The notes under the pieces are model-generated. The model worked only from the letters and a program-made list of their open reading frames with translations. It had not been told where the DNA came from and made no database searches. Below, piece after piece: positions 1 to 64,000 of a stretch of DNA of 64,000 bases. The DNA is from Geodia barretti. Its lineage: Eukaryota. Made by a program: the position numbers and the translations under genes. How positions within the stretch are numbered: position 1 is the first letter of the stretch; the number at the start of each line of letters is the position of its first letter. Where the stretch lies: NCBI GenBank assembly GCA_030341885.1, contig CASHTH010004028.1:18733-82732 (forward strand), in the 5' to 3' direction.

Positions 1-207
1 CGACGTGTACATTATTCAACAGTGGTGCACCTAGAACTGAACGCTTCTCATGAAGGAACGGAGGAGTATTCTATTCAGCAACCCCTGACCCATACACAGA
101 GGAACACGTACCTCCATTGACGCTCTACATCCACCATTAACTACAGCTCCCTACTGTACCAATGGGCTCAATGAGAGACCTCGCCAGTGAATGGGGGTGA
201 ATCTTAC

Positions 208-321
208 CTGTCCGTGTGTATCGAACACCGGTTTCCCGTCCTTGTCCTTCATGGCCGGGTTCTCCACCACGCAGTAGTGCCTCGGGGGAACCACTATCAT
301 CTTCTCTGGTCCAACTATCAC
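208..321 (-). CDS. MVP: MVP exon-2 copy (left arm), intact 38 codons VIVGPEKMIVVPPRHYCVVENPAMKDKDGKPVFDTHGQ; the rest of this copy lies outside the window
   Basis: Matches the vault-repeat N-terminal motif VPPRHYC..V.NP of major vault protein. Flanked by a CAG acceptor and a GTAAGA donor on the minus strand. Confidence 0.7.
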
Positions 322-1191
322 CTGCAGATGGGGAACAACACACACTCAGAAAATTGTATACACCTGCATACTGAATAGCCATCTTAGCTTTGCAAAATTA
401 CAACTTTTCAGTTTTGAATGTGGTCGCGATAGGCAATTATGTGGCACATAAGTGTAAAATAGCAAAAAATCTCCCCATTTCATAAAACTCGTGCGGAATA
501 TGTGAAAGTGATTAGTTTATGGACAAACGGTTTTCAATTTCGTGATAATGCCCTCGCGTGACTTGCCCAGGATTTTCAGCAGGTTACGACAAACTTGAAA
601 AAGCCATAATGCACACAAGCAGAGTATTGCGAACCAGCCTTTAAGTGAGCTAAAATAATGTACGTACATAAGAGCTAAAATAGGCATGTACATAATGGTT
701 ATGCATGCCTCGTTGCATATCTTGGCATGAGCTATATACACACAATGATAGGACTCATAAGTGAGTGACCTTTGCTACTGCCCTTACAGAGCTTCTGAAA
801 TCTCATGGGTAATGCCCAACAAAACCAGATTCATCCTCCAGACGCAACACAGCAGCTCATGTATCAACTTTAACCTCTACAGAGTGGGAGGGTCGTGATG
901 CAGAGGTCTGTGATGCCTATACGAGCTCCACAGTGTATGGCGTGCAATATATGGGTGCAGATGTATAGATTCTGAAAATGTGTTCGTACTGGCATGTGGT
1001 TTAGCATTGACTGCGCGGTCACTAAGGGCAAATGTGTATATTTCCCAACAATATTACAAACAAATGACGGCTCAATGTAACGGAAGGCCTGGGAACATAC
1101 ACGCACTCGCTTTTTCCATCTCTGCTCAGATACCAGCGCAACTAGCTACGCTCGTGATATCGCTTGTGCAGATGTAGCTCGATATTATTAC

Positions 1192-1327
1192 CTTATCGTT
1201 GTCTTGTCGGGAAGGTGTGCCGACCACCACCAACTGTGTCACGTGTGCTGTTCTGGTCCAGGACATGTATGTAGTAGTAGGGAGGATGCGGTAGATGCTC
1301 TTCCCTCGTCTTCTTTGATCTGTCCAT
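1192..1327 (-). pseudogene. MVP: MVP exon-1 copy (left arm), frameshifted relative to the intact right-arm exon 1 at 43921-44061
   Basis: 136 nt versus 141 nt in the right arm. The ORF 1126-1365(-) reads [27 protein letters not shown] then drifts out of the [26 protein letters not shown] frame. Confidence 0.5.
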
Positions 1328-1977
1328 GCTGGCTGAGTTCTCCACTTGCTAGCCCACAGAGTCACAGAAAGAGAGAGAAAGAGAGAAAGAAGAAAGGGGG
1401 AGGAGGTCAGGCATATTTCGGAGGTGTTCTGCCTGGCGTTGCACGGTTGAATGACTCAGAGCATAGCTCATCGTGTGGGGAGGAGATACTATGTGCTCCC
1501 GTCGTGCAGGATTAGGGGGCGAATTTTACGGCATGCGGGAGGTATTCTCGCTAGCCAGACTCTCTCGGGGGAGTCTGGCTAGCGAGACTATGCGTTCGCG
1601 TGCCTGCACAACGCGATTTCCTGATTTCGCGGGTGGTTGTAGCTAGCAACGTGTAGGATGGGAAAAACAGATGTTGCAAGTTCTCACCAACAACAGAAGA
1701 TATTTCTCAAGTCCAGGAGTTGAAACCAAGAGTTCTCCACTGCAGATTACTGCCCGACAGTACAGACGAGTAGGGATGACACAGCAACGTAACGGCGTGT
1801 CGCGCGGTCGGTAAGCAGACTTCGTGTACGCGCTTGCGCATAAACCGCCCCTGACACGCCCTCCTTGTACTTCCGGTGTGGGCGTGGATATCAAGCGACA
1901 AGGGGGCGGGGACAGATTATGGGGCGGGGCCAGGTAAGCTGAAACCCACGTGTCGTCGTATGCACAATGCTGGGTCG
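1328..1977. promoter_or_regulatory. Bidirectional promoter region between the MVP copy (minus) and GTF2H3 (plus); GC boxes, an ETS-like CTTCCGG, and a 17-bp perfect hairpin at 1546-1587
   Basis: Divergent ATGs at 1327 and 1978. GGGGCGGGG and GGGCGGGGC lie at about 1904-1930. The hairpin stem is tctcgctagccagactc paired with gagtctggctagcgaga. Confidence 0.5.
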
Positions 1978-3804
1978 ATGGCAGCAGGCCTGAGACGTCG
2001 TCTGGGGTGCAGAGAGAGGCCAACCTGCTCGTGACCCTTCTCGACCTCTCCGACTCCTTCTCGCGCAGCTCCAGCTGGAGAACCCGCGCAGCAGGTGGAT
2101 AAAAGTGCCCAAATGTCGTCACACACGCAGTGTGTCTGTGCTTTTCGTGTGTGCAGCTGAGCGTGGCCCAGTGTCTGGATAACGTGACCACCTTTCTCAA
2201 CTCCTACCTACTTCTGCAGCAGACAAACAGCGTCGGAGTCTGCCTGTGTCATCAGGGAGGGAGGTGAGACCAAAAGGCTGCCTCATTAGCTGTGTTGTGT
2301 GTGTGTTTGCTGCAGTCGGATGGTGTACCCAGTGGCAGGGAGAGAGGAGGCCGGGCTCCAAGAGACAGAGGAGACCACAAGTGGAAAGTACGAGCCTCTG
2401 GTCCACATGAATCGAGTCCTGACTGAAGAGATTCGCAAGACTGTGACCGAAACTGCTAGTGAGCCTTTGGACTTTGCCATGCATTTTCTTATGTAGTGTG
2501 CCTGACACTTGCTGGGTAGATATATAGTTGCTTTCAGGCAGATCTTGTTTGTCGATTAGTTTATTTTGTCTAAATTTCTTGCAGGTCACCCTGTTCACAG
2601 TACTTCAGCGCTATCGGGAGCACTTAGTAAATGTCTCTGCTGTATCCCCACCACACTCAATGCAGACGTTGATAAAGTTCCATCGTACAGAGAGTTTACT
2701 GTTATAGTTTGACCCCGTCAGGGAGGAAAAATATATATATCTGTTTAGTGATTCAGACTAATAATCTATGGAGGAAAAATATATATATCTGTGCAAGAAA
2801 TAGAACCTAGGTAGTGATTCAGACTTAATTTTTGGCGAAGACATCCAGAGGCGTTGTAGGGAGGCACCACTAGGAACCAAAGTCAACTCACGCATACTAG
2901 TAAGTTTCTTTGAATGTAGCAATTGTCTATCAAATGTGTGGAGCCTTTCTGCAGGTAATAATGTCATCGCAAGACACCGCGTCACAGTATGTACCTGTAA
3001 TGAACTGCATCTTTGCTGCCCAAAAACATGTTGGTCGCCCACCTATACGTATTGGACTGCATCGGTAAATTCTGTGTCTTTTTCGCACACAGAAAATAGT
3101 GATCGACTCGTGCGTCTTATGGCAAGACTCAGGATTTCTACAGCAAGTATATAATTATAGAGAACTCCTCCCCCATTACATAGGTTTTCATTGTCTCTCT
3201 ATTTTTCCAGGCTTCAGATATCACAGGTGGTATTTATATAAAAACTCCAGAGCCTGCAGGCTTACTGCAGTTTCTGATAGTAAGTTTTTCTCCGTAAAGA
3301 GGGGATAATATCCAAAATGGCTACATTAGAGTAGCTATAATATTGAATGCTGTGGCATAGCCTCACCGTAATGTGAGTGAATTTCTGTTGTGATTGTAGT
3401 GGACGTTTCTACCGGATGAGACCAGCAGAGATAAACTCATGCTGCCATCAGCGGTAAAGGTGGACTACCATGCCTCTTGTTTCTGCCACCATCGACTGGT
3501 GGACGTCGGCCATGTCTGCTCTGTCTGTCTCTCTAGTGGGTGTGCCCCTTCAATTTACCTGCCATTTTCTATTCGTGTCACATAATTATACTTACCTGTA
3601 TAATTGAATGTTGATTGCAGTTTTCTGTCAATTCACTCCGATCTGCTCCATGTGCCAGTAAGTATAGAGAAGTAGTGTGGTGCTGATCACTTTACTTTGT
3701 CTTTCTGCAGAGCACACTTCAAGCTGCCCAACTTGCCTCTGGTCAAGGCTGGAAAGTCGAAGAAGAAAAAGAACGCCAAAGTCAGAGACCACGGCCAAGC
3801 ATAG
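1978..3804 (+). CDS. GTF2H3: General transcription factor IIH subunit 3 (TFIIH p34), left-arm copy, 10 exons; exon 1 carries two 1-nt deletions relative to the right-arm copy
   Basis: Exons 1978-2094, 2157-2263, 2316-2458, 2585-2700, 2955-3029, 3093-3146, 3211-3279, 3400-3535, 3621-3657, 3711-3804. Conserved p34 motifs present: ANLLVTLLD, LSVAQCLDNV, KIVIDSCVL..SGFLQQ, ASDITGGIYIKTP, WTFLPD...VDYHASCFCH..VCSVCLS, IFCQFTPICSMCQ, HFKLPNLPLVKAGKSKKKK. GT-AG splice sites throughout. Confidence 0.8.
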
Positions 3805-3991
3805 CAAATTTCCAGTGTTTTATATTGTCCTGTCTTTTTTTTTTTTTATAATGCATGAATCACTACTGTCTTTCGTTTATAATCAGCAGGTTATGTCAAT
3901 TTCTTTTCAATAATGATAATACAAAAGCACGGTTAATGAAAAACAAAAAATTGGGAAATGAACAGTCTTGTGATATTATTATGTATAATGT

Positions 3992-5353
3992 TCAAGCAGC
4001 CATGAACGATTCAAGGTCAAAATAGTCTGGATCAAAGCTTGAATCACTTCCAACGGAGAAGGGAGACAGCATCTTTTCCAGCTCTGAATCTGTCATGTCT
4101 GAGAAGTTGGCTACGAGACAATCATTAACAGGGGCAGAGTCAATAATAACAGGGGAGGTGGCAGTAGACTCTGGTATGAGGGGAAATGGAACGGAATCGG
4201 AAAAACTGTCACTGGATGATGAGAACATGGGCGGGGTCAGTAGGGGGCTGGGGTTCAGAATATGGCTATCGGGTTCCAGTTGGATTGGTGGGTCCCCCAC
4301 CACAATTGGCCCCTGATTGGTCCCCCCTGGTTGGCCCAGGTCATGTGACTGGGAACCAATGTCGACATCAGCGGCCAGTGCTGATCCACCTGATGCGATG
4401 ATGTCATGCCAGGAGTAATCTTGCAGCAGGTGAAACAGAGAATCAAACTATAGACACAAAGAAAAAGTGACTCAAAATGGTAAAGGACGAAGGCTTCTGA
4501 GCTCACTTCACTGTCACCAGGACTCGAGCAAAGAGATCCCCCAGTATCCGCTTCTGCTGCAGAGAAGTGAAAGGTACTGCTGACCCGGATACCGAGGATG
4601 TCCTCTCTGACAACTTGAGTGAGCTGCCGTTACTACTATTGGCTGAGGTGGAGGTGGAGGTGGTGTGGTGTGACTGCTGCTGGACAAGCTGAATCTCCAG
4701 TTCCTGTTTCATAACATCTGTTTTCTGTCTGAGTGCCAGGTTTTCCTGCTGGAGCCTCTCATTCTGTAATGCACCAGTGAAACATCATCTTATCCTCACA
4801 CATCCTAAGTGTACCTTTCGACATGCTTGGCCAAGTACTACATACGTACATACCTTGGCTTCAAGTTCTGCCACTCTTCTTTCCAAGTCCTCAACATAGT
4901 TTTTCCTACGGTCTCTGGCGTTCTGAGCTGCTATCCTGTTCATCAGTTTTCTGTGTCCACAAAAGAAAAGCAAAGTGTGATTTACCGGAGCCGGAGACTA
5001 ATGAAAACACACCTTTTCTCCCTCTTCTGATCATCCGTCAGCTCCTCACTCTCTCCCCTCTTCCTCTTCCTCCCGCTGTAGCGTGGAACCTGTTGATTTT
5101 GTTCGAGCGAGGACGGAGGAGGGCTCCCCGAATGACGCTTCAGCGGTGAACAAGCACTGTCCGGAGAGCCAGCTTGCTGCGGCGGTAGATCGTGAGGTCT
5201 CGGCTGAACCACCGCACACGGTGTTTTCCTCGCAGCGCCGTTCTTGGCCAGGAGCCGTAGACAAAGTAGGAGTAGTTCAGGAGTTAGCTTCGTCAGCGCA
5301 GCCGCAGCGGCGACACCGGCCTTGGATTTGTACATTTCAGCTTGATCCTCCAT
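3992..5353 (-). CDS. XBP1: X-box binding protein 1 (bZIP, unfolded-protein-response), left-arm copy; span runs from the ATG to the stop of the spliced-form C-terminal frame
   Basis: Exon 1 is 5013-5353 (MEDQAEMYKSK...RKRKRGESEELTDDQKREK). Exon 2 is 4854-4950 (RKLMNRIAAQNARDRRKNYVEDLERRVAELEAK, the bZIP basic region). Exon 3 starts at 4763 (NERLQQENLALRQK..). The C-terminal frame ends ...SPFSVGSDSSFDPDYFDLESFMAA, resembling the XBP1s activation-domain terminus. The W-rich alternative frame 4255-4506 resembles the XBP1u tail. Confidence 0.8.
4548..4586 (-). other. XBP1: Candidate IRE1 unconventional splice site pair in XBP1 mRNA: two 7-nt loops CAG|CAGU and CUG|CAGC flanking a 20-nt intron (4560-4579)
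   Basis: Minus-strand sequence is gggtCAG|cagtacctttcacttctctg|CAGCAGaagcgg. The 3' site has a cuucu/agaag stem with loop CUGCAGC, identical to the vertebrate 3' loop. The 5' site has a ggu/acc stem with loop CAGCAGU. The right-arm copy at 40606-40644 has a 19-nt version. Confidence 0.6.
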
Positions 5354-5690
5354 GATTCGACCACAGGGTGAGGTTTTTCACAGAGGGTTTTCATTGTTTT
5401 TTTGTTAGCTACTTTCTTCTATGCTATGCCTCCATTTCAGGACATCTGCCTCCGAGGACGGCTAGGGAGCCACCGATCTTCCAGCCTTTTGTAGTCTTCT
5501 TTGTTTTGCTGCTCGGTCGCGGTCGGTCCGGGGATGACGAAACTTGCATGATGCAAACGTGCTGATTTGTCACAATCTGATTGGTGGAGCGAGTCATGTG
5601 CCTGCTAGAGAATTTGGCGCGAGTTTGGTGCGAAAGCACATGCGCGCGCATCGCAAAAAGCATGCTAGAGTAGAGTAGAGTGGCGGAGAG
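5354..5690. promoter_or_regulatory. Bidirectional promoter between XBP1 (minus) and ZWILCH (plus)
   Basis: Divergent ATGs at 5353 and 5691. CCAAT on the minus strand at 5577-5584 with an ACGTG core nearby. A GC-rich palindrome CATGCGCGCGCATC lies at about 5636-5650. Confidence 0.45.
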
Positions 5691-7573
5691 ATGGATATAA
5701 CCGCTCTTGCTGAGACTTTCACTACCTTTCTTCTCGAGTGCACATCAAAGAGCAGGTCCCAAAAAGGGTCTTTCGACTACGAGCTGAAAATTGGCGAGAG
5801 AAACGTGGCTATTTCTGCCACCCTCCTACCTCCACTTGTTCGTTCCCCATTCTCCGAGATAACTGGTCCCCTCCCCTGCCCCACTGTGGTGCTGGGATCT
5901 CCACACCACCAACAAGATAGGGAGAAGGAAGAAGATGAGTCCCCGGAACTGAGGCCAATTCTTGACCAGTTTTCTAATTCATTTCTCGTTGAGGACTCCC
6001 GTCGCGAAAGGAAAGAGGGAAGAAAAGAGGTTGGACGAAATAAACAGGATCCTGTTCAAGTTTCAGAGAAAAGAGCGATTTTTCTTGGTTCGAAGCTGTT
6101 CCGAAAACGGGTGTACCTAAAACAAGAATCCCGTTCCACCCTAGAAGAGTCACAGTCTGTTGTCAGACAAGCTAATCTCGGTGGACTCGCTCCACTTTCA
6201 CTCGACCTTGCTCCGAGGCTTTGCCTCCTATTACCCTCGTTGGGAGTAGATTGCAGGAAGCGGGGACTTACCACTCGGCCCTTTGGGTACCTTGTACACA
6301 CACCCGAAGGAGCTGTCCAGGAAGATATTGTGGGGCTAGGATGCACACATGAGCCTGAAGGAGGAGGGTTTACTGTGTGCGAGAGAGAGGGGCGGGAGAG
6401 GCTGGAGCAAAGAGGGACCGGGCATGAAAATTACACCGGGCGACTTACAAGGAAATGCGTTTGCCAGGTATGCCATCACGTCTTTTGAGATTTGCTCAAC
6501 TGGTTGCGAGGCAGGGATGATGGTGGAATTTTCTTGGGACAACCCGGAAACCTTTTCTCTCTCCACCACCCGTGTTTGGCACGGAGGGTGTGCTCCATAT
6601 TGCGGTTGGAGCCTGGGAATCTTCAGGCCACTATCTCGACGTTTTCAGAGCTGCAGACTCTTGTCGGGTGTGTGTGAGGCGGTGTGCGATGGGAGGAATG
6701 GTGGGGGCGATTTCCCAGAGGAAGAGGGAGAGGAGGTGCTTACGAAACGAGAGGAACCTTTGCTCATTAACAGAGTGGATGATTTCCTGGAGGCGATTGA
6801 CTCTCCGCTGTCACACACGCTGCAAGTCAACGTTGTCTCGCCATCCCTCGAGAACACCGTTTTCCAGCAGAGGGAAAATCTCGACTTCACAGAGAACCTC
6901 TGGCTTTTTCTAAAAGATGTTCGGAGCCCGGAAGATCTAGAAGCCACCCTGGGAGCAATCTTCAAGGCGTTTTTACTCGGAAGGGTGCGCAATGTGACAT
7001 TTCGCGAGACTAGCAGATCCCCCTTGGCCAAACTCTTGCGCGAGCTCCTAAGCTGCAATTCAGACGCCGAGCGGCAGGTACTTGCTCCGAAGTTCCAACT
7101 CCTTCTCTTACCCAGTAGGTTGCTGCAAACCCTGGCCCAGATTGGGGTTGATAAGTTGAGGCTGGATCTCAGGGTGTTCCTGATTGCAGCCAAGGTGACG
7201 AGCGAGGCTGAGATTGCCAGCTTTCTCGGCGACGGTGAAAATCTTCTGCACCAGTGTCATTCCCTCTGCAACCTTTTCCACGTTGTGGAACTTGTGGGTA
7301 CGGCCATAAACTACCATTGTCTCCCACCACCCTCTCTCATGGCACTCGCAAAATCAGCGATGGATTCTACGTCGGAGACTCCCTTTCGTTGGGTTTGAAG
7401 CCACACCGTTGTTTTCGGTCGCCCTGCCGCAAAGTTCGACTGTCTCAGACCTGTCATTGACATGTGTGTGTCGGGAGTGGGACTCTGGGACTGTGACGTT
7501 ACGTTCAAGCTGCGAGACAGAATGATCATGCTGAGAGCTGGTGTATAGCTGGAGGGAATCAGAAACGTCATGA
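5691..7573 (+). pseudogene. ZWILCH: ZWILCH homolog, left-arm copy, single exon, broken into overlapping frames by many small indels relative to the intact right-arm copy
   Basis: ORFs 5691-6488, 6349-7398 and 6572-6913 are frame-shifted pieces of the 37597-39489(-) protein. For example the left copy reads LDLAPRLCLLLPSLGVD where the right copy reads LDLARAFASYYLVGSRLQESGTLPALWVPC. Confidence 0.5.
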
Positions 7574-7778
7574 TGTGTAATCAAGTCACTTGTAATGAGG
7601 TGTGATTAGTAATCAAACCATTTTATGCGCAGTGCGCGAGCTAATTGGGTTTTATCTTGCGCACACTGCGTTAATGTGAGAATTTTCCTGTATATCGTCG
7701 CGTCTGCCTGTCTGCGCGTAGTGCGTGTTGCTTGCTTGCTCGTGCGTTGAAGAGAGTTTTTAGTTAAGGTGTTAGAAG

Positions 7779-10700
7779 ATGGCCACTGAAGGACTGCCGC
7801 CGGACAGAGTCCCGCCAGAGCTGCGCAGGCAGACGCTCTGCCTCAACTTGTGAGTACACTTTAATTGATGCCCACCCCGTTTGCGAAGTTTCAAATCTGA
7901 GCGCGCGCTTGGCGAAGCATCGTGCTTGGTTATGGAATTTAGGTACCAACTTGTGTTGCCTCTCGACTGGCGGAGATTGTTTTCACTGGCCCCATTAAAC
8001 ACCTGATCCTTTTAGTGACGATAAACTAAACCGAAACGCCAATATTCGCTCGCTCAGATAAGGGAATTGATATAGAGCCTTTCTCTGTATAATGCCTGAA
8101 AAACTGTTTTTGCAGGGGGGACTAGTGTGTCAAATAAGTGTGAGGACAACAACATGGGGCGGGTTCGATCGGGGGTGGTGTTGTACGAGTTTTGTGGCCG
8201 TCGGCGCGCCGCGTGGGTGTGTAGTTACACTCTGCGCATGCGCACAAACAGTGCAAGGGCTTAAAAAGTTCACCGCTAATTGATCGGTCGCGCGATTAGT
8301 CTTTGCACGAGCGAGAGTCTCTGTGCTTGTCTGTCCTCTGCAGGGAGGAGGCGATCCGGAACTACCCCGGTACCCCGGATCCACGCCGGGAGCCTACAGA
8401 ACCCCACGGACGTGGAGATAATCTTCTTCGACCAGTCGAGAAACTCGTAATGGCCGTTCTCTCTCCGGGAGCTAACACTTGAAGCAACATGCAGCAGCTA
8501 GCTAAGACGCGCGCGATTCTGGGTGTATAATAAAAGAGCTAGGTGTGGCGTTGTGAATTCATAGGACTACTAAAACGGCTTATCTTGCACAGCGCTCCTT
8601 GTGCCTTGCTGCAGAAGCGCCTGTCGTGCAATGTAACAGTGAGAATTCTCAGGCTGTGAAGGCGTTTCTGTTCGCCACGTCGTCTGTGAATGTGCGTGTG
8701 TGAGAGTATAACATGCTGGTGTATAATTGGCAAGTAACCGAAATTACTGAGAGAGGAGCTCCATTTTTTTCAGTGACCCTTCATGCATCTGCATATATCA
8801 CAGATCATAGGATAATGCTTGCTATAATTATAGTAACCAGAGAGCAGGTATGTAGGACAGTTTCTTTTGCAATCAGTCTGCAAGATTGACAGTGCAATCA
8901 GTTGCTATCAATATCTGAACATTATTGTTCTGTACTCTGCGACTAGTGTGTGAATGTACTACCGACACACACACACACACCACACGGACACACCAGATGT
9001 ACACAGTACGATGATCAGAGGAGAGGTAGAAGGTAGCTGAATGTCGTAATTATCGGTCATTGCTTCGAGTCAGCTACATCATACAATGCAGTGTTTCTCT
9101 ATTAGTGCTAGCCACCTCATTTATATTCAGCAAACACTTCAGCCTCTCCAGCTATGTATATACTCCTTTGCCGGTGCCACACTAGTTTCTGGCGTATGTA
9201 CTCTTTGGGGCACATATTACGTGCGTATGCGTTGCATATTAGTCCACGTAAGTTGACCTCGTCTTTGGACGCGTTTTTTAAGTAGTGCTTTAGCGTGTAT
9301 ACATTCTGTATAAAGACATTACTCTGAAGGAAGTGGCGCGCCCACTGGTTAACGGCGCGCGTAGTGCAGCAGCAGAGTGCCATGACCTTCATACGTGTCA
9401 CATGACATCACTGTTGTATACAAATTGCCATACACGCATAGGTGCTGCTGTAGCTCTCTCGCTACATAACTACCACATACTATATACTACGTACTATGTT
9501 CACACGGTCTAGGTGTTTGCTTGCCTTGCTGCCTTGCGCCTCAGGATGACTGGCAATACATACACGGCCAGCTGCAGCGAATTCTCTTTATGCTAACAAC
9601 AGAGAAAGAGCCTCAGATTAGATACATTAACCTTAGTTTCTCCCGTCCAAAGTTCCCCAATTTTCTTTGGCCAGCCACAAAGCAGTGTGTTACCTTAATA
9701 TCTCGCACCTCCTGATGTTGTGGGCGCTGTATAGGTTTCCTGGAGCACATAAACCTTAGTTTCCGCTCCAAAGTCCCCCCAATTTTCTTGGGCCAGTCCA
9801 CAGAGTAGTGTTGTGTTGGTAGGCTATTATATCTTCGCACCTCTTGATGGGGGCGGAGTCTGTCTAGGTTGCCTGGAAGGTGCCATGGTGTTCCTGTGAG
9901 ATATCTGCCAGGGTATATGTGTACATGCAACTCAGTGGACATGCTAAAACTTTGTTCTGGCAGATTTTTCACGGAGTGCTGCTTTCTCCACATTTTAGAT
10001 ATTCTTTGTGTCTTCTGCTTTTTTGAAGTGTGATCGTTTTGCACTTCGAAAAGCGGCGTAAAATGCTACTGTTGATGGCAATGTACTGTATGTGTTTCTG
10101 CAGAAGAAAAGTGGAACGAGAGAGAGGAGGTTGTTTTGGCTGAGTGATACCGAAAGTTGATTGCATTTAGTGACCTCCTTAGGACAGTGAAAAGGGTATC
10201 TTTCATGTGGGGGTACACCCTATACCTAACGAGTAAGCCTTAGACCCTGAACTGTGGCAGATGTGTGTATATAGTGCATGCTGTTGGCAGTGCGTAGCTG
10301 GTGATCTGGTGAGGCCCCTGCGGTAGTGGGTTACTATCGTCGGGTCAAAGTTCAGTTGGTTTTTCCAAGTGGTGGTGGTGTGGATGGTTGCATGGGTGGT
10401 TGGGTTTGCTGTCAGACCACATTTTGCGCTGTGCTTCCTTGCCTGCATGGGTGCACCTGCCATTTTCTCCCTCGTCTTTGCCTCTCTCTACTTTGTATTA
10501 TACTTTCTCCCTCGCTCATCCTCTGCTTCTCCTATCCCCTTTCTCCTCTTCCCGTGCCCATTCACTCACTCTCCATCCTCACTCACTATCTTCGTTCCAT
10601 CCTCCTCCTTCTTCTCCACCACCACCACCAACAGACCTAGCAGCTCAGAACCCGCAGCAGCAACACCAGCAGTCAAATCAATCGCTCCCTCAGTCGTCTA

Positions 10701-13700
10701 ACCTCCAACAGCAGCAGTCTCAGTTGAGTGGCGGCGTCTCCTACTCCGTCTCGGGCTCTAACATGGCTGGAGTCAACCCTGCAGGTACTTACATGGTATT
10801 ACATAATAGTATCGGGGTCCCAGTCTTAACCCATTTTTTAAAGGAGGCATGCGGGGACGCTCTCAATAACGTGAAATCTAAATAGAGTTTTGGCTCTCTC
10901 TCAAAAAGTACTTACAAGACATGCAAAACAGTTGCACGTAATAGTTAATCTTTGTTCAAAGTTGCTATCTTCACTTGAGACCCAGAACAATAGCATAGCA
11001 CTGGATAATGCTGAAAACTTGAGAGAAAAGTGCATTCTCCAACCCATAAATTTGACTGTTTGGAATAGTGTGAATATCATATTGCAGCTATGCATGTAGT
11101 ATATACTGTGCTACATCAATGGTAGGTGGTCATTGAGACAAGTGTGGTGCTTGCACGCATTTATAGGAACAGTCTCTGTTCTTCCCATGTTGCCCGATAT
11201 GTTTTCCTTTTGTTGTGGATGTTCTGCCAGTATTCACTTCCTTTCAGGTCTGACTCACTTACAAACATGCTCACCCCTCCCCCTGAGCATTCCAGTCTCT
11301 TCGAAACACGTATTAGAGCATTCCACCTTCCTCTCTCTCTGTCTTCCCGTCTGTCCCTCCCCCTCGTTTCCCCTCTGTTTCTTCCTCTTTCCGCTCGCTT
11401 TCTCCCCCTTCCCACTCCCTCATTTCTCTCTCCCCCCTCTCTCCCTCTTCCCACTCCCTCATTTCTCTCTCCCCCTTTTCCCCCTATCTCCCTCCTCTCT
11501 CCCTCTTCCCACTCCCACATTTCTCTCTCCCCCCTCTCTCCCTCTTCCCACTCCCACATTTCTCTCTCCCCCTCCTTCTATGTACAGGTATGGGTATGAC
11601 TCGCCCCATGCAGCAGATGCAGCAGCCGGGTGGAGGAGGAAGCTACCAGACCTACCAGCAGGGAGGAGGGACCGCCCAGCAGATGCACCCCACCCAACAC
11701 CCTCACTATTCTCCCCACATGCACCGCACAGTGGGCGGGTCAATGCAGCATGGAATGCAACCGGGAATGCACCCCACCCAACGACCAATGATGGCAGGGG
11801 TTGCTCAGGGAATGGTACACGGTGGACCATATGGACACGCCCAACACCCAATGAGTGTACACAACTACCCACAGGTGAATTCACCATCCTTATAAATAAA
11901 AAACCTTGCAGCACAATAGCAATTTTTGTGAAGGAAACACAGTTGAATGAGTGCGTAATGCGCTGAACGTCCAGATATGTTTTGGGTGCAAGTTATGGGG
12001 TATATACAGCATGTCTCAACAACTTGGTAACGAGGTAGAAAGGCAAGGCAAGGCAAACAAGTGAACTACATGTACCTTTTCCCGATTGATGTCCTTTCAA
12101 TGTTTGGATGCCAACAGGTGCAAGGGTTCAATGGGTCGGAATGTACAGTACGCGCGTTGTGGTTATTTGGCTTGCATTCCTAGAGACCTTTCTCGCTAAC
12201 TACTTCATGTCTCTCTTTGCTCACGCACACTCTTTATTTCTTTCCCTTCCTTTTGTCTCTCCCTCCATATTTCCCCCTCCCTCCTCCTCCTTTCTCTCTC
12301 TCCAGAACGTAAACTATCAGTCCACACTTCAACCCGTGATGTCTGTAGCCAACCAGATGCACGGAATGGGGATACCGCAGCGCCAACCCTCAATCAACCC
12401 CTCTCTAATGAGACCCCAGCAGGGACCGATGGGGCGCGGAATGCCGGGGATGGCCGGGGGAGGCATGATGCAGCAGCACAGCGGGCCTGGGGCGATGGCG
12501 ATGACGATGGGAGAGGGGAATGGGGATGGGGGGAGGATACCGGCGGGGATGGGGAGGGTGGGCGGAGTGTACGGAGGACCGATGGTCCAGCAGGTTCAGA
12601 CTGGGTTACGTCAGACATCATGGGAGTGTCCAGCCGGTGATGGCGGTCCCAAACCCTCCTACCTCCCTGCTTCTTTCCGTCGGGGGATAAGACAGCCTGC
12701 ACCTCCATATGACTCTGTCGGGTGAGCATCATATAGAATCACATGATGACTCTGTAGGGGTGGGCATCATATAGAATGACTCTGTAGGGGTGAGCATCAT
12801 ATAGAATGGAGTGCACTTTGAGAATCTACCAGACTTACTTGAAGCTGTGTAATAGAGATGGATCATAAACCATATAAAGTGAAGTCCTTTTAGATTTGTG
12901 TGCTTACCTATGGTATATGCTGTTGCGCTTTGTTTTTGCTGCAGCGACTGCTGTGTGCACCTGTGTAGCTATCCCACCCCTTCGTTTATTTTGTGCACAC
13001 ACATGCACGTGCGCACACACCCACACAGCCTCCAGCCTCCAGCAGTGCAGTCTCCAACCCCTCAGCCGCCACCTCCTCGTCCAATGCTCCCTCTCTCCCT
13101 CCCGCTTCCTCCGCTCCACCCTCCTCCTCTTCCTCCCAGCCACAGTCATCTCTCCCTCACCCCCACCCTCCTCCCTCCACCTCAGCCTCAGCTACTGCCA
13201 TGAATTATCTACAGGTATAAAACATACTTCTATTACAATACATTATTTGTCATAAGTCAAGACGACAATTGGTTAGGTAACAGTGTTGTGGTGTTTAACT
13301 TTGACCCATTGAAATTAATGCAAGTTCTTGTTGTATGCATGTGCGCAAGGGGCTGTGTGGCGATGCAAACGCAGCCCGGCACAAGACTACTGCATCATAA
13401 CTGAAGCTAGCAGAAGCGCACGGAAGAATGTAAGCCAGGCTGCGCAAAACTCAATCAGTGCATAGCATCATTGTATTGTTTGCTGTTGTACTACGTTCAT
13501 TATCAGAACATGTTGCGAAGCTGGTTGTTCTCTGCCCTGTGTTTGTAAGTTATCATCCCATTACGAACTCACCTGTCATCTTCCAGTCGCAGCCTGTCCC
13601 ATCGCCTGCCCCTCCTCCCACTCCACTCCTCCCTGCCTCCCCGGCAACCAGCATCGGAAGCCCCGCCCACTCCACGGTCACTCCGGAAGAAAACGAGGCG

Positions 13701-15402
13701 TACCTTCGGACGCACCACGAGCTCCAGGTCTACCTCCCGCTCCTCACTCGCATGATGAACCGCACACTGAAGAAAGAGGGTGAAGACGCCCACAAGTCAG
13801 AGCAGTATATGAAACTCAAGAGCCTCCACAGTTTATTGCAGGACGACAAGAAGAGGTGACTTTCTCCTCTCCACCCCTCTCTCTTCTCCTTCCGTTTTCT
13901 CTGTCCTTATATTTTTAAATTTGCTTTCTTTTTCTGAATTTCACTACTGTATGTTCATTGCTACTGTCGAGCGAGGCGTTTAGAAGAACGGATATCTGGC
14001 GAAAAGAAACTTTACAATAGTCCACACCCACAGAATGCCCCCTCTAAACTTAGCATTTTGCTACATTGTCAAGTAGGCGTAAACAAACATGAATTTAAGT
14101 GTACACGAACTAACCATGACCAAAAATGCGACACACAGGGTCCCTCTCCCGACTCTCATCAAATGCAAGACGGCCCTTGAGAAGATGTTTGAGCAGCAGC
14201 AGCTGAGAGAACACCTGGACTCCACCTCTTCGCAGCCGCCTCCCTCCAACCCCCCTTCCGTCGCCCCCGCGCCCCCTGCGACCTCGTCCGCAGCGAACCA
14301 CACCCTCGTCGACCCCTCAACCAAACCCCTCCCGGAGCCAAAATCTCAGTCGCTACTAGAGTTCAAAATGATTCCTTCACCGACCCCAACACTAGGGAAC
14401 CTCATAGAGACATGTACTGTCCGCTCACATCCGTTCCCCGCTGACCGTCTTCCTCCCTCCAAGAGGATGTGCAATAGAGGTAGGGTTTGTTGATACATTA
14501 CACTACAGGTTTAATGGTGTGTTGTGTTGTGTATACATCGTGTACTGTTTGTGGACAAAAACGTGGTCCGTGATACCACCGATTTAATGCTAAAGTTTGT
14601 CTGAGAAAAGCTCATAGTGTTGCTAGTATGCCCCTCTTGCTACTTGGGTTGTTATTGATGTTCACTCTACTATTCTGCTCTCCCACAGTTGAGCCAGCAA
14701 TATCTCTCTGTCTGAGTAGAGAGATTGCCCATCTGGGTGGGGTCAAAGTTCACCCACTCCCCCAGGAGGAGCAGACCCGAGGGACCATGCTAGAGTGCAG
14801 CATCGGTCAGTCCACGCCTCTTTTCTCTTCCTCCCCCTCTCCTCTTTACTCCTTCTCTTCGTTGTGTGCACATAATAATGTCAGAGTATCCCATAATATG
14901 GGAAAACTATTAATTTGTTCCAGCAGTGCACTTTTCGTTTCTGTTTCTTGCAGTTTTTTTCGTTGGTCTTGCGTTTTGATTTTCTACAGTTGAGGTTCGT
15001 CTAGACTACAATTTGCATTGTTTGCGCTTGTGCTTAGACCAACAAGAGACGAATATCAACCAACAAAGGACGAAAATCAAATTTTATGACCAACAAAAAC
15101 GAAAAAAGTGCACTACTATATTATTATACCATCGTAAAGATTCTGATTTCTGTTCACACAGTGGATGAGGACCTGCCCAAAGTCCCCTCGCTAACCGTCC
15201 GTATTCCTCCGGGGTACCCCGACTACTCCCCGGAGTGTGACCTGGAGTCGTACGGGGGAGGAGACCCCACCCCGCTCCTCTCGGAGGTCGGGAAGCTTCT
15301 GGCGGACACCCTGGCCTGCTGCTGTGACAGCTACAAACCCTCTCCTTCCTGCTGTCCAGCTGGGAGACCAGCCTTCTCAAGGCCCTCTCTTCCCAGTTCT
15401 GA
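7779..15402 (+). CDS. MED15: Mediator complex subunit 15, left-arm copy, about 13 exons; KIX-like 5' exons, Q/M/P-rich middle, conserved C-terminal region; frameshifts at about 12590 and about 15335 relative to the right copy
   Basis: Approximate exons: 7779-7849, 8344-8444 (KIX-like ..EEAIRNYPG..NPTDVENNLFDQSRNS), about 9554-9625, about 10639-10787, about 11588-11876, about 12306-12723, about 13027-13213, about 13584-13857 (..PEENEAYLRTHHELQVYLPLLTRMMNRTLKKEGEDAHKSEQYMKLKSLHSLLQDDKKR), about 14137-14482 (RVPLPTLIKCKTALEKMFEQQQL..), about 14690-14806 (EIAHLGGVKVHPLPQEEQTRGTMLECSI), 15150-15402 (VDEDLPKVPSLTVRIPPGYPDYSP..). These regions parallel the conserved human MED15 C-terminal half. Confidence 0.7.
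8234..8243. promoter_or_regulatory. Perfect GCGCATGCGC (NRF-1 type) palindrome in a CpG-rich block inside MED15 intron 1; mirror at 36978-36987
   Basis: Direct reading. The same decamer occurs at 18124-18133 (mirror 27035-27044), 22557-22566 and, as a 9/10 match, at 54876-54885, always in putative promoter positions. Confidence 0.4.
9628..9880. repeat. Two copies of a roughly 125-bp diverged tandem duplication in a MED15 intron; mirror at about 35400-35620
   Basis: aaccttagtttc[tc]ccg..ccaaagt[t]cccc..aattttctt..ggccag.cacaga.. appears twice. The ORF 9613-10044(-) contains an internal protein repeat as an artefact. Confidence 0.7.
12725..12812. repeat. Three copies of a roughly 30-bp tandem repeat (gagcatcatatagaatgactctgtaggggt) in a MED15 intron; mirror at 32428-32525
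   Basis: Direct reading. Confidence 0.8.
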
Positions 15403-15559
15403 CATTCATTCCCCTCCTTCCCCTTTCTCCTCATTTTCCTTCCCTCCCAACCTCCTTCACTCCTGATGCCTGTGTAATTATATACTCCCATACGCATGAA
15501 CTCTTTTCTCTCTCTCTCCTTTCTTCTCTTCATTTGGCATAATGCATGTTTGCCCCTCT

Positions 15560-15565
15560 AATAAA
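15560..15565 (+). terminator. AATAAA polyadenylation signal about 160 nt downstream of the MED15 stop
   Basis: ctctaataaatttc follows the TGA at 15400-15402. Confidence 0.3.
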
Positions 15566-16029
15566 TTTCAATCTGACTGTCGAACTATAATGTAGAACAA
15601 GTGCTACACGTTGTTTTAGCGAGCCAATGGCAAGTATACATGTAGGTCAGCTGCTCATGAATAATAGTGCATGTGCGTTGTTAAAAAATGTGACAGCAAC
15701 ATTTTAAACCTGCAAGTGTGACAACGGTTTAGGGAAGCACGCCATAGACACAGCTTCTCAGGGACAATAGTGGATGTGCTGTGTTTAAAAAACCCACATG
15801 TGTAACTATATTCTACAGTTTTTGAAACCACTACATAGGTGCACTTATTTGAATTGCAACACTTGTGGAAGTATAATGTTGTACTGCTGACATAGTACTA
15901 CAGATCATGTGCCATGAGAGCAGTATAGGTGGTGTGATGAAAAAGGAAGAGCCTACTGCATTTTGCACAAATCACACAATACACAACTAAAACAATACCT
16001 TGAAAAACAAAAAAAATAAAGGGGGGGGG

Positions 16030-18088
16030 CTAGATTTCATCTTCGTCTGACTCATTTAGTAGCATTTCCCTCTCAGCCCGTCCACTCTTGGGCAGTCCGT
16101 ACTCTGGAATAGCCACGCTCACTCCATCGCTCCCTCCATCGGCGTCCAGCTGCTCCCCGTACGAGAACGGGAAAAACTTGCTCACCGACTTGTACCTGGC
16201 CCGCCGTCTCCTCCGGCGAGTTGCACTGCAGCAGCACAGATTCAAGGCAGACACGAGGATCACAAGTAGGAGCGCGGCTCCAGCAACACACATCAGGACG
16301 GTGTAGCCGAAATGGTGGTGGAGCGGGAGATTGCTAGCTGGGGCTGGGTTGAAGGTAGGAGTGGGGGGGAGGCTACAGTCTGAGTCTGTTTTGTTGTGAG
16401 ATGAATTGGTAGAGGTGGCAGTGTTGGGACAGGTAGGCTTGCTGGAGTTGGTGGTGTTAGTGGAGGAAGGGAGGATGGTGGTGGGAGGAGGAGGTGAGGG
16501 ACAGACAGCCTCGTCTCCATTCAACAATTCCACCTTGTCTGCTGGTTGAATCAACCCTGCAACGGAAGGTTATAAGACAAGGAGTGTTATATATACCATG
16601 GGAACATTTGGTAAGGGTGAAGACATTGGCACAGAAAACATGGAGACGATTAGCAAGTGTACTACTATAATAGTATATACCTTCATCGTAGGTGCCATCA
16701 TTAGCGAACTCTGCCGTTTGAGGAGTGCGTAGTGCATGTGACTCCACCCATTTTTTGATCGCTTCCGACTCCACCCACTTTACTCGGAGGACACACCCCC
16801 AAGACACAACAGCCATTGGCTGCAGCGGAGAAATAGTCGAAGATTAGCAGTAAAACTATGTCATGGATTTTGACCAGAAACCAAGTTTGATTTCTTAGCC
16901 CCGAAGCACCCAAACAAGGAAAAAATATTGCACCCTACAAAAAAATGATAATTCTCCAGCAACCTTTCAACAGTTCGACTCCTTGGAGAAATTCACACTA
17001 ATTGTTTGTTAGGCAACGGCATCTTTACATTATTAAAGGAATAAAGCAGCCATTATCTATCCGTACTATTGCTATGGTACTAGAAATGGATTGAGCATAA
17101 ACAAGATGCAGCAAGCTTTTGGACACCTGCCAATCTCCAGCTAACGAGGGTATGTGTGGCTAACCCATTCAGAGTCCAGGAGAGGGTAAGGGGAGACGAA
17201 ATGGCGCCACAGACAGCTCCGAGCCAGCTGCTTCAACTGGGAGACCTGGTCAGGAGGGGTGCATGGGTGGTAGAGGAATACCACCGCACCGTACTGTATA
17301 TAGGAGGGAGAGAGCACATATACTGTCATAGTAGGATACATTCAGTAAACATTCACAGTTTAACGCTATCTGATATTGTTTTTCTCTTCCCACTAGAAAG
17401 CCTATAGTTGTAGAAAGAGAGATGTCTATACCTGGAGGGCAGAGAGCCATCTCTGAGGTGGCAGATATTCATATGTCCCATACTTTGGCCTCAGAGGTCG
17501 ATAGTCTCCACTGGAGTTAGAAGAAGAGGAATAGTATAATGAGAGAATGCAAAAATAAGTAAAACTTCCACTTGCCTTGAAGGTGGATGTTCAGTGTAAG
17601 TCAAATGAACATCTGTACATTTGGATTTGCCTGCGAGAGAGATGACACGGTAAAAGCTTTGCACACGTGTGCTGAAGTGTAGAACTCACTTCGTGGAGTG
17701 TAGGAGAGCAACTTTGCTTTGAAGACGGCTGTACAAACTGCATACGAAAACATGATTTGCTAATCTTATTTCTGGACATAGCTTTGAGCGCGTTCTACCG
17801 TACCTCCGGGGTTCGAAGTGCTGTCCCGAACAGGAGGTCCACTGTTCCAGGTCCTCTGTGTCTTTACCGACCTAGTGGACCAACGTGACGCACGCTCATT
17901 GGGCAGAATGGCAAACCTACGGTCATGTTTTACTGTAGCCCCACCTTGCCGTCGTCACAAGGGACGGTGATTTCGGCCGTTTGAGAGGACTCGTCTCCCG
18001 GAATAGCTGATGGTAGGAGAGACAGAAGAAGACACAAGCCCGGAACGAGGCAACGACGCCGACGTGAGAACAAGAAAGCCATCGCCAT
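16030..18088 (-). CDS. Uncharacterised single-pass type I membrane protein, left-arm copy: signal peptide, Cys-containing ectodomain exons, S/T/P-rich mucin-like stalk, TM helix, polybasic and acidic tail
   Basis: Exon 1 around 18088 reads MAMAFLFSRRRRCLVPGLCLLLSLLPSAIPG, a signal peptide. The last exon 16030-16556 reads ..PSPPPPTTILPSSTNTTNSS..FGYTVLMCVAGAALLLVILVSALNLCCC..RRRRRRARYK..ESDEDEI. Internal exons are supported by mirrored ORFs and GT-AG sites. No family was recognised. Confidence 0.5.
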
Positions 18089-18188
18089 TATTTGTTTATG
18101 GTTGACGTAATGCCGAATAATCTTGCGCATGCGCACATGCAAAAGGCAGCTGAGAGAACAGGTCAATCACCGAACACTGACGCAGCAT

Positions 18189-21100
18189 TTAAGCATAACA
18201 AAAGTATACTGTTGTAAAAGCTATCGTGTTGTCAAGGCTTTGAGTCATGATCTGAGAGGCATAGAGTATGTGGACCCGAACCAGGTCCAGCTGCTCTCTG
18301 ACAAGGTCCCAGCTGCCACCCCACTCCATGGCCGCAAAGATGGCATCAGACACACCGGGAAACAGAGAGCTGCCGTACTGGTTGACTGAGCTGGGCGCAT
18401 AAACCACATGCCTGCATAGGAGACGGAAATTCACACAATACCTAATACACCCACAACAACATGTGTGCTCCAATTTTCAGTTTTCTATATAGCCAGACCC
18501 TCAACTTTCTTTGGACCCTAAAGGCTCTCCCACCTCTGTCTATAACCATCTCTAACTTGTAGTAAGGTCTTCCAGGGAGACCCTCTGGTACAATGAAGGC
18601 TCTCTCCAACTGCATCAGTTGATCGTTGAGTCTCCTGACACGACTGAGGTCACTGGGGTCACCTGACACCTTCTGTAACTCCTCCCACAGACATTCGGCG
18701 GACATCGTGAACTCTCTGATGGAGCTGTTGAGGTAATCTGTATAATAGAGAAAGTCATCTGGAGGATGGGTATGTTCATAAATTGCCTGTGTGGGTGACA
18801 AAAAAGAGGAAAAACTTGTTGGGAAGTCTAACACAGAAAAATGTAGTGGGAAATCAGCGAATTAAATTCATGAGTTTCGTTCTCATAAAAGTAACCATTT
18901 AAGGGAGGATCAAATTATTACTCATCAAGAGAGAGGGGGAGAAAGAGAGAAAGGGCTGAAGGAACCTACCAAGACTTATGTTCTGGGAAGACAGAACCTC
19001 TCCATACTCTTCCACCAATCCCGCCATGATGTTTGTGAGTGCAGTGGAGTAGTCTCTGGGGTCGTAGGGGAGGACGGGGGAGGTGGCAAGAGAGAGGGCC
19101 ACCTTACCCCACACCAGACCCACGGCTGTGTGGTGGGAGAAGGATGGGTCCGTCAGGTTGGCCTCGTAGAAGAAGTTGTCGTGGACTGAGTGATACACTG
19201 GGTACCCTATGGGGTCCTATACAGAGAGAGAGAGCAGAATAAGCAATGAAACACAAATTTTCCTGAAGTGTGTACTGATTCTTAGTGTGCGTAAGGTTCA
19301 GAGCATGCTATATACTAGAAGATCAAAGGGGAAAGAAAGAGAGGGAATCTTACAAAGTATCTGTAGTTCATGTCAGAGCAGGTGATGCCAAAACCTTGCA
19401 GGAAGGAGGTATAGTCACTGCCTGAGCCAAGACCAGGGACTCTGTAGAGGAGAGGAGACAGTGGCTGGAGCTGTCACCAGGAGACAGTGGAGGACTAGAG
19501 TCAACTCACTGAGGAGCGCTGTTGGTGGGGTTTGGTTGGTAGTGGAGCCACTCGTCATAGACTGTGGCAAAACCTTTGTTGGGGCACTTGGTCTACAGAG
19601 ACACAACTCAATAAGACAGCGTATTAATAAAAGCACTCTCACTGTTTTGGTTGCAGTGTAGATAGGCTGGATGAGAAGTGGGGTGGCAGCAGCATTGAAA
19701 GAGTATATCCCTGTGATATACAGAGAGAAATTGGGTGTTTATCCCGACCCACAAATTTTGCAGAGAAAATTATCAATCTGCATAATATTAGCTAGAAATC
19801 TTTAGCTGTAGACTGTAGACTAGCTTTACCATCAATGGCAACATCCACATTCAGGTAGGCTACAGCATTGGCTCCCAGGATCTTTGCATGTTCCTTCAGA
19901 GGAGAAGAAAGAGGAAAGTCTGAGTGGTCACATCATGTGGTGGTGCCACAGTATGTATCGATACCTCAGTCCATTCGTAGGATCCAATCAGTCCATATTC
20001 CTCTGCATCCCAACTGCAGAGGAGAATGGTTCGACCTGGTCTCCAGTCTGGGGACAGACAGAGAGAGAGATGAGCACCTTCACCGTGACACCCAGTCTGG
20101 TGACTGCGGTCCAGGGGGCTCTGACCTTTGCTGCGGAGGTCACTGAGAGCTCTGGCCAGCTCCATGAGTACTGCAGTCCCAGAGTTTGGGTCCACTGCTC
20201 CAAATGTCCAGGCATCGTGGTGGTTACCCAGCAGAACGTAGCGATCTGACAGACAAACAGGCAAAGGAAAAGAAAATAGCCCCAGAGCACATAGCTACAA
20301 CAGTGTTCTCATATTCAGTGTGGAGTTTGTCTAAGGCAAAGGCCGTGACACAGAAGGCAAAGAGATGGTTCAGTGACTAACCTGGCTCCACTGATCCATA
20401 CACTGTAGCAATGACATTAGTGATGTTCCTATGAACCAGGTAGTTGTTGACTTCAAGATACGTCTCACTGCAGCAGACGCACAGAGACTAAAACCCCCTC
20501 TCTTCCTTCCTCCCTCCCTCCATACTTTGTGTTGTTGGGTGACTGGAGGATGTAGTAGCAGGACAGGTTCAGCTGACCAGTCCAGTTGAGGTTGACAGGG
20601 GCTCGGTACTCAGTCAGTTGGCTGCAACAATACACATGAAACACTCAACCACTAGACAGCAATAGCACAATTCTCTGCATCACTAAATCTCGAGCTATAG
20701 TAGAAGATTCAACATGTTATAGTTAATCTGTCAAACTTCATGAAGTGGATGGCATCTCCATAAGAGATGGGTTGTACTGGGATACTGGGAGCGTATCCTT
20801 TCTTCACCACATCTTCCTCATAGTCTCTCCTGAATATCCCTGGAATTGCAGGGACCCCCGGAGTCAGGGGGTCGCCGTTTCTCTGGAACAGTGATCCTCG
20901 TTGCACCCCGGAGGGTGGGAGACTGGTGCCGTTGGGGAAGACCAGGGGACCACCTCTGGGGGCATAATCCGCGGGGTCAGAGTAGATGATGACTCCAATA
21001 CCCCACTTTGCTCTGCCAGGTAGGCCTACAGGTCAACATGGGACACACTCAATAGCTAGATGGGGAAAACCTTTTGAAGGGAAACATTATGCACAGTTTG

Positions 21101-22460
21101 GTAAACATTTGCAGCAAAATGTTTTTCTTAGAAAAAATTGGCACAGTGATCCCAATAGCCAAATTCTTTGCTAGTTTTATAGTATGCACAAAGCAAATGA
21201 AACTCCATTAGTGACATGACAATTTGGATGGTAAAATTTGCACTCTTTCAGTATTGAGGGTAACCTTATCTCCACGGTAGATTTTTCCATAGCGTATGAT
21301 GCAGACGTATCCGTCCAGACTGATATTGAGAGTAGTGTTGAGATAGTAAAAGTCCTCCAGTCTACCATAGTTAACATACACCAGAGGACCCTGCCAATAG
21401 AAAGAGAGAGATGGTAACAGGTGAAGATATGTGGTCCAGTGGTTGTCTTACAGAGACGTTCCCAGTGCCAGAGTAGGCATTAAAAGGAGGAGCGACGGAG
21501 GGATCTCTCTCCTGTGGCAGCAGAGGTTTCTCCTGGCGGGTAGCTGCAGTGTAGACCACCTTCCCCCCCGACTCCCGCAGCTCCAGTCTGTTGGGACTAC
21601 TGCTGTTCCCTGGGTACTGCAGCAGGACCGTGTAGTTGGCCAGCTCCACTCGGTCAAAGGTCTTGTAGCCCTTCCAGCGATTGTAGATCAACATGGCCAC
21701 TTCCATATCACTGACATTGCCCGCGATGTGAGGTTTCTCTGTCAGCTCCCTGCATCAGGACGCACAATAATCACAGGGTTTTCTTATAACAACGCATTGC
21801 CATCATTATCCTCCCTCAGTGCCTACAACCAAACTACCTAGACATTATTTTCAGTTATGTTCACTGCCGGGAAACGCTTGGGCTTTTCAGTAATTTACCA
21901 CAGTCTTTAAAGGAAACCCTAAGCAGGTATGCCACAAATGCTGCAGTCAAGGCCTTTTAATTGATGAACCTCAGCCTCTTTCTAAGTCCTATAGCTGCGA
22001 AGCTCCTTTGTTATTTCCTTGGATGCTGGAAAGTGGCTAAAAGGTTAATGTGCTTGGACAATTATTAGACTGAGAGCTTTTTTGGCTACCTGTGCAGATC
22101 TAAAGAGGTAGCTATACCTCAGGTTTTCCTTGATGTTCTCAGGCTGTAGCTCAGCATCCAGCCATTCAGTCACGGGCACCGTTTTACCTCCGCTCAACGT
22201 CACGTTCCCGCCCCAGTTTGGAAGAGTGCTGGACGCGCGTTACTGCACGAAGCGTTCACGCTCGCAGAGCTTGAAGAGCCGTAGATTACTTTCCCCGCGA
22301 GCAGGCCCCCTGCGAACCCAGCTCCTAACAGCAGGACCGTGACCACCACCGTGGTGCAGACGAAGACCGCTGCCACCGGCCATTTCTTCCTCTCCCCGCG
22401 CCCCGGGGCCTTGATGACGGTGGGATCGAGGAGGTCTCTGTCTTCTCCGCTATCGTCCAT
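18189..22460 (-). CDS. Glutamate carboxypeptidase II / NAALADase-like (transferrin-receptor-like M28 peptidase) paralog A, 15 exons, mirror of paralog B but with its own first exon
   Basis: Exon 1 is 22117-22460 ([11 protein letters not shown] helix [44 protein letters not shown]), with one internal frame break. Downstream exons mirror copy B and carry the GCPII motifs [132 protein letters not shown]. The stop is TAA at 18189-18191, five codons later than copy B because of a TAC/TAA difference. Confidence 0.8.
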
Positions 22461-23319
22461 CTCTCTGTCTTGCCTGCCAATCTCCGGGTCGATCGTCTGA
22501 TGCTCGGGGCGGCCGGGGGGCGTGCACCCCGTCTAGCTCGTGATACAACGCACATGCGCATGCGCAAATGTCTCAAACGCGACGACGTCGGCTAGTAGTG
22601 TATAGTGTGCGCGATGCGGTGAGACTCCTCTACACAACATACAGCTTTTTGCGCACTGTTTTGTAAAGCAGTGCAGCACATGGACGCCAGGGCTGAACGC
22701 AGTGAAGAGATGGTTCCGCTCCAGGAAGAGTCTGCATACGACGGTGCCGGTCGTACATCGTCCCCGTCCCACGACGTCTGCAAGTTCGTGTGCGGGCTCT
22801 TCGTGATCACACTGCTGGTGACGGCCCTATTCGGCGGGGGTTTATTTACTGGCTACGGCGCTATCTGCGATCGTCATCGGACGTGCAAGTGCACTGGGGG
22901 TGCAAATTCCGTAACTGCGAAATGGGGAGGAGAAGTCAACGGAACGGGGAGTGGGACGGCCGTTCCTGTGTCGAAATGGCTAGACGACGAGATGAAAGCT
23001 GGAAATATTAGAGAGAATCTAAGGTTTGGCACGGCTACATGAACATTGATTATTGATTATTGGTGCATTACTTATCGTGACTGCATGTTTCCAAGGAGCT
23101 TTTACTGAGAAGCCCACAGACCGAAATGTCAAACCGTATAGAGAATATTCCATAGATATTAATTTTGTATTGGTGCATTACTTATCGTGACTGCATGTTT
23201 CCACTGAGAAGCCCACAGGCAGAAATGTAAGGTTTGGCAAACCGTATATAGAAATTCCATAGATGTTTTTGTAGAATCAATAACTAACATATGGTTTTAA
23301 AAGCCCTGAACTATGACAA
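21771..23319. other. Asymmetric central spacer of the palindrome; holds the two divergent first exons and shared 5' region of the head-to-head peptidase genes
   Basis: The reverse complement of 23043-23319 does not match 21771-22140. The two exon-1 ORFs (22200-22460 minus, 22671-23042 plus) encode different proteins of the same architecture. Confidence 0.85.
22461..22679. promoter_or_regulatory. Shared bidirectional promoter of the head-to-head peptidase paralogs; contains a tandem CATGCGCATGCGCA with a perfect GCGCATGCGC (NRF-1 type) palindrome at 22557-22566
   Basis: Divergent ATGs at about 22460 (minus) and 22680 (plus). GC-rich, with no TATA visible. Confidence 0.5.
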
Positions 23320-26300
23320 CCGGATTATTGTGCGTCCTGATGCAGGGAGCTGACAGCGAAACCTCACATCGCGGGCAATGTCAGTGATATGGAAGTGGCC
23401 ATGTTGATCTACAATCGCTGGAAGGGCTACAAGACCTTTGACCGAGTGGAGCTGGCCAACTACACGGTCCTGCTGCAGTACCCAGGGAACAGCAGTAGTC
23501 CCAACAGACTGGAGCTGCGGGAGTCGGGGGGGAAGGTGGTCTACACTGCAGCTACCCGCCAGGAGAAACCTCTGCTGCCACAGGAGAGAGATCCCTCCGT
23601 CGCTCCTCCTTTTAATGCCTACTCTGGCACTGGGAACGTCTCTGTGAGGACAACCACTGGACCACATATCTTCACCTGTTACCATCTCTCTCTTTCTATT
23701 GGCAGGGTCCTCTGGTGTATGTTAACTATGGTAGACTGGAGGACTTTTACTATCTCAACACTACCCTCAATATCAGTCTGGACGGACACATCTGCATCAT
23801 ACGCTATGGAAAAATCTACCGTGGAGATAAGGTTACCCTTAATACTGAAAGAGTGCAAATTTTACCATCCAAATTGTCATGTCACTAATGGAGTTTCATT
23901 TGCTCTGTGCATACTATAAAACTAGCAAAGAATTTGGCTATTGGGATCACTGTGCCAATTTTTTCTAAGAAAAACATTTTGCTGCAAATGTTTACCAAAC
24001 TGTGCATAATGTTTCCCTTCAAAAGGTTTTCCCCATCTAGCTATTGAGTGTGTCCCATGTTGACCTGTAGGCCTACCTGGCAGAGCAGAGTGGTTGTATT
24101 GGAGTCATCATCTACTCTGACCCCGCGGATTATGCCCCCAGAGATGGTCCCCCTGGTCTTCCCCAACGGCACCAGTCTCCCACCCTCCGGGGTGCAACGA
24201 GGATCACTGTTCCAGAGAAACGGCGACCCCCTGACTCCGGGGGTCCCTGCAATTCCAGGGATATTCAGGAGAGACTATGAGGAAGATGTGGTGAAGAAAG
24301 GATACGCTCCCAGTATCCCAGTACAACCCATCTCTTATGGAGATGCCATCCACTTCATGAAGTTTGACAGATTAACTATAACATGTTGAATCTTCTACTA
24401 TAGCTCGAGATTTAGTGATGCAGAGAATTGTGCTATTGCTGTCTAGTGGTTGAGTGTTTCATGTGTATTGTTGCAGCCAACTGACTGAGTACCGAGCCCC
24501 TGTCAACTGGACTGGTCAGCTGAACATGTTCTACTACTGCATCCTCCAGTCACCCACCAACACCAAGTATGGAGGGAGGGAGGGGGGAAGAGAGGGGGGT
24601 TAAGTCTCTGTGCGTCTTCTGCAGTGAGATATATCTTGAAGTCAACAACTACCTGGTTCATAGGAACATCACTAATGTCATTGCTACAGTGTATGGATCA
24701 GTGGAGCCAGGTTAGTCACTGAACCATCTCTTTGCCTTCTGTGTCACGGTCTTTGCCTTAGACAAACTCCACACCGAATATGAAAGAACACTGTTGTAGC
24801 TATGTGCTCTGGGGCTATTTTCTTTTCCTTTGCCTGTTTGTCTGTCAGATCGCTACGTTCTGCTGGGTAACCACCACGATGCCTGGACATTTGGAGCAGT
24901 GGACCCAAACTCTGGGACTGCAGTACTCATGGAGCTGGCCAGAGCTCTCAGTGACCTCCGCAGCAAAGGTCAGAGCCCCCTGGACCGCAGTCACCAGACT
25001 GGGTGTCACGGTGAAGGTGCTCATCTCTCTCTCTCTGTCTGTCCCCAGACTGGAGACCAGGTCGAACCATTCTCCTCTGCAGTTGGGATGCAGAGGAATA
25101 TGGACTGATTGGATCCTACGAATGGACTGAGGTATCGATACATACTGTGGCACCACCACATGATGTGACCACTCAGACTTTCCTCTTTCTTCTCCTCTGA
25201 AGGAACATGCAAAGATCCTAGGAGCCAATGCTGTAGCCTACCTGAATGTGGATGTTGCCGTTGGTGGTAAAGCTAGTCTACAGCTAAAGATTTCTAGGCC
25301 ATCATAATTTTCTCTGCAAAATTTGTGGGTCGGGATAAACACCCAATTTTTCTCTGTATATCACAGGGGTATACTCTTTCAATGCTGCTGCCACCCCACT
25401 TCTCATCCAGCCTATCTACACTGCAACCAAAACAGTGAGAGTGCTTTTATTAATATGCTGTCTTATTGAGTTGTGTCTCTGTAGACCAAGTGCCCCAACA
25501 AAGGTTTTGCCACAGTCTATGACGAGTGGCTCCACTACCAACCAAACCCCACCAACAGCGCTCCTCAGTGAGTTGACTCTAGTCCTCCACTGTCTCCTGG
25601 TGACAGCTCCAGCCACTGTCTCCTCTCCTCTCCTCTACAGAGTCCCTGGTCTTGGCTCAGGCAGTGACTATACCCCCTTCCTACAAGGTTTTGGCATCAC
25701 CTGCTCTGACATGAACTACAGATACTTTGTAAGCTTCCCTCTCTTTCTTTCCCCTTTGATCTTCTAGTATATAACATGCTCTGAACCTTACGCACACACT
25801 AAAAATCAGTACACACTTCAGGAAAATTTGTGTTTCATTGCTTATTCTGCTCTCTCTCTCTCTGTATAGGACCCCGTAGGGTACCCAGTGTATCACTCAG
25901 TCCACGACAACTTCTTCTACGAGGCCAACCTGAGGACCCGTCCTTCTCCCACCACACAGCCGTGGGTCTGTGTGGGGTAAGGTGGCCCTCTCTCTTGCCA
26001 ACCTCCCCCGTCCTCCCTACGACCCCAGAGACTACTCCACTGCACTCACAAACATCATGGCGGGATTGGTGGAAGAGTATGGAGAGGTTCTGTCTTCCCA
26101 GAACATAAGTCTTGGTAGGTTCCTTCAGCCCTTTCTCTCTTTCTCCCCCTCTCTATTGATGAGTAATAATTTGATCCTCCCTAAATGGCTACTTTTATGA
26201 GAACGAAACTCATGAATGTAATTCGCTGATTTTCCTCATTTCCCCACTACCATTTTTCCTGTGTTCGACTTCCCAACAAGTTTTCCCTCTTTTTTGCCAC

Positions 26301-26960
26301 CCACACAATACCCATCCTCCAGATGACTTTCTCTATTATACAGATTACCTCAACAGCTCCATCAGAGAGTTCACGATGTCCGCCGAATGTCTGTGGGAGG
26401 AGTTACAGAAGGTGTCAGGTGACCCCAGTGACCTCAGTCGTGTCAGGAGACTCAACGATCAACTGATGCAGTTGGAGAGAGCCTTCATTGTACCAGAGGG
26501 TCTCCCTGGAAGACCTTACTACAAGTTAGAGATGGTTATAGACAGAGGTGGGAGAGCCTTTAGGGTCCAAAGAAAGTTGAGAGTCTATTACAAGAAAAAG
26601 GATATAATTATAGAAAAGGGCCATACGTACATACGTACATACGTACATACGGTGTCTCACGTATCATGGAATTTGCACACCATTTGAAAATTGTAGCACA
26701 CATGTTGTTGTGGGTGTATTAGGTATTGTGTGAATTTCCGTCTCCTATGCAGACATGTGGTTTATGCGCCCAGCTCAGTCAACCAGTACGGCAGCTCTCT
26801 GTTTCCCGGTGTGTCTGATGCCATCTTTGCGGCCATGGAGTGGGGTCGTAGCTGGGACCTTCTCAGAGAGCAGCTGGACCTGGTTCGGGTCCACATACTC
26901 TATGACTCTCAGATCATGACTCAAAGCCTTGACAACACAATAGCTTTTACAACAGTATAA
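22680..26960 (+). CDS. Glutamate carboxypeptidase II / NAALADase-like paralog B, 15 exons
   Basis: Exons 22680-23023, 23346-23643, 23706-23831, 24071-24361, 24477-24566, 24625-24710, 24849-24968, 25049-25131, 25203-25266, 25367-25434, 25485-25567, 25641-25728, 25870-26114, 26344-26524, 26753-26960. Phases are consistent except for single-nt frame breaks in exon 4 (a run of 5 C at about 24170) and exon 13. The first exon encodes ..[26 protein letters not shown] (TM helix) ..[17 protein letters not shown]. Confidence 0.8.
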
Positions 26961-27075
26961 TTTTGTTATGCTTAAATGCTGCGTCAGTGTTCGGTGATTG
27001 ACCTGTTCTCTCAGCTGCCTTTTGCATGTGCGCATGCGCAAGGTTATTCGGCATTACGTCACCCATAAACAAATA

Positions 27076-29142
27076 ATGGCGATGGCTTTCTTGTTCTCAC
27101 GTCGGCGTCGTTGCCTCGTTCCGGGCTTGTGTCTTCTTCTGTCTCTCCTACCATCAGCTATTCCAGGAGGCGAGTCCTCTCAAACGGCCGAAATCACCGT
27201 CCCTTGTGACGACGGCAAGGTGGGGCTACAGTAAAACATGATCGTAGGTTTGCCATTCTGCCCAATGAGCGTGCTTCACGTTGGTCCACTAGGTCGGTAA
27301 AGACATAGAGGACCTGAAACAGTGGACCTCCTGTTCGGGACAGCACTTCGAACCCCCGGAGGTACGGTAGAACCCCTCCAAAGCTATGTCCAGAAATAAG
27401 ATTAGCAAATCATGTTTTCGTATGCAGTTTGTACAGCCGTCTCAAAGCGAAGTTTGCTCTCCTACACTCCACGAAGTGAGTTCTACACTTCAGCACACGT
27501 GTGCAAAGCTTTTACCGTGTCATTCTCTCGCAGGCAAATTCCAAATGTACAGATGTTCATTTGACTTACACTGAACATCCACCTTCAAGGCAAGTGGAAG
27601 TTTTACTTATTTTTGCATTCTCTCATTATACTATTCCTCTTCTTCTAACTCCAGTGGAGACTATCGACCTCTGAGGCCAAAGTATGGGACATATGAATAT
27701 CTGCCACCTCAGAGATGGCTCTCTGCCCTCCAGGTATAGACATCTCTCTTTCTACAACTATAGGCTTTCTAGTGGGAAGAGAAAAACAATATCAGATAGC
27801 GTTAAACTGTGAATGTTTACTGAATGTATCCTACTATGACAGTATATGTGCTCTCCCTCCTATATACAGTACGGTGCGGTGGTATTCCTCTACCACCCAT
27901 GCACCCCTCCTGACCAGGTCTCCCAGTTGAAGCAGCTGGCTCGGAGCTGTCTGTGGCGCCATTTCGTGTCCCCTTACCCTCTCCTGGACTCTGAATGGGT
28001 TAGCCACACTTACCCTCGTTAGCTGGAGATTGGCAGGTGTCCAAAAGCTTGCTGCATCTTGTTTATGCTCAATCCATTTCTAGTACCATAGCAATAGTAA
28101 GGATAGATAATGGGCTGCTTTATTCCTTTAATAATGTAAAGATGCCGTTGCCTAACAAACAATTAGTGTGAATTTCTCCAAAGAGTCGAACTGTTGAAAG
28201 GTTGCTGGAGAATTATCATTTTTTTGTAGGGTGCAATATTTTCCCCTTGTTTGGGTGCTTCGGGGCTAAGAAATCGAACTTGGTTTCTGGTCAAAATCCA
28301 TGACATAGTTTTACTACTAATCTTCGACTATTTCTCCGCTGCAGCCAATGGCTGTTGTGTCTTGGGGGTGTGTCCTCCGAGTAAAGTGGGTGGAGTCGGA
28401 AGCAATCAAAAAATGGGTGGAGTCACATGCACTACGCACTCCTCAAACGGCAGAGTTCGCTAATGATGGCACCTACGATGAAGGTATATACTATTATGGT
28501 AGTACACTTGCTAATCGTCTCAATGTTTTCTGTGCCAATGTCTTCACCCTCACCAAGTTTCCCATGGTATATATAACACTCCTTGTCTTATAACCTTCCG
28601 TTGCAGGGTTGATTCAACCAGCAGACAAGGTGGAATTGAATGGAGACGAGGCTGTCTGTCCCTCACCTCCTCCTCCCACCACCATCCTCCCTTCCTCCAC
28701 CAACACACACACTAACACCACCAACACCAGCAAGCCTACCTGTCCCAACACTGCCACCTCTACCAATTCATCTCACAACAAAACAGACTCAGACTGTAGC
28801 CTCCCCCCCACTCCTACCTTCAACCCAGCCCCAGCTAGCAATCTCCCGCTCCACCACCATTTCGGCTACACCGTCCTGATGTGTGTTGCTGGAGCCGCGC
28901 TCCTACTTGTGATCCTCGTGTCTGCCTTGAATCTGTGCTGCTGCAGTGCAACTCGCCGGAGGAGACGGCGGGCCAGGTACAAGTCGGTGAGCAAGTTTTT
29001 CCCGTTCTCGTACGGGGAGCAGCTGGACGCCGATGGAGGGAGCGATGGAGTGAGCGTGGCTATTCCAGAGTACGGACTGCCCAAGAGTGGACGGGCTGAG
29101 AGGGAAATGCTACTAAATGATTCAGACGAAGATGAAATCTAG
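27076..29142 (+). CDS. Uncharacterised single-pass type I membrane protein, right-arm copy
   Basis: Mirror of 16030-18088(-). Exon 1 is 27076-27229 (signal peptide). The last exon 28609-29142 ends ..DSDEDEI. Confidence 0.5.
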
Positions 29143-29759
29143 CCCCCCTTATTTTTGTTTTTCAAGGTATTGTTTTAGTTGTGTATTGTGTGATTTGTGC
29201 AAAATGCAGTAGGCTCTTCCTTTTTCATCACACCACCTATACTGCTCTCATGGCACATGATCTGTAGTACTATGTCAGCAGTACAACATTATACTTCCAC
29301 AAGTTTCGAGTCAAGTCAGTGCACCTATGTAGTGGTTTCAAAAACTGTAGAATATAGTTACACATGTGGGTTTTTTAAACACAGCACATCCACTATTGTC
29401 CCTGAGAAGCTGTGTTCTATGGCGTGCTTCCCTAAACCGTTGTCACACTTGCAGGTTTAAAATGTTGCTGTCACATTTTTTAACAACGCACATGCACTAT
29501 TATTCATGAGCAGCTGACCTACATGTACTTGCCATTGGCTCGCTAAAACAACGTGTAGCACTTGTTCTACATTATAGTTCGACAGTCAGATTGAAATTTA
29601 TTAGAGGGGCAAACATGCATTATGCCAAATGAAGAGAAGAAAGGAGAGAGAGAGAAAAGAGTTCATGCGTATGGGAGTATATAATTACACAGGCATCAGG
29701 AGTGAAGGAGGTTGGGAGGGAAGGAAAATGAGGAGAAAGGGGAAGGAGGGGAATGAATG

Positions 29760-32700
29760 TCAGAACTGGGAAGAGAGGGCCTTGAGAAGGCTGGTCTCCC
29801 AGCTGGACAGCAGGAAGGAGAGGGTGTAGCTGTCACAGCAGCAGGCCAGGGTGTCCGCCAGAAGCTTCCCGACCTCCGAGAGGAGCGGGGTGGGGTCTCC
29901 TCCCCCGTACGACTCCAGGTCACACTCCGGGGAGTAGTCGGGGTACCCCGGAGGAATACGGACGGTTAGCGAGGGGACTTTGGGCAGGTCCTCATCCACT
30001 GTGTGAACAGAAATCAGAATCTTTACGATGGTATAATAATATAGTAGTGCACTTTTTTCGTTTTTGTTGGTCATAAAATTTGATTTTCGTCCTTTGTTGG
30101 TTGATATTCGTCTCTTGTTGGTCTAAGCACAAGCGCAAACAATGCAAATTGTAGTCTAGACGAACCTCAACTGTAGAAAATCAAAACGCAAGACCAACGA
30201 AAAAAACTGCGAGAAACAGAAACGAAAAGTGCACTGCTGGAACAAATTAATAGTTTTCCCATATTATGGGATACTCTGACATTATTATGTGCACACAACG
30301 AGGAGAAGGAGTAAAGAGGAGAGGGGGAGGAAGAGAAAAGAGGAGAGGGGGAGGAAGAGAAAAGAGAGAGGGGGAGGTAGAGAGAAGAGACGAGAGGGAG
30401 GAAGAGAAAAGAGGAGAGGAGGAAGAGAAAAGAGGCGTGGACTGACCGATGCTGCACTCTAGCATGGTCCCTCGGGTCTGCTCCTCCTGGGGGAGTGGGT
30501 GAACTTTGAACCCCACCAGATGGGCAATCTCTCTCCTCAGACAGAGAGATATTGCTGGCTCAACTGTGGGAGAGCAGAATAGTAGAGTGAACATCAATAA
30601 CAACCCAAGTAGCAAGAGGGGCATACTAGCAACACTATGAGCTTTTCTCAGACAAACTTTAGCATTAAATCGGTGGTATCACGGACCACGTTTTTGTCCA
30701 CAAACAGTACACGATGTATACACAACACAACACACCATTAAACCTGTAGTGTAATGTATCAACAAACCCTACCTCTATTGCACATCCTCTTGGAGGGAGG
30801 AAGACGGTCAGCGGGGAACGGATGTGAGCGGACAGTACATGTCTCTATGAGGTTCCCTAGTGTTGGGGTCGGTGAAGGAATCATTTTGAACTCTAGTAGC
30901 GACTGAGATTTTGGCTCCGGGAGGGGTTTGGTTGAGGGGTCGACGAGGGTGTGGTTCGCTGCGGACGAGGTCGCAGGGGGCGCGGGGGCGACGGAAGGGG
31001 GGTTGGAGGGAGGCGGCTGCGAAGAGGTGGAGTCCAGGTGTTCTCTCAGCTGCTGCTGCTCAAACATCTTCTCAAGGGCCGTCTTGCATTTTATGAGAGT
31101 CGGGAGAGGGACCCTGTGTGTCGCATTTTTGGTCATGGTTAGTTCGTGTACACTTAAATTCATGTTTGTTTACGCCTACTTGACAATGTAGCAAAATGCT
31201 AAGTTTAGAGGGGGCATTCTGTGGGTGTGGACTATTGTAAAGTTTCTTTTCGCCAGATATCCGTTCTTCTAAACGCCTCGCTCGACAGTAGCATGAACAT
31301 ACAGTAGTGAAATTCAGAAAAAGAAAGCAAATTTAAAAATATAAGGACAGAGAAAACGGAAGGAGAAGAGAGAGTGGTGAGAGGAGAAAGTCACCTCTTC
31401 TTGTCGTCCTGCAATAAACTGTGGAGGCTCTTGAGTTTCATATACTGCTCTGACTTGTGGGCGTCTTCACCCTCTTTCTTCAGTGTGCGGTTCATCATGC
31501 GAGTGAGGAGCGGGAGGTAGACCTGGAGCTCGTGGTGCGTCCGAAGGTACGCCTCGTTTTCTTCCGGAGTGACCGTGGAGTGGGCGGGGCTTCCGATGCT
31601 GGTTGCCGGGGAGGCAGGGAGGAGTGGAGTGGGAGGAGGGGCAGGCGATGGGACAGGCTGCGACTGGAAGATGACAGGTGAGTTCGTAATGGGATGATAA
31701 CTTACAAACACAGGGCAGAGAACAACCAGCTTCGCAACATGTTCTGATAATGAACGTAGTACAACAGCAAACAATACAATGATGCTATGCACTGATTGAG
31801 TTTTGCGCAGCCTGGCTTACATTCTTCCGTGCGCTTCTGCTAGCTTCAGTTATGATGCAGTAGTCTTGTGCCGGGCTGCGTTTGCATCGCCACACAGCCC
31901 CTTGCGCACATGCATACAACAAGAACTTGCATTAATTTCAATGGGTCAAAGTTAAACACCACAACACTGTTACCTAACCAATTGTCGTCTTGACTTATGA
32001 CAAATAATGTATTGTAATAGAAGTATGTTTTATACCTGTAGATAATTCATGGCAGTAGCTGAGGCTGAGGTGGAGGGAGGAGGGTGGGGGTGAGGGAGAG
32101 ATGACTGTGGCTGGGAGGAAGAGGAGGAGGGTGGAGCGGAGGAAGCGGGAGGGAGAGAGGGAGCATTGGACGAGGAGGTGGCGGCTGAGGGGTTGGAGAC
32201 TGCACTGCTGGAGGCTGGAGGCTGTGTGGGTGTGTGCGCACGTGCATGTGTGTGCACAAATAAACGAAGGGGTGGATAGCTACACAGGTGCACACAGCAG
32301 TCGCTGCAGCAAAAACAAAGCGCAACAGCATATACCATAGGTAAGCACACAAATCTAAAAGGACTTCACTTTATATGGTTTATGATCCATCTCTATTACA
32401 CAGCTTCAAGTAAGTCTGGTAGATTCTCAAAGTGCACTCCATTCTATATGATGCTCACCCCTACAGAGTCATTCTATATGATGCCCACCCCTACAGAGTC
32501 ATTCATGTGATTCTATATGATGCTCACCCCGACAGAGTCATATGGAGGTGCAGGCTGTCTTATCCCCCCGACGGAAGAAGCAGGGAGGTAGGAGGGGTTT
32601 GGGACCGCCATCACCGGCTGGACACTCCCACTGATGTCTGACGTAAACCCAGTCTGAACCTGCTGGACCATCGGTCCTCCGTACACTCCGCCCACCCTCC

Positions 32701-35700
32701 CCATCCCCGCCGGTATCCCTCCCCCCATCCCCATTCCCCCTCTCCCCATCGCCATCGCCATCGCCCCGGGCCCGCTGTGCTGCTGCATCATGCCTCCCCC
32801 GGCCATCCCCGGCATTCCGCGCCCCATCGGTCCCTGCTGGGGTCTCATTAGAGAGGGGTTGATTGAGGGTTGGCGCTGCGGTATCCCCATTCCGTGCATC
32901 TGGTTGGCTACAGACATCACTGGGTTGAAGTGTGGCTGATAGTTTACGTTCTGGAGAGAGAGAAAGGAGGAGGAAGGGAGGGGAAATATGGAGGGAGAGA
33001 CAAAAGGAAGGGAAAGAAATAAAGAGTGTGCGTGAGCAAAGAGAGACATGAAGTAGTTAGCGAGAAAGGTCTCTAGGAATGCAAGCCAAATAACCACAAC
33101 GCGCGTACTGTACATTCCGACCCATTGAACCCTTGCACCTGTTGGCATCCAAACATTGAAAGGACATCAATCGGGAAAAGGTACATGTAGTTCACTTGTT
33201 TGCCTTGCCTTGCCTTTCTACCTCGTTACCAAGTTGTTGAGACATGCTGTATATACCCCATAACTTGCACCCAAAACATATCTGGACGTTCAGCGCATTA
33301 CGCACTCATTCAACTGTGTTTCCTTCACAAAAATTGCTATTGTGCTGCAAGGTTTTTTATTATAAGGATGGTGAATTCACCTGTGGGTAGTTGTGTACAC
33401 TCATTGGGTGTTGGGCGTGTCCATATGGTCCACCGTGTACCATTCCCTGAGCAACCCCTGCCATCATTGGTCGTTGGGTGGGGTGCATTCCCGGTTGCAT
33501 TCCATGCTGCATTGACCCGCCCACTGTGCGGTGCATGTGGGGAGAATAGTGAGGGTGTTGGGTGGGGTGCATCTGCTGGGCGGTCCCTCCTCCCTGCTGG
33601 TAGGTCTGGTAGCTTCCTCCTCCGCCCGGCTGCTGCATCTGCTGCATGGGGCGAGTCATACCCATACCTGTACATAGAAGGAGGGGGAGAGAGAAATGTG
33701 GGAGTGGGAAGAGGGAGAGAGGGGGGAGAGAGAAATGTGGGAGTGGGAAGAGGGAGAGAGGAGGGAGATAGGGGGAGAAGGGGGAGAGAGAAATGAGGAG
33801 TGTTCATAGTGGAGATAGGGGAGTAGAGCCATGAGGGAGTGGGACAGTGTGAGAGAAGCGAGCGGAAAGCAGGAAGAAACAGTGAAACGAGTGTGGAGGG
33901 CAGACGGGAAGACAGAGAGAGAGGAAGGTGGAATGCTCTAATACGTGTTTCGAAGAGACTGGAATGCTCAGGGGGAGGGGTGAGCATGTTTGTAAGTGAG
34001 TCAGACCTGAAAGGAAGTGAATACTGGCAGAACATCCACAACAAAAGGAAAACATATCGGGCAACATGGGAAGAACAGAGACTGTTCCTAGAAATGCGTG
34101 CAAGCACCACACTTGTCTCAATGACCACCTACCATTGATGTAGCACAGTATATACTACATGCATAGCTGCAATATGATATTCACACTATTCCAAACAGTC
34201 AAATTTATGGGTTGGAGAATGCACTTTTCTCTCAAGTTTTCAGCATTATCCAGTGCTATGCTATTGTTCTGGGTCTCAAGTGAAGATAGCAACTTTGAAC
34301 AAAGATTAACTATTACGTGCAACTGTTTTGCATGTCTTGTAAGTACTTTTTGAGAGAGAGCCAAAACTCTATTTAGATTTCACGTTATTGAGAGCGTCCC
34401 CGCATGCCTCCTTTAAAAAATGGGTTAAGACTGGGACCCCGATACTATTATGTAATACCATGTAAAGTACCTGCAGGGTTGACTCCAGCCATGTTAGAGC
34501 CCGAGACGGAGTAGGAGACGCCGCCACTCAACTGAGACTGCTGCTGTTGGAGGTTAGACGACTGAGGGAGCGATTGATTTGACTGCTGGTGTTGCTGCTG
34601 CGGGTTCTGAGCTGCTAGGTCTGTTGGTGGTGGTGGTGGAGAAGAAGGAGGAGGATGGAACGAAGATAGTGAGTGAGGATGGAGAGTGAGTGAATGGGCA
34701 CGGGAAGAGGAGAAAGGGGATAGGAGAAGCAGAGGATGAGCGAGGGAGAAAGTATAATACAAAGTAGAGAGAGGCAAAGACGAGGGAGAAAATGGCAGGT
34801 GCACCCATGCAGGCAAGGAAGCACAGCGCAAAATGTGGTCTGACAGCAAACCCAACCACCCATGCAACCATCCACACCACCACCACTTGGAAAAACCAAC
34901 TGAACTTTGACCCGACGATAGTAACCCACTACCGCAGGGGCCTCACCAGATCACCAGCTACGCACTGCCAACAGCATGCACTATATACACACATCTGCCA
35001 CAGTTCAGGGTCTAAGGCTTACTCGTTAGGTATAGGGTGTACCCCCACATGAAAGATACCCTTTTCACTGCCTAAGGAGGTAAATGCAATCAACCTTTCG
35101 GTATCACTCAGCCAAAACAACCTCCCTCTCTCTCTTCCCATTTTCCTTCTGCAGAAACACATACAGTACATTGCACATCAACAGGTAGCATTTTACGCCG
35201 CTTTTCGTAAGTGCAAAACTATCACACCTTCAAAAAAGGCAGAAAGACAAAAGAATATCTAAAATGTGGAAAGCAGCAACCCGTGAAAAATTTCTCAGAA
35301 AAAATTTTTAGCATGCCACTGAAGTTGCATGTACACATATACACCTGGGCAGATATCTCACAGTAACACCATGGCAACCTTCCAGGAAACCTATACAGCC
35401 CCCTCCGCCCACATCAAAGAGGTGCGAAGATATTAATGCCTACCAACAACACTACTCTGTGGCTGGCCAAAGAAAATTGGGGGGACTTTGGACGGAAACT
35501 AAGGTTTATGTGCTCCAGGAAACCTATACAGCCCACATCAAAGAGGTGCGAAGATATTAACAACACTGCTTTGTGGCTGGCCAAAGAAAATTGGGGGAAC
35601 TTTGGACGGGAAAACTAATGTTTATGTACTTACTTTGAAGGCTCTTTCTCTTTGTTAGCATAAAGAGAATTCGCTGCAGCTTGGCCGTGTAGTCATCCTG

Positions 35701-37427
35701 AGGGGGGGGGCAGGCAGCAAACACACTAGACGTGTGAACATAGTATGTAGTATATAGTATGTGGTAGTTTGTAGCGAGAGAGCTACAGCAGCACCTAGCG
35801 TGTATGGCAATTTGTATACAACAGTGATGTCATGTGACACGTATGAAGGTCATGGCACTCTGCTGGCTCACGCGTTAACAGTGGGCGCCACTTCAGAGTA
35901 TGTCTTATACAGAAATGTATACACGCTAAGCACTACTTTAAACGGGTCCAAAGACCCCCGAGGGTCAACTTACGTGGCTAATATGCAACGCATACGCACG
36001 TAATATGTGCCCCAAAGAGTACTACGCCAGAAACTAGTGTGGGCACCGGCAAAGGAGGTATATACATAAGAGAGGTGAAGTGTTTGAATAAATGAGGTGT
36101 CTAGCCACTAATAAGAGAAACACTGCATTGTATATGTAGCTGACCCTCAAGCAATGACCTATAATTAACCATTCAGCTACCTTCTACCTCTCCTATGATC
36201 ATCGTACTGTGTACATCTGTGTGTGTGTGTGTGTGTGTGTGTGTCTGTAGTACATTCACCACACTAGTCTGCAGAGTACAGAACAATAAAGTTCAGATAT
36301 TGATAGCAACTGATTGCACTGTCAATCTTGCAGACTGATTGCAAAAGAAACTGTCCTACATACCTGCTCTCTGGTTACTATAATTATAGCAAGCATTATC
36401 CTATGATCTGTGATATATAGCAGATGCATGAAGGTGCACTGAAAAACAATGGAGCTCCTCTCTCAGTAATTTCGGTTACTTGCCAATTATACACCAAGCA
36501 TGTTATACTCTCACACACATGCACATTCACACGACGACGTGGCGAACAGGAAACGCCTTCACAGCCTGAGAAATTCTCACTGTTACATTGCACGACAGGG
36601 CGCTTCTGCAGCAAGGCACAAGGAACGCGCTGTGCAAGATAAGCCGTGTTTAGTAGTCCTATGAATTCACAAACGCCACACCTAGCTCTTTTATTATACA
36701 CCCAGAATCGCGCGCGTCTTAGCTAGCTGCTGCATGTTGCTGCAGAGTGTTAGCTGCGCCGGAGAGAGAACGGCTCATTACCGAGTTTCTCGACTGGTCG
36801 AAGAGATTATTCTCCACGTCCGTGGGGTTCTGTAGGCTCGCCGGCGTGGATCCGGGGGTACCGGGGTAGTTCCGGATCGCCTCCTCCCTGCAGAGTGACA
36901 GACAGCACAGAGACTCTCGCTCGTGCAAAGACTAATCGCGCGACCGATCAATTAGCGGTGAACTTTTTAAGCCCTTGCACTGTTTGTGCGCATGCGCAGA
37001 GTGTAACTACACACCCACGCGGCGCGCGCGACGGCCACAAAACTCGTACACACCCCCGATCGACCCGCCCCATGTTGTTGTCCTCACACTTATTTGAACA
37101 CTAGTCCCCCTGCAACAGTTTTTCAGGCCATTATACAGAGAAAGGCTCTATCAATTCCCTTATCTGAGCGAATATTGGCGGTTTAGTTTTATCGTCACTA
37201 AAAAGGAATCAGGTGTTTATGGGGCAGTGAAAACATTTCCCGCCAGTCGAGAGCAACACAAGTTGGTACCTAAATTCCATTACCAAGCATGATGCTTCGC
37301 AAAGCCGCGCGCTAGATTGAAACTTCGCAAACGGTGGGCATCAATTAAAGTGTACTCACAGTTGAGAGAGCGTCTGCCTGCGCAGCTCTTGCGGGACTCT
37401 GTCCGGCGGCAGTCCTTCAGTGGCCAT
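29760..37427 (-). CDS. MED15: Mediator complex subunit 15, right-arm copy; more intact than the left copy, with the C-terminus ..CCDSYTLSFLLSSWETSLLKALSSQF matching the conserved MED15 end
   Basis: Mirror of 7779-15402. ORFs 29760-30074(-), 30759-31163(-), 31391-31792(-), 32513-33148(-) and 33360-33665(-) are in-frame exon readings. The KIX frame EEAIRNYPGTPGSTPASLQNPTDVENNLFDQSRNS is intact here. Confidence 0.7.
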
Positions 37428-37596
37428 CTTCTAACACCTAACATAAACTCTCTTCAACGCACGAGCAAGCAACACGCACTACGCGCAGACAGGAGACGCG
37501 ACGATTACAGGAAATTCTACATTAACGCAGTGTGCGCAAGAAAACCAATTAGCTCGCGCACGCGCATAAAATGGGTTGATTACTAATCACACCTCA

Positions 37597-39489
37597 TTAC
37601 AAGTGACTTGATACACATGACGTTTCTGATTCCCTCCAGCTATACCACCAGCTCTCATCATGATCATTCTGTCTCCAGCCTTGGACGTAACGCTCCACAG
37701 TCCCCAGAGTCCCACTCCCGACACACATGTCAATGACAGGTCTGAGAACAGTCGAACTTTGCGGCAGGGCGACCGAAAACAACGGTGTGGCTTCAAACCC
37801 AACGAAAGGGAGTCTCCGACGATAGAAATCCATCGCTGATTTTGCGAGTGCCATGAGAGAGGGTGGTGGGAGACAATGGTAGTTTATGGCCGTACCCACA
37901 AGTTCCACAACGTGGAAAAGGTTGCAGAGGGAATGACACTGGTGCAGAAGATTTTCACCGTCGCCGAGAAAGCTGGCAATCTCAGCCTCGCTCGTCACCT
38001 TGGCTGCAATCAGGAACACCCTGAGATCCAGCCTCAACTTATCAACCCCAATCTGGGCCAGGGTTTGCAGCAACCTACTGGGTAAGAGAAGGAGTTGGAA
38101 CTTCGGAGCAAGTACCTGCCGCTCGGCGTCTGAATTGCAGCTTAGGAGCTCGCGCAAGAGTTTGGCCAAGGGGGATCTGCTAGTCTCGCGAAATGTCACA
38201 TTGCGCACCCTTCCAAGTAAAAACGCCTTGAAGATTGCTCCCAGGGTGGCTTCTAGATCTTCCGGGCTCCGAACATCTTTTAGAAAAAGCCAGAGGTTTT
38301 CTGTGAAGTCGAGATTTTCCCTCTGCTGGAAAACGGTGTTCTCGAGGGATGGCGAGACAACGTTGACTTGCAGCGTGTGTGACAGCGGAGAGTCAATCGC
38401 CTCCAGGAAATCATCCACTCTGTTAATGAGCAAAGGTTCCTCTCGTTTCGTAAGCACCTCCTCCCCTTCTTCCTCTGGGAAATCGCCCCACCATTCCCTC
38501 CCATCGCACACCGCCTCACACACCCCGACAAGAGTCTGCAGCTCTGAAAACGTCGAGATAGTGGCCTGAAGATTCCCAGGCTCCACCGCAATATGGAGCA
38601 CACCCTCCGTGCCAAACACGGGTGGTGGAGAGAGAAAGGTTTCCGGGTTGTCCCAAGAAAATTCCACCATCATCCCTGCCTCGCAACCAGTTGAGCAAAT
38701 CTCAAAAGACGTGATGGCATACCTGGCAAACGCATTTCCTTGTAAGTCGCCCGGTGTAATTTTCATGCCGTCCCTCTTTGCTCCAGCCTCTCCCGCCCCT
38801 CTCTCTCGCACACAGTAAACCCTCCTCCTTTCAGGCTCATGTGTGCATCCTAGCCCCACAATATCTTCCTGGACAGCTCCTTCGGTGTGTGTACAAGGTA
38901 CCCAAAGGGCCGGTAAGGTCCCCGATTCCTGCAATCTACTCCCAACGAGGTAATAGGAGGCAAAAGCTCGAGCAAGGTCGAGTGAAAGTGGAGCGAGTCC
39001 ACCGAGATTAGCTTGTCTGACAACAGACTGTGACTCTTCTGGGTGGAACGGGATTTCTTGTTTTAGGTACACCCGTTTTCGGAACAGCTTCGAACCAAGA
39101 AAAATCGCTCTTTTCTCTGAAACTTGAACAGGATCCTGTTTATTTCGTCCAACCTCTTTTCTTCCCTCTTTCCTTTCGCGACGGGAGTCCTCAACGAGAA
39201 ATGAATTAGAAAACTGGTCAAGAATTGGCCTCAGTTCCGGGGACTCATCTTCTTCCTTCTCCCTATCTTGTTGGTGGTGTGGAGATCCCAGCACCACAGT
39301 GGGGCAGGGGAGGGGACCAGTTATCTCGAGAATGGGGACGAACAGTGGAGGTAGGAGGGTGGCAGAAATAGCCACGTTTCTCTCGCCAATTTTCAGCTCG
39401 TAGTCGAAAGACCCTTTTTGGGACCTGCTCTTTGATGTGCACTCGAGAAGAAAGGTAGTGAAAGTCTCAGCAAGAGCGGTTATATCCAT
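37597..39489 (-). CDS. ZWILCH: ZWILCH (kinetochore RZZ complex subunit) homolog, right-arm copy, intact intronless ORF of 630 codons from MDITALAETF
   Basis: A single 679-codon open frame, 37597-39636, with the likely start Met at 39489. It carries conserved Zwilch blocks LPALWVPC, NLDFTENLWLFLK..DLEATLGAIFKAFLLG and LLLPSRLLQTLAQIGVDKLRLDLRVFLIAAKV. Confidence 0.75.
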   Translation of the reverse strand: MDITALAETFTTFLLECTSKSRSQKGSFDYELKIGERNVAISATLLPPLFVPILEITGPLPCPTVVLGSPHHQQDREKEEDESPELRPILDQFSNSFLVEDSRRERKEGRKEVGRNKQDPVQVSEKRAIFLGSKLFRKRVYLKQEIPFHPEESQSVVRQANLGGLAPLSLDLARAFASYYLVGSRLQESGTLPALWVPCTHTEGAVQEDIVGLGCTHEPERRRVYCVRERGAGEAGAKRDGMKITPGDLQGNAFARYAITSFEICSTGCEAGMMVEFSWDNPETFLSPPPVFGTEGVLHIAVEPGNLQATISTFSELQTLVGVCEAVCDGREWWGDFPEEEGEEVLTKREEPLLINRVDDFLEAIDSPLSHTLQVNVVSPSLENTVFQQRENLDFTENLWLFLKDVRSPEDLEATLGAIFKAFLLGRVRNVTFRETSRSPLAKLLRELLSCNSDAERQVLAPKFQLLLLPSRLLQTLAQIGVDKLRLDLRVFLIAAKVTSEAEIASFLGDGENLLHQCHSLCNLFHVVELVGTAINYHCLPPPSLMALAKSAMDFYRRRLPFVGFEATPLFSVALPQSSTVLRPVIDMCVGSGTLGTVERYVQGWRQNDHDESWWYSWRESETSCVSSHL

Positions 39490-39825
39490 CTCTCCGCCAC
39501 TCTCTCTAGCTCTAGCATGCTTTTTGCGATGCGCGCGCATGTGCTTTCGCACCAAACTCGCGCCAAATTCTCTAGCAGGCACATGACTCGCTCCACCAAT
39601 CAGATTGTGACAAATCAGCACGTTTGCATCATGCAAGTTTCGTCATCCCCGGACCGACCGCGACCGAGCAGCAAAACAAAGAAGACTACAAAAGGCTGGA
39701 AGATCGGTGGCTCCCTAGCCGTCCTCGGAGGCAGATGTCCTGAAATGGAGGCATAGCATAGAAGAAAGTAGCTAACAAAAAACAATGAAAACCCTCTGTG
39801 AAAAACCTCACCCTGTGGTCGAATC

Positions 39826-41230
39826 ATGGAGGATCAAGCTGAAATGTACAAATCCAAGGCCGGTGTCGCCGCTGCGGCTGCGCTGACGAAGCTAACTCCT
39901 GAACTACTCCTACTTTGTCTACGGCTCCTGGCCAAGAACGGCGCTGCGAGGAAAACACCGTGTGCGGTGGTTCAGCCGAGACCTCACGATCTACCGCCGC
40001 AGCAAGCTGGCTCTCCGGACAGTGCTGTTCAGACCGCTGAGGAGCGGCATCGGGGAGCCCTCCTCTGTCCCTCGCTCGAACAAATCACACAGGTTTCCAC
40101 GCTACAGCGGGAGGAAGAGGAAGAGGGGAGAGAGTGAGGAGCTGACGCATGAGTCAGAGAGAGGGAGAAAAGGTGTGTTGTCATAGTCTCCGGCTCCGGT
40201 AAATCACACTTTGCGTGTTCTCTTTGGTGGACACAGATAAACTGATGAACAGGCATAGCAGCTCAGAACGCCAGAGCACCGTAGGAAAACTATGTTGAGG
40301 CAACTTGGCAGAGAGAGTGCAGAACTTGACGCCAAGTATGTACGTTCTGTAGTACTTGGCAAGCATGTCGAAAGGTACACTTTCGCATGTGTGAGGATAA
40401 TATGATGTTTCACGTGTGCGCATTACAGAATGAGAGCTCCAGCAGGAAATACCTGGCCTCAGACAGAAACAGATGTGATGAAACAGAACTCTGGATGATT
40501 CAGCTGTCCAGCAGCAGTCACACCACACCACCTCCACGCTCCACCTCAGCCAATAGTAGTAACGGCAGCTCACTCAAGTTGTCAGAGAGGACATCCTCGG
40601 ATATCGCGGTCAGCAGGACCTTTCACTCTCTGCAGCAGAAGCGGATACTGGGGATCTCTTTGCTCGAGTCCCATGGTGACAGTGAGTGAGCTCAGAGCCT
40701 TCGTCCTTGTACCATTTTGAGTCACTTTCTTTGTGTCTATAGTTTGATCTCTTTGTCAGTTTCATCACCTGCTGCAAGATTACTCCTGGCATGACATCAT
40801 CGCATCAGGTGGATCAGCACTGGCGCTGATGTCGACTTGGTTCCAGTCACATGACCTGGCCAACCAGGGGGACCAATCAGGGGCCAATTGTGGTGGGGGA
40901 ACCACCCAATCCAACTGGAACCCGATAGCCATATTCTGAACCCCATGCCCCTAGCGCTACTGACCGCCGCCACATGTTCGCTCATCAATCCAGTGACAGG
41001 TTTGTCCCGATTTCGGCCGTTCCATTTCCGCCTCAATACCGAGAGTCTACTGCACCGCTTAGTCCCTGTTAGTATTGACTCTGCTGTTTAATGATTGTCT
41101 GCTGTAGCCAACTTCTCAGAGCATGACAGTTTCAGAGCTGGAAATGATGGCTGTCTCCCTTCTCTCTCCGTTGGCAGTGATTCCAAGCTTGACCTCCAGA
41201 CTATTTGACCTTGTTGAATCGTGTCATGCG
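39826..41230 (+). pseudogene. XBP1: XBP1, right-arm copy; exon 1, the bZIP exon and the C-terminal frame each contain several indels relative to the left copy
   Basis: ORFs 39826-40137 and 39962-40186 are frame-shifted pieces of the MEDQAEMYKSK... exon 1. The bZIP exon at about 40240-40335 reads through stop codons. The stop of the C-terminal frame is at 41228-41230. Confidence 0.45.
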
Positions 41231-41415
41231 GCTGCTTGAGACGCTTATACATAAGTAATATTCACAAGACTGTGTTTCACTTCCAATTTTTTGTGTTTTT
41301 CATTACCGGGCTTTGTATTATCATTATTGAAAAGAAATTGACATAACCTGCTGATTATAACGAAAGACAGTAGTGATCATGCATTTAGACAGGACATATA
41401 AACACTGGAAATTTG

Positions 41416-43232
41416 CTATGCCTTGGCCGTGGTCTCTGACTTGGCGTTCTTTTTCTTCTTCGACTTTCCAGCCTTGACCAGAGGCAAGTTGGGCAGCTTG
41501 AAGTGTGCTCTGCAGAAAGACAAAGTAAAGTGATCAGCACCACACTACTTCTCTATACTTACTGGCACATGGAGCAGATCGGAGTGAATTGACAGAAAAC
41601 TGCAATCAACATTCAATTATACAGGTAAGTATAATTATGTGACACGAATAGAAAATGGCAGGTAAATTGAAGGGCACACCCACTAGAGAGACAGACAGAG
41701 CAGACATGGCCGACGTCCACCAGTCGATGGTGGCAGAAACAAGAGGCATGGTAGTCCACCTTTACCGCTGATGGCAGCATGAGTTTATCTCTGCTGGTCT
41801 CATCCGGTAGAAACGTCCACTACAATCAAACAGAAATTCACTCACATTACGGTGAGGCTATGCCACAGCATTCATATTATAGCTACTCTAATGTAGCCAT
41901 TTTGGATATTATCCCCTCTTACGGAGAAAAACTTACTATCAGAAACTGCAGTAAGCCTGCAGGCTCTGGAGTTTTTATATAAATACACCTGTGATATCTG
42001 AAGCCTGGAAAAATAGAGAGACAATGAAAACCTATGTAATGGGAGGAGTTCTCTATAATTATATACTTGCTGTAGAAATCCTGAGTCTTGCCATAAGACG
42101 CACGAGTCGATCACTATTTCTGTGTGCGAAAAAGACACAGAATTTACCGATGCAGTCCAATACGTATAGGTGGGCGACCAACATGTTTTGGGCAGCAAAG
42201 ATGCAGTTCATTACAGGTACATACTGTGACGCGGTGTCTTGCGATGACATTATTACCTGCAGAAAGGCTCCACACATTTGATAGACAATTGCTACATTCA
42301 AAGTAACTTACTAGTATGCGTGAGTTGACTTTGGTTCCTAGTGGTGCCTCCCTACAACGCCTCTGGATGTCTTCGCCAAAAATTAAGTCTGAATCACTAC
42401 CTAGGTTCTATTTCTTGCACAGATATATATTTTTCCTCATAGATTATTAGTCTGAATCACTAAACAGATATATATATTTTTCCTCCCTGACGGGGTCAAA
42501 CTATAACAGTAAACTCTCTGTACGATGGAACTTTATCAACGTCTGCATTGAGTGTGGTGGGGATACAGCAGAGACATTTACTAAGTGCTCCCGATAGCGC
42601 TGAAGTACTGTGAACAGGGTGACCTGCAAGAAATTTAGACAAAATAAACTAATCGACAAACAAGATCTGCCTGAAAGCAACTATATATCTACCCAGCAAG
42701 TGTCAGGCACACTACATAAGAAAATGCATGGCAAAGTCCAAAGGCTCACTAGCAGTTTCGGTCACAGTCTTGCGAATCTCTTCAGTCAGGACTCGATTCA
42801 TGTGGACCAGAGGCTCGTACTTTCCACTTGTGGTCTCCTCTGTCTCTTGGAGCCCGGCCTCCTCTCTCCCTGCCACTGGGTACACCATCCGACTGCAGCA
42901 AACACACACACAACACAGCTAATGAGGCAGCCTTTTGGTCTCACCTCCCTCCCTGATGACACAGGCAGACTCCGACGCTGTTTGTCTGCTGCAGAAGTAG
43001 GTAGGAGTTGAGAAAGGTGGTCACGTTATCCAGACACTGGGCCACGCTCAGCTGCACACACGAAAAGCACAGACACACTGCGTGTGTGACGACATTTGGG
43101 CACTTTATCCACCTGCTGCGCGGGGTTCTCCAGCTGGAGGCTGCGCGAGAAGGAGTCGGAGAGGTCGAGAAGGGTCACGAGCAGGTTGGCCTCTCTCTGC
43201 ACCCCAGACGACGTCTCAGGGCCTGCTGCCAT
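41416..43232 (-). CDS. GTF2H3: GTF2H3 (TFIIH p34), right-arm copy; exon 1 intact (MAAGPETSSGVQREANLLVTLLDLSDSFSRSLQLENPAQQ)
   Basis: Mirror of 1978-3804. The stop is a TAG complement at 41416-41418. ORFs 42610-43011(+) and 42059-42301(-) are antisense or read-through frames across these exons. Confidence 0.75.
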
Positions 43233-43920
43233 CGACCCAGCATTGTGCATACGACGACACGTGGGTTTCAGCTTACCTGGCCCCGCCCCATAATCTGTCC
43301 CCGCCCCCTTGTCGCTTGTATCCACGCCCACCGGAAGTACAAGGAGGGCGTATCAGGGGCGGTTTATGCGCAAGCGCGTACACGAAGTCTGCTACCGACC
43401 GCGCGACCGACCGACCGACCGACCGACCGCCCGACCGCCCGCCGTTACGTTGCTGTGTCATCCCTACTCGTCTGTACTGTCGGGCAGTAATCTGCAGTGG
43501 AGAACTCTTGGTTTCAACTCCTGGACTTGAGAAATATCTTCTGTTGTTGGTGAGAACTTGCAACATCTGTTTTTCCCATCCTACACGTTGCTAGCTACAA
43601 CCACCCGCGAAATCAGGAAATCGCGTTGTGCAGGCACGCGAACGCATAGTCTCGCTAGCCAGACTCCCCCGAGAGAGTCTGGCTAGCGAGAATACCTCCC
43701 GCATGCCGTAAAATTCGCCCCCTAATCCTGCACGACGGGAGCACATAGTATCTCCTCCCCACACGATGAGCTATGCTCTGAGTCATTCAACCGTGCAACG
43801 CCAGGCAGAACACCTCCGAAATATGCCTGACCTCCTCCCCTTTCTTCTTTCTCTCTTTCTTCCTCTCTCTCTCTCTCTTTCTGTGACTCTGTGGGCTAGC
43901 AAGTGGAGAACTCAGCCAGC
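43233..43920. promoter_or_regulatory. Bidirectional promoter between GTF2H3 (minus) and MVP (plus), right arm; carries a (CGAC)n expansion at 43386-43432 that is absent from the left arm, and a copy of the 17-bp-stem hairpin at about 43661-43705
   Basis: Divergent ATGs at 43232 and 43921. GC boxes present. Mirror of 1328-1977. Confidence 0.5.
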
Positions 43921-46900
43921 ATGGACAGATCAAAGAAAGACGAGGGGAAGAGCATCTACCGCATCCCTCCCTACTACTACATACATGTCCTGGACCAGAA
44001 CAGCAACGTGACCAAGTTGGTGGTGGGACCACACACCTTCATCAGACAAGACAACGAGAAGGTATAATATAGCTACATCTGAACAAGCGAGATCGAGATA
44101 GTTGAACATGTAGCTGAGAGAGAGGGAAAGAGAGTGCAGGTGTATGTTCCCAGGCCTTCCGTTACATTGAGCGTCATTTGTTTGTAATATTGTGGGTAAA
44201 TATATACACGTTCCCTTTAGTGACTGCGAGTAATGCTAAACCACATTCCCCAGTACAGAACCACACATTTTCAGGATTATACTGCATCCCATATGCACGC
44301 CATACACTGTGGAGCAGTAATAGCATTCACAGACCTCTGCACACGAGCCCTCCCACTCTGTAGAGGGTAAAGTTGATACATGAGCTGCTGTGTTGCGTCT
44401 GGAGGATGAATCTGGTTTTGTTGGGCATTACCCATGACGAGGGTTCGGATAGCTCTGTAAGGGCAGTTAGCAAAGGTCATCACTCACTGATGAGTTCCTA
44501 TCATTGTGTGTGTATATTGCTCATGCCAAGATATGCAACGAGGCATGCCATAACCATATGTACATGCCTACTAGCTCTGATCTGTACGTACATTATTTTG
44601 CTCACTTAAAGCGCTGGTTCGCAATACTCTGCTGTGCTGTCGCATTTTATGGCTTTTCAAGTTGTCGTACCTGCTGAAAATCCTGGCAAGTCACGCCGAG
44701 CGCATTATCACGAAATTGAAAACCTGTTTGTCATAAACTAATCACTTTCACATAACTTCCGCGGAGTTTTATGAAATGGGGACGGTGCCTATTGTTACAT
44801 CTATGCTGCCACATAATGCTATCGCGACCACATTCAAAACTGAAAACACTCTGTAATTTTGCCAAACTAAGATGGACTATTCAGGTATGCAGTGTAGTAT
44901 ACATTTTCTGAGTGTGTGTTGTTCCCCATCTCGCAGGTGATAGTTGCGACCAGAGAAGATGATATGTGGTTCCCCGAGGCAACGACTGCGTGGTGGAGGA
45001 ACCGGCCATGAAGACAAGGACGGCGAACGCGATTGTTCGATACACACGGACAGGTAAGATTCACCCCCATTCACTGGCGACGAGGTCTGCTCATTGAGCC
45101 ATTGTACAGTAGGACCTGAGCTGTAGGTTAATGGTGGATGTAGAGCGTCACATGGAGGTACGTGTTCCTGCTGTGTATGGGTCAGGGCTGTCTGAATAGG
45201 CTAATAGCCCTCCGTTCCGTCATGCATGAAGAAGCGTTCAGTTCTAGGTGCACCACGGTGTGAATAATGTACACGCTGGTCCATATGTGAAAAGATTTTA
45301 AAAACGGAGATAATGTGTGAAAACGATAACTTGAGCGTATGTGAAAGATTTCGATTGGCAGACGGGAATCGCTCCATCTCTGAACATTAACACAGCGAGT
45401 TTGTGTATACATTCTCAACCTCAAGCGCCTCCCTGTACATTGGCGATCACATGGATCTATTGTACATCTATATGATAATAGATACACTTCTCCCTCTCCA
45501 GATAAAGCTGCGCCACGCAGATCAGGAGATACGGGTGGCACAGGACCGTTTCCTCTCTTCCCGGGAGAGGTCCTGAAGCAGATAGTCACCCAGCTGAAGG
45601 TGGTCCCGGCCAACACTGCACTGCGCCTGCGAGCCGTCCTCGACTTTGTGGAGGAAGGAGGGTCCAAGAGGACAGCTGGGGACGAGTGGCTGTTTGAGGG
45701 CCCAGGTTAGCTCTCACCCACTCTCTGGTGGAGGACTATTATGTTGCCGGAGCCTGTGACCTGACACAGTGTGATGTAGCATGAATTAGAGGGTATCGGG
45801 CAATGCAAGTGTGTGTGAAATCAACAAGCTGGGAGTTCTATAGTTGTGACAGGCTAGCTTCACAAGCTGGGAGCTCTATAGTTGTGACAAGCTAGCTCAC
45901 TGTGGCTTTACTTCCTGCGTTTACAGACCACATCATTTTCATGCATTTTGGTGTGGGTATAATTAAAATACCAGCTTCCCTTCAGCCGCTGCTGTGTCAT
46001 TGTTAGAAGACTTCCCCAAATTTTACCATGCCAACTCATGCTGCTGTGACTATTTTTAGAATGCCCCGTTCTTACATCACTGTATCTACTATTTACATAT
46101 AATGTTTCTGCATATCCTCTGTACAATAATTATGTGTAGTGTGAAACCAATATAGAAAGTGTGCTGGTTTGTGAAGTGTCCTTATTTCGGGGTGTGTTTA
46201 TTAGCAGGGTTTCCCCACTCTGTAGGGACCTACATTCCATACAAGGAGGTGGTTGTCGAGGAGACGATCAGGGCCACAGTCATCAAACCAAACCAGGCCA
46301 TTAAACTGAGGGCCCGCAAGGAGACTCTGGTACACTTCACGAACAGCTATATACCTCTTTCCTCTCTCTTCCAGTATTTCCCTTCTCAAATATTCCCTGC
46401 CGGTTAATGATGAATTTTTCAACTCTCCTCGTTTTCCGTTTTCAACTGCCTTATAACCCTTTCTGTCCTTATTCCACTTGCTATCTCTGCCCCTCTCTCT
46501 CCTCCTCCTCCTGTTCCACTTCTCCTTGTCAGGATCGAGACGGGAACCCCAGAGTGACGGGAGAAGAGTGGCTGGTCAAGAAGATTGGGGCCTACCTTCC
46601 TGGAGCCTATGAGGAGGTGGTGGAGCTGGTGGATGCCTATGTCCTCACTGAGAAGGTCAGTCAGTCACTTAGTAAGTGATCCACTGTGTTTGATACGTAT
46701 ATAAGTCAGGCCAGCTATGCTAAAGTTCTGAAGTTTAGTTGGAGACATTGAACTGGGCAGAGTTCCCTCAGTGTTTCTTTACTGCAACAGTTGGAGTGTG
46801 GTGCAAATTGCTCATACTGCTCAACAAAATCTTAGCAGAGCGAGTTGTTTTTTTTCGTGATGTGGTGCTGAATGTATATATAGGCATGATGGTATGTGGT

Positions 46901-49251
46901 GCTGAATGTATAGGCATGCTTGTGTGGTGTAGGTTGCCCTGCACATGAGAGCCACGCGGACCTTCACCGACCGCAATGGAGTCACCCACAGGAACGGAGA
47001 GGAATGGCTCATCAAGATGGAGGACACTGAGGCACACATTCCTGATGTCTACGAAGAGGTGGCTACTTCTCTCTCTTCTTTCTTCTTTCATCCCCTTTGT
47101 CACCATTCTTATGTGCCCTCCTCCCAACCATGTTACACTGTACCCTCCTCCCCACCATGTTACACTGTACCCTCCTCCCCACCATGTTACACTGTACCCT
47201 CCTCCCAACCATGTTACACTGTACCCTCCTCCCCATACAGGTAGTAGGTGTGACCAACATCACCACACTGACCAACCGGCAGTATTGCGTCATCCTGGAC
47301 CCTGTAGGCAGCGACGGGAAACCCCAGCTGGGCCAGAGGAAGCTGGTGAAGGGAGAGAAGTCGTTCTTCCTGGAGCCCGGCGAGAGACTGGAGAAGGGAA
47401 TTCAGAATGTCTATGTTCTAGGGGAGGATGAGGGGCTCATTATGAAGGCCATTGAGGAGCATACCGACCCTGACACTGTGAGCTAGGCACAGAGGGAACA
47501 ATAGTTAATTGCCTGCATTCCAGGCACATGCTCCACTTCCTGCACCAAGCGAGTCCACCTACTCATCTCAATTGCGCAGTTTTCTATAACTATTGGTGCC
47601 CTCAATGCTTTACATATTTGTAAATCCACGAAATTTCGCACTCCTGTTTTCTCTCAGAAGTGGGTTGCTATATTGCTAACAGCTGCAATTCGAGCCATGC
47701 TTTGCATTCATAATCAGCCCTGCCAGGCCCTGGCTCTGCACAGTTATATCTCCCTTCTCTTCCTCTCTCATTGGATAAACTATTATCTCTCTCTCCTTCT
47801 TTCCAGGGAGCGTCTCGCCAGCCGGGCGATCGCTGGATGATCAGAGGGCCCCAGGAGTACGTCCCCTCGGTAGAGGTTGAGGTGGTCACCAAGCAAAAGG
47901 CCATTCCTCTCGACGAAAACGAAGGAATATACGCCAGGGACATCAAGACTGGAAAGGTACATCAAACTTTTGTGAGATGTGAAGTTTTGGAACGACATCA
48001 TTACCCTCGGAAGTAATCAAGTAGAGGCAGGCCAAGTGTATAACTATCCTTTATCAGAGGGTCCTTTTCAGAGGTTTCACTGTCGTACATGTTCTGTATA
48101 CTACATGTGCCTGAAGTGGGGAGTTTGTTACTCAATATGGTAAGACAGACAGACACAAGCAAATCTTAACTATTTGTGAGGCTCTGGGTGCAAGTTGCTA
48201 AAGTCACTCATTCTCTACGTGACAGGTGAGGTCTGTGTGTGGTTCGACGTACATGCTGACCCAGGACGAGGAACTGTGGGAGAAGCATCTTCCACCGGCC
48301 GTTGAAGATCTCCTCTCTCAGGCCAAAGACCCCCTCGCTGACCGCTCCGATAGATGTGAGCGAGAGGGAGGGGGAAGGGAGGGAGAAGAAACCTTTGACT
48401 GACAGTTTGAAACCCTTTTCAAAGGGCACTCCTGAAATGAGGACAACTCTCCAATAAGGGGGACACCTTTTTCCCAAAGAACAGTTAATTTTTTGCATGA
48501 ATTTCTGAATAAGGGCCCCTCTCTAATAATGAATACTTTGGTGTCCAGATACGAAGGGCTGCACTGTTGACGTACACGGCTAACTGTAACCACTAGCAAC
48601 CTTAGTTCCTTACTCTACCACTTGACTGTCCCCACAACACAGCTCGGGCAGTAGTCTCTACAAAGAGAGACAAAACGAGGGTCATCACCTTCCGAGTCCC
48701 GCACAACGCCGCCGTGCAGATCTACGACTACAAACAGAAGACGGCACGTGTCATGTTCGGGCCCGACCTCGTCATGCTGGAGCCGGACGAGCAGTTCACT
48801 CAGCTGTCTCTCTCCGGCGGGAAACCCAAGAGGCCCAATGTCATCAAGGCCCTCTGCCTCCTCTTGGGGCCCGACTTCTGTACCGACATCATCACCATTG
48901 AGACCTCGGACCACGCCAGACTCTCTCTGCAACTGTCCTACAACTGGTGAGTGGAGGGAGATACCGCTTTGAATCCAACTATGTGTGCTTGGCTATGTCC
49001 ATACACTCGACCTCAGCACAACATGGCCCTAGAATTAATAACCATAGCTCTAGAGCGTTAGAGCATTGCTTTTCACTTTTCATTTCCAGGCATTTTGAGG
49101 TGGCAGACAAGGGGAGCGAGAAGGAGGCGTCCAAGATTTTCTCGGTGCCAGACTTTGTCGGTGACGCCTGCAAAGCCATTGCCTCTAGGATCAGAGGAGC
49201 TGTGGCTGGGGTCCAGTTTGACGACTTTCACAAGGTATAATATAGGAAGTG

Positions 49252-49291
<40 letters not shown>

Positions 49292-51330
49292 TCAATAATA
49301 AGGCATGACCTGGTGTGCCTTATGGATAGGTGTCCTTAATTGGAAGAGTCCTTTTTCGGAGGTTTGACTCATGAATAAGTCTGTATATATATATATCTGC
49401 TGGCTAACTCTCTAATTCTCTCTCCTCCTACCCTCCGCACAGAACTCGGCAAAGATCATTCGTGCCTCTGTTTTTGGTATAGACGATAAGGGAAAGGTCC
49501 GCGATCGCTTCGCCTTCCCTGCCAACTGCCTCGTGATAACCAGCATCGACATCCAGTCGGCAGAGCCAGTCGATCAGAGGACTAGGGATGCTCTGCAGAA
49601 GTCAGTGCAATTGGCCATTGAGATCACAACCAACTCCCAGGAGGCCACTGCCAGGTGTGCGCGGCGCGCGTGTGTGTGTGTGTGTGTGTGTGTGTATTCA
49701 AAAGTTTGTTCAAAGTATACAGTTGTGTATGTGTGTATGTACTGTATTACGTCCAACCGTCACACAATTTACGAATAATAAGTGCACACTACCTATGTAC
49801 GTGTAAACTACCAGTCTTTGAATTCTGAAAAAACACGTGTAAGAACAAAACCTAGGGAAAAGAAAACCCATCTTCATCCTTGGAACACAAAAACTGACAC
49901 CCACTACAATAGAGAAGGAAAGAGAGATGTGTAGCTACACATGTAGATGATACTATGGAGGGAGAGAGACTGTAGCTATACATGTGAATAATATGCTACT
50001 CCATACATTCCAGACACGAGGCAGAGAGGCTGGAGCAGAAGGCCAAGGGAGCTCTGGAGCGACAGAAGATCACGGACGAGGCTGAGGCAGAAAGAGCACG
50101 CAAGGAGCTCCTGGAGCTGCAGGCCAACAGTGCGGCAGTTGAGTCGACGGGACAGGCCAAGGCTGAGGCCCAGTCACGAGCAGAGGCTGCCAAGATCGAG
50201 GGACAGGCTGCAGTAGAACAGGCCAAACTGAAGGCCCAAGCCAGCAAGATTGAGGCGGTAGGTACAGTGAAACCTCGGAATCAGTTCCAACTTAGAGACG
50301 TTGAAATTTGCATGGGCTATATCAGTATTATGATAAGAGTTTAGGCTGGGTATGTTGCATCGCCCCATCGCACTGTGCTGCATCACGTTGTGCTGCGGAG
50401 ATTAGAAACTATCCTCTCGGTGCAGCAAAGCTGCAAGGCGCGACAGGGCAATGCGATGTGTATTGTGACCCCAGCCTTATTCGTGCGACTACTACCACTA
50501 ATTGTTGTATAATATTACTCTCACAGGAATCAGAGCTGGAGAGGTTGTCGGGTGCGCGGGAGGCAGAGACAAAGTTTGTAAGGGAGCAGAACGACCTCGA
50601 GATTGCCAAGGCCAGGGACATGGCGACCATCGAGACACATAAATTCAAGGACATGGTCGATGCCATTGGCTCGCAGACCATTCAGGCTATTGCCACTGCC
50701 GGCCCTGAGATGCAGGTATTTAACAGTACACGAGTATACATACACCTCAACCTTCCTCTACAACTACCCTACTTCACTCTTGCCTGACGTACGTACATAC
50801 AATAGCTATTGAGAACTGTTGTACATTGTCCGCCTGATCACACGGAAAACTATACTTACCCACGAATGTGCTGATCATGTGGTGGTCTATTTAGCCCAGA
50901 TAGTTAGACGTAGCACCATGTACAAAGGTCCAAAGTGTATAAAGATCATTATGCTCAGTGAAAATGTTAGTGATTTAGCAACCAACTACTGAGTAAGGGT
51001 CCAAAATGTATGTGAGGGGGCATGGGAAAAGGGACCTATATGGCTGGAATGTGAAAATTAAGTTTTTGTGGTTAACATTTTCACATTCCAGCCATATAGG
51101 TCCCTTTTCCCATGCCCCCTCACATTATGTATACTTTCGCGCAATATCTTCGGGAAGCTGTGTTTTCACTCAGGGTTGCCGTTCTTTCACAGGTGAAGCT
51201 GCTAAAGAGTCTGGGGCTCAAGTCCACTCTGATAACAGACGGATCAAGTCCCATTAACCTCTTCAACACCGCCCACGGGCTTATCGGAGCTCTCGAGGCC
51301 CCGCCCCCTGCCAATCCTTCCACCTCCTGA
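43921..51330 (+). CDS. MVP: Major vault protein, 15 exons; exons 1-2 lie inside the palindrome arm and exons 3-15 in unique sequence; exon 2 of this copy contains a stop codon and multiple indels; exon 3 lacks one C
   Basis: Exons 43921-44061, 44937-45053, 45502-45705, 46226-46329, 46533-46655, 46933-47058, 47241-47477, 47807-47956, 48226-48355, 48643-48946, 49090-49234, 49443-49654, 50014-50257, 50527-50715, 51193-51330. Collinear with vertebrate MVP from [16 protein letters not shown] through the vault repeats (TGEEWLV.., [119 protein letters not shown]), the coiled-coil cap helix, and the C-terminal [27 protein letters not shown]. Confidence 0.88.
47117..47232. repeat. 29-bp minisatellite, 4 copies (ccatgttacactgtaccctcctccc[c/a]a[c/a]), in MVP intron 6
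   Basis: Direct reading. It generates the repeated [11 protein letters not shown] artefacts. Confidence 0.9.
49253..49289. repeat. (GT)n microsatellite in MVP intron 11; a second (GT)n lies at 49671-49696 in intron 12
   Basis: Direct reading. Confidence 0.95.
51011..51124. repeat. Perfect 48-bp-stem, 18-nt-loop hairpin inverted repeat in MVP intron 14 (MITE-like or foldback element, or hairpin RNA precursor)
   Basis: Left arm 51011-51058 is tgtgagggggcatgggaaaagggacctatatggctggaatgtgaaaat. The exact reverse complement lies at 51077-51124. The loop is 51059-51076. Confidence 0.8.
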
Positions 51331-51569
51331 GTTCCTACATGGCTATAATACACAGATAGCTTAGCTGCAGTCTGGTGGACAGTGGGAACAATAGTAGCAG
51401 ATTTTAGACTTACTTAGTTTTTTGAACTCTTGTGAATTTTTCTTACACGTTGTATGCCACCGTGTGTACTACTGTGTGGGAAAATTTTGATTTGATATCT
51501 GCAGCAATAGTGCAAAAACGGATAAAAAATTCTGAGTTGAAATCAAGTTGAGGCTCCAATGAGGATAAA

Positions 51570-52283
51570 TCAAACTGTTTGACATCGAAAGTTCTTCTCC
51601 GCCATCTGTGCTAGTGTTCTGTTCTCTTCCATCTTCCGCGCTATTTTTCTGGTTCGCGTGGCCAGCTGAGGTCTCCCGTACCTGTAAATGTCATTCATCG
51701 AGCAACGTTTCCTGACACCAGCATGTATGGCTCCGTCCATTGCTCTAGGTGCGTAGTCTATGGCCCGAGTATTATTTTCAGACAGTCCCACTATTACTTG
51801 AATGGGTCGACAGACTAGCCTTGTGTACCCCATTATTAATCTAACACACATCCTGACAATATAACCATGGATCATTATAAGCACTGGCACGGAGAGCAAT
51901 ATAGATGGAGGCTCTCATATATCTGTGGTGGAACTTACCCCCCAGTCCATGTTGCCACTCTTCACACAGAGGGCTTTGACTCTAGTGAGAGCTCCCTCTC
52001 CTCCACTGAGAATATTTGAGGAACGATGTCTGAAATCAGCCGGCCACACTTCCCCGCCGTCGCTCCCGACGCGGACCGTAGTGGGTTCACTGTCGAGAGA
52101 AGAGGAGGTCTTCAGAATGGGGAGTTTCGGTGTTTGATCGCGATGGGGTACGGCTACTGGGTGTGTCGTGGGTGCAGAGTGCATGTGGGTGAGGACAGGA
52201 TGTGCGAGGGACGGCTTTGTGAATCTGAGGTCTGCCTTTCTCGCTCTCGGCTTCTCTGGTTGGTCCGTTTCCGGAGCATCCAA
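51570..52283 (-). other. Two adjacent minus-strand ORFs (51915-52283 and 51570-51899) of unknown identity, possibly a terminal exon or a transposon-derived fragment
   Basis: ORF track only. The region is GC-rich. The proteins (MDAPETDQPEKPRARK.. and ..IDYAPRAMDGAIHAGVRKRCSMNDIYRYGRPQ..) were not recognised. Confidence 0.2.
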
Positions 52284-53369
52284 CCGGTCTGCTATACACA
52301 GATGTAACAGTCAACATAATATAATTATAATAATTTATATATACTACTATTGCTCATGTATATAATATATATATATATATTGCTTATTACATTTCCTTAT
52401 GGAAATACACAGAAAAAACATACTATAAAAACTACTTCAGATGCTACACAGATGTCCTTGGCAGCATAATGCACGGATAAACCATATTGTTAGAAAGGAA
52501 GCTCGATAGTATATCACACGCCTCATGGGTAAAGATTACTATTCCTCAGGAGTTTACTAGTTACCTCGTGAAAAGTGAAACCTACCGCTGTGTGTGTTGT
52601 ACCACTTCTGGTCGTGAGCAAGAGCAACTGAAGACAGGAAGCCAAGGCAGTCTTCACTGTCCAAGTCACTCTCTCCTATTATCATACAGAAACAAACTTT
52701 AAGAAACAAACAACTATGAGAGGTTGTTTATCAGCAGCAAAGGTAAGACTTTCCCCGACAGGTTTTGCTTACCTTCTGCTTCAAAACTGTAGCTACTGTC
52801 CAGCCTGGTACTGTTGTGTGTGTGTGTATAAATATTGTGTAATGAAAACGAAAGGGTTGCAATAAAGCTGCTAACGTTTCTATTTGTATGTCTCGGAGAC
52901 GGGGAACAAAGAAGATCAGTACAGAAGTCCTGCCAACATCTCCAACTTCCTTTCCCTTTACACCTGCCAGCAATGCCTACACAAAAGGGGGAAATAGTTA
53001 TTTCTACAGGCACCTGAGACACTTTTAAACTTCATTGCACTGTGTCAGATCACACACTTAATAACATACTTACACCAGTGCTTGTGAAATAATAGCCGAT
53101 GGTAAAAAGGACTGGATTGTGGTTGGACCTACTGTATCGTGTGAAGTCTCACTTTGCAAAATGAATCGACCAACTTGTATCGATGGTACAGTGACTCAGT
53201 AGAGCTGAGTTGACCCAACACTGCCAGAAGATGATCCGATACTATTACATAAAGCAGAGAGCAAAGTGAAAAATATTAATTTGCTTATTGTAAACGTACA
53301 TGGAAGTTCCGGAGTTCTTGTTTTTTGTACCCCTAATTCCCTTAATCTTGCCTATACATTGTAGAGAAC

Positions 53370-54780
53370 AACAAAAACACATTAGTAGTCAAAATCTGTT
53401 CTTCGACTCTTTGCTGTACACACCTGCAGTGTGAAGAAATCGAGGTAATTTCGGTAGATTTCAAAGCTACTTCCATTTGACCAACTGACATGAACGGCAA
53501 AATCCTGTAAATGGAGGAAAGTAATCGATATCCTGCACAAAATACACTCCTTACGTTCATGTTTTGTTGTTCCCTAAAGCCAACCACACCGGCTCCTGTC
53601 AGATCATGCTCTCCGATGTTTGGAGAGCTGTTTAACAACAACAACAACAATAAAATTATCTTGAGTGGGACATTCAGAGTTTACTCAACGGGATCACCCA
53701 CCAACCATCAACAGTATGTCCAAAAACAGAAATTGGCCATTGGAGCCAATATTACCCCGCTTAAATAAGAGTTATGTACACTTATCACAAACTTATAAGG
53801 CAACCCCATTCTGAGGGCTTAATAAGCATTGCACTCTCCAGCTATAGGGAATGCATTCAGAATCATTGCTTGGCCTGTCCTTCCTCCTATGTCCTTAGGC
53901 TGTCAATTGTTAAGGTGAGAAGGAGATGTTAGTTGTGCAGCTTTTAAACTACCTGGAGGTAGGTATTGAGGTGTTACTGCTGGAGATAGTGTACTGTCGA
54001 AGTCTGCCCAACAGCTTATTGTGCTCCAGTAGTACATCTGCTAAGTCACTTGTAGTGAATAACTGAGGTTTCAGAATACTCCCTTCATTATGAGCTTCAT
54101 CATTCCCCACTTCTCTCCCAGCTTCATTCTCCCCATTCAGGAGACCTGCTGCTTCCTCTGTGAATCCTTCAGAGGCATTCGGTAGATGATGGCTCTATTG
54201 AGGGGAGGGATGAGGGAAATACAGTCACACTCACAAGCTCTCTGTGTGTCACATGCTGCAAGGTGGTTAATCGTTGCTGATGTAATACACAACACAATAC
54301 ACTGCCAGATTAGTAACTTACTACACAGTCGACTAGACTCTATAGTACGAGCTAGACTATAGTAGCTACCATGCCAAAGTGAAAATAACAAGAAAATAAC
54401 TTGCATAGAATTGCGTAGGGTAAGCTCACTGTTGCTTTGCTGTGGGTGAGGGAAATGTCGGGGACTGTCTTGAGCTTTGGAAACGCAGCACCAACTTCCG
54501 TGACAGCTCTGAAAACCTGTCGGATTATAGATCTCACATTACAATACAGAGTTGCACGAATACTGCGCACCTTCTCTTGTTCTTTATTCCTGAGAAAGAC
54601 GAATGAACCTCTAAAAGCACCTCGCAAACGTTCGTTTTCGGCCTTCAGCGCCTAGACGGCCGACGGTAAACATCGTGTATAGCTAGCTAGAAATTCCGTT
54701 AGCTTGCTACATACTTGTGCGTAGTCCAGAAGCGTCCGCACATCGCTTCTCAGGTCTTTCAACTGCTGCGCCACAGACAT
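53370..54780 (-). CDS. Uncharacterised multi-exon gene on the minus strand; exon 1 is 54715-54780 (MSVAQQLKDLRSDVRTLLDYAQ), an exon at about 53952-54196 and one at about 53370-53510 with a PX-domain-like motif (SFEIYRNYLDFFTLQ); 3' extent unknown
   Basis: ATG with a downstream GTATGT donor, and AG/GT-bounded ORF segments. Exon phases could not be fully reconciled. Confidence 0.3.
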
Positions 54781-55002
54781 ACTGATCAGGATTTTCCTGC
54801 CCAATCGCACAAGGAGAATTAGTCACCGGCTCTCGATTGACCGTCATCGATCCGGGCCGTCGCCAATTCCGCATACGCATGCGCAGCTGGGCGGGGCTCA
54901 ATCTAAGGGTGTAGCTGAGTGCAACACACGGGGACACAGGATTTGCTGTGCTGATTTCGAGAGCTGGCCGCCGCTACAGCTGGGATATCGTGGCTCCGAA
55001 GG
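54781..55002. promoter_or_regulatory. Bidirectional promoter between the minus-strand unknown gene and NUDT9; NRF-1-like CGCATGCGCA at 54876-54885, a CCAAT-like box and a GC box
   Basis: Divergent ATGs at 54780 and 55003. The sequence ccgcatacgcatgcgcagctgggcgggg is present. Confidence 0.45.
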
Positions 55003-56960
55003 ATGGCGACTACTTTCACCACTCACAGGCAGCCCCTGGAGTACCTGGGCGGCGTCCGGCGGTTCCCCGTGCCGGAAGACAAGACCCCCTGGTCCGTGGA
55101 CTACCCCGGATACCACCCCGTGGACTACACGGCACCTCGCGTCCTCTCCCGTCCCGTTTGGGCAGACCCCGACATCAGGTCTCTAATGAGGCATAGCAGT
55201 CAATCATTTTTGTTACAATTAGGAGCAAAACAACCACATCCCACATTTGTTTTTCCTCAAAATCTGTTGTATTCACACAAGCTCTGTGTATATTTGCAGG
55301 AAGGAGGAGGAGCCGGAAAAACCGCTGCAGTTCAACTCATTGGACGGTAAAGTGGACAGAAAGAGTCACATGGGCACCTACCAGATAATGGACAAAGTTC
55401 CCAGGTATCACTACTACCACTTCATTTTGAGCCCAGGGGGCAAAATTTATGGGGGGAAATTGGCCCCTTGCCCCCCCCCCCCCACACCTCTCTAGAAGAA
55501 CTGTTCCCTACCTCTCTTCTCCCTCCCTCTCTGTCCCGTTGTGCCTGCAGGAACCCAGTGGGTCGGACAGGGATGATCGGGAGGGGTCTGCTCGGGAGGT
55601 GGGGACCCAATCATGCAGCTGACCCTGTCGTCACCAGGTGAGTTCACAAAAGATTTTAATACAACAAACTATTATCCAGGTGCATACACATGCAAGAATG
55701 AATAAAGCACAATCCTGTTTAGGAACTCACTTGGAAAGGAAATTTGAATAAAAACACTATACAGTAGTTGTTGGCCTGTTTACAGTGTCACTCTCTGTGC
55801 AGGTGGAAGAGAGATGGGAGTGGAGCTAGAGTGGAGAGAGAGGGAAAGCCAGTGTTGGAGTTTGTGGCTGTCAGAAGAGGAGACACTGGAGCCTGGGCCA
55901 TCCCTGGAGTAAGTTACACTACCACAAAATGATAGAGAAGGAGAGCTGTGTGTGAATTAGGGGCCCACAGCAAGTCAAGTGGGCTTTTGCATTGTTTTAT
56001 AGCGTTACATTTTGTAGTAAATTCGAATCTTTTCACTGCTGTATTTTCTTCGAATTTTGGGCCTAAATGTGTATCAGTTGATTTACCTTACAGTCTGAGC
56101 CCCTCCCTCCAGGGTATGGTGGAGGCAGGAGACACGGTGTCGGCCACACTCAAGAAGGAGTTTGGAGAAGAAGCGCTCAACTCCCTCGAGGCCACGGACG
56201 AGGAGAAGAGAAAGATTGAAGAGCACATCAACCACCTCTTCAAGTCTGGAGACAAGGCATGAATATATTACCTCAAGATGCCAGTTTGAGTGTATTAAGT
56301 CTGTGAATACGCTATTTTACTATTAAATTTTGCCTCCCCAATGTACGTAGTTGTATGCAGGGTATGTAGATGATCCTCGGAACACAGACAATGCCTGGAT
56401 GGAGACAGTTGTCTTTAACTTTCATGACGACTCAGGTCAGATATATATTATATCTACACAAACCAGTCATTACTGCACCCACTGCTGTTTACACAAGACG
56501 TGATTGATATTTGGGGACAGATTAATAAACATGCCCCATATCTCTGTTTTTGCTGATAAGCATGTAAGCTACAGTTTGATTATGTTCACATGCTGATAGT
56601 GCTATATACATATATATACTTTACTTAGCAATAGCAATCATTAAGGGAACGAAGGTCAATTTTTGTTCTGAGTTGTAACTCAATGCCGTCACTGATAATG
56701 CCTGAGTTCAATGACGACAGACAATCTCTCTCCCTGGCCTTTGTATATATGTAATGTACATTGGGGACTTATTGTGAGGTGTGGAAACACACACTACATA
56801 TGATGATGATGTAGGTGAGGGTTTCAGTAAGCTGAATCTGGTTGCCGGGGACGACGCGGCTGCCGTGGCGTGGACGGAGGTCCACTCTGGTCTCGGTCTC
56901 TACGCCAGCCACTCCCACTTCGTCCGCCTCGCTGTGGAGCACCGGAAAGCCGCCTGGTAG
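55003..56960 (+). CDS. NUDT9: ADP-ribose pyrophosphatase, mitochondrial-type Nudix hydrolase, 7 exons
   Basis: Exons 55003-55178, 55300-55404, 55551-55637, 55803-55908, 56113-56256, 56351-56435, 56815-56960. Conserved NUDT9 blocks: [115 protein letters not shown]. Intron 5 appears to begin with GC (AAG|gcatga). Confidence 0.8.
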
Positions 56961-57249
56961 CACAGTGGGACACTAGACTTGGCCTATTTGTAAACTACAC
57001 CCTAGTGGCATGCAAAGCAAGCCTATATACCTAGTTTTTCCTTTTTTATAAACGGCTGTACCTGGATAGTGCCGTGTGACCTGTTCTCTTATTTGGCAAA
57101 AGTGATCTGAATTTATTTTTGGAAGGGATACTTAACTACTACGAGCAGGTGGAATTAACTTCGCATGGAAAGCAGCATCACGTGAAATGCGAGAGGTCAA
57201 GTGGGCATCAAATTGGCGTTGAACCTCACGATATGTATACATGCAGAGG

Positions 57250-58315
57250 GCTGGTTATCATACTGACAATATGTACCTTTCCACCAGTAGCCACCAGTAC
57301 CACGATGGATGGCATGAGTATACTGACAATATGTACACTTTCCACCAGTAGCCACCAGTACCATGATGGATGGCATGGGTATACTGACAATATGTACCTT
57401 TCCACCAGTAGCCACCAGTACATGATGGATGGCATGAGTATACTGACAATATGTACCTTTCCACCAGTAGCCACCAGTAGCCATGATGGATGGCATGGTT
57501 ATACTGACAATATGTACTTCTCCACAGTAGCCACCAGTACCATGATGGATGGCATGGGTATTACTGACAATATGTACCTTTCCACCAGTAGCCACCAGTA
57601 CCATGATGGATGGCATGAGTATAATGACAATATGTACCTTCCACCAGTAGCCACCACTACCATGTGGATTGGCATGGGTATACTGACAATATGTACCTTT
57701 CCACCAGTAGCCAACAAGTACCATGAGTGATGGCATGAGTATACTGACAATATGTACTTTCAACCAGTTAGCCACCAGTACCATGATGGATGGCACTGCG
57801 TGTATACTGACAATATGTACTGTCCACCAGTAGCCACCACAGTAGCCATGATGGATGGCATGGGTCTATACTGACAATATGTACCTTTCCACCAGTAGCA
57901 CAGTAGCCATGATGGATGGCATGGGTTATTTTTGTTTATAGCTGACCATATGCTACCTTTCACCACAGTAGCCACAGTAGCCATGATGGATGGCATGGGT
58001 TATACTGACACGATGTACCTTTCCACCAGTAGCACACCAGTACCATGATCGGATGGCATGAGTCTACTGACAATATGTACCTTCCACCAGTAGCCACCAG
58101 TACCATGATGGATGGCATGGGTATACTGACAATATGTCACCCTTTCACCAGTATGCACCAGTACCATGATGGATGGCATGAGTATACTGACCATATGTAC
58201 CTTTCACAGTTAGCACCAGTACCATGATGGATGGGCATGGGGTTCTACTGACATATGTACACTTCCACCGTTAGCCACCAGTACCATGATGGATGGCATG
58301 AGTATACTGCACAAA
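57250..58315. repeat. Tandem satellite, unit of about 61 bp (ccaccagtagccaccagtaccatgatggatggcatgagtatactgacaatatgtacctttc), about 18 degenerate copies
   Basis: The landmark tactgacaatatgtacc recurs every 60-63 bp. ORFs 57119-57730(+) and 57197-57796(-) are repeat artefacts. Confidence 0.9.
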
Positions 58316-58479
58316 ACATGGACCTTAAGGGTGTGTTTATAATTTTAAAAAATGTTCCTGGTCGTGCTTTAGTCCCTTTTGATCCCTATCAACAATAATT
58401 ACCCATTTCACACCGTATCCATCTGGAGAGAAAGATTCGTAAGATCATCACCAATACACACAACGTCGCAGTTGTGGTA

Positions 58480-61400
58480 CTACAACTTCAGTACTCTGTC
58501 TCTCCCACCACTTGCCACTCTCTCCCCGTCCGGACTCCATCCACTGCAAAGGACAAATACCTCCGACATCATCACGACATCATTGGCCAATCGACCAACA
58601 GGGAGGAGGTTATATACTCGTATGCATGTCGGGCAAGTCGGTGCGGTTGGAGGAGAGCGGGTCTGATGTGTCCCAGACTTGAGAGTGCTGTCGGAGCTCC
58701 CGCTGCAGACGAGTCGGCTGTCAGCTGACCACGAGATCTGATAGACTGCCACTAAGTGGCCTCGCAGACTGGCCACGTATCTAACAGTAATACGTACACC
58801 ATTAGAGAGACATTGAGCTGAGTTGCCCTGGTAGCTCAGTTGCTTTAGAGTGCTCGCCTAGACTGCAGAGTGTGGTGGGTTTCAATCCCACCCAGGGCAG
58901 CTCTTCTTCTTTTCTTTGAGCGTCCTGGGTGTAGTTGACTGTTTGCCTGACTTGCCTTTTTACCTCGTACCAAGTTTGTTGAGACATGCTAATCGAACCC
59001 ATGTGGTAATATAGGCTAGGCTTCAATCACTCACAATGAACTTCGTCTTACAAAAAAAGTGGCATCAGTGACAATTGCGGCTTTAGTTCAGAGTTGCAGT
59101 AGTTAAAGGGTAACAAGTAGTGTACGGTCAGTGGTATAACACCGCCACACTTGGTAACGCCGCTGGACAATGGACAATGTTGTTTTCTGCTTTCACAAGT
59201 GAAACGGGTGTACACATAGTCATCTGAATGCTGGATATCCATTTCACTGTCACGAATAGTGGAAATTTCACACTCTCACTTTCACTCGCCGAAAATGCTT
59301 TGCATTCCTTATAGTAATGCTCGGTTTATCTCACTTGCCGGTTCTCCCGTCCCATAGTTTGATGGACCTTGTCGAAGGAGGCACTGGCTATGAGTCTGGC
59401 ATTCGGTGAGAACAGCACTTGGGGATAGCTGCTGTCGTGACATGTGCATATTACACGTTTCGCGGTTAGGAGAGATTGCGATTTTGGCAGTGAATTCCTT
59501 TGAGTAAGGGACACCTAGGGACAACAAATGTTTCCTTTATTCAGAGGTGACCCTTATATTTGAGTAAGGGACACCTTGGGACACCAAATGTTTCCTTTAT
59601 TCAGAGGTGACCCTTATATTCGGTGGTTAAACTCTGAATAAGGGGCACCAAATGTTTCCTTTATTCAGAGGTGACCCTTATATTCGGTGGTTAAACTCTG
59701 ACATAAGAGAGACACCAATGTTTCCTTTATCAGAGGTGACCCTTATATTCGGTGGTTAAACTCTGAATAAGGGACACCAAATGTTTCCTTTATTCAGAGG
59801 TGACCCTTATATTTGGTGGTTAAACTCTGAATAAGGGACACCAAATGTTTCCTTTATTCAGAGGTGACCCTTATATTCGGTGGTTAAACTCTGAATAAGG
59901 GACACCAAATGTTTCCTTTATTCAGAGGTGACCCTTATATTTGGTGGTTAAACTCTGAATAAAATAAGGGACACCAATGTTCCTTATCAGAGGTGACCCT
60001 ATATCGGGAGTTATTGGTTTTTAAACTCTGAGTAAGGGACACCTTGGGGACATTGAAAGGTGGAGTGTGGGGCAGAACCATGTGTCCTGGCTATATAGAC
60101 CTGTAGTACATTCTCTCATACCGGTCATCCTGGCAATGTGTTTCTTGCTGTCTGCTGGGTTCCAGAGAAAGAGAGTGAAATCATCTGAACTCAGCTAAAC
60201 CAACACCGTCTATCCCCTCACTGCTCTGCTGCATGCACACACCACACACACACCGCCAAAACCTAGTTTGTCGATCTCTCACATCTAACAAACAAACTCA
60301 GTGAGAAAAACCACATGCACCACATGGGGAAGTGGGCGAGGGAGAAGGGCAAAAGGCACATAGCTAGAGATGTGACAGTGACAGAGATTGTGTATATTCA
60401 ACCCTCAAATGTGTATAGTCCGGACAGGCAGTGTGCGTGGATTCTATGGATTATGAACACATTACCTTAGTCGGCTCGTATCGAACAAGGGCCTTCTCTG
60501 GAGCTCGAAATCTGAAACTGAAAGAAAAAACCTCATTAAAATTAAAAACACACGTAGCAAACCACAGTTTTTGTAACCCTGAGAACTCATAGCTGCAGAA
60601 TACTACGGCCCATTTTCTGAGACTCCGTGTGGTGGCGGGCGGGGTCGGCGGGGTCAATAGGCAGCTGTTCTGAGAGAGTCGTCGTGGTGCTGGAGAGCCA
60701 TGTGTTGGGACAGTGACCGTGACTGGGAGACTGCGACAGGCAGACATCCATGCGCGTGTGAACGAGTATGAGGCAGAGTCAGGAAAGTAAGAGGTACGGA
60801 GAGAGGAGATTTATGTTTTCTCCGATTTTATGCGTCGCTGTGTCCAGGTGCATGTGAATATCGAGCCCTAATTCTGTCTTCTGTTTATCTATACTGTAGA
60901 AGTAGACATTAAGTAAACAGGACGAATAACCACGCGACATGGAAATGAGAAGAGAGTCAGGCAACATAATATATAATATATGATACAGACTTTAAGTACT
61001 TTCTAAACTAACGTAGTGTACGTATATACACACAAACTCACATCTTTTGTCCTCCACACTTTGATGGTCCTATCTTGTGAAGCCGTGTAGACGAGTCCCT
61101 CCCCACCCATTTAATGCCCGTCACAGACTGGGTGTGGCCAGAGAGGACCATCACCGCCTTACACAGCACCACGTCCCATATCCTCACTGTCGCATCCTGT
61201 CATGGCAACAACAATCACATGATGGTCATGTGATCTAAAATTGCTCACAGCAAGTATTACGTTACCTTTGAGGCACTGGCCAGCAGTCTACAAGATGGAT
61301 CCCTGGAAGATTGAGCAACATGAGCCATATTATAGTACAAGCCAAATAATCTGCTATGTGAACTTGCAGCACAACGCTATTCACATTGCAAATGCTATAT

Positions 61401-63380
61401 ATGTACCGTCTTCGGTCTCCATTAGAACTTCAAGTTGTGGTTGGTCTGTTTTGGTCAATGCATAGCTGTCTGTGCCCTGTCAGCACTAATGTATCCAACA
61501 CCCTCCCAATGCAATGCTCTACTAGTCTGTCCGTGCCCTGTCAGCACTAATGTATCCAACACCCTCCCAATGCAATGCTCTACTAGTCTGTCCATGCCCT
61601 GTCAGCACTAATGTATCCAACACCCTCCCAATGCAATGCTCTACTAGTCTGTCTGTGCCCTGTCAGCACTAATGTAAAGCAGGCATACTCCAACACTCAA
61701 TGCTCTACTAGTCTGTCCGTGCCCTGTCAGCACTAATGTAAAGCAGGCATACTCCAACACTCAATGCTCTACTAGTCTGTCCGTGCCCTGTCAGCACTAA
61801 TGTAAAGCAGGCATACTCCAACACTCAATGCTCTACTAGTCTGTCCGTGCCCTGTCAGCACTAATGTAAAGCAGGCATACTCCAACACTCTCCCAATGCA
61901 ATGCTCTACTACCCAGTGAGGTATATAATAGACTCACAAATGAAGGGGCTGCCAGGCGAGAGAGGTGATCCACTGTTTGTGACCAGAGAGAGTGTGTCCC
62001 ACCTGTCTCCCTGTCTCTGCCTCCCACACACACACCTGAAGACACACACACACAAAAAACATTTTCACAGAGACTAAATTTGGAGATTGTCCATATAATC
62101 GCCACCCACAAAAATTTAATATTAGGATTACCGTACACACACATGTAAAAAAAATTTTTTAAAACAAGTGCTTGCGAAAAACGTTATGGAAACCTAGTAA
62201 GGCTGGTGGGCTATTGGCAAAGGGCATGCGGTGATATTTGGCGAAAATTCTACTAGTTATACGATCAATATATATACAACCTCACCACATCTACTGAAGA
62301 TGGGAAACCGACCTGTCCATTCTTGCAGCCAGAGGCCAGTCTCTTCCCGTCCGGCGACCACGCAATGCACAGTATCCAGTGTTTGTGGGCCTTGCAGGTG
62401 TGCAGTGGGGTCTCGGTGAATATGTCCCACAGTCTCACCGTTGTGTCTCCAGACCCACTGGCAAGAGACCTGGGGACAAACTCTCTCTCTATTTCTCTTC
62501 CACTCCTTTCTCTGCCCCCTTTATATTATATACACCACTCCCTCCCTCTCTTCGTCTTTTGATTCCTCCCATTCCTCCTAGTCTCTCCCTCCCCATTCAG
62601 CTCTCCATCCCCCATACCATACACAGGAGAATTATATTTGTGGAGATTGATGATGTCACTATAACCTCACTTACCGTCCATCAGGACTAAACTGAACAGC
62701 AATCACAGCCTCCGAATGACCTAAGAACACACAAAAGTCAGTACAACATCATTGAAAAAATTCAACCCACTGACTATATACCTCCAGTTCACTTCATTAT
62801 ACCTTTACACTAGAGACCACATGAGACCCCACTTCATAGGTATGATACTATCTATGCCTACCTGGTATGCTGCTGGTACAGTGGGTGATGGACTGGACTC
62901 TGAACCTGGCCTGAGGCTGGTAGACAATCTCCACCAACCTCTCCGTTCCTCCACTGCCCCTCTCCAACACCTCAGCCAGACTCTCCCGTACCTCCAGCTC
63001 GTGCACGTAGAACTCATACACCGTCTCATCATCCTAAAGGCGTCAATACACGTCGTGCAACATCAATGTATGGGTGTATGGTGGGGGTTCACGTGATGTG
63101 ACGACTCCACCCATAAATCGAATTGTTGCATGATGTATCACACAACACGGTAGTACCGTTAATGTTACCATCAGTCAACAGCTAGCGCCTCTTCGCCAAC
63201 GAGCAAACAAGAGCGAGCTAGTGAGTTTGTACGACTCACGTTCTCTAGGACGGCGGTGCACAGAGCCGCCAGGGAGTCTTTGGTGACACCCAGAGGCAGG
63301 TCGAACGGCGTGCCCACCAACACGCCGTCCTCGCTCTTGAACTGAGCCAAAACTCGCTTCTCATCCTCGCCCGCTTCCAT
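58480..63380 (-). CDS. NLE1: Notchless homolog 1 (NLE domain plus WD40 repeats), multi-exon; introns contain two satellite arrays
   Basis: Exon 1 is 63240-63380 (MEAGEDEKRVLAQFKSEDGVLVGTPFDLPLGVTKDSLAALCTAVLEN, the NLE domain). WD blocks include TGRQVGHTLSGHKQWITSLAWQPLH (about 61940-62010), QVLFSPNARLIASASFDK (about 59330-59400) and ASLRGHLVAVYQISWSADSRLVCSGSSDSTLK..WSPDGERVASGGRDRVLKL (58480-58776). Confidence 0.8.
58825..59059 (+). mobile_element. tRNA-derived SINE-like element with a conserved 3' block (CCTCGTACCAAGTTTGTTGAGACATGCT); partial copies of the 3' block lie in a MED15 intron at 12001-12060 (minus) and 33195-33248 (plus)
   Basis: The head has a 7-bp acceptor stem GCCCTGG/CCAGGGC, a D-arm TAGCTCAGTTG and a T-arm GGTGGGTTTCAATCCCACC, but the anticodon stem does not pair. 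An A-rich tail lies at 59051-59059. Confidence 0.55.
59501..60050. repeat. Tandem satellite, unit of about 64-70 bp (ggtggttaaactctgaataagggacaccaaatgtttcctttattcagaggtgacccttatattc), about 8 copies, each with an internal dyad (ctctgaataaggg / cctttattcagagg); lies in an NLE1 intron
   Basis: Direct reading. Confidence 0.9.
61465..61912. repeat. Tandem satellite, unit of about 60 bp (ctgtccgtgccctgtcagcactaatgta[tccaacaccctcccaatgca / aagcaggcatactccaacactca]atgctctactagt), about 7 copies in two subfamilies; lies in an NLE1 intron
   Basis: Direct reading. Confidence 0.9.
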
Positions 63381-63467
63381 TCTCTTCGCACACGTGGTGT
63401 GGTTCAAAGGTCAAATTTTAAACACATGCGCTAAAGTATATACACATGCGCGCTATTGTTGTCCACT

Positions 63468-64000
63468 CTATCTCTGGTTCTTCCTCAAGCCCATCTTTCC
63501 CAGTGCCGCCGCATGCACCTCGTCTGGTCCGTCGGCCAGCCTCAGGATGCGGGCCAAGGAGAAGAACTGGGCAAGAGGTCTGTCTCCTGACAGGCCCATT
63601 GCTCCATGAGCCTATATAAGCAGAAGAGGGGAAGAAGGAGGGATGGTTATACAGTATAGCCCACCTTTAGAACCTCACACGGAGAACTACTACTATTATA
63701 TACAAATGCAATACATTATTGCCGAGCAATTTTAACGTATGTGTGAGCATTTACGTATGGAAAGCACCGCAGCTTCTGATAAAAAAGATCGTGCAACTAG
63801 AGGTGGGTTCTCTTCCATTGGCAAATACAGAGAGGGCAAATTTCAAAGCACAGAGAGTGCCGTATTCATGCAGATTTCAGATGACTAGTGGGCTCGCTTA
63901 AATCACCAACTGTGTATACAGAAACTGCCTATAGTACATACCTGCATGGCTCTGTCGACCACTCTCTGGACCATCTGCGGTGCCACTACCTTGATCATTG
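63468..64000 (-). CDS. 3' end of an acyl-CoA dehydrogenase gene (ACAD10/ACAD11-like C-terminus); last exon 63468-63611 plus an upstream exon 63942-64000 that runs off the window
   Basis: The last exon reads [47 protein letters not shown] (the LADGPDEVH motif). The upstream exon reads ..[19 protein letters not shown] with a GTATGT donor. Confidence 0.55.

Follow-up and report, generated by a model that had tools for sequence, protein, structure and literature searches.

The 64,000-nt stretch of Geodia barretti DNA analyzed here (hereafter the window) contains, at the centre of two long inverted arms, a small palindrome of two head-to-head genes resembling glutamate carboxypeptidase II (GCPII), which comparison with related lineages shows to be real and conserved. 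The extension of this palindrome outward is probably an artefact, in which a housekeeping region was written twice by a noisy long-read assembly. The original prediction had read the whole structure as a true duplication of six housekeeping genes; this part of it is not supported, as the relatives duplicate the peptidase only and the outer arms represent one haplotype with complementary error. The coordinates of all features are given in Table 1.

Table 1. Features of the inverted structure, with positions counted from the first nucleotide of the window
Feature	Position	Strand	Remarks
Left arm	1-21772	none	inverted repeat; cut by the window edge
Right arm	23323-45278	none	inverted repeat; end at 45278 mirrors window position 1
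Spacer	21773-23322		1,550 nt; two diverged first exons, first introns and shared intergenic region
Outer zone	1-13000 (mirror 32300-45278)		one haplotype twice; ±1-nt indels and short spurious insertions
Inner zone	14100-21772 (mirror 23323-31150)		clean consensus in both arms; biological-looking differences
Alpha-type exon 1, GCPII-like peptidase	22118-22460	-	one frameshift in the window copy relative to transcripts
Intergenic region common to both first exons	22461-22679		in spacer; putative bidirectional promoter
Beta-type exon 1	22680-23023	+	intact ORF
Left-arm peptidase body	18204-21749	-	exon 2 to last exon; 13 exon blocks, mapped with transcript L005
Right-arm peptidase body	23346-26957	+	exon 2 begins 23 nt in from the arm edge
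Membrane protein (single-pass), last exon, left copy	16030-16554	-	174 aa
Membrane protein (single-pass), last exon, right copy	28609-29142	+	177 aa
MED15 gene, left mirror	~10-15.5 kb	+	
MED15 gene, right copy	~29.8-35.3 kb	-	
MED15 exon, right copy	30759-31163	-	Med15_M domain
ZWILCH, left copy	~5691-7444	+	15 indel events, 14 of them frame-breaking
ZWILCH, right copy	37597-39492	-	single-exon ORF; 3 frame-breaking indels relative to the Illumina-derived protein
XBP1-like bZIP gene exons, left copy	4788-5377	-	basic region AAQNARDRRKNYVEDLERRVAELEAK
XBP1-like bZIP gene, right mirror	~39.9-40.5 kb	+	
GTF2H3/Tfb4, left copy	2290-3900	+	approximate extent
GTF2H3/Tfb4, right mirror	~41.4-43.0 kb	-	
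MVP 5' exon, left copy	154-345	-	contains VVPPRHYCVVENP; gene cut at the window edge
MVP, right copy	~44.9 kb to at least 49.8 kb	+	runs on rightwards past 45278

Self-BLAST of the window produced three collinear minus-strand HSPs (4-14855 against 45275-30401, 94.9% identity with 434 gap openings; 14817-18479 against 30343-26685, 97.9%; 18495-21772 against 26586-23323, 96.4%), with E = 0 across 21.7 kb, which is far outside chance, and a separate repeat search of the window returned the same inverted arms. The arms are reverse complements of each other on either side of a non-palindromic spacer, within which an internal inverted repeat was looked for and none was found. Both the inverted arms and the asymmetric, non-self-complementary centre were therefore predicted correctly, as was the truncation of the left arm at the window edge. 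The outer boundary proposed near 45.28 kb is a different matter: since position 1 mirrors position 45278, it is the reflected edge of the window and no structural boundary. The raw identity of the arms (95-98%) is mostly a matter of ±1-nt indel noise rather than of divergence; when this noise is discounted, the outer arms are nearly identical, and the structure displays the very-high-identity inverted arms and the unique spacer of a large palindrome. An Rfam scan of the window gave no matches.

With regard to gene content, Pfam matches to Zwilch and Med15_M were obtained on ORFs of the window, and those to Tfb4, bZIP and Vault/MVP on collinear orthologous loci, with the corresponding ORFs seen in the window. 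The names and order of the genes that had been predicted are borne out by these matches. The identification of XBP1 is based on bZIP_1 matches on orthologous ORFs and that of MVP on Vault matches on three loci (L003, L004 and L030), and the Tfb4 ORF of L003 (7121-7729) maps onto positions 2765-3238 of the window.

At the centre, the spacer holds two head-to-head, diverged first exons of a GCPII-like gene (designated alpha and beta), both of which have GT donors and which are ~38% identical to each other. The identity of the arms begins 23 nt upstream of the exon-2 acceptor, and the intergenic region common to both first exons is probably a bidirectional promoter. Exon 1 encodes a short tail and a hydrophobic helix, the right-arm body gave TFR_dimer and Peptidase_M28 Pfam matches on ORFs of the window, and the peptidase matched human GCPII structures with E = 8e-54. 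Judged from its sequence features (type II topology, PA, Peptidase_M28 and TFR_dimer), the core gene is a predicted member of the GCPII/NAALADase/transferrin-receptor-like M28 family. Alpha exon 1 is spliced to exon 2 in transcripts (L005/P0027 and P0033). A query composed of both first exons and exon 2 matched only transcript-derived proteins of the alpha type and the cluster of one relative, and with this query no transcript or database match was found for beta exon 1. Changes in the peptidase exons that are private to the right arm comprise 6 synonymous and 20 non-synonymous ones, a ratio that fits relaxed constraint or residual consensus error.

The same head-to-head peptidase pair was found in two related lineages on long, deep contigs (ctg245527, 974 kb, 77x; ctg471207, 2.45 Mb, 43x), in which the arms measure only ~2.9-4 kb and are limited to the peptidase gene, with the housekeeping block on one side. 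The inverted repeat of ctg245527 consists of two parts (7640-8821 paired with 20010-18784, 89%; 9023-10537 paired with 17523-16004, 96%); of its two flanks, one alone carries MED15 and the membrane protein, and no copy of the membrane protein was found in the other. In ctg471207, a single repeat of 2,873 nt (96.6%) has its inner edge at exon 2, and the other flank carries an unrelated Arg/Glu/Ser-rich ORF. The non-housekeeping flank of one relative is gene-poor and of low complexity. Only one copy of the membrane protein is present in the relatives, and in a third relative Zwilch occurs at one place only on a 222-kb contig. The comparison with sister species that the original prediction had suggested thus upholds the palindrome in part: the head-to-head peptidase core is present in two relatives, and the 21.7-kb extent is absent there, the housekeeping block being one-sided. 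As both spanning relatives are rather remote (72-85% identity in exons), an expansion specific to this lineage may have occurred. In the closest relative with long contigs (ERZ28669063, ~89% DNA identity), two contigs carry the housekeeping block; they are 98.5% identical to each other and both break at or near the repeat, which fits an assembly-graph tangle at this locus. Instead of haplotypes, these two contigs could represent the two arms of an extended palindrome that is real.

Further searches covered other sources of the locus. The Zwilch cluster was recovered from this species only as Illumina contigs of 3-11 kb, and from relatives, and none of these contigs reaches the centre. Searches with exon 1 and exon 2, and with the peptidase and the membrane protein, yielded no contig of this species with the alternative (non-housekeeping) flank. 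The membrane-protein search gave no match of the same lineage, its results being one relative (L028) and an unrelated locus (L029), and a search of JGI metagenomes with the peptidase C-terminus and the membrane protein detected distant relatives only (30-65% aa identity).

The core also shows the signs of concerted evolution. Within each genome, the peptidase bodies are 96.4% (window), 89-96% (ctg245527) and 96.6% (ctg471207) identical, and orthologues across lineages share 72-85% of their exon positions. The alpha and the beta type of exon 1 each recur in the different lineages (matrix scores of 150-240 within types versus 112-159 between types). Paralogues are thus closer than orthologues although the duplication is older than the split of the lineages, a result that applies to the core only. 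The contrast between 89-97% within genomes and 72-85% between lineages is that of concerted evolution through arm-to-arm exchange, which homogenises the gene bodies over a stretch that begins 23 nt ahead of exon 2 and includes their 3' end. Moreover, one of the two relatives has the alpha type next to the housekeeping block and the other has it across the spacer from that block, and these oppositely oriented spacers indicate that the arms recombine by crossing-over. Such a flip of the spacer between lineages exchanges the 5' exons and promoters between the two peptidase bodies. The type of exon 1 had been considered as a synteny guide to the true arm and was dropped for this reason, because the spacer of the second relative is oppositely oriented.

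Differences between the arms were judged against independent short-read (Illumina) contigs of the same species (including L001 and L030). Only the inner ~7.6 kb of the arms (14.1-21.8 kb) show biological-looking differences, which comprise clean substitutions, multi-nt intron indels and, in the membrane-protein ORF, in-frame indels of 12 nt and 3 nt, the right-arm variant carrying a 12-nt GT insertion at 28712. The two sequences of this zone are about equally diverged, with 25 and 19 derived changes. The arms differ by 1-2.4% within the inner repeat, and error patches in one arm reach up to ~10%. In the outer zone, each difference is found in one arm at a time, and most consist of a ±1-nt indel or a short spurious insertion. 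The error patches are anti-correlated between the arms (Spearman -0.58, p = 0.010), both arms being noisy together in 2% of bins versus the 11.6% expected. The outer 9.3 kb provide 4,209 clean columns, in which the arms carry 15 alleles that set them apart from the Illumina strain, every one of them present in both arms; the arms differ from each other at 11 sites, eight of which are error-like and situated in noisy zones of the left arm (seven transversions and one transition). At most 2-3 differences in these 4.2 kb of clean columns are plausibly real, and the real divergence of the outer arms is about zero across at least 9 kb, compared with a population diversity of 0.13-0.5%. The copies of the outer 9.3 kb thus show the same haplotype and error-only differences, as false duplications do. 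The left arm had appeared to be the weak one, which held against L001; with the longer referee L030, both arms were equally noisy overall, and this candidate was rejected.

These observations are best accommodated if the housekeeping flank was written twice. In both spanning relatives, the sequence on the far side of the spacer passes from the real repeat into another flank, and the same should hold here; instead, the assembly would have retraced, in reverse complement, the housekeeping flank through which it had come (membrane protein, MED15, ZWILCH, XBP1, GTF2H3, MVP). Error-prone long reads of low depth do not separate repeat copies that differ by only 1-2.4%, and a wrong turn in such a repeat would generate exactly the order X - copy - spacer - copy - rc(X). 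The same outcome may have come from fold-back priming at the natural inverted repeat in library preparation, or from a merger of two spacer-orientation isomers through their common spacer. Reads from the single real flank would have been pooled and then split between the two written copies, and a single pool divided in this way would leave outer arms of one haplotype with raw-read-type errors and alternating noise. A false duplication seeded at a genuine repeat that the assembly did not resolve is also consistent with the conserved inverted repeat found exactly at the centre. As a counter-point, the biological-looking differences reach ~14.1 kb, past the end of the repeat in the relatives (~18.2 kb), which implies either a longer real repeat in this lineage or a contribution of two haplotypes in that zone. 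The real end of the repeat in this lineage lies somewhere between ~18.2 kb, as in the relatives, and ~14.1 kb.

We consider it rather unlikely that the large palindrome is real, i.e., that its arms grew outward very recently in this lineage, so that MED15, ZWILCH, XBP1, GTF2H3 and the 5' end of MVP are present twice. Stepwise expansion of the boundary could have produced it, or a sister-chromatid or homologue crossover in the inverted arms with an isochromosome-like X-X product. The geometry of the window is exactly that of an inter-chromatid crossover in inverted arms, crossing-over between arms occurs in this group according to the spacer inversion between relatives, and divergence falls outward (2.4% to 1.7% to 0.9% to ~0) as stepwise expansion predicts. 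Each arm also has its own error pattern, as if the arms had been assembled from different reads, and there is the closer relative with its two block-carrying contigs. Complementary noise could be obtained as well by best-hit polishing of a true, identical palindrome. However, the large structure is absent from both spanning relatives, the outer arms lack the divergence that population diversity would lead one to expect, and the noise is zero-sum between the arms, whereas neither arm is noisy in the inner zone, which is truly duplicated. A product of the isochromosome type, moreover, would bring both duplication and deletion of whole chromosome segments, and a sample is unlikely to consist mainly of it.

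Two further origins would make the palindrome an artefact of another kind. An inverted join of haplotigs, with both alleles of a single diploid locus joined head to head as the two arms, is very improbable, although the inner 14.1-21.8 kb do comprise two real, equally diverged sequences with in-frame indels, the two contigs of the closer relative are ~1.5% diverged, and the draft palindromes of Adineta vaga, made from joined phased haplotypes, offer a precedent (PMC8494291). Difference at the level of heterozygosity is seen in 14.1-21.8 kb only instead of along the full arms, the outer arms belong to the same haplotype in 15 of 15 clean alleles, and the place of the junction is not arbitrary, as it coincides with a natural inverted repeat that is conserved and has two distinct first exons. 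The chimeric join of two haplotigs that the original prediction had named as a possible refutation is therefore not quite what is seen, given that the outer arms share one haplotype; a fold-back extension that started from a small, genuine inverted repeat resembles the pattern more closely. Least credible of all is a single fold-back read, arising from a missed hairpin adapter or template-complement read-through. Arms of ~22 kb or more are within long-read range, and near raw-read error does occur in one arm at a time, but the errors alternate between the arms instead of staying in one, and the centre, rather than being symmetric with an adapter or free of a spacer, is asymmetric with a 1,550-nt genic spacer and a structure kept in relatives. 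No SMRTbell- or ONT-adapter-like sequence was found within 5 edits.

Several known systems resemble the locus in part. In plastids, recombination between inverted repeats inverts the single-copy region and produces flip-flop isomers, whose flanks stay unphased unless reads span repeat, spacer and repeat. Recombination between inverted repeats likewise flips the intervening segment here, but the locus is a nuclear gene pair, the inversion is seen between lineages only, and it swaps the first exons and promoters of two gene bodies. Human idic(Y) is an isodicentric, usually unstable chromosome formed by crossover between palindrome arms; such an event predicts exactly the geometry of the window (X - arm - spacer - arm - rc(X)), whereas it would mirror a whole chromosome segment. 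The palindromes of primate sex chromosomes (P1-P8 of the Y, and those of the X) are large and undergo gene conversion from arm to arm (PMC3723533, PMC8327919, PMC8600007). They share with the locus inverted arms, a unique spacer, a sharp boundary between arm and spacer, homogenisation within genomes, occasional inversion of the spacer by arm crossover and conservation across species, the last applying here to the core only. Unlike them, the validated core is small (arms of ~2.9-4 kb in the relatives and, in the window, of no more than ~7.6 kb), each arm carries one ordinary peptidase gene rather than a testis gene family, arm identity is 89-97.6% rather than above 99.9%, and the two genes have their bodies in common and not their 5' ends, their first exons being placed in the spacer. 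The palindromes of the 2013 draft of Adineta vaga were later shown to be assembly artefacts caused by erroneous scaffolding of phased haplotypes (PMC8494291). In both cases, ordinary genes of a small invertebrate-like genome became palindromic in a draft assembly; the Adineta palindromes were taken for biology and are missing from better assemblies. Here, in contrast, the outer arms are one haplotype and the artefact would have been seeded by a genuine inverted repeat. Most catalogued false duplications in assemblies are tandem or separate-contig haplotype duplications (PMC9516828). As in those, essential single-copy genes seem to be gained, a region would have been written twice and the copies differ mainly by consensus error, but here the duplication is inverted and hairpin-like around a real repeat.

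At face value, five essential genes that are normally single-copy would each gain a second copy in this genome, and an unusual giant palindrome of autosomal type would be suggested. The gene gain is most likely false, and gene-family counts, inferences of dosage or copy number and synteny maps taken from this contig would then mislead. The locus may serve to illustrate how an error-prone long-read assembly can grow a long hairpin duplication out of a short inverted repeat that is genuine, with three signs recognizable from sequence alone, i.e., one haplotype in both copies, anti-correlated indel errors and a clean inner two-copy zone. If the large palindrome were real, it would have been caught while spreading across essential single-copy genes, from a core of ~2.9-4 kb to arms of at least 21.7 kb. 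What is real in either case is a conserved head-to-head pair of GCPII-like genes, whose bodies evolve in concert while their first exons, placed in the spacer, diverge.

Comparison of the window with itself yielded three successive minus-strand HSPs pairing the left arm with the right, and a search for an internal inverted repeat within the 1,550-nt spacer found none (see the table). Both results bear out the large inverted repeat around an asymmetric, non-self-complementary centre that formed the core of the original prediction. The outer boundary placed near 45.28 kb is the mirrored window edge, since position 1 pairs with 45278. The gene names proposed earlier were confirmed by Pfam matches, either on window ORFs (Zwilch, Med15_M, TFR_dimer and Peptidase_M28) or on collinear orthologous loci (bZIP, Tfb4 and Vault, with the corresponding ORFs visible in the window). 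The peptidase is a homologue of glutamate carboxypeptidase II (GCPII; E = 8e-54 against human GCPII structures), and its best named matches are animal GCPII homologues (32-37%). Several tandem repeats were also observed: two GA/CT-rich low-complexity repeats in the MED15 region, one of which shows a 92-nt difference from arm to arm; a 27-nt repeat in the MVP gene region, whose unit is a multiple of three, yet whose location is probably intronic; and three minisatellite arrays in the non-palindromic right part, with no Pfam or Rfam match nearby.

Features of the inverted repeat and its surroundings in the window
Feature	Position	Strand	Description
Left arm	1-21772
Spacer	21773-23322
Right arm	23323-45278
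HSP 1	4-14855 / 45275-30401		94.9%, 434 gap openings
HSP 2	14817-18479 / 30343-26685		97.9%
HSP 3	18495-21772 / 26586-23323		96.4%
Peptidase alpha exon 1	22118-22460	-	protein end ...ENIKENLR
Peptidase beta exon 1	22680-23023	+	protein end ...AGNIRENLR
GA/CT-rich repeat	14816 / 30302-30435		MED15 region
GA/CT-rich repeat	11401-11574 / 33683-33768		MED15 region
Frameshift	45480-45700	+	conserved MVP exon (...IRVAQD / PFPLFPGEV...)
27-nt tandem repeat	47112-47233		4.5 copies, 96% matches
Minisatellite array	57260-58314		61-nt unit, 17 copies
Minisatellite array	59517-60004		64-nt unit, 7.7 copies
Minisatellite array	61466-61890		64-nt unit, 6.8 copies

The centre of the palindrome is biological. 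The spacer contains two distinct peptidase first exons (alpha and beta, ~38% identical) lying head to head. Both code for a short tail and a hydrophobic helix as well as a conserved end, and both are followed by a GT donor. On both sides, identity between the arms sets in only 23 nt before the exon-2 acceptor. Splicing of alpha exon 1 directly to exon 2, and on to later exons, is seen in a transcript contig of a sister lineage (L005; proteins P0027 and P0033). The beta exon had no match in a collection of 5.8 billion proteins and no transcript match, all transcripts seen being of the alpha type; this 5' end may be in decay or expressed at a low level. In L028, the locus of a relative on the high-coverage contig ctg471207, the beta exon (5117-5499) has a break in its reading frame, located after MDAKRNRKEEMVPL... 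and before the membrane helix.

The close relatives used for comparison all come from metagenome assemblies, and in two related lineages long, deep contigs span the locus (ctg245527, 974 kb, 77x; ctg471207, 2.45 Mb, 43x). The order on ctg245527 is MED15, membrane protein, peptidase copy, 5.5-kb spacer, peptidase copy and unrelated sequence; its inverted repeat comprises only two blocks inside the peptidase gene (89% and 96% identity), and neither a membrane-protein copy nor a MED15 copy was found on the far side. The spacer of this relative contains an inserted 770-aa reverse-transcriptase (RVT_1) ORF (L007 5373-7685; ~11286-14469 of M, the merged L007/L008 locus), which enlarges it to 5.5 kb as compared with 1.2-1.55 kb elsewhere. 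The flank beyond the second peptidase copy corresponds to M 20010-26492. On ctg471207, the inverted repeat is a single 2,873-nt block (96.6%) with its inner edge again at exon 2, flanked by the membrane protein, MED15 and Zwilch on one side and by an unrelated Arg/Glu/Ser-rich ORF, at L028 511-1308, on the other. A third relative has Zwilch at one place only on a 222-kb contig. In the assembly of a closer relative (ERZ28669063), two contigs, L003 (ctg24291) and L004 (ctg10662), carry the MVP-to-MED15 block; they are 98.5% identical, with some segments at 87-95%, and both end at or near the repeat, toward the palindrome centre, which is apparently unassembled there.

Independent same-species short-read contigs (L001, L030 and L031) served as referee for differences between the arms. 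In the outer 9-11 kb, almost every difference is private to one arm, and these private differences are indels of +/-1 nt together with brief spurious insertions (TAGTGCAG and TGGCAATACA, for example). Relative to an intact 634-aa Illumina-derived ORF, the left copy of the Zwilch CDS has 15 indel events, 14 of them frame-breaking, and the right copy has three, all frame-breaking. Overall noise is about equal in both arms and noisy patches alternate: left-private and right-private errors per 500-nt bin are anti-correlated (Spearman -0.58, p = 0.010), and when 200-column bins are considered each arm is noisy in 34% and both in 2%, as compared with 11.6% expected. Across 4,209 clean-context columns, both arms carry the same allele at all 15 sites (11 transitions) that distinguish them from the Illumina strain. 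The arms differ from each other at 11 sites in these columns; eight are left-private, fall in left-noisy patches and include seven transversions, and at most two to three of the 11 look like real variants. The shared strain alleles, together with the one-arm-private, error-like differences, indicate that a single haplotype has been written out twice in the outer arms. Two clean transitions (38299 and 38215, mirroring 6894 and 6978) are private to the right-arm Zwilch copy; at both sites, the left arm matches two independent Illumina contigs. They are rare real variants or else consensus errors, and no other difference between the outer arms is a plausible real one. MVP exons to the right of 45278 also show frame breaks, and therefore the noise extends past the visible arms, which is consistent with a duplicated zone reaching beyond the left end of the window.

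In the inner zone (14.1-21.8 kb of the left arm and its mirror), the consensus is clean in both arms. The differences here are clean substitutions, multi-nucleotide intron indels and a (GT)n length change, and the membrane-protein ORF has in-frame 12-nt and 3-nt indels between the arms. Variants private to the right arm include a 12-nt GT insertion at 28712, a missing CAA at 28639 and a 66-nt insertion near 26684. When polarised with the closer relative, 25 changes are derived in the left arm and 19 in the right, a balanced distribution. Event density declines outward: it is ~2.4% at 18.2-21.8 kb, 1.7% at 16-18.2 kb and 0.9% at 14.1-16 kb. Since biological-looking differences extend to ~14.1 kb, as against a repeat end at ~18.2 kb in the relatives, the real repeat may be longer in this lineage, or two haplotypes may have contributed there. 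The end of ctg10662 corresponds to ~13.95 kb, near the point where biological-looking differences stop (~14.16 kb).

Taken together, these comparisons make it probable that a real small palindrome has been extended artefactually into the long arms, and they do not support a biological duplication of the housekeeping genes. An artefact is favoured because the extension is missing from both spanning relatives, because real divergence between the outer arms is essentially nil although population diversity is 0.13-0.5%, and because errors are zero-sum between the outer arms, whereas the zone with two real sequences is clean on both; the zero-sum noise fits one read pool split between two written copies. 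The original prediction had correctly flagged assembly error as the main risk. A wrong exit from the inverted repeat would generate the order X - copy - spacer - copy - rc(X), where X is the housekeeping flank, which is exactly the observed geometry. Such an exit could arise in silico, if noisy reads failed to separate copies differing by 1-2.4% or if two spacer-orientation isomers were merged via their common spacer, or in vitro, if fold-back priming took place at the repeat. The arm extension resembles catalogued false gene gains (PMC9516828) and also the palindromes in the Adineta vaga draft of 2013, which a chromosome-level assembly revealed as artefacts (PMC8494291).

The same geometry could also be produced in vivo if the inverted arms of sister chromatids or of homologues crossed over, and a real recent expansion of the palindrome arms, although unlikely, deserves some weight. 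If a true, identical palindrome were polished by best hit, the error complementarity could look the same, the biological-looking differences run past the repeat end seen in relatives, and the closest relative with long contigs has the block on two similar contigs, both broken at or near the repeat. A pure haplotig join is very improbable, and a single fold-back read is more improbable still, given the asymmetric genic spacer at the centre and a search for SMRTbell or ONT adapter-like sequence, allowing five edits, that found none.

We also compared the core, the head-to-head peptidase pair, across lineages. Peptidase copies within a genome are 89-97% identical, as compared with 72-85% (exons) for orthologues between lineages, whereas each exon-1 type, alpha or beta, recurs across lineages (within-type scores of 150-240, cross-type scores of 112-159). 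This pattern indicates that the peptidase duplication is old and that concerted evolution acts on the gene bodies. Of the two types, alpha lies nearer the housekeeping genes in one spanning relative and farther from them in the other, the spacer with both first exons being reversed relative to the MED15/ZWILCH flank (L028 4517-5708 versus M 10539-16003). The opposite orientations show that the spacer has been inverted between lineages, and hence that the arms undergo crossover in addition to conversion. In the window, the left junction is like one spacer isomer and the right junction like the other. In its behaviour, the core resembles, on a miniature scale, the palindromes with gene conversion on primate sex chromosomes (PMC3723533, PMC8327919), spacer inversion included, but it is smaller and less homogenised and carries an ordinary peptidase with its first exons in the spacer. 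With each spacer inversion, the two peptidase gene bodies exchange their first exons and promoters, and this conserved, flipping and concertedly evolving GCPII-like gene pair represents a small genuine finding.

Follow-up and report, generated by a model that had tools for sequence, protein, structure and literature searches.

Our findings indicate that a 64,000-nt stretch of the genome of the demosponge Geodia barretti (hereafter the window, in whose coordinates all positions are given) carries two paralogous genes for a predicted type II membrane metallopeptidase of the GCPII/NAALADL-like M28 kind, arranged head to head and probably transcribed divergently from a short, CpG-rich intergenic region. 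In the reading that we favor, to which we assign a probability of about 0.85, the pair would have arisen by inverted duplication of the whole gene before the split of G. barretti and at least two related sponges, after which non-allelic (arm-to-arm) gene conversion would have corrected the copies against each other time and again and both would have remained functional genes, each with its own first exon. The converted tract would begin within the last 20-100 nt of intron 1 and reach the gene end or go beyond it, leaving exons 2-15 and their introns near-identical within each species, while a central segment made up of the promoter region, exon 1 and the greater part of intron 1 would escape conversion and would have diverged into two types under purifying selection. 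The predicted outcome is two proteins that have a common catalytic and dimerizing ectodomain and differ in cytoplasmic tail, membrane anchor and stalk, with an acidic dileucine sorting motif kept by the minus type only. The pair is a new example of a known process, partial gene conversion in an inverted pair, and not an assembly error.

Anatomy of the inverted gene pair

The inverted arms of the window end at 21772 and 23323 and enclose a spacer of 1,550 nt, within 2-4 nt of the limits (21771-23319) proposed in an earlier, sequence-only reading of this DNA. The features are laid out as follows.

4..21772, no strand: left arm, cut off by the window start, with the peptidase gene, a downstream membrane-protein gene at about 16.0-18.1 kb, Med15 and Zwilch (5691-7398, ORF split)
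18189..21749, minus strand: exons 2-15 and introns of the minus copy, encoding a PA, Peptidase_M28 and TFR_dimer ectodomain
21750..22117, minus strand: intron 1 of the minus gene (GT...AG), of which the arm includes only the last 23 nt (21750-21772)
21773..23322, no strand: asymmetric palindrome spacer, holding both first exons, the shared intergenic region and both first introns minus their last 23 nt
22460 to 22118, minus strand: minus-type exon 1, ending in AG before GT, phase 2, with a tail containing the acidic dileucine EDRDLL, a candidate TM segment and a Ser-rich stalk
22461..22679, no strand: intergenic region between the two ATGs, 219 nt, a CpG-rich candidate bidirectional promoter
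22680..23023, plus strand: plus-type exon 1, an intact ORF (MDARAE...) ending in AG before GT, phase 2, with a tail containing EEMVPL, a candidate TM segment and a Cys-rich stalk (C..CKC)
23024..23345, plus strand: intron 1 of the plus gene, with a tandem duplication, of which the arm includes only the last 23 nt (23323-23345)
23346..26960, plus strand: exons 2-15 and introns of the plus copy, the second gene body
23323..47233, no strand: right arm, the mirror of the left, with a second downstream gene, Med15 (30759-31163) and Zwilch (37597-39636, intact)

Comparison of the spacer with itself revealed no inverted similarity longer than 15 nt, so the center of the palindrome is truly asymmetric, as had been claimed; the sole repeat is a local tandem duplication in plus intron 1 (23058-23093 and 23168-23203). 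Identity between the plus and minus copies begins where GATTATTGTGCGTCCTGATGCAG meets G, 23 nt 5' of exon 2, which itself starts at 23346 on the plus strand and at 21749 on the minus strand. The exon 1-exon 2 junction joins ...AATATTAGAGAGAATCTAAG to GGAGCTGACAGCGAAACC in the plus gene and ...ACATCAAGGAAAACCTGAG to GGAGCTGACAGAGAAACC in the minus gene, and a GCG/GAG difference 11 nt into exon 2 (23357 and 21738) distinguishes the two arms. The final exon map is based on the cDNA contig L001, whose spliced mapping gives 15 exons per gene, in agreement with the earlier count; exon lengths equal those of the cDNA in both copies of both related sponges (L004 and L005).

The best protein matches are sponge NAALADL1/GCPII-like proteins, and the homologues P0001-P0006 carry PF02225, PF04389 and PF04253, which places the pair in the M28/GCPII family to which the sequence-only reading had pointed; in L004, gene fragments on either side of the spacer match Peptidase_M28 and TFR_dimer. 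Among solved structures human GCPII matches best (E = 5e-152), and the zinc-ligand and catalytic motifs align with it and are conserved. Against GCPII chain 4mcs_A, YPVYHSV stands opposite YPLYHSV, and counterparts of GGHRDSW/IDPQSG, SWDAEEFG and YINAD are likewise conserved; the residues in these motifs that we take to be zinc ligands are assigned as in GCPII. Conservation of the ligands and of the catalytic Glu marks the predicted product as a probable active enzyme rather than a TfR-like receptor.

Extent of the arms

The asymmetric center rules out only a trivial hairpin artifact and is not enough in itself, as assembly software may nonetheless turn back on itself at a genuine inverted repeat. 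The left arm is colinear with the single-copy left flank of a sister species. On the right, identity with the left arm can be followed as far as 45275, the position that mirrors the start of the window, and mirror colinearity with the left flank of the sister species runs on to 47233; the outer arms span at least 24 kb. We lean slightly toward the view that, while the gene pair is real, the outer arms, from some 6-7 kb off the spacer onward and with them the second copies of Zwilch and Med15, are not, the assembler having run back along the flank or its other haplotype. The sister species has the Zwilch flank once, on the minus-gene side only, and the DNA 3' of its plus gene is unrelated; the mirror in G. 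barretti reaches at least 47.2 kb, beyond the mirror of the window start. Substitution divergence between the arms drops from 1.3-1.7% in the inner ~6 kb to 0.2-0.45% outward, where the differences are mostly random 1-nt indels and patchy, and if the window makes up the final 64 kb of an 82,732-nt contig, the palindrome center would lie ~90 nt off the contig midpoint. Against this stands the short-read contig L006, a block mosaic of left- and right-arm variants out to 15.8 kb, which argues for two real copies at least 2.4 kb past the gene; furthermore, if the palindrome were real and young, polishing would fail in the same way and divergence would be just as low. We considered placing the outer boundary of the arm at about 16.5 kb and rejected it, as L006 continues to 15.5 kb. 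A search for the true flank 3' of the plus gene, comparing the right flank of L004 with the window by tblastx, gave no matches, and Pfam scans of the ORFs at 45-58 kb gave no useful ones. One blastn match of 144 nt, at 58.8-58.9 kb, is wrongly oriented and probably a repeat.

Two conserved types of first exon

Each first exon encodes a tail, a candidate TM segment and the sequence WLD..ENI(K/R)ENLR, and the two types are homologous. As read from the sequence, both peptides begin with a tail of 25-35 aa, basic or acidic, and continue with a hydrophobic stretch of ~23 aa. When the two exon-1 proteins are aligned, plus and minus types are ~35% identical within a species, and exon 1 groups by type across the three species, i.e., the types are orthologous, with amino acid identities between species of 72%, 58% and 56% for the plus type and 67-71% for the minus type. 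Both are intact in L004 and L005, with conserved phase-2 GT donors. In the window two extra nucleotides (CG) at 22234-22235 disrupt the reading frame of minus exon 1; they are missing from the independent G. barretti contig L003, where minus exon 1 is intact; the exact plus exon-1 ORF recurs on 11 contigs from different samples. Ratios of dN/dS of 0.22-0.30 for the plus type (at a dS of 0.67-1.09) and 0.22-0.34 for the minus type, each across three species, indicate that purifying selection conserves each type. In the minus tail the acidic dileucine E(E)DR(D/E)LL is kept across species, and EM(V/I)PL takes its place in the plus tail. These observations uphold the proposal that the spacer encodes two distinct N-terminal exons, each intact in three species, whose tails have remained distinct, the acidic dileucine being found in the minus type only.

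The intergenic region at 22461-22679 has a GC content of 0.57 and a CpG observed/expected ratio of 1.18, and contains an NRF1-like palindrome, TGCGCATGCGCAAA, at about 22553-22568. Conserved TTTTGTAAA...GCAGCAC lies immediately 5' of the plus ATG, and L004 and L005 keep the motif ahead of their plus ATGs as well. The two ATGs are separated by 219 nt in the window and by 203 nt in L005, and in L004 an insertion brings the distance to 1,269 nt; across the head-to-head intergenic regions the CpG observed/expected ratio is 1.18-1.30, and in the window the two starts lie less than 1 kb apart within CpG-rich DNA.

Splicing of minus exon 1 to exon 2 is directly evident in the minus-type transcripts L001/P0016 and P0129, which have an open 780-aa ORF after removal of a retained intron; the 5' end of L001 maps to 22486. 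No spliced plus-type transcript was found, a protein search with the plus exon-1 peptide matching only genomic ORFs and a database gene model. That model, CAI8052638.1, joins plus exon 1 to exon 2, and together with the conservation of the exon it suggests that the plus type is spliced in the same way. A scan of JGI metagenome contigs with back-translated plus exon 1 gave no match, which carries no weight: a scan with an exact 29-nt exon-2 pattern common to all G. barretti copies and the known minus transcript gave zero matches, and the scans of this collection are uninformative because the known minus transcript was missed as well. The sequence-only reading, in which both first exons splice onto exon 2 and two transcript classes would follow, is thus borne out directly for the minus type and supported for the plus type by conservation and the gene model; of the two classes, minus-type transcripts were recovered and the protein search found none of the plus type.

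These results bear on whether there is only one functional gene, the first exon of the other (the plus type would be the likeliest) being a relic that is not transcribed. The recovery of minus-type spliced transcripts only would fit this idea, as would the N-termini of more distant sponge homologues, which resemble the minus type. We nonetheless regard it as improbable, since plus exon 1 has an intact ORF and a conserved phase-2 GT donor in three species, a dN/dS of 0.22-0.30 at a dS of 0.67-1.09, conserved upstream promoter and 5'-leader motifs and an exact ORF on 11 contigs from different samples, and the plus gene bodies of L004 and L005 are without frameshifts.

Concerted evolution of exons 2-15

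The remainder of the gene follows a different pattern from exon 1. The coding sequence of exons 2-15 is 98.5%, 98.9% and 96.9% identical between the two copies within each of the three species, as compared with 83.6-88.4% between species, and at third codon positions the corresponding values are 94-98.5% and 71-79%. With introns included, identity over the whole gene body amounts to 96.5%, 94.8% and 92.3% within species, as against 75-81% between them. In the window the paralogues differ by substitution at 1.33% of exon and 1.72% of intron positions, and the introns are unalignable between species; homogenization of exons 2-15, as the sequence-only reading had it, extends to the introns as well. 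Paralogous arms within a species are more alike than orthologous arms between species, non-coding sequence included, and across exons 2-15 of the three species the gene bodies hold no signal of plus-plus or minus-minus orthology. The inner limit of homogenization lies 23, about 95 and about 20-35 nt 5' of exon 2 in the three species. The duplication predates speciation, in that both exon-1 types are orthologous in the three species and the flank of the minus gene is the same in all three.

Clustering of exons 2-15 by species and of exon 1 by type is most readily interpreted as concerted evolution by arm-to-arm gene conversion, the process already presumed in the sequence-only reading; conversion is read here from the pattern of identities and not from observed events. 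The ectodomain is a conserved enzyme fold, and purifying selection on old, slowly evolving paralogues might in principle keep the gene bodies alike without conversion; this explanation is refuted by introns that are as similar as exons within species (1.72% vs 1.33%) and unalignable between them, by the gap at third positions, and by gene bodies that lack plus-plus and minus-minus orthology.

Independent support for the gene-pair core

At least 11 independent short-read metagenome contigs of G. barretti (L003 and L006-L015) span the spacer and both of its junctions; L010 covers 21698-23397 and L011 covers 21739-23356. The same head-to-head gene pair, with inverted, highly similar arms around a unique spacer as in the window, is present in L004 and L005, from separate long-read assemblies of the two related sponges. 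In other samples, contigs combine the two arm variants as mosaics and show almost no third alleles. Since short-read contigs collapse the two arms, they are unable to show both G. barretti gene bodies intact. The core of the gene pair is nevertheless confirmed as a real structure, and the contention that it is no simple fold-back has held up. An artifact that includes even the center (a fold-back, a chimeric read or an inverted haplotype join, leaving one peptidase gene only) would be in keeping with an assembly of PacBio CLR reads by metaFlye with one Pilon round that exceeds the measured genome size, with the suspicion of its authors that haplotypes are uncollapsed, and with the share of 1-nt indels among the arm differences (381/748), but for the core it is refuted by the asymmetric spacer with its two different conserved first exons, by the short-read contigs of other samples that contain the spacer and both junctions, by the mosaics of two arm variants with hardly any third alleles, and by gene bodies in the two other species that are 92-95% identical and not identical.

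Frameshifts interrupt both copies in the window. The minus copy has a 1-nt deletion in exon 4 at about 21003, and its stop lies 5 codons later than that of the plus copy; the plus copy has a 1-nt insertion in exon 4 at 24149 and four 1-nt indels in exon 13 at 25933-26014. Most likely these are assembly errors. Pseudogenization was considered as their cause and rejected: independent contigs and transcripts are in frame, the positions differ between the copies, and the assembly method explains them. The annotated model P0124 includes the frameshifted stretches, and in the deposited annotation the plus copy appears as a frameshift-distorted model fused to the next gene.

Relation to known systems and implications

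Ampliconic palindromes of the primate Y chromosome consist of inverted arms around a unique spacer, and their arms are far more alike within than between species, which implies intrachromosomal, non-allelic gene conversion. The G. barretti arms, too, are alike within species, in gene body and introns, around a unique spacer. They differ from the Y palindromes in the small size of the conserved core, with arms of about 4-6 kb, and in an arm identity of 92-98%, not >99.9%; in the sister species homogenization is confined to a single gene, between intron 1 and its stop codon. Moreover, the G. barretti spacer holds promoters and divergent first exons, such that the arm boundary cuts through a gene.

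Linked inverted paralogues homogenized over part of their length are also known from the Drosophila Amy and Hsp70 inverted pairs and from human RHD/RHCE. Gene conversion has been reported for the inverted Dlx pair of Capitella (PMC3199776). The sponge pair resembles these in being partly homogenized and partly diverging, whereas its unconverted part is a complete module of promoter, tail, TM and stalk exon, both versions of which are orthologous in three species, with the boundary at most about 100 nt from the same splice acceptor. In having alternative N-terminal modules with their own promoters and one common body as the outcome, the pair is reminiscent of the protocadherins and UGT1A. In those loci, however, several first exons are spliced in cis to one constant set, whereas in the sponge either first exon precedes a separate set of exons 2-15, the two sets being on opposite strands; sameness in the sponge pair would be maintained by recombination and not by sharing, and it does not belong among the variable-first-exon loci.

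The domain set of PA, Peptidase_M28 and TFR_dimer is that of GCPII (FOLH1), NAALADL1 and TfR (MEROPS M28B), and the candidate type II topology, a short N-terminal tail with one hydrophobic segment, would agree with this family; the solved structures that match best are GCPII, GCPIII and NAALADL1. Identity to human GCPII is roughly 40-45%, as estimated from the nearest non-sponge animal homologues at 42-50%. The tail signals of the mammalian proteins are MXXXL in GCPII and YTRF in TfR, and the motifs of the sponge tails differ from both. A sponge homologue has been discussed as an ancient relative of TfR under the name 'NAALAD2' (PMC7034838).

The differences in tail, anchor and stalk suggest that the plus and minus proteins may be trafficked differently and might form heterodimers. 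An adaptive design, by which selection keeps two N-terminal trafficking and anchoring modules, conversion supplies a 'constant region' by holding the dimerizing ectodomains identical, homo- and heterodimers are sorted differently and the boundary is pinned at the exon 2 acceptor through sponge speciation, making of the palindrome an alternative-first-exon system, is conceivable, though we hold it to be doubtful. Inverted duplication followed by conversion that spares the central segment remains our preferred account, and under it the pair in three species constitutes a natural experiment, in which exon 1 reflects the old duplication and exons 2-15 reflect the species. The position of the boundary, within about 100 nt of the splice acceptor, makes it testable whether lost homology or selection acting on the N-terminal module sets the limit of the tract. 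The window also carries a warning for long-read assemblies, in which a small real inverted repeat can seed a larger mirror-image contig, and an asymmetric center does not vouch for the entire palindrome. For the biology of the family, our findings suggest a hypothesis on an early-branching protein related to GCPII and the transferrin receptor, namely that one ectodomain may be borne on two sorting tails.

Asymmetric centre of the palindrome

An inverted-repeat scan places the inner arm ends of the window's single large palindrome at 21772 and 23323, on either side of a 1,550-nt spacer, and when one half of the window was compared with the other by blastn, 4-21772 aligned with 45275-23323. Because the left arm reaches the window start, the outer palindrome edge is out of view; the visible right-arm end at 45275 is merely the mirror of the window start, and mirror colinearity goes on to 47233. 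No inverted similarity longer than 15 nt was found when the spacer was compared with itself, the sole self-match being a tandem duplication (23058-23093 and 23168-23203) inside plus intron 1. The centre is therefore asymmetric, as the sequence-only reading had claimed, and its proposal of two distinct first exons is likewise borne out, with ~35% identity between plus and minus types within a species.

Exon 1 and exon 2 of the two peptidase genes (window positions)
22680-23023, plus strand: plus exon 1; ORF intact; ends AG/GT at 23023/23024
22460 to 22118, minus strand: minus exon 1; ORF with frame change; ends AG/GT at 22118/22117
23346 (plus strand) and 21749 (minus strand): exon 2 starts, from junction comparison

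Both exon 1 types end in phase 2, with the last G of an Arg codon supplied by exon 2. The frame change in minus exon 1 is a CG insertion at 22234 (22234-22235, +2 nt) that is missing from an independent same-species contig, where this exon is intact. The two copies become identical at GATTATTGTGCGTCCTGATGCAG/G, 23 nt 5' of exon 2, and further upstream than this the plus and minus first introns are not alignable. TAAGGTTTGGCA, the 12-nt sequence at the donor site, recurs within the tandem duplication of plus intron 1 (23020-23031 and 23228-23239). The first ~12 nt of that intron (GTTTGGCACGG) are conserved in 3/3 species despite being a weak donor.

Independent contigs and consensus quality

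The exact plus exon-1 ORF recurs on 11 more contigs, drawn from different ENA metagenome samples, and together with L003, another short-read contig of the same species, these span the spacer.

Independent contigs across the spacer (window positions)
21698-23397: L010, reaching 75 nt into the arm at either end
21739-23356: L011
From ~19.85 kb through the spacer: L003, L008 and L009, which stop 34 nt into the right arm

A de Bruijn graph would be expected to turn back at the point where the last three stop. At arm-distinguishing sites the contigs are mosaics of left and right variants with hardly any third alleles. The core structure, that is, the spacer and the head-to-head pair, is real. The arms also differ by an indel cluster, one of 10 nt, at 19774-19812 versus 25283-25303, and several independent short-read contigs start just inside it (19837-19889), as they would if the cluster were a true difference between the copies at which the assembly graph breaks.

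For G. barretti, PacBio RSII/Sequel reads were assembled with metaFlye and polished once with Pilon, and the assembly exceeds the measured genome size (PMC10542158). Among 748 arm-versus-arm differences, 381 are 1-nt indels, mostly outside homopolymers, and the indels cluster in patches at 0-1.25, 3.75-5.25 and 7.25-10.25 kb (left-arm coordinates, with mirror positions) separated by stretches of 100% identity. Indel density within the patches is 10-35 per 250 nt, mostly non-homopolymer 1-nt events. The patches look like unpolished CLR consensus in a repeat beyond short-read correction. Frameshifts occur in both copies at different places, namely the insertion in minus exon 1 and the following:

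21003, minus strand: minus exon 4, -1 nt
24149, plus strand: plus exon 4, +1 nt
25933-26014, plus strand: plus exon 13, four indels

Wherever independent contigs and transcripts cover these sites they are in frame; we therefore set aside pseudogenes as an explanation and read the frameshifts as consensus errors. The deposited model CAI8052638.1 ('N-acetylated-alpha-linked acidic dipeptidase 2 [Geodia barretti]', 82,732-nt contig), to which plus exon 1 belongs, translates through the shifted frames of the window and is fused to the next downstream gene (1119 aa).

Conservation by type and by species

Searching with the plus exon-1 peptide identified ORFs at 66% and 57% identity on 222-kb and 38-kb contigs of two other ENA assemblies. 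These loci, L004 (from a sister species) and L005, carry the same head-to-head pair, with gene bodies on both sides matching Peptidase_M28 and TFR_dimer, inverted arms 90-97% identical, a spacer with one intact exon 1 per type, and exon lengths that equal those of the cDNA in each copy at each locus. Across species, exon 1 sorts with its own type, at 72%, 58% and 56% identity for plus-plus and 67-71% for minus-minus comparisons, and dN/dS of 0.22-0.34 (dS 0.56-1.33) in both types shows that each is under purifying selection.

The gene bodies group by species. Including introns, they are 96.5%, 94.8% and 92.3% identical within species versus 75-81% between species, the latter over far shorter alignable lengths, and third codon positions of exons 2-15 are 94-98.5% identical within versus 71-79% between species. 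Coding exons 2-15 (98.5%, 98.9% and 96.9% within, 83.6-88.4% between) agree with the earlier suggestion that these exons are homogenised between copies, and no plus-plus or minus-minus signal was found in them among the three species. Paralogue divergence in the window is 1.33% in exons and 1.72% in introns. Such a pattern is the textbook mark of gene conversion driving concerted evolution after an old duplication. Neither coding constraint nor independent recent duplications could yield exon 1 sorted by type and bodies sorted by species.

On its inner side the homogenised tract ends 23, ~95 and ~20-35 nt 5' of exon 2 in the three species. The outer limit in L004 falls a few codons before the stop (L004 4170-4190 and 15415-15500), so the two L004 proteins end differently as well (...IMARFT* versus ...IMAQTSYHHRSNSNSATTGGDREL*). 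In the window, a TAA-to-TAT change (18189-18206 / 26958-26960) makes the minus copy read 5 codons further. In L004, a 60-nt remnant duplicate of the intron 1/exon 2 junction (10888-10947; TTGTGATGCAG/GGAGCTAACAAAGAAACCTCACATAGCGGGCAAT...) sits in plus intron 1, ~200 nt before the true exon 2, and was probably left by a past unequal exchange where the tract ends. The ATG-to-ATG intergenic region of L004 (8861-10129) measures 1,269 nt versus 203-219 nt in the other two species, and its 30-nt poly(A) run and repeated blocks suggest a retroelement insertion splitting a shared promoter region.

Use of the two first exons

That each first exon splices to exon 2 is shown directly by transcripts for the minus type; for the plus type, conservation and the gene model make it probable. 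Spliced minus-type transcripts are represented by two JGI contigs. One, L001/P0016 (96% identical to G. barretti), runs from minus exon 1 through exons 2-15 and gives an open 780-aa frame once one retained intron is removed; the other, P0129, joins exons 1-4. One position in exon 2 tells the arms apart (GAG at 21738, minus; GCG at 23357, plus), and here both transcripts encode E or D, never A, as expected for the minus arm. An intron is retained in each (intron 3 in L001, 835-1064; read-through into intron 4 at the C-terminus of P0129), which suggests that retention is frequent or that pre-mRNA was captured.

Of the two transcript classes anticipated from sequence, the plus type was not found with the plus exon-1 peptide; JGI scans for it returned zero matches, but they missed the known minus transcript L001 as well and are thus uninformative. 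The case for the plus exon being used accordingly depends on its conservation across species, its conserved donor site, its upstream motifs and CAI8052638.1, which uses this exon. In all three species TGCGCATGCGCAAA, an NRF1-like palindrome, lies 95-135 nt 5' of the plus ATG, and TTTTGTAAA...GCAGCAC directly precedes it.

Protein family and tails

The family search proposed earlier places the proteins as GCPII/NAALADL1-like. Sponge homologues (Ephydatia, Amphimedon, Halisarca), which carry PA, Peptidase_M28 and TFR_dimer domains, match the draft translation at 46-55% identity. Among solved structures the best matches are human GCPII (E = 5e-152), GCPIII and NAALADL1, and the transferrin receptor scores far lower; the motifs for zinc ligands and catalysis are preserved, and homology to the folded ectodomain starts at the very end of exon 1.

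The N-terminal tails do stay distinct, as had been predicted. The minus type keeps E(E)DR(D/E)LL, which matches the acidic dileucine pattern [DE]xxxL[LI], with DDKVLL and EAEDLL at the same place in more distant sponge homologues, whereas the plus type has EM(V/I)PL there. The stalk carries conserved cysteines (C..CKC) in the plus type and is Ser-rich in the minus type. From what is known of such motifs, the tail differences may alter trafficking, and the identical TFR_dimer domains would allow heterodimers.

The outer arms

Beyond the peptidase gene (1-18100 and 27000-47233) the arms carry a downstream membrane-protein gene, Med15 and Zwilch.

37597-39636: Zwilch, right arm, intact
5691-7398: Zwilch, left arm, split
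30759-31163: Med15, right arm

The sister species has a single copy of this flank: its 222-kb contig contains one Zwilch gene, on the side of the minus gene, and the flank 3' of its plus gene is unrelated. The single-copy flank (L016) aligns colinearly with the left arm and, in mirror orientation, with the right arm. Its portion beyond the window start matches 47233-45500, so the right arm reaches 47.2 kb or further. The arms differ by 1.3-1.7% substitutions over the inner ~6 kb, against 0.2-0.45% farther out. We lean slightly towards an artefact in which Flye traversed the genuine inverted pair and then returned along the flank it had come from, or along the other haplotype of that flank. Should the window be the final 64 kb of its contig, the palindrome centre would sit ~90 nt from the middle of the contig, a position in favour of this reading; against it, the same-species contig L006 is a mosaic of left and right blocks out to 15.8 kb, which speaks for a second copy being real to at least that distance. 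The remaining reading is a much extended, young palindrome in G. barretti. The spacer finding is unaffected by this question.

Conclusions

Our findings confirm the observation made from sequence alone and support its interpretation. The locus exemplifies, with unusual clarity, a known kind of system, the inverted gene pair subject to region-limited concerted evolution; it is a new case of that kind rather than something categorically new. Its unconverted centre is a complete functional module (promoter, tail, anchor, stalk), two versions of which are conserved across three sponge species. Its interest lies chiefly in offering a tractable case for the limits of conversion tracts, and in the hypothesis of 'one ectodomain, two tails'.

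Follow-up and report, generated by a model that had tools for sequence, protein, structure and literature searches.

Frame-breaking lesions in the first exons of an MVP gene within a large inverted duplication most likely reflect sequence quality

Introduction

The stretch of animal genomic DNA analysed here (the window, 64,000 nt) contains a major vault protein (MVP) gene whose first exons occur twice, once in each arm of a large inverted repeat. An earlier note on this DNA had pointed out that neither arm carries both N-terminal exons in an intact state, and had described exon 2 as scrambled in the copy that is joined to exons 3-15. Taken at face value, such an arrangement would suggest that, in this animal, the N-terminus of a particle protein of deep conservation has been remodelled or lost. 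The question raised by the locus is whether these lesions belong to the genome of the organism or to its sequence as assembled. Conclusions are based on alignments to database and PDB sequences and on the window sequence itself; human MVP, MED15 and FOLH1 sequences served for exon location only.

Results

Geometry of the inverted repeat

Self-comparison of the window revealed one very large inverted repeat, in which positions 4-21772 match positions 45275-23323. Arm identity is ~94.7% overall as read and ~98.5% in the clean blocks described below, the true value being masked by sequence errors. Arms of at least 21.8 kb are arranged around a short spacer:

4..21772: left repeat arm, incomplete at the start of the window
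21773..23322: spacer of the inverted repeat, 1550 nt
23323..45275: right repeat arm, whose outer end as seen mirrors window position 4

The right arm contains MVP exons 1 and 2, exons 3-15 follow beyond 45275, and the gene had been described as straddling the boundary of the palindrome. This description is unproven. The arm alignment ends at 45275 because its left-arm partner has reached the window edge; similarity does not decay toward 45275, and the outer boundary of the palindrome does not come into view. Because the arm alignment begins at window position 4, position 45275 is simply the mirror image of the window start, and the boundary placed there is a product of the window cut.

MVP exons 1 to 3 and their arm copies

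The N-terminal part of MVP is represented by five sequences, two of them in the left arm:

43921..44061, + strand: MVP exon 1 in the right arm, intact, 47 codons from ATG to GT donor (by translation)
1192..1327, - strand: copy of MVP exon 1 in the left arm, frameshifted and running into a stop (by translation and alignment)
44937..45053, + strand: MVP exon 2 in the right arm, 117 nt as read, with an in-frame stop (by translation)
208..321, - strand: copy of MVP exon 2 in the left arm, a clean 114 nt with AG/GT splice sites (by translation)
45502..45705, + strand: MVP exon 3, 204 nt as read, whose sole lesion is a CCC run that is one C short

Translation reproduced the earlier account of these exons, i.e., an open exon 1 and a 117-nt exon 2 with a stop on the right, and a frameshifted exon 1 that reaches a stop and a clean 114-nt exon 2 on the left. 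The statement that neither arm has both N-terminal exons intact is correct as read. Exon 3 had been reported to lack one C at the conserved DPFPL motif, and the frame indeed changes there, at ~45546, giving GACCGTTTCC where GACCCGTTTCC is expected. Right-arm exon 1 agrees in alignment with conserved MVP N-termini and with PDB 3gf5, and the left-arm copy is separated from it by 13 events (6 indels and 7 substitutions). The two copies of exon 2 likewise differ by 13 events (7 indels and 6 substitutions). The left one translates as VIVGPEKMIVVPPRHYCVVENPAMKDKDGKPVFDTHGQ and thereby encodes the conserved VPPRHYC segment.

In the as-read right-arm MVP transcript, exon 2 introduces a stop and exon 3 a frameshift, which leaves no uninterrupted open reading frame (ORF). 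Skipping of exon 2 had been proposed as frame-preserving, and the length of the intact copy (114 nt) is in fact a multiple of three. As a rescue of the as-read gene, however, exon-2 skipping was rejected, because exon 3 is likewise out of frame.

MVP exons 4 to 15 and the reconstructed protein

The remaining exons, all on the + strand, were placed as follows:

46226-46329, + strand: MVP exon 4
46533-46655, + strand: MVP exon 5
46933-47058, + strand: MVP exon 6
47241-47477, + strand: MVP exon 7
47807-47956, + strand: MVP exon 8
48226-48355, + strand: MVP exon 9
48655-48946, + strand: MVP exon 10 (acceptor ambiguous, 48643-48670)
49090-49234, + strand: MVP exon 11
49443-49654, + strand: MVP exon 12
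50014-50257, + strand: MVP exon 13
50527-50715, + strand: MVP exon 14
51193-51330, + strand: MVP exon 15, including the stop

All intron junctions from exon 3 through exon 15 are GT-AG and in phase, and translation of the 2090 coding nt of exons 4-15 yielded no stops and no frameshifts. Lesions are thus distributed along MVP as 13 events in exon 1, 13 in exon 2, one in exon 3 and none in exons 4-15.

A mosaic MVP was assembled by taking exon 1 from the right arm and exon 2 from the left, putting back the missing C of exon 3, and adding exons 4-15. It is complete, has 849 aa, and matches the Pfam families Vault (four stretches), Vault_2, Vault_3, Vault_4, and MVP_shoulder. The alignment of the mosaic to residues 9-185 of 3gf5 is gap-free, and the mosaic retains every N-terminal residue that is invariant in a 10-species alignment. 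The colinear N-terminal repeats R1-R2, including VPPRHYC, are present only when the left-arm exon 2 is used. Homology to database MVPs is far beyond chance (E 1e-185). A large protein search for an MVP of the same species that could serve as a reference returned none, the best database MVP being 80% identical. Exons 13-15 align to the coiled-coil region (cap helix) of human MVP.

Repeats were observed within and downstream of the gene. Intron 6 of MVP contains a 27-nt tandem repeat (47112-47233, 4.5 copies, 96% matches), which produces a long spurious ORF reaching into exon 7. Downstream of MVP lie three minisatellite arrays whose period is 61-64 nt (57260-58314, 59517-60004, and 61466-61890). 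Unit-to-unit indels amount to 8% in the array at 57260-58314 and are absent from the array at 61466-61890; the former array might be another noisy sequence patch.

Distribution and spectrum of differences between the arms

Differences between the arms fall into noisy blocks with sharp edges (0-1400, 3800-5200, and 7400-10200 in left-arm coordinates), with 8.4 events per 100 bp as compared to 1.5 in the remaining arm. A further segment at left 18400-18800, with 35 events per 100 bp, was considered as hyper-diverged sequence and rejected, as it reflects misalignment around a ~90-bp insertion. The lesions of MVP exons 1 and 2 are located in the first of the noisy blocks:

4..1350 of the left arm, mirrored at ~43900-45275: noisy block A, ~10 events per 100 bp, with ~1 beyond

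The kinds of events also differ between the two classes of sequence. Indels and substitutions stand at 302 : 170 in noisy blocks (64% indels) and at 106 : 129 in clean blocks (Fisher p 2.5e-6), and 225 of the 302 noisy-block indels are of 1 bp. Transitions and transversions stand at 51 : 119 and 71 : 58, respectively (Fisher p 1.7e-5). The transition fraction is accordingly 0.30 in noisy and 0.55 in clean blocks, the former showing no difference from the random value of 1/3 (p 0.37). The proportion of 1-bp indels that lengthen or shorten a run of identical bases is 56% in noisy blocks and 74% in clean blocks.

Within block A, events per 100 bp number 11.4 in exon 2, 9.6 in exon 1, 12.0 in intron 1, and 8.8 in the visible part of intron 2, i.e., coding sequence is as damaged as intron. 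The damage ends sharply ~50 nt upstream of the MVP start codon, at an edge unrelated to gene structure, and over 2.4 kb upstream of this codon the rate is 1.0 events per 100 bp. The damaged arm switches within the block, from the right arm for exon 2 to the left arm for exon 1. This assignment applies to the exons; for the non-coding parts it would require a third copy.

Other genes in the arms

Frame-breaking differences are also found in three further genes of the arms. A GCPII/NAALAD-like exon shifts frame in both arms, at ~21003 in the left (missing A) and at ~24153 in the right (extra G in a G run), and a left/right mosaic of this exon has an intact frame and matches GCPII. A ZWILCH-like gene is open in one arm and broken in the other:

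37597-39636, - strand: ZWILCH-like ORF in the right arm, 679 aa, continuous and apparently intronless (Pfam Zwilch)
5691-7398, + strand: ZWILCH copy in the left arm, broken by many 1-bp indels

The two ZWILCH copies are separated by about twenty 1-bp indels, among them an additional T at each of positions 6553, 6606, and 6669, all within 120 nt. The last MED15 exon is open in the right arm (29825), whereas an insertion of AA in the left arm (15335) removes the conserved C-terminal end. This insertion is the only arm difference in ~350 nt and could be either a real arm difference or an error. Because the GCPII-like, ZWILCH, and MED15 exons show similar lesions, the broken-exon picture is a general property of the region and not peculiar to MVP. 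Indels are far fewer in the unique MVP exons than in the coding sequence of the arms.

The arms also encode a predicted single-pass membrane protein:

28609-29142, + strand: ORF in the right arm
16030-16554, - strand: ORF in the left arm

This ORF of 174-177 aa is open in both arms and had no match in Pfam; the differences between its two versions include a 12-nt insertion derived from (GT)n.

The spacer and the identity of the arms

Two first exons of GCPII/NAALAD-like type occupy the spacer:

~22459 to 22118, - strand: GCPII/NAALAD-like first exon, with one frameshift
22680-23026, + strand: GCPII/NAALAD-like first exon

They are first exons of an M28 peptidase gene, lie head to head ~220 nt apart, and each encodes a cytoplasmic tail and a transmembrane segment followed by the motif ...WLD.E....NI.ENLR. 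The two are 42% identical as protein (E 5e-18) and unalignable as DNA. Both have a GT donor in a shared phase and, together with exon 2 of their own arm, align across the junction to GCPII. The arms start ~22 nt upstream of the acceptor of GCPII-like exon 2, and their first 273 nt are 100% identical. Between the head-to-head first exons, at 22556-22565, lies GCGCATGCGC, which resembles an NRF1-type site.

The arms differ in length at (GA)n in the MVP promoter (12 nt), (GGTC)n (29 nt), poly-T (13 nt), (GT)n in an ORF (12 nt), and a 24-nt minisatellite. The right arm additionally has a ~90-bp insertion with a (TACG/TATG)n microsatellite (~26570-26680, compared to left ~18480), located in the intron that adjoins the TFR-dimer-domain exon. 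A purine-rich minisatellite of 24-nt (or 47-nt) units is longer in the right arm (30302-30435) than in the left (14812-14857), and the arm alignment breaks into two pieces at this point. Because these genuine length polymorphisms separate the arms, the arms are two distinct DNA sequences, as opposed to the same molecule sequenced a second time. A single-molecule fold-back was accordingly rejected, on the grounds of these polymorphisms and of the two dissimilar first exons that the 1550-nt spacer contains. The arms are, at the same time, much more alike than the duplication age suggested by the diverged spacer first exons. The layout is probably that of two real head-to-head paralogues whose bodies were homogenised or recently re-duplicated, and gene conversion may be the cause of the likeness.

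Discussion

Origin of the MVP lesions

We consider it highly probable that the MVP lesions are residual consensus errors and that the gene is an ordinary one, expected to be intact in the organism. The locus would comprise a single 15-exon MVP gene on the + strand (43921-51330), with its first two exons within the large inverted duplication, and right exon 2, left exon 1, and the missing C of exon 3 would all be errors left in the consensus of a noisy-read assembly. The duplicated region would have been poorly polished, with stretches of approximately raw-read quality (~10% error, mostly 1-bp indels) alternating with cleaner ones and falling independently in the two arms. The organism's exon 2 at 44937-45053 would be expected to follow the reading of the left copy and thus to be intact, as judged from the sequence of that copy.

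The lesions are attributed to technical error because 1-bp indels dominate, the transition fraction is random, exons are as affected as introns, block edges are sharp, and exons 4-15 are clean. A view of the scrambled exon as biological rearrangement or decay does not agree with this signature. Lesions of a real pseudogene would be gene-wide, and its divergence dominated by substitutions and biased to transitions, neither of which was found; the observed mixture of mostly 1-bp indels with about one third transitions, at a density independent of coding status, is that of noisy reads. The lesion in exon 3, a shortened CCC run, suggests an error of the homopolymer type. The indel excess in the arms over the unique MVP exons would fit a failure of polishing where reads lack unique placement. 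Failed polishing in near-identical arms may be the cause, and the sequencing technology that we suppose is likewise deduced from the error pattern. Some points speak against polishing errors. The block pattern could also be produced by patchy gene conversion between old copies, a real loss could be thought not absurd in a protein that is dispensable in several lineages, and the switch of the noisy arm within block A is without a mechanistic account.

Alternative readings

The lesions may be technical and the palindrome an assembly artefact as well, namely an inverted false duplication that represents the other haplotype or a chimeric join in reverse orientation. There would then be a single MVP 5' end, left exon 2 would be a second reading of the same exon, and the sole disagreement with the reading preferred here would concern copy number. 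We regard this as possible but rather unlikely. It is consistent with a left arm that reaches the window edge as it would at a contig end, with errors that are far denser in the arms than in MVP exons 4-15, which are unique, and with a clean-block divergence of ~1% plus microsatellite and VNTR length changes, as would be seen between two haplotypes of a heterozygous invertebrate; artificial palindromes, like false duplications, are moreover documented errors of assemblies (PMC9516828, PMC6218980). The 1.55-kb spacer argues against it, with its two different GCPII-like first exons on opposite strands that are 42% identical and each spliceable in a shared phase to exon 2 of its own arm, and the fold-back of a single molecule predicts neither a spacer nor length polymorphisms between arms. 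That the inverted duplication is real, with arms that are recent or were kept alike by gene conversion, appears reasonably likely.

Readings in which the lesions are part of the genome fare much worse. Both MVP 5' copies could be decaying pseudogenes, or the gene could survive by skipping exon 2 or by using another start. As read, exons 1 and 2 are both open in neither arm, the length of the clean exon 2 is a multiple of three, and several lineages of animals and fungi have lost MVP, all of which would accord with this reading. We nevertheless hold it to be very improbable. Exons 4-15 have no lesions in 2090 nt as against 13 events in the 114 nt of exon 2, and because exons 4-15 are so constrained, these mostly frame-breaking events are not attributable to decay. 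Skipping of exon 2 leaves the frameshift of exon 3, the spectrum is dominated by indels with a random transition fraction, the damage comes to an end sharply ~50 nt before the start codon, the next 2.4 kb upstream being spared, and ZWILCH, MED15, and the GCPII-like gene have similar lesions. Similarly little credit is due to the idea that the noisy blocks represent old, unconverted divergence of ancient paralogous arms and the clean blocks recent gene-conversion tracts, so that right exon 2 and left exon 1 would be truly diverged paralogous sequence. The sharp block boundaries look like edges of conversion tracts, the central part of the duplication is old, as the spacer indicates, and gene conversion between arms has been well described for large palindromes (PMC8327919, PMC8600007). 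Old divergence would, however, be expected to be substitution-dominated and transition-biased, whereas 64% indels and a transition fraction of 0.30 were observed; the truly old first exons of the spacer keep their frames and protein similarity, unlike the noisy blocks, whose exons appear without constraint in the damaged arm. A further, very improbable reading is that block-wise, indel-rich damage is real and that palindrome-linked error-prone repair hit different MVP and GCPII-like exons in each arm. If true, function would require exon skipping, a mosaic drawn from both copies, or continual repair of one copy from the other by arm-to-arm conversion.

Comparison with known systems

Residual indel errors in long-read assemblies are known to fragment genes (PMC12007338, PMC9262707). 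The lesions described here resemble them in consisting of frameshifts and early stops caused by 1-bp indels, in including a homopolymer change (CCC to CC in exon 3), and in vanishing once an independent copy is consulted. Unlike errors that are evenly spread over a long-read assembly, they occur in kilobase blocks near raw-read quality inside a duplicated region. The MVP gene itself is similar to animal MVP, as represented by the rat and mouse vault structures (PDB 4V60, 4HL8, 3GF5), in its Vault repeats, shoulder, C-terminal coiled-coil, length of 849 aa, and 15-exon structure; it is unlike animal MVP in that lesions of exons 2 and 3 interrupt its as-read frame.

The palindromes of primate X and Y chromosomes have large, near-identical arms, a unique spacer, and arm-to-arm gene conversion (PMC8327919, PMC8600007). 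The inverted duplication shares with them arms of more than 20 kb that carry protein-coding genes, a short unique spacer, and an arm similarity far greater than the age of the duplication as judged by the spacer first exons. It differs in its arm identity, which exceeds 99% in the primate palindromes and is 94.7% as read and 98.5% in clean blocks here, and conversion between its arms is a deduction from their likeness. Assemblies can also contain false duplications or artificial palindromes (PMC9516828; Pacasus, PMC6218980). An inverted duplicate that reaches the sequence edge and is locally of poor quality inside is a feature in common with these; the present structure is set apart from fold-back artefacts by the real length polymorphisms of the arms and by a spacer of 1.55 kb in which two distinct first exons are both spliceable.

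Implications

In this region MVP, ZWILCH, MED15, and the GCPII-like gene will be missed or wrongly annotated by gene predictors. Positions 1-45600 should be flagged for read-level polishing and copy-number validation, and copy-number claims for the genes of the palindrome require prior validation at the level of reads. The MVP gene in the window is most likely an ordinary member of a well-known family, the broken N-terminal exons reflecting sequence quality and not biology. The biologically real part may be the gene-carrying palindrome with its bidirectional spacer, which is a known kind of structure and of modest interest.

Follow-up and report, generated by a model that had tools for sequence, protein, structure and literature searches.

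A perfect hairpin in the last intron of a Geodia barretti MVP gene is very probably one copy of a dispersed, palindromic MITE family

Duplication of a TA target site is the hallmark of Tc1/mariner/pogo transposition, and it accompanies the Stowaway-like MITEs, which are mobilised by Tc1/mariner elements and occur both in plants and in animals. In Foldback (FB) transposons, which are of kilobase scale, the terminal inverted repeats (TIRs) consist of tandem subrepeats. In the human genome, Made1 is an old fossil family, the copies of which are flanked by TA. Made1 is 80 bp long and consists of two 37-bp TIRs on either side of a 6-bp centre; it derives from the mariner element Hsmar1 and is the source of mir-548 (PMC1784062).

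Here a perfect inverted repeat within the last intron of an MVP gene is described, based on an analysis of the window (that is, of the whole 64,000-nucleotide stretch of Geodia barretti DNA, to which all coordinates refer unless a contig is named). This hairpin is very probably a copy of a dispersed, near-fully palindromic family of non-autonomous DNA transposons (a MITE family): the unit is short and non-coding, is bounded by TIRs, and recurs in multiple dispersed copies that have unrelated flanks. The features of the locus are listed in Table 1.

Table 1. Features of the hairpin locus and of the MVP intron and exons around it (window coordinates)
Feature	Coordinates	Strand	Description
MVP exon 14 (start approximate)	50527..50715	+	ends ...IATAGPEMQ
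Host intron (intron 14, last of the MVP gene)	50716..51192	+	GT...AG, 477 nt
Left flanking TA	51009..51010	.	presumed target-site duplication
Element proper (very probable MITE copy)	51011..51124	.	114 bp: two 48-nt TIRs and an 18-nt centre
Termini of the element	51011..51124		start TGTGAGGGGG, end CCCCCTCACA; identical termini at other loci
Left TIR	51011..51058	+	TGTGAGGGGGCATGGGAAAAGGGACCTATATGGCTGGAATGTGAAAAT; equals the consensus of 9 arms
Centre ('loop')	51059..51076	+	TAAGTTTTTGTGGTTAAC; from comparison with L013, L015 and L016
Right TIR	51077..51124	+	exact reverse complement of the left TIR
Right flanking TT	51125..51126	.	TA in other copies (L015, L014, P0145, P0151: CACA|TA)
MVP last coding exon	51193..51330	+	VKLLKSLGL...PSTS and stop codon

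Repeat finding returned two reverse-complementary arms, at 51010-51058 and 51077-51125, each of which is 49 nt long; they have 0 mismatches and enclose an 18-nt spacer, TAAGTTTTTGTGGTTAAC. Positions 51010 to 51125 consist of ATGTGAGGGGGCATGGGAAAAGGGACCTATATGGCTGGAATGTGAAAAT, followed by TAAGTTTTTGTGGTTAAC and by ATGTGAGGGGGCATGGGAAAAGGGACCTATATGGCTGGAATGTGAAAAT in exact reverse complement. The outermost, 49th pair (A51010:T51125) lies outside the element proper and is supplied by the flanking TA and TT, because TA is self-complementary. An earlier note on this DNA had described perfect 48-nt arms and an 18-nt loop at 51011-51124, flanked by gTA and TTa; that description is borne out, inasmuch as the arms are complementary at 48/48 positions and constitute the element proper, the left flank being TA and the right flank TT. 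When the 64-kb window was searched allowing for 3 mismatches, these two arms only were found, and 0/100 dinucleotide-preserving shuffles gave a match. Folded as RNA, the segment 50990-51145 has an energy of -101.7 kcal/mol, versus -39.1 +/- 4.1 for shuffled sequences (z = -15.5); folded as DNA, the segment 51009-51126 has an energy of -61.9 kcal/mol (z = -18.8). Proneness to form a hairpin or cruciform is a physical consequence of the palindrome. No further copy was found within the 64-kb window, whether by the 3-mismatch search, by blastn with word size 7 or by nhmmer with an arm profile; hence the earlier statement that the element is single-copy in the window holds even when divergence is allowed for by the latter two methods. 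A 12-nt stretch at 50958 (GTGAAAATGTTA), which is complementary to 51073-84, was taken to be a chance match; it recurs at 62058.

Searches with two MVP proteins (tblastn) place 15 coding exons of the MVP gene on the + strand of the window, from 43948 to 51330, and thus confirm that the hairpin lies within MVP intron 14, as the earlier note had proposed; the end of the element is ~66 nt upstream of the acceptor of that intron. In a collection of 5.8 billion proteins, the closest match to this MVP is a transcript contig (92% identity at the amino-acid level and 75-85% at the nucleotide level), and the closest named MVPs are those of Pinctada (a pearl oyster, 85%), Exaiptasia (a sea anemone, 85%) and Lingula (a brachiopod, 80%), vertebrate proteins being at most 72% identical. 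The 114-bp element itself is without coding capacity: the ORFs that cross the hairpin are spurious read-through only, and no exact record was found for either of the two window ORFs overlapping it. Repeats of another kind occur further along the window, where three tandem arrays (57260-58326, 59499-60043 and 61466-61911), with a period of ~60-61 bp and units that are 80-93% identical, sit within the introns of a Notchless-like WD40 gene that is encoded on the - strand.

The first 45 kb of the window contain a giant inverted duplication, the arms of which (4-21772 and 23323-45275) lie on either side of a 1.55-kb spacer centred at ~22550. These arms are 94.9-97.8% identical including gaps, and an XBP1-like bZIP gene and a Q-rich MED15-like gene are duplicated between them; because arm 1 is truncated at the edge of the window, the duplication is likely to reach across MVP. 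The first two MVP exons occur twice, head to head (199-324 and 1211-1285 on the - strand versus 43948-44070 and ~44930-45060 on the + strand), the second MVP copy being represented in the window by its 5' end only, which points off the left edge. MVP exon 2 is frameshifted by many 1-nt indels in the right-hand copy (to which the hairpin intron belongs) and is intact in the left-hand copy (VIVGPEKMIVVPPRHYCVVENPAMKDKDGKPVFDTHGQ); the broken exon looks like unpolished long-read error rather than a pseudogene. Most 1-kb bins of the duplication arms have 0.1-1.5% substitutions and few gaps; patches at 0-2, 4-5 and 9-10 kb, together with their partners within 26.7-45.3 kb, have 50-100 indel bases per kb, and there are 366 gap openings in 15 kb between the arms. 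This patchiness of the indels suggests a local failure of assembly polishing. Either the palindromic segmental duplication is real, or haplotypes have been falsely joined in inverted orientation, a possibility that the apparent long-read error in exon 2 raises. Each duplication arm also contains one copy of another small perfect hairpin (1546-1587 and 43650-43691), in which arms of 17 nt (TCTCGCTAGCCAGACTC) enclose a loop of 8 nt. Users of this assembly should check the 45-kb inverted duplication and the indel patches that corrupt MVP exon 2, which are more consequential than the hairpin.

Given an assembly that has an inverted duplication of 45 kb as well as patches full of 1-nt indels, the hairpin could be read as an assembly or sequencing artefact, arising in a noisy long-read assembly of which the giant inverted duplication is itself a suspicious feature. 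To this reading almost no probability is assigned, as the flanks of the hairpin are collinear with MVP exons 14 and 15, and as short-read assemblies made independently from other samples either include the very same hairpin or break off within it (L004, L005, L006, L010 and L012). These assemblies were retrieved by comparing the translated stop-free stretch 50305-50784 (exon 14 plus intron read-through) with a protein collection, which returned a cluster of 109-residue ORFs, with 97% amino-acid identity, on nine ENA metagenome contigs from nine samples. Compared with positions 45933-56217 of the window, the nine contigs are 97.6-99.6% identical including gaps; when only substitutions are counted, they are 0.16-0.9% divergent (99.1-99.8% identical) and fall into three haplotype groups. 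The nine contigs are host DNA of the same species, independently assembled from short reads. Contig L005 spans the hairpin without a single difference in 116 nt, the loop among them; four contigs end inside the palindrome, L004, L010 and L012 at window position 51063 and L006 at 51056; and the hairpin is found on all three haplotype groups. Because independent short-read contigs either contain it or stop inside it, the hairpin is not an artefact, and it is not confined to the reference individual.

Two further observations were made on these contigs. First, their ends at 51056 and 51063 (three at one base) are a practical case of perfect palindromes breaking de Bruijn assemblies. Second, (GT)n and (GC/GT)n microsatellites within the MVP introns (at ~49258-49295 and ~49670-49690) vary in length among the nine same-species contigs, and this variation makes up most of the apparent 1-2% 'divergence' between contigs.

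The haplotypes also bear on the age of the insertion. With ~0.45% divergence per lineage since they split, ~0.4 substitutions are expected within the 96 arm bases, and therefore the perfection of the arms needs no special explanation. Where the earlier note had offered a 'recently inserted MITE', the MITE stands and 'recently' has to be qualified: the insertion is common to the three haplotype groups, which differ by 0.6-0.9%, and is thus no private, new insertion.

Other copies of the family were retrieved by joining the three reading frames of the element with X and comparing this query with the protein collection, which returned the L005 ORF and nine other spurious ORFs (P0144-P0152), all of them from ENA assemblies. 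When 1.84 billion representative proteins were searched exhaustively with HMMER, one further copy (P0154) and one unrelated repeat protein came to light. In the retrieved ORFs the translated arms (the right arm giving, for example, the peptide VPFPMPPH) are joined in varying frames, and the flanks are unrelated. The family is thereby present at at least 11 loci including the window: L013-L016, which were read as DNA, and P0145, P0146, P0147, P0151, P0152 and P0154, which are known as peptides only. The DNA of L013-L016 aligns to the window copy from TGTGAGG to CCTCACA and diverges beyond those ends. Both arms are present in L015, where they mismatch each other at 3 positions; in L013 (copy at 10171-10274) the centre is longer and the right arm truncated; L014 is internally deleted; and L016 retains no more than the left arm and the centre. 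The samples that yielded L015 and L016 also yielded the MVP-locus contigs L008 and L012, and the former two are therefore of the same species. Exact 20-mers of the arms had 0 (first) and 1 (second) matches among JGI metagenome contigs, 0 among viral contigs and 1 among prokaryotic genomes, these being collections that hold little animal DNA, so that the counts carry no information on copy number; the flanks of the two matches are themselves unmatched, and both were set aside as chance.

The element is hence not unique; it was uniqueness, together with a lack of small RNAs, that the earlier note had named as the finding that would speak against a MITE. At least 10 other, unrelated loci carry the same arms with different flanks and with TA at the ends, in support of the MITE among the candidates that the note had listed. 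The same loci decide against a one-off local mutation, in which template switching or fold-back repair would have copied one arm from the other in place. A single event of this sort can make a perfect hairpin (PMC8794818, PMC10710096), and the window copy is single-copy in the window and without a clean target-site duplication; however, the same 48-nt arm and the same ends occur at at least 10 unrelated loci, which a local event cannot yield, and such an origin is accordingly considered highly improbable.

Comparison of these copies with the very probable MITE copy in the window also indicates how its anatomy may have arisen. The consensus obtained from nine arms is TGTGAGGGGGCATGGGAAAAGGGACCTATATGGCTGGAATGTGAAAAT, to which both window arms are identical at 48/48 positions; arms that still match this consensus occur at different loci, namely the window, L014 and, with one substitution, L016. 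Other copies are off the consensus at 1-3 arm positions and have, in addition, differing central deletions or one-sided truncations. The perfection of the window arms is, in other words, that of a copy still identical to the family consensus, and not the outcome of any process that maintains them. Such divergence, together with the central deletions and truncations, is what would be expected of ageing transposon copies, and the variety of the central deletions would fit a hairpin-prone palindrome. In L013 the inverted repeat extends further inward (...TAAGTTTTTGAGG / GTGAAAAA / CCACAAAAACTTA...), and L015 and L016 have GTGGTTTTTCAC, which is the L013 loop in the opposite orientation. Because the L013 repeat continues inward and L015 and L016 share its loop, the ancestral full-length element probably had ~61-nt arms and an 8-nt loop. 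The '18-nt loop' of the window copy consists of the inner left arm, TAAGTTTTTGTGG (its first 13 nt), followed by TTAAC; on this reconstruction, the matching inner right arm, CC[A/T]CAAAAACTTA, is deleted in the window copy, leaving the '18-nt loop' behind.

The flanks were compared in the same way. In the window copy and in L013, L015 and L016, TA stands directly before TGTGAGG; judged by codons, a Y (TAY) precedes VRGHG in P0145, P0147 and P0152, and the MYMWGGHG of P0146 likewise places TA before the arm. On the other side, TA stands directly after CCTCACA in L014 and L015, and also in P0145 and P0151 (...CPLT-Y). TA is thus present at 8/8 scorable left ends and at 4 right ends (5 with P0146), the right ends that are not TA being those of the window (TT) and of P0147, and the sequences past the TA differ between loci. 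These flanks are consistent with TA target-site duplication, as judged from recurrence among loci in place of an empty site; alternatively, TA could belong to the repeat itself, as its outermost base pair. The right-hand TT of the window copy is presumed to be a target-site duplication with one substitution, or an imprecise one. Other duplications were considered as well and proved inconsistent across copies, so that TA was preferred; these were ATGTAT (51006-11 and 51127-32), ATGTA, an ATG lying outside the TA, and a 4-mer TATA duplication in L015. Some copies share additional likeness past the right end: TATAATTATAC occurs both in L015 (~580-600) and in the C-terminal flank of P0145, and ACAACGG occurs both in L014 (~10132-10150) and in L015. 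This shared sequence may reflect a larger repeat, a target preference or a slightly longer terminus of a subfamily.

The assignment of the family to Tc1/mariner is favoured, though with considerably less assurance than its identification as a MITE. To our knowledge, TGTG...CACA termini resemble neither those of Tc1 nor those of mariner, and neither an autonomous element nor a Tc1/mariner transposase with these termini was found in the ~150 kb comprising the window and ~85 kb of related loci. A Pfam scan of the long ORFs beside other copies yielded a hAT dimerisation fragment and SUI1 only, and no Tc1/mariner transposase. The hAT fragment is part of L013 (10931-11251), where the C-terminal dimerisation domain of hAT transposases (PF05699, E = 5e-11) was recognised in an ORF ~650 bp from the truncated copy; the truncation of that copy may be due to insertion of a hAT element. 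The family is probably uncatalogued so far.

We infer transposition as the mechanism of spread, as well as the superfamily and the neutrality of the insertion, and the history of this copy might be pictured as follows. A transposase encoded elsewhere would bind both of the identical 48-nt TIRs, as is typical of the class; the element, thus mobilised in trans, would be excised and pasted into a TA, which would be duplicated on both sides, in this case at a TA dinucleotide within the last MVP intron. There it would be transcribed with the intron and spliced out, most likely as a neutral passenger. As RNA, the element would form a perfect 49-bp duplex; as DNA, it would be a hairpin- and cruciform-prone site, which would account for the central deletions among copies and for the breaks in short-read contigs.

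The RNA duplex raises the question of whether this MITE copy, or the family, might also be a small-RNA gene, the hairpin within the MVP pre-mRNA being diced into endo-siRNAs or a young miRNA. The hairpin is very stable and lies on the transcribed strand of an expressed gene, and Rfam miRNA models align with it end to end, although below threshold: the best score is 49.1 bits, versus gathering thresholds of 73-184 (Rfam 15; 49-53 kb, E<=1). Moreover, the matches fall on both strands and are to unrelated plant, herpesvirus and nematode miRNA models, and therefore reflect a generic hairpin signal, such that any perfect hairpin would score alike. A mismatch-free 49-bp stem is also unlike canonical animal pri-miRNAs, which counts against this reading. 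Conversion of a MITE into a miRNA is documented for Made1, which gave rise to hsa-mir-548 (PMC1784062); for the element described here, a small-RNA function is nevertheless judged unlikely. Similarly doubtful is the more elaborate proposal that the family is mobile now or was so very recently, given the consensus-matching arms of the window copy, L014 and (with one substitution) L016, and that the copy in the highly transcribed MVP intron yields a 49-bp dsRNA and, from it, siRNAs or a nascent miRNA acting in trans on other copies or on the transposase. If true, this would be an invertebrate counterpart of Made1/mir-548, caught at birth.

As a MITE copy, which remains by far the preferred interpretation, the striking perfect hairpin is accounted for without invoking function. 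The find is a further palindromic MITE family with TA flanks, here from an invertebrate, and has little biological significance past annotation; the locus does mark a break in short-read assemblies and is a candidate place in which to seek MITE-derived small RNAs in this species.

Compared with known systems, the element has several partial likenesses. Like Foldback transposons, it consists mostly of inverted repeats that enclose hardly any other sequence; membership of that group was ruled out, as the element is only 114 bp long and has neither direct repeats nor subrepeats inside. Like the hairpins and de novo miRNAs created by template switching, it has a perfect stem of the kind that can arise at a stroke in non-coding DNA (PMC8794818, PMC10710096); those cases, however, are confined to a single locus at which one arm is ancestral, whereas here the whole unit is repeated at unrelated loci. 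With Stowaway-like MITEs it shares being short, non-coding, bounded by TIRs, flanked by TA, capable of forming a hairpin and often located in or near genes; that group, in contrast, was defined in plants and has a conserved terminal motif, CTCCCTCC..., which is absent from the window family. The closest described analogue is Made1. Both are tiny and near-fully palindromic (2 x 37 bp + 6 bp in Made1, 2 x 48 bp + 18 bp here), and both are dispersed, multi-copy and often intronic, with a pre-miRNA-like hairpin when transcribed (PMC1784062). They differ in that there is no sequence relationship between them, in that the parent of Made1 (Hsmar1) is known and miRNA production has been shown for Made1, and in that the host here is an invertebrate, in which some copies are still identical to the family consensus.
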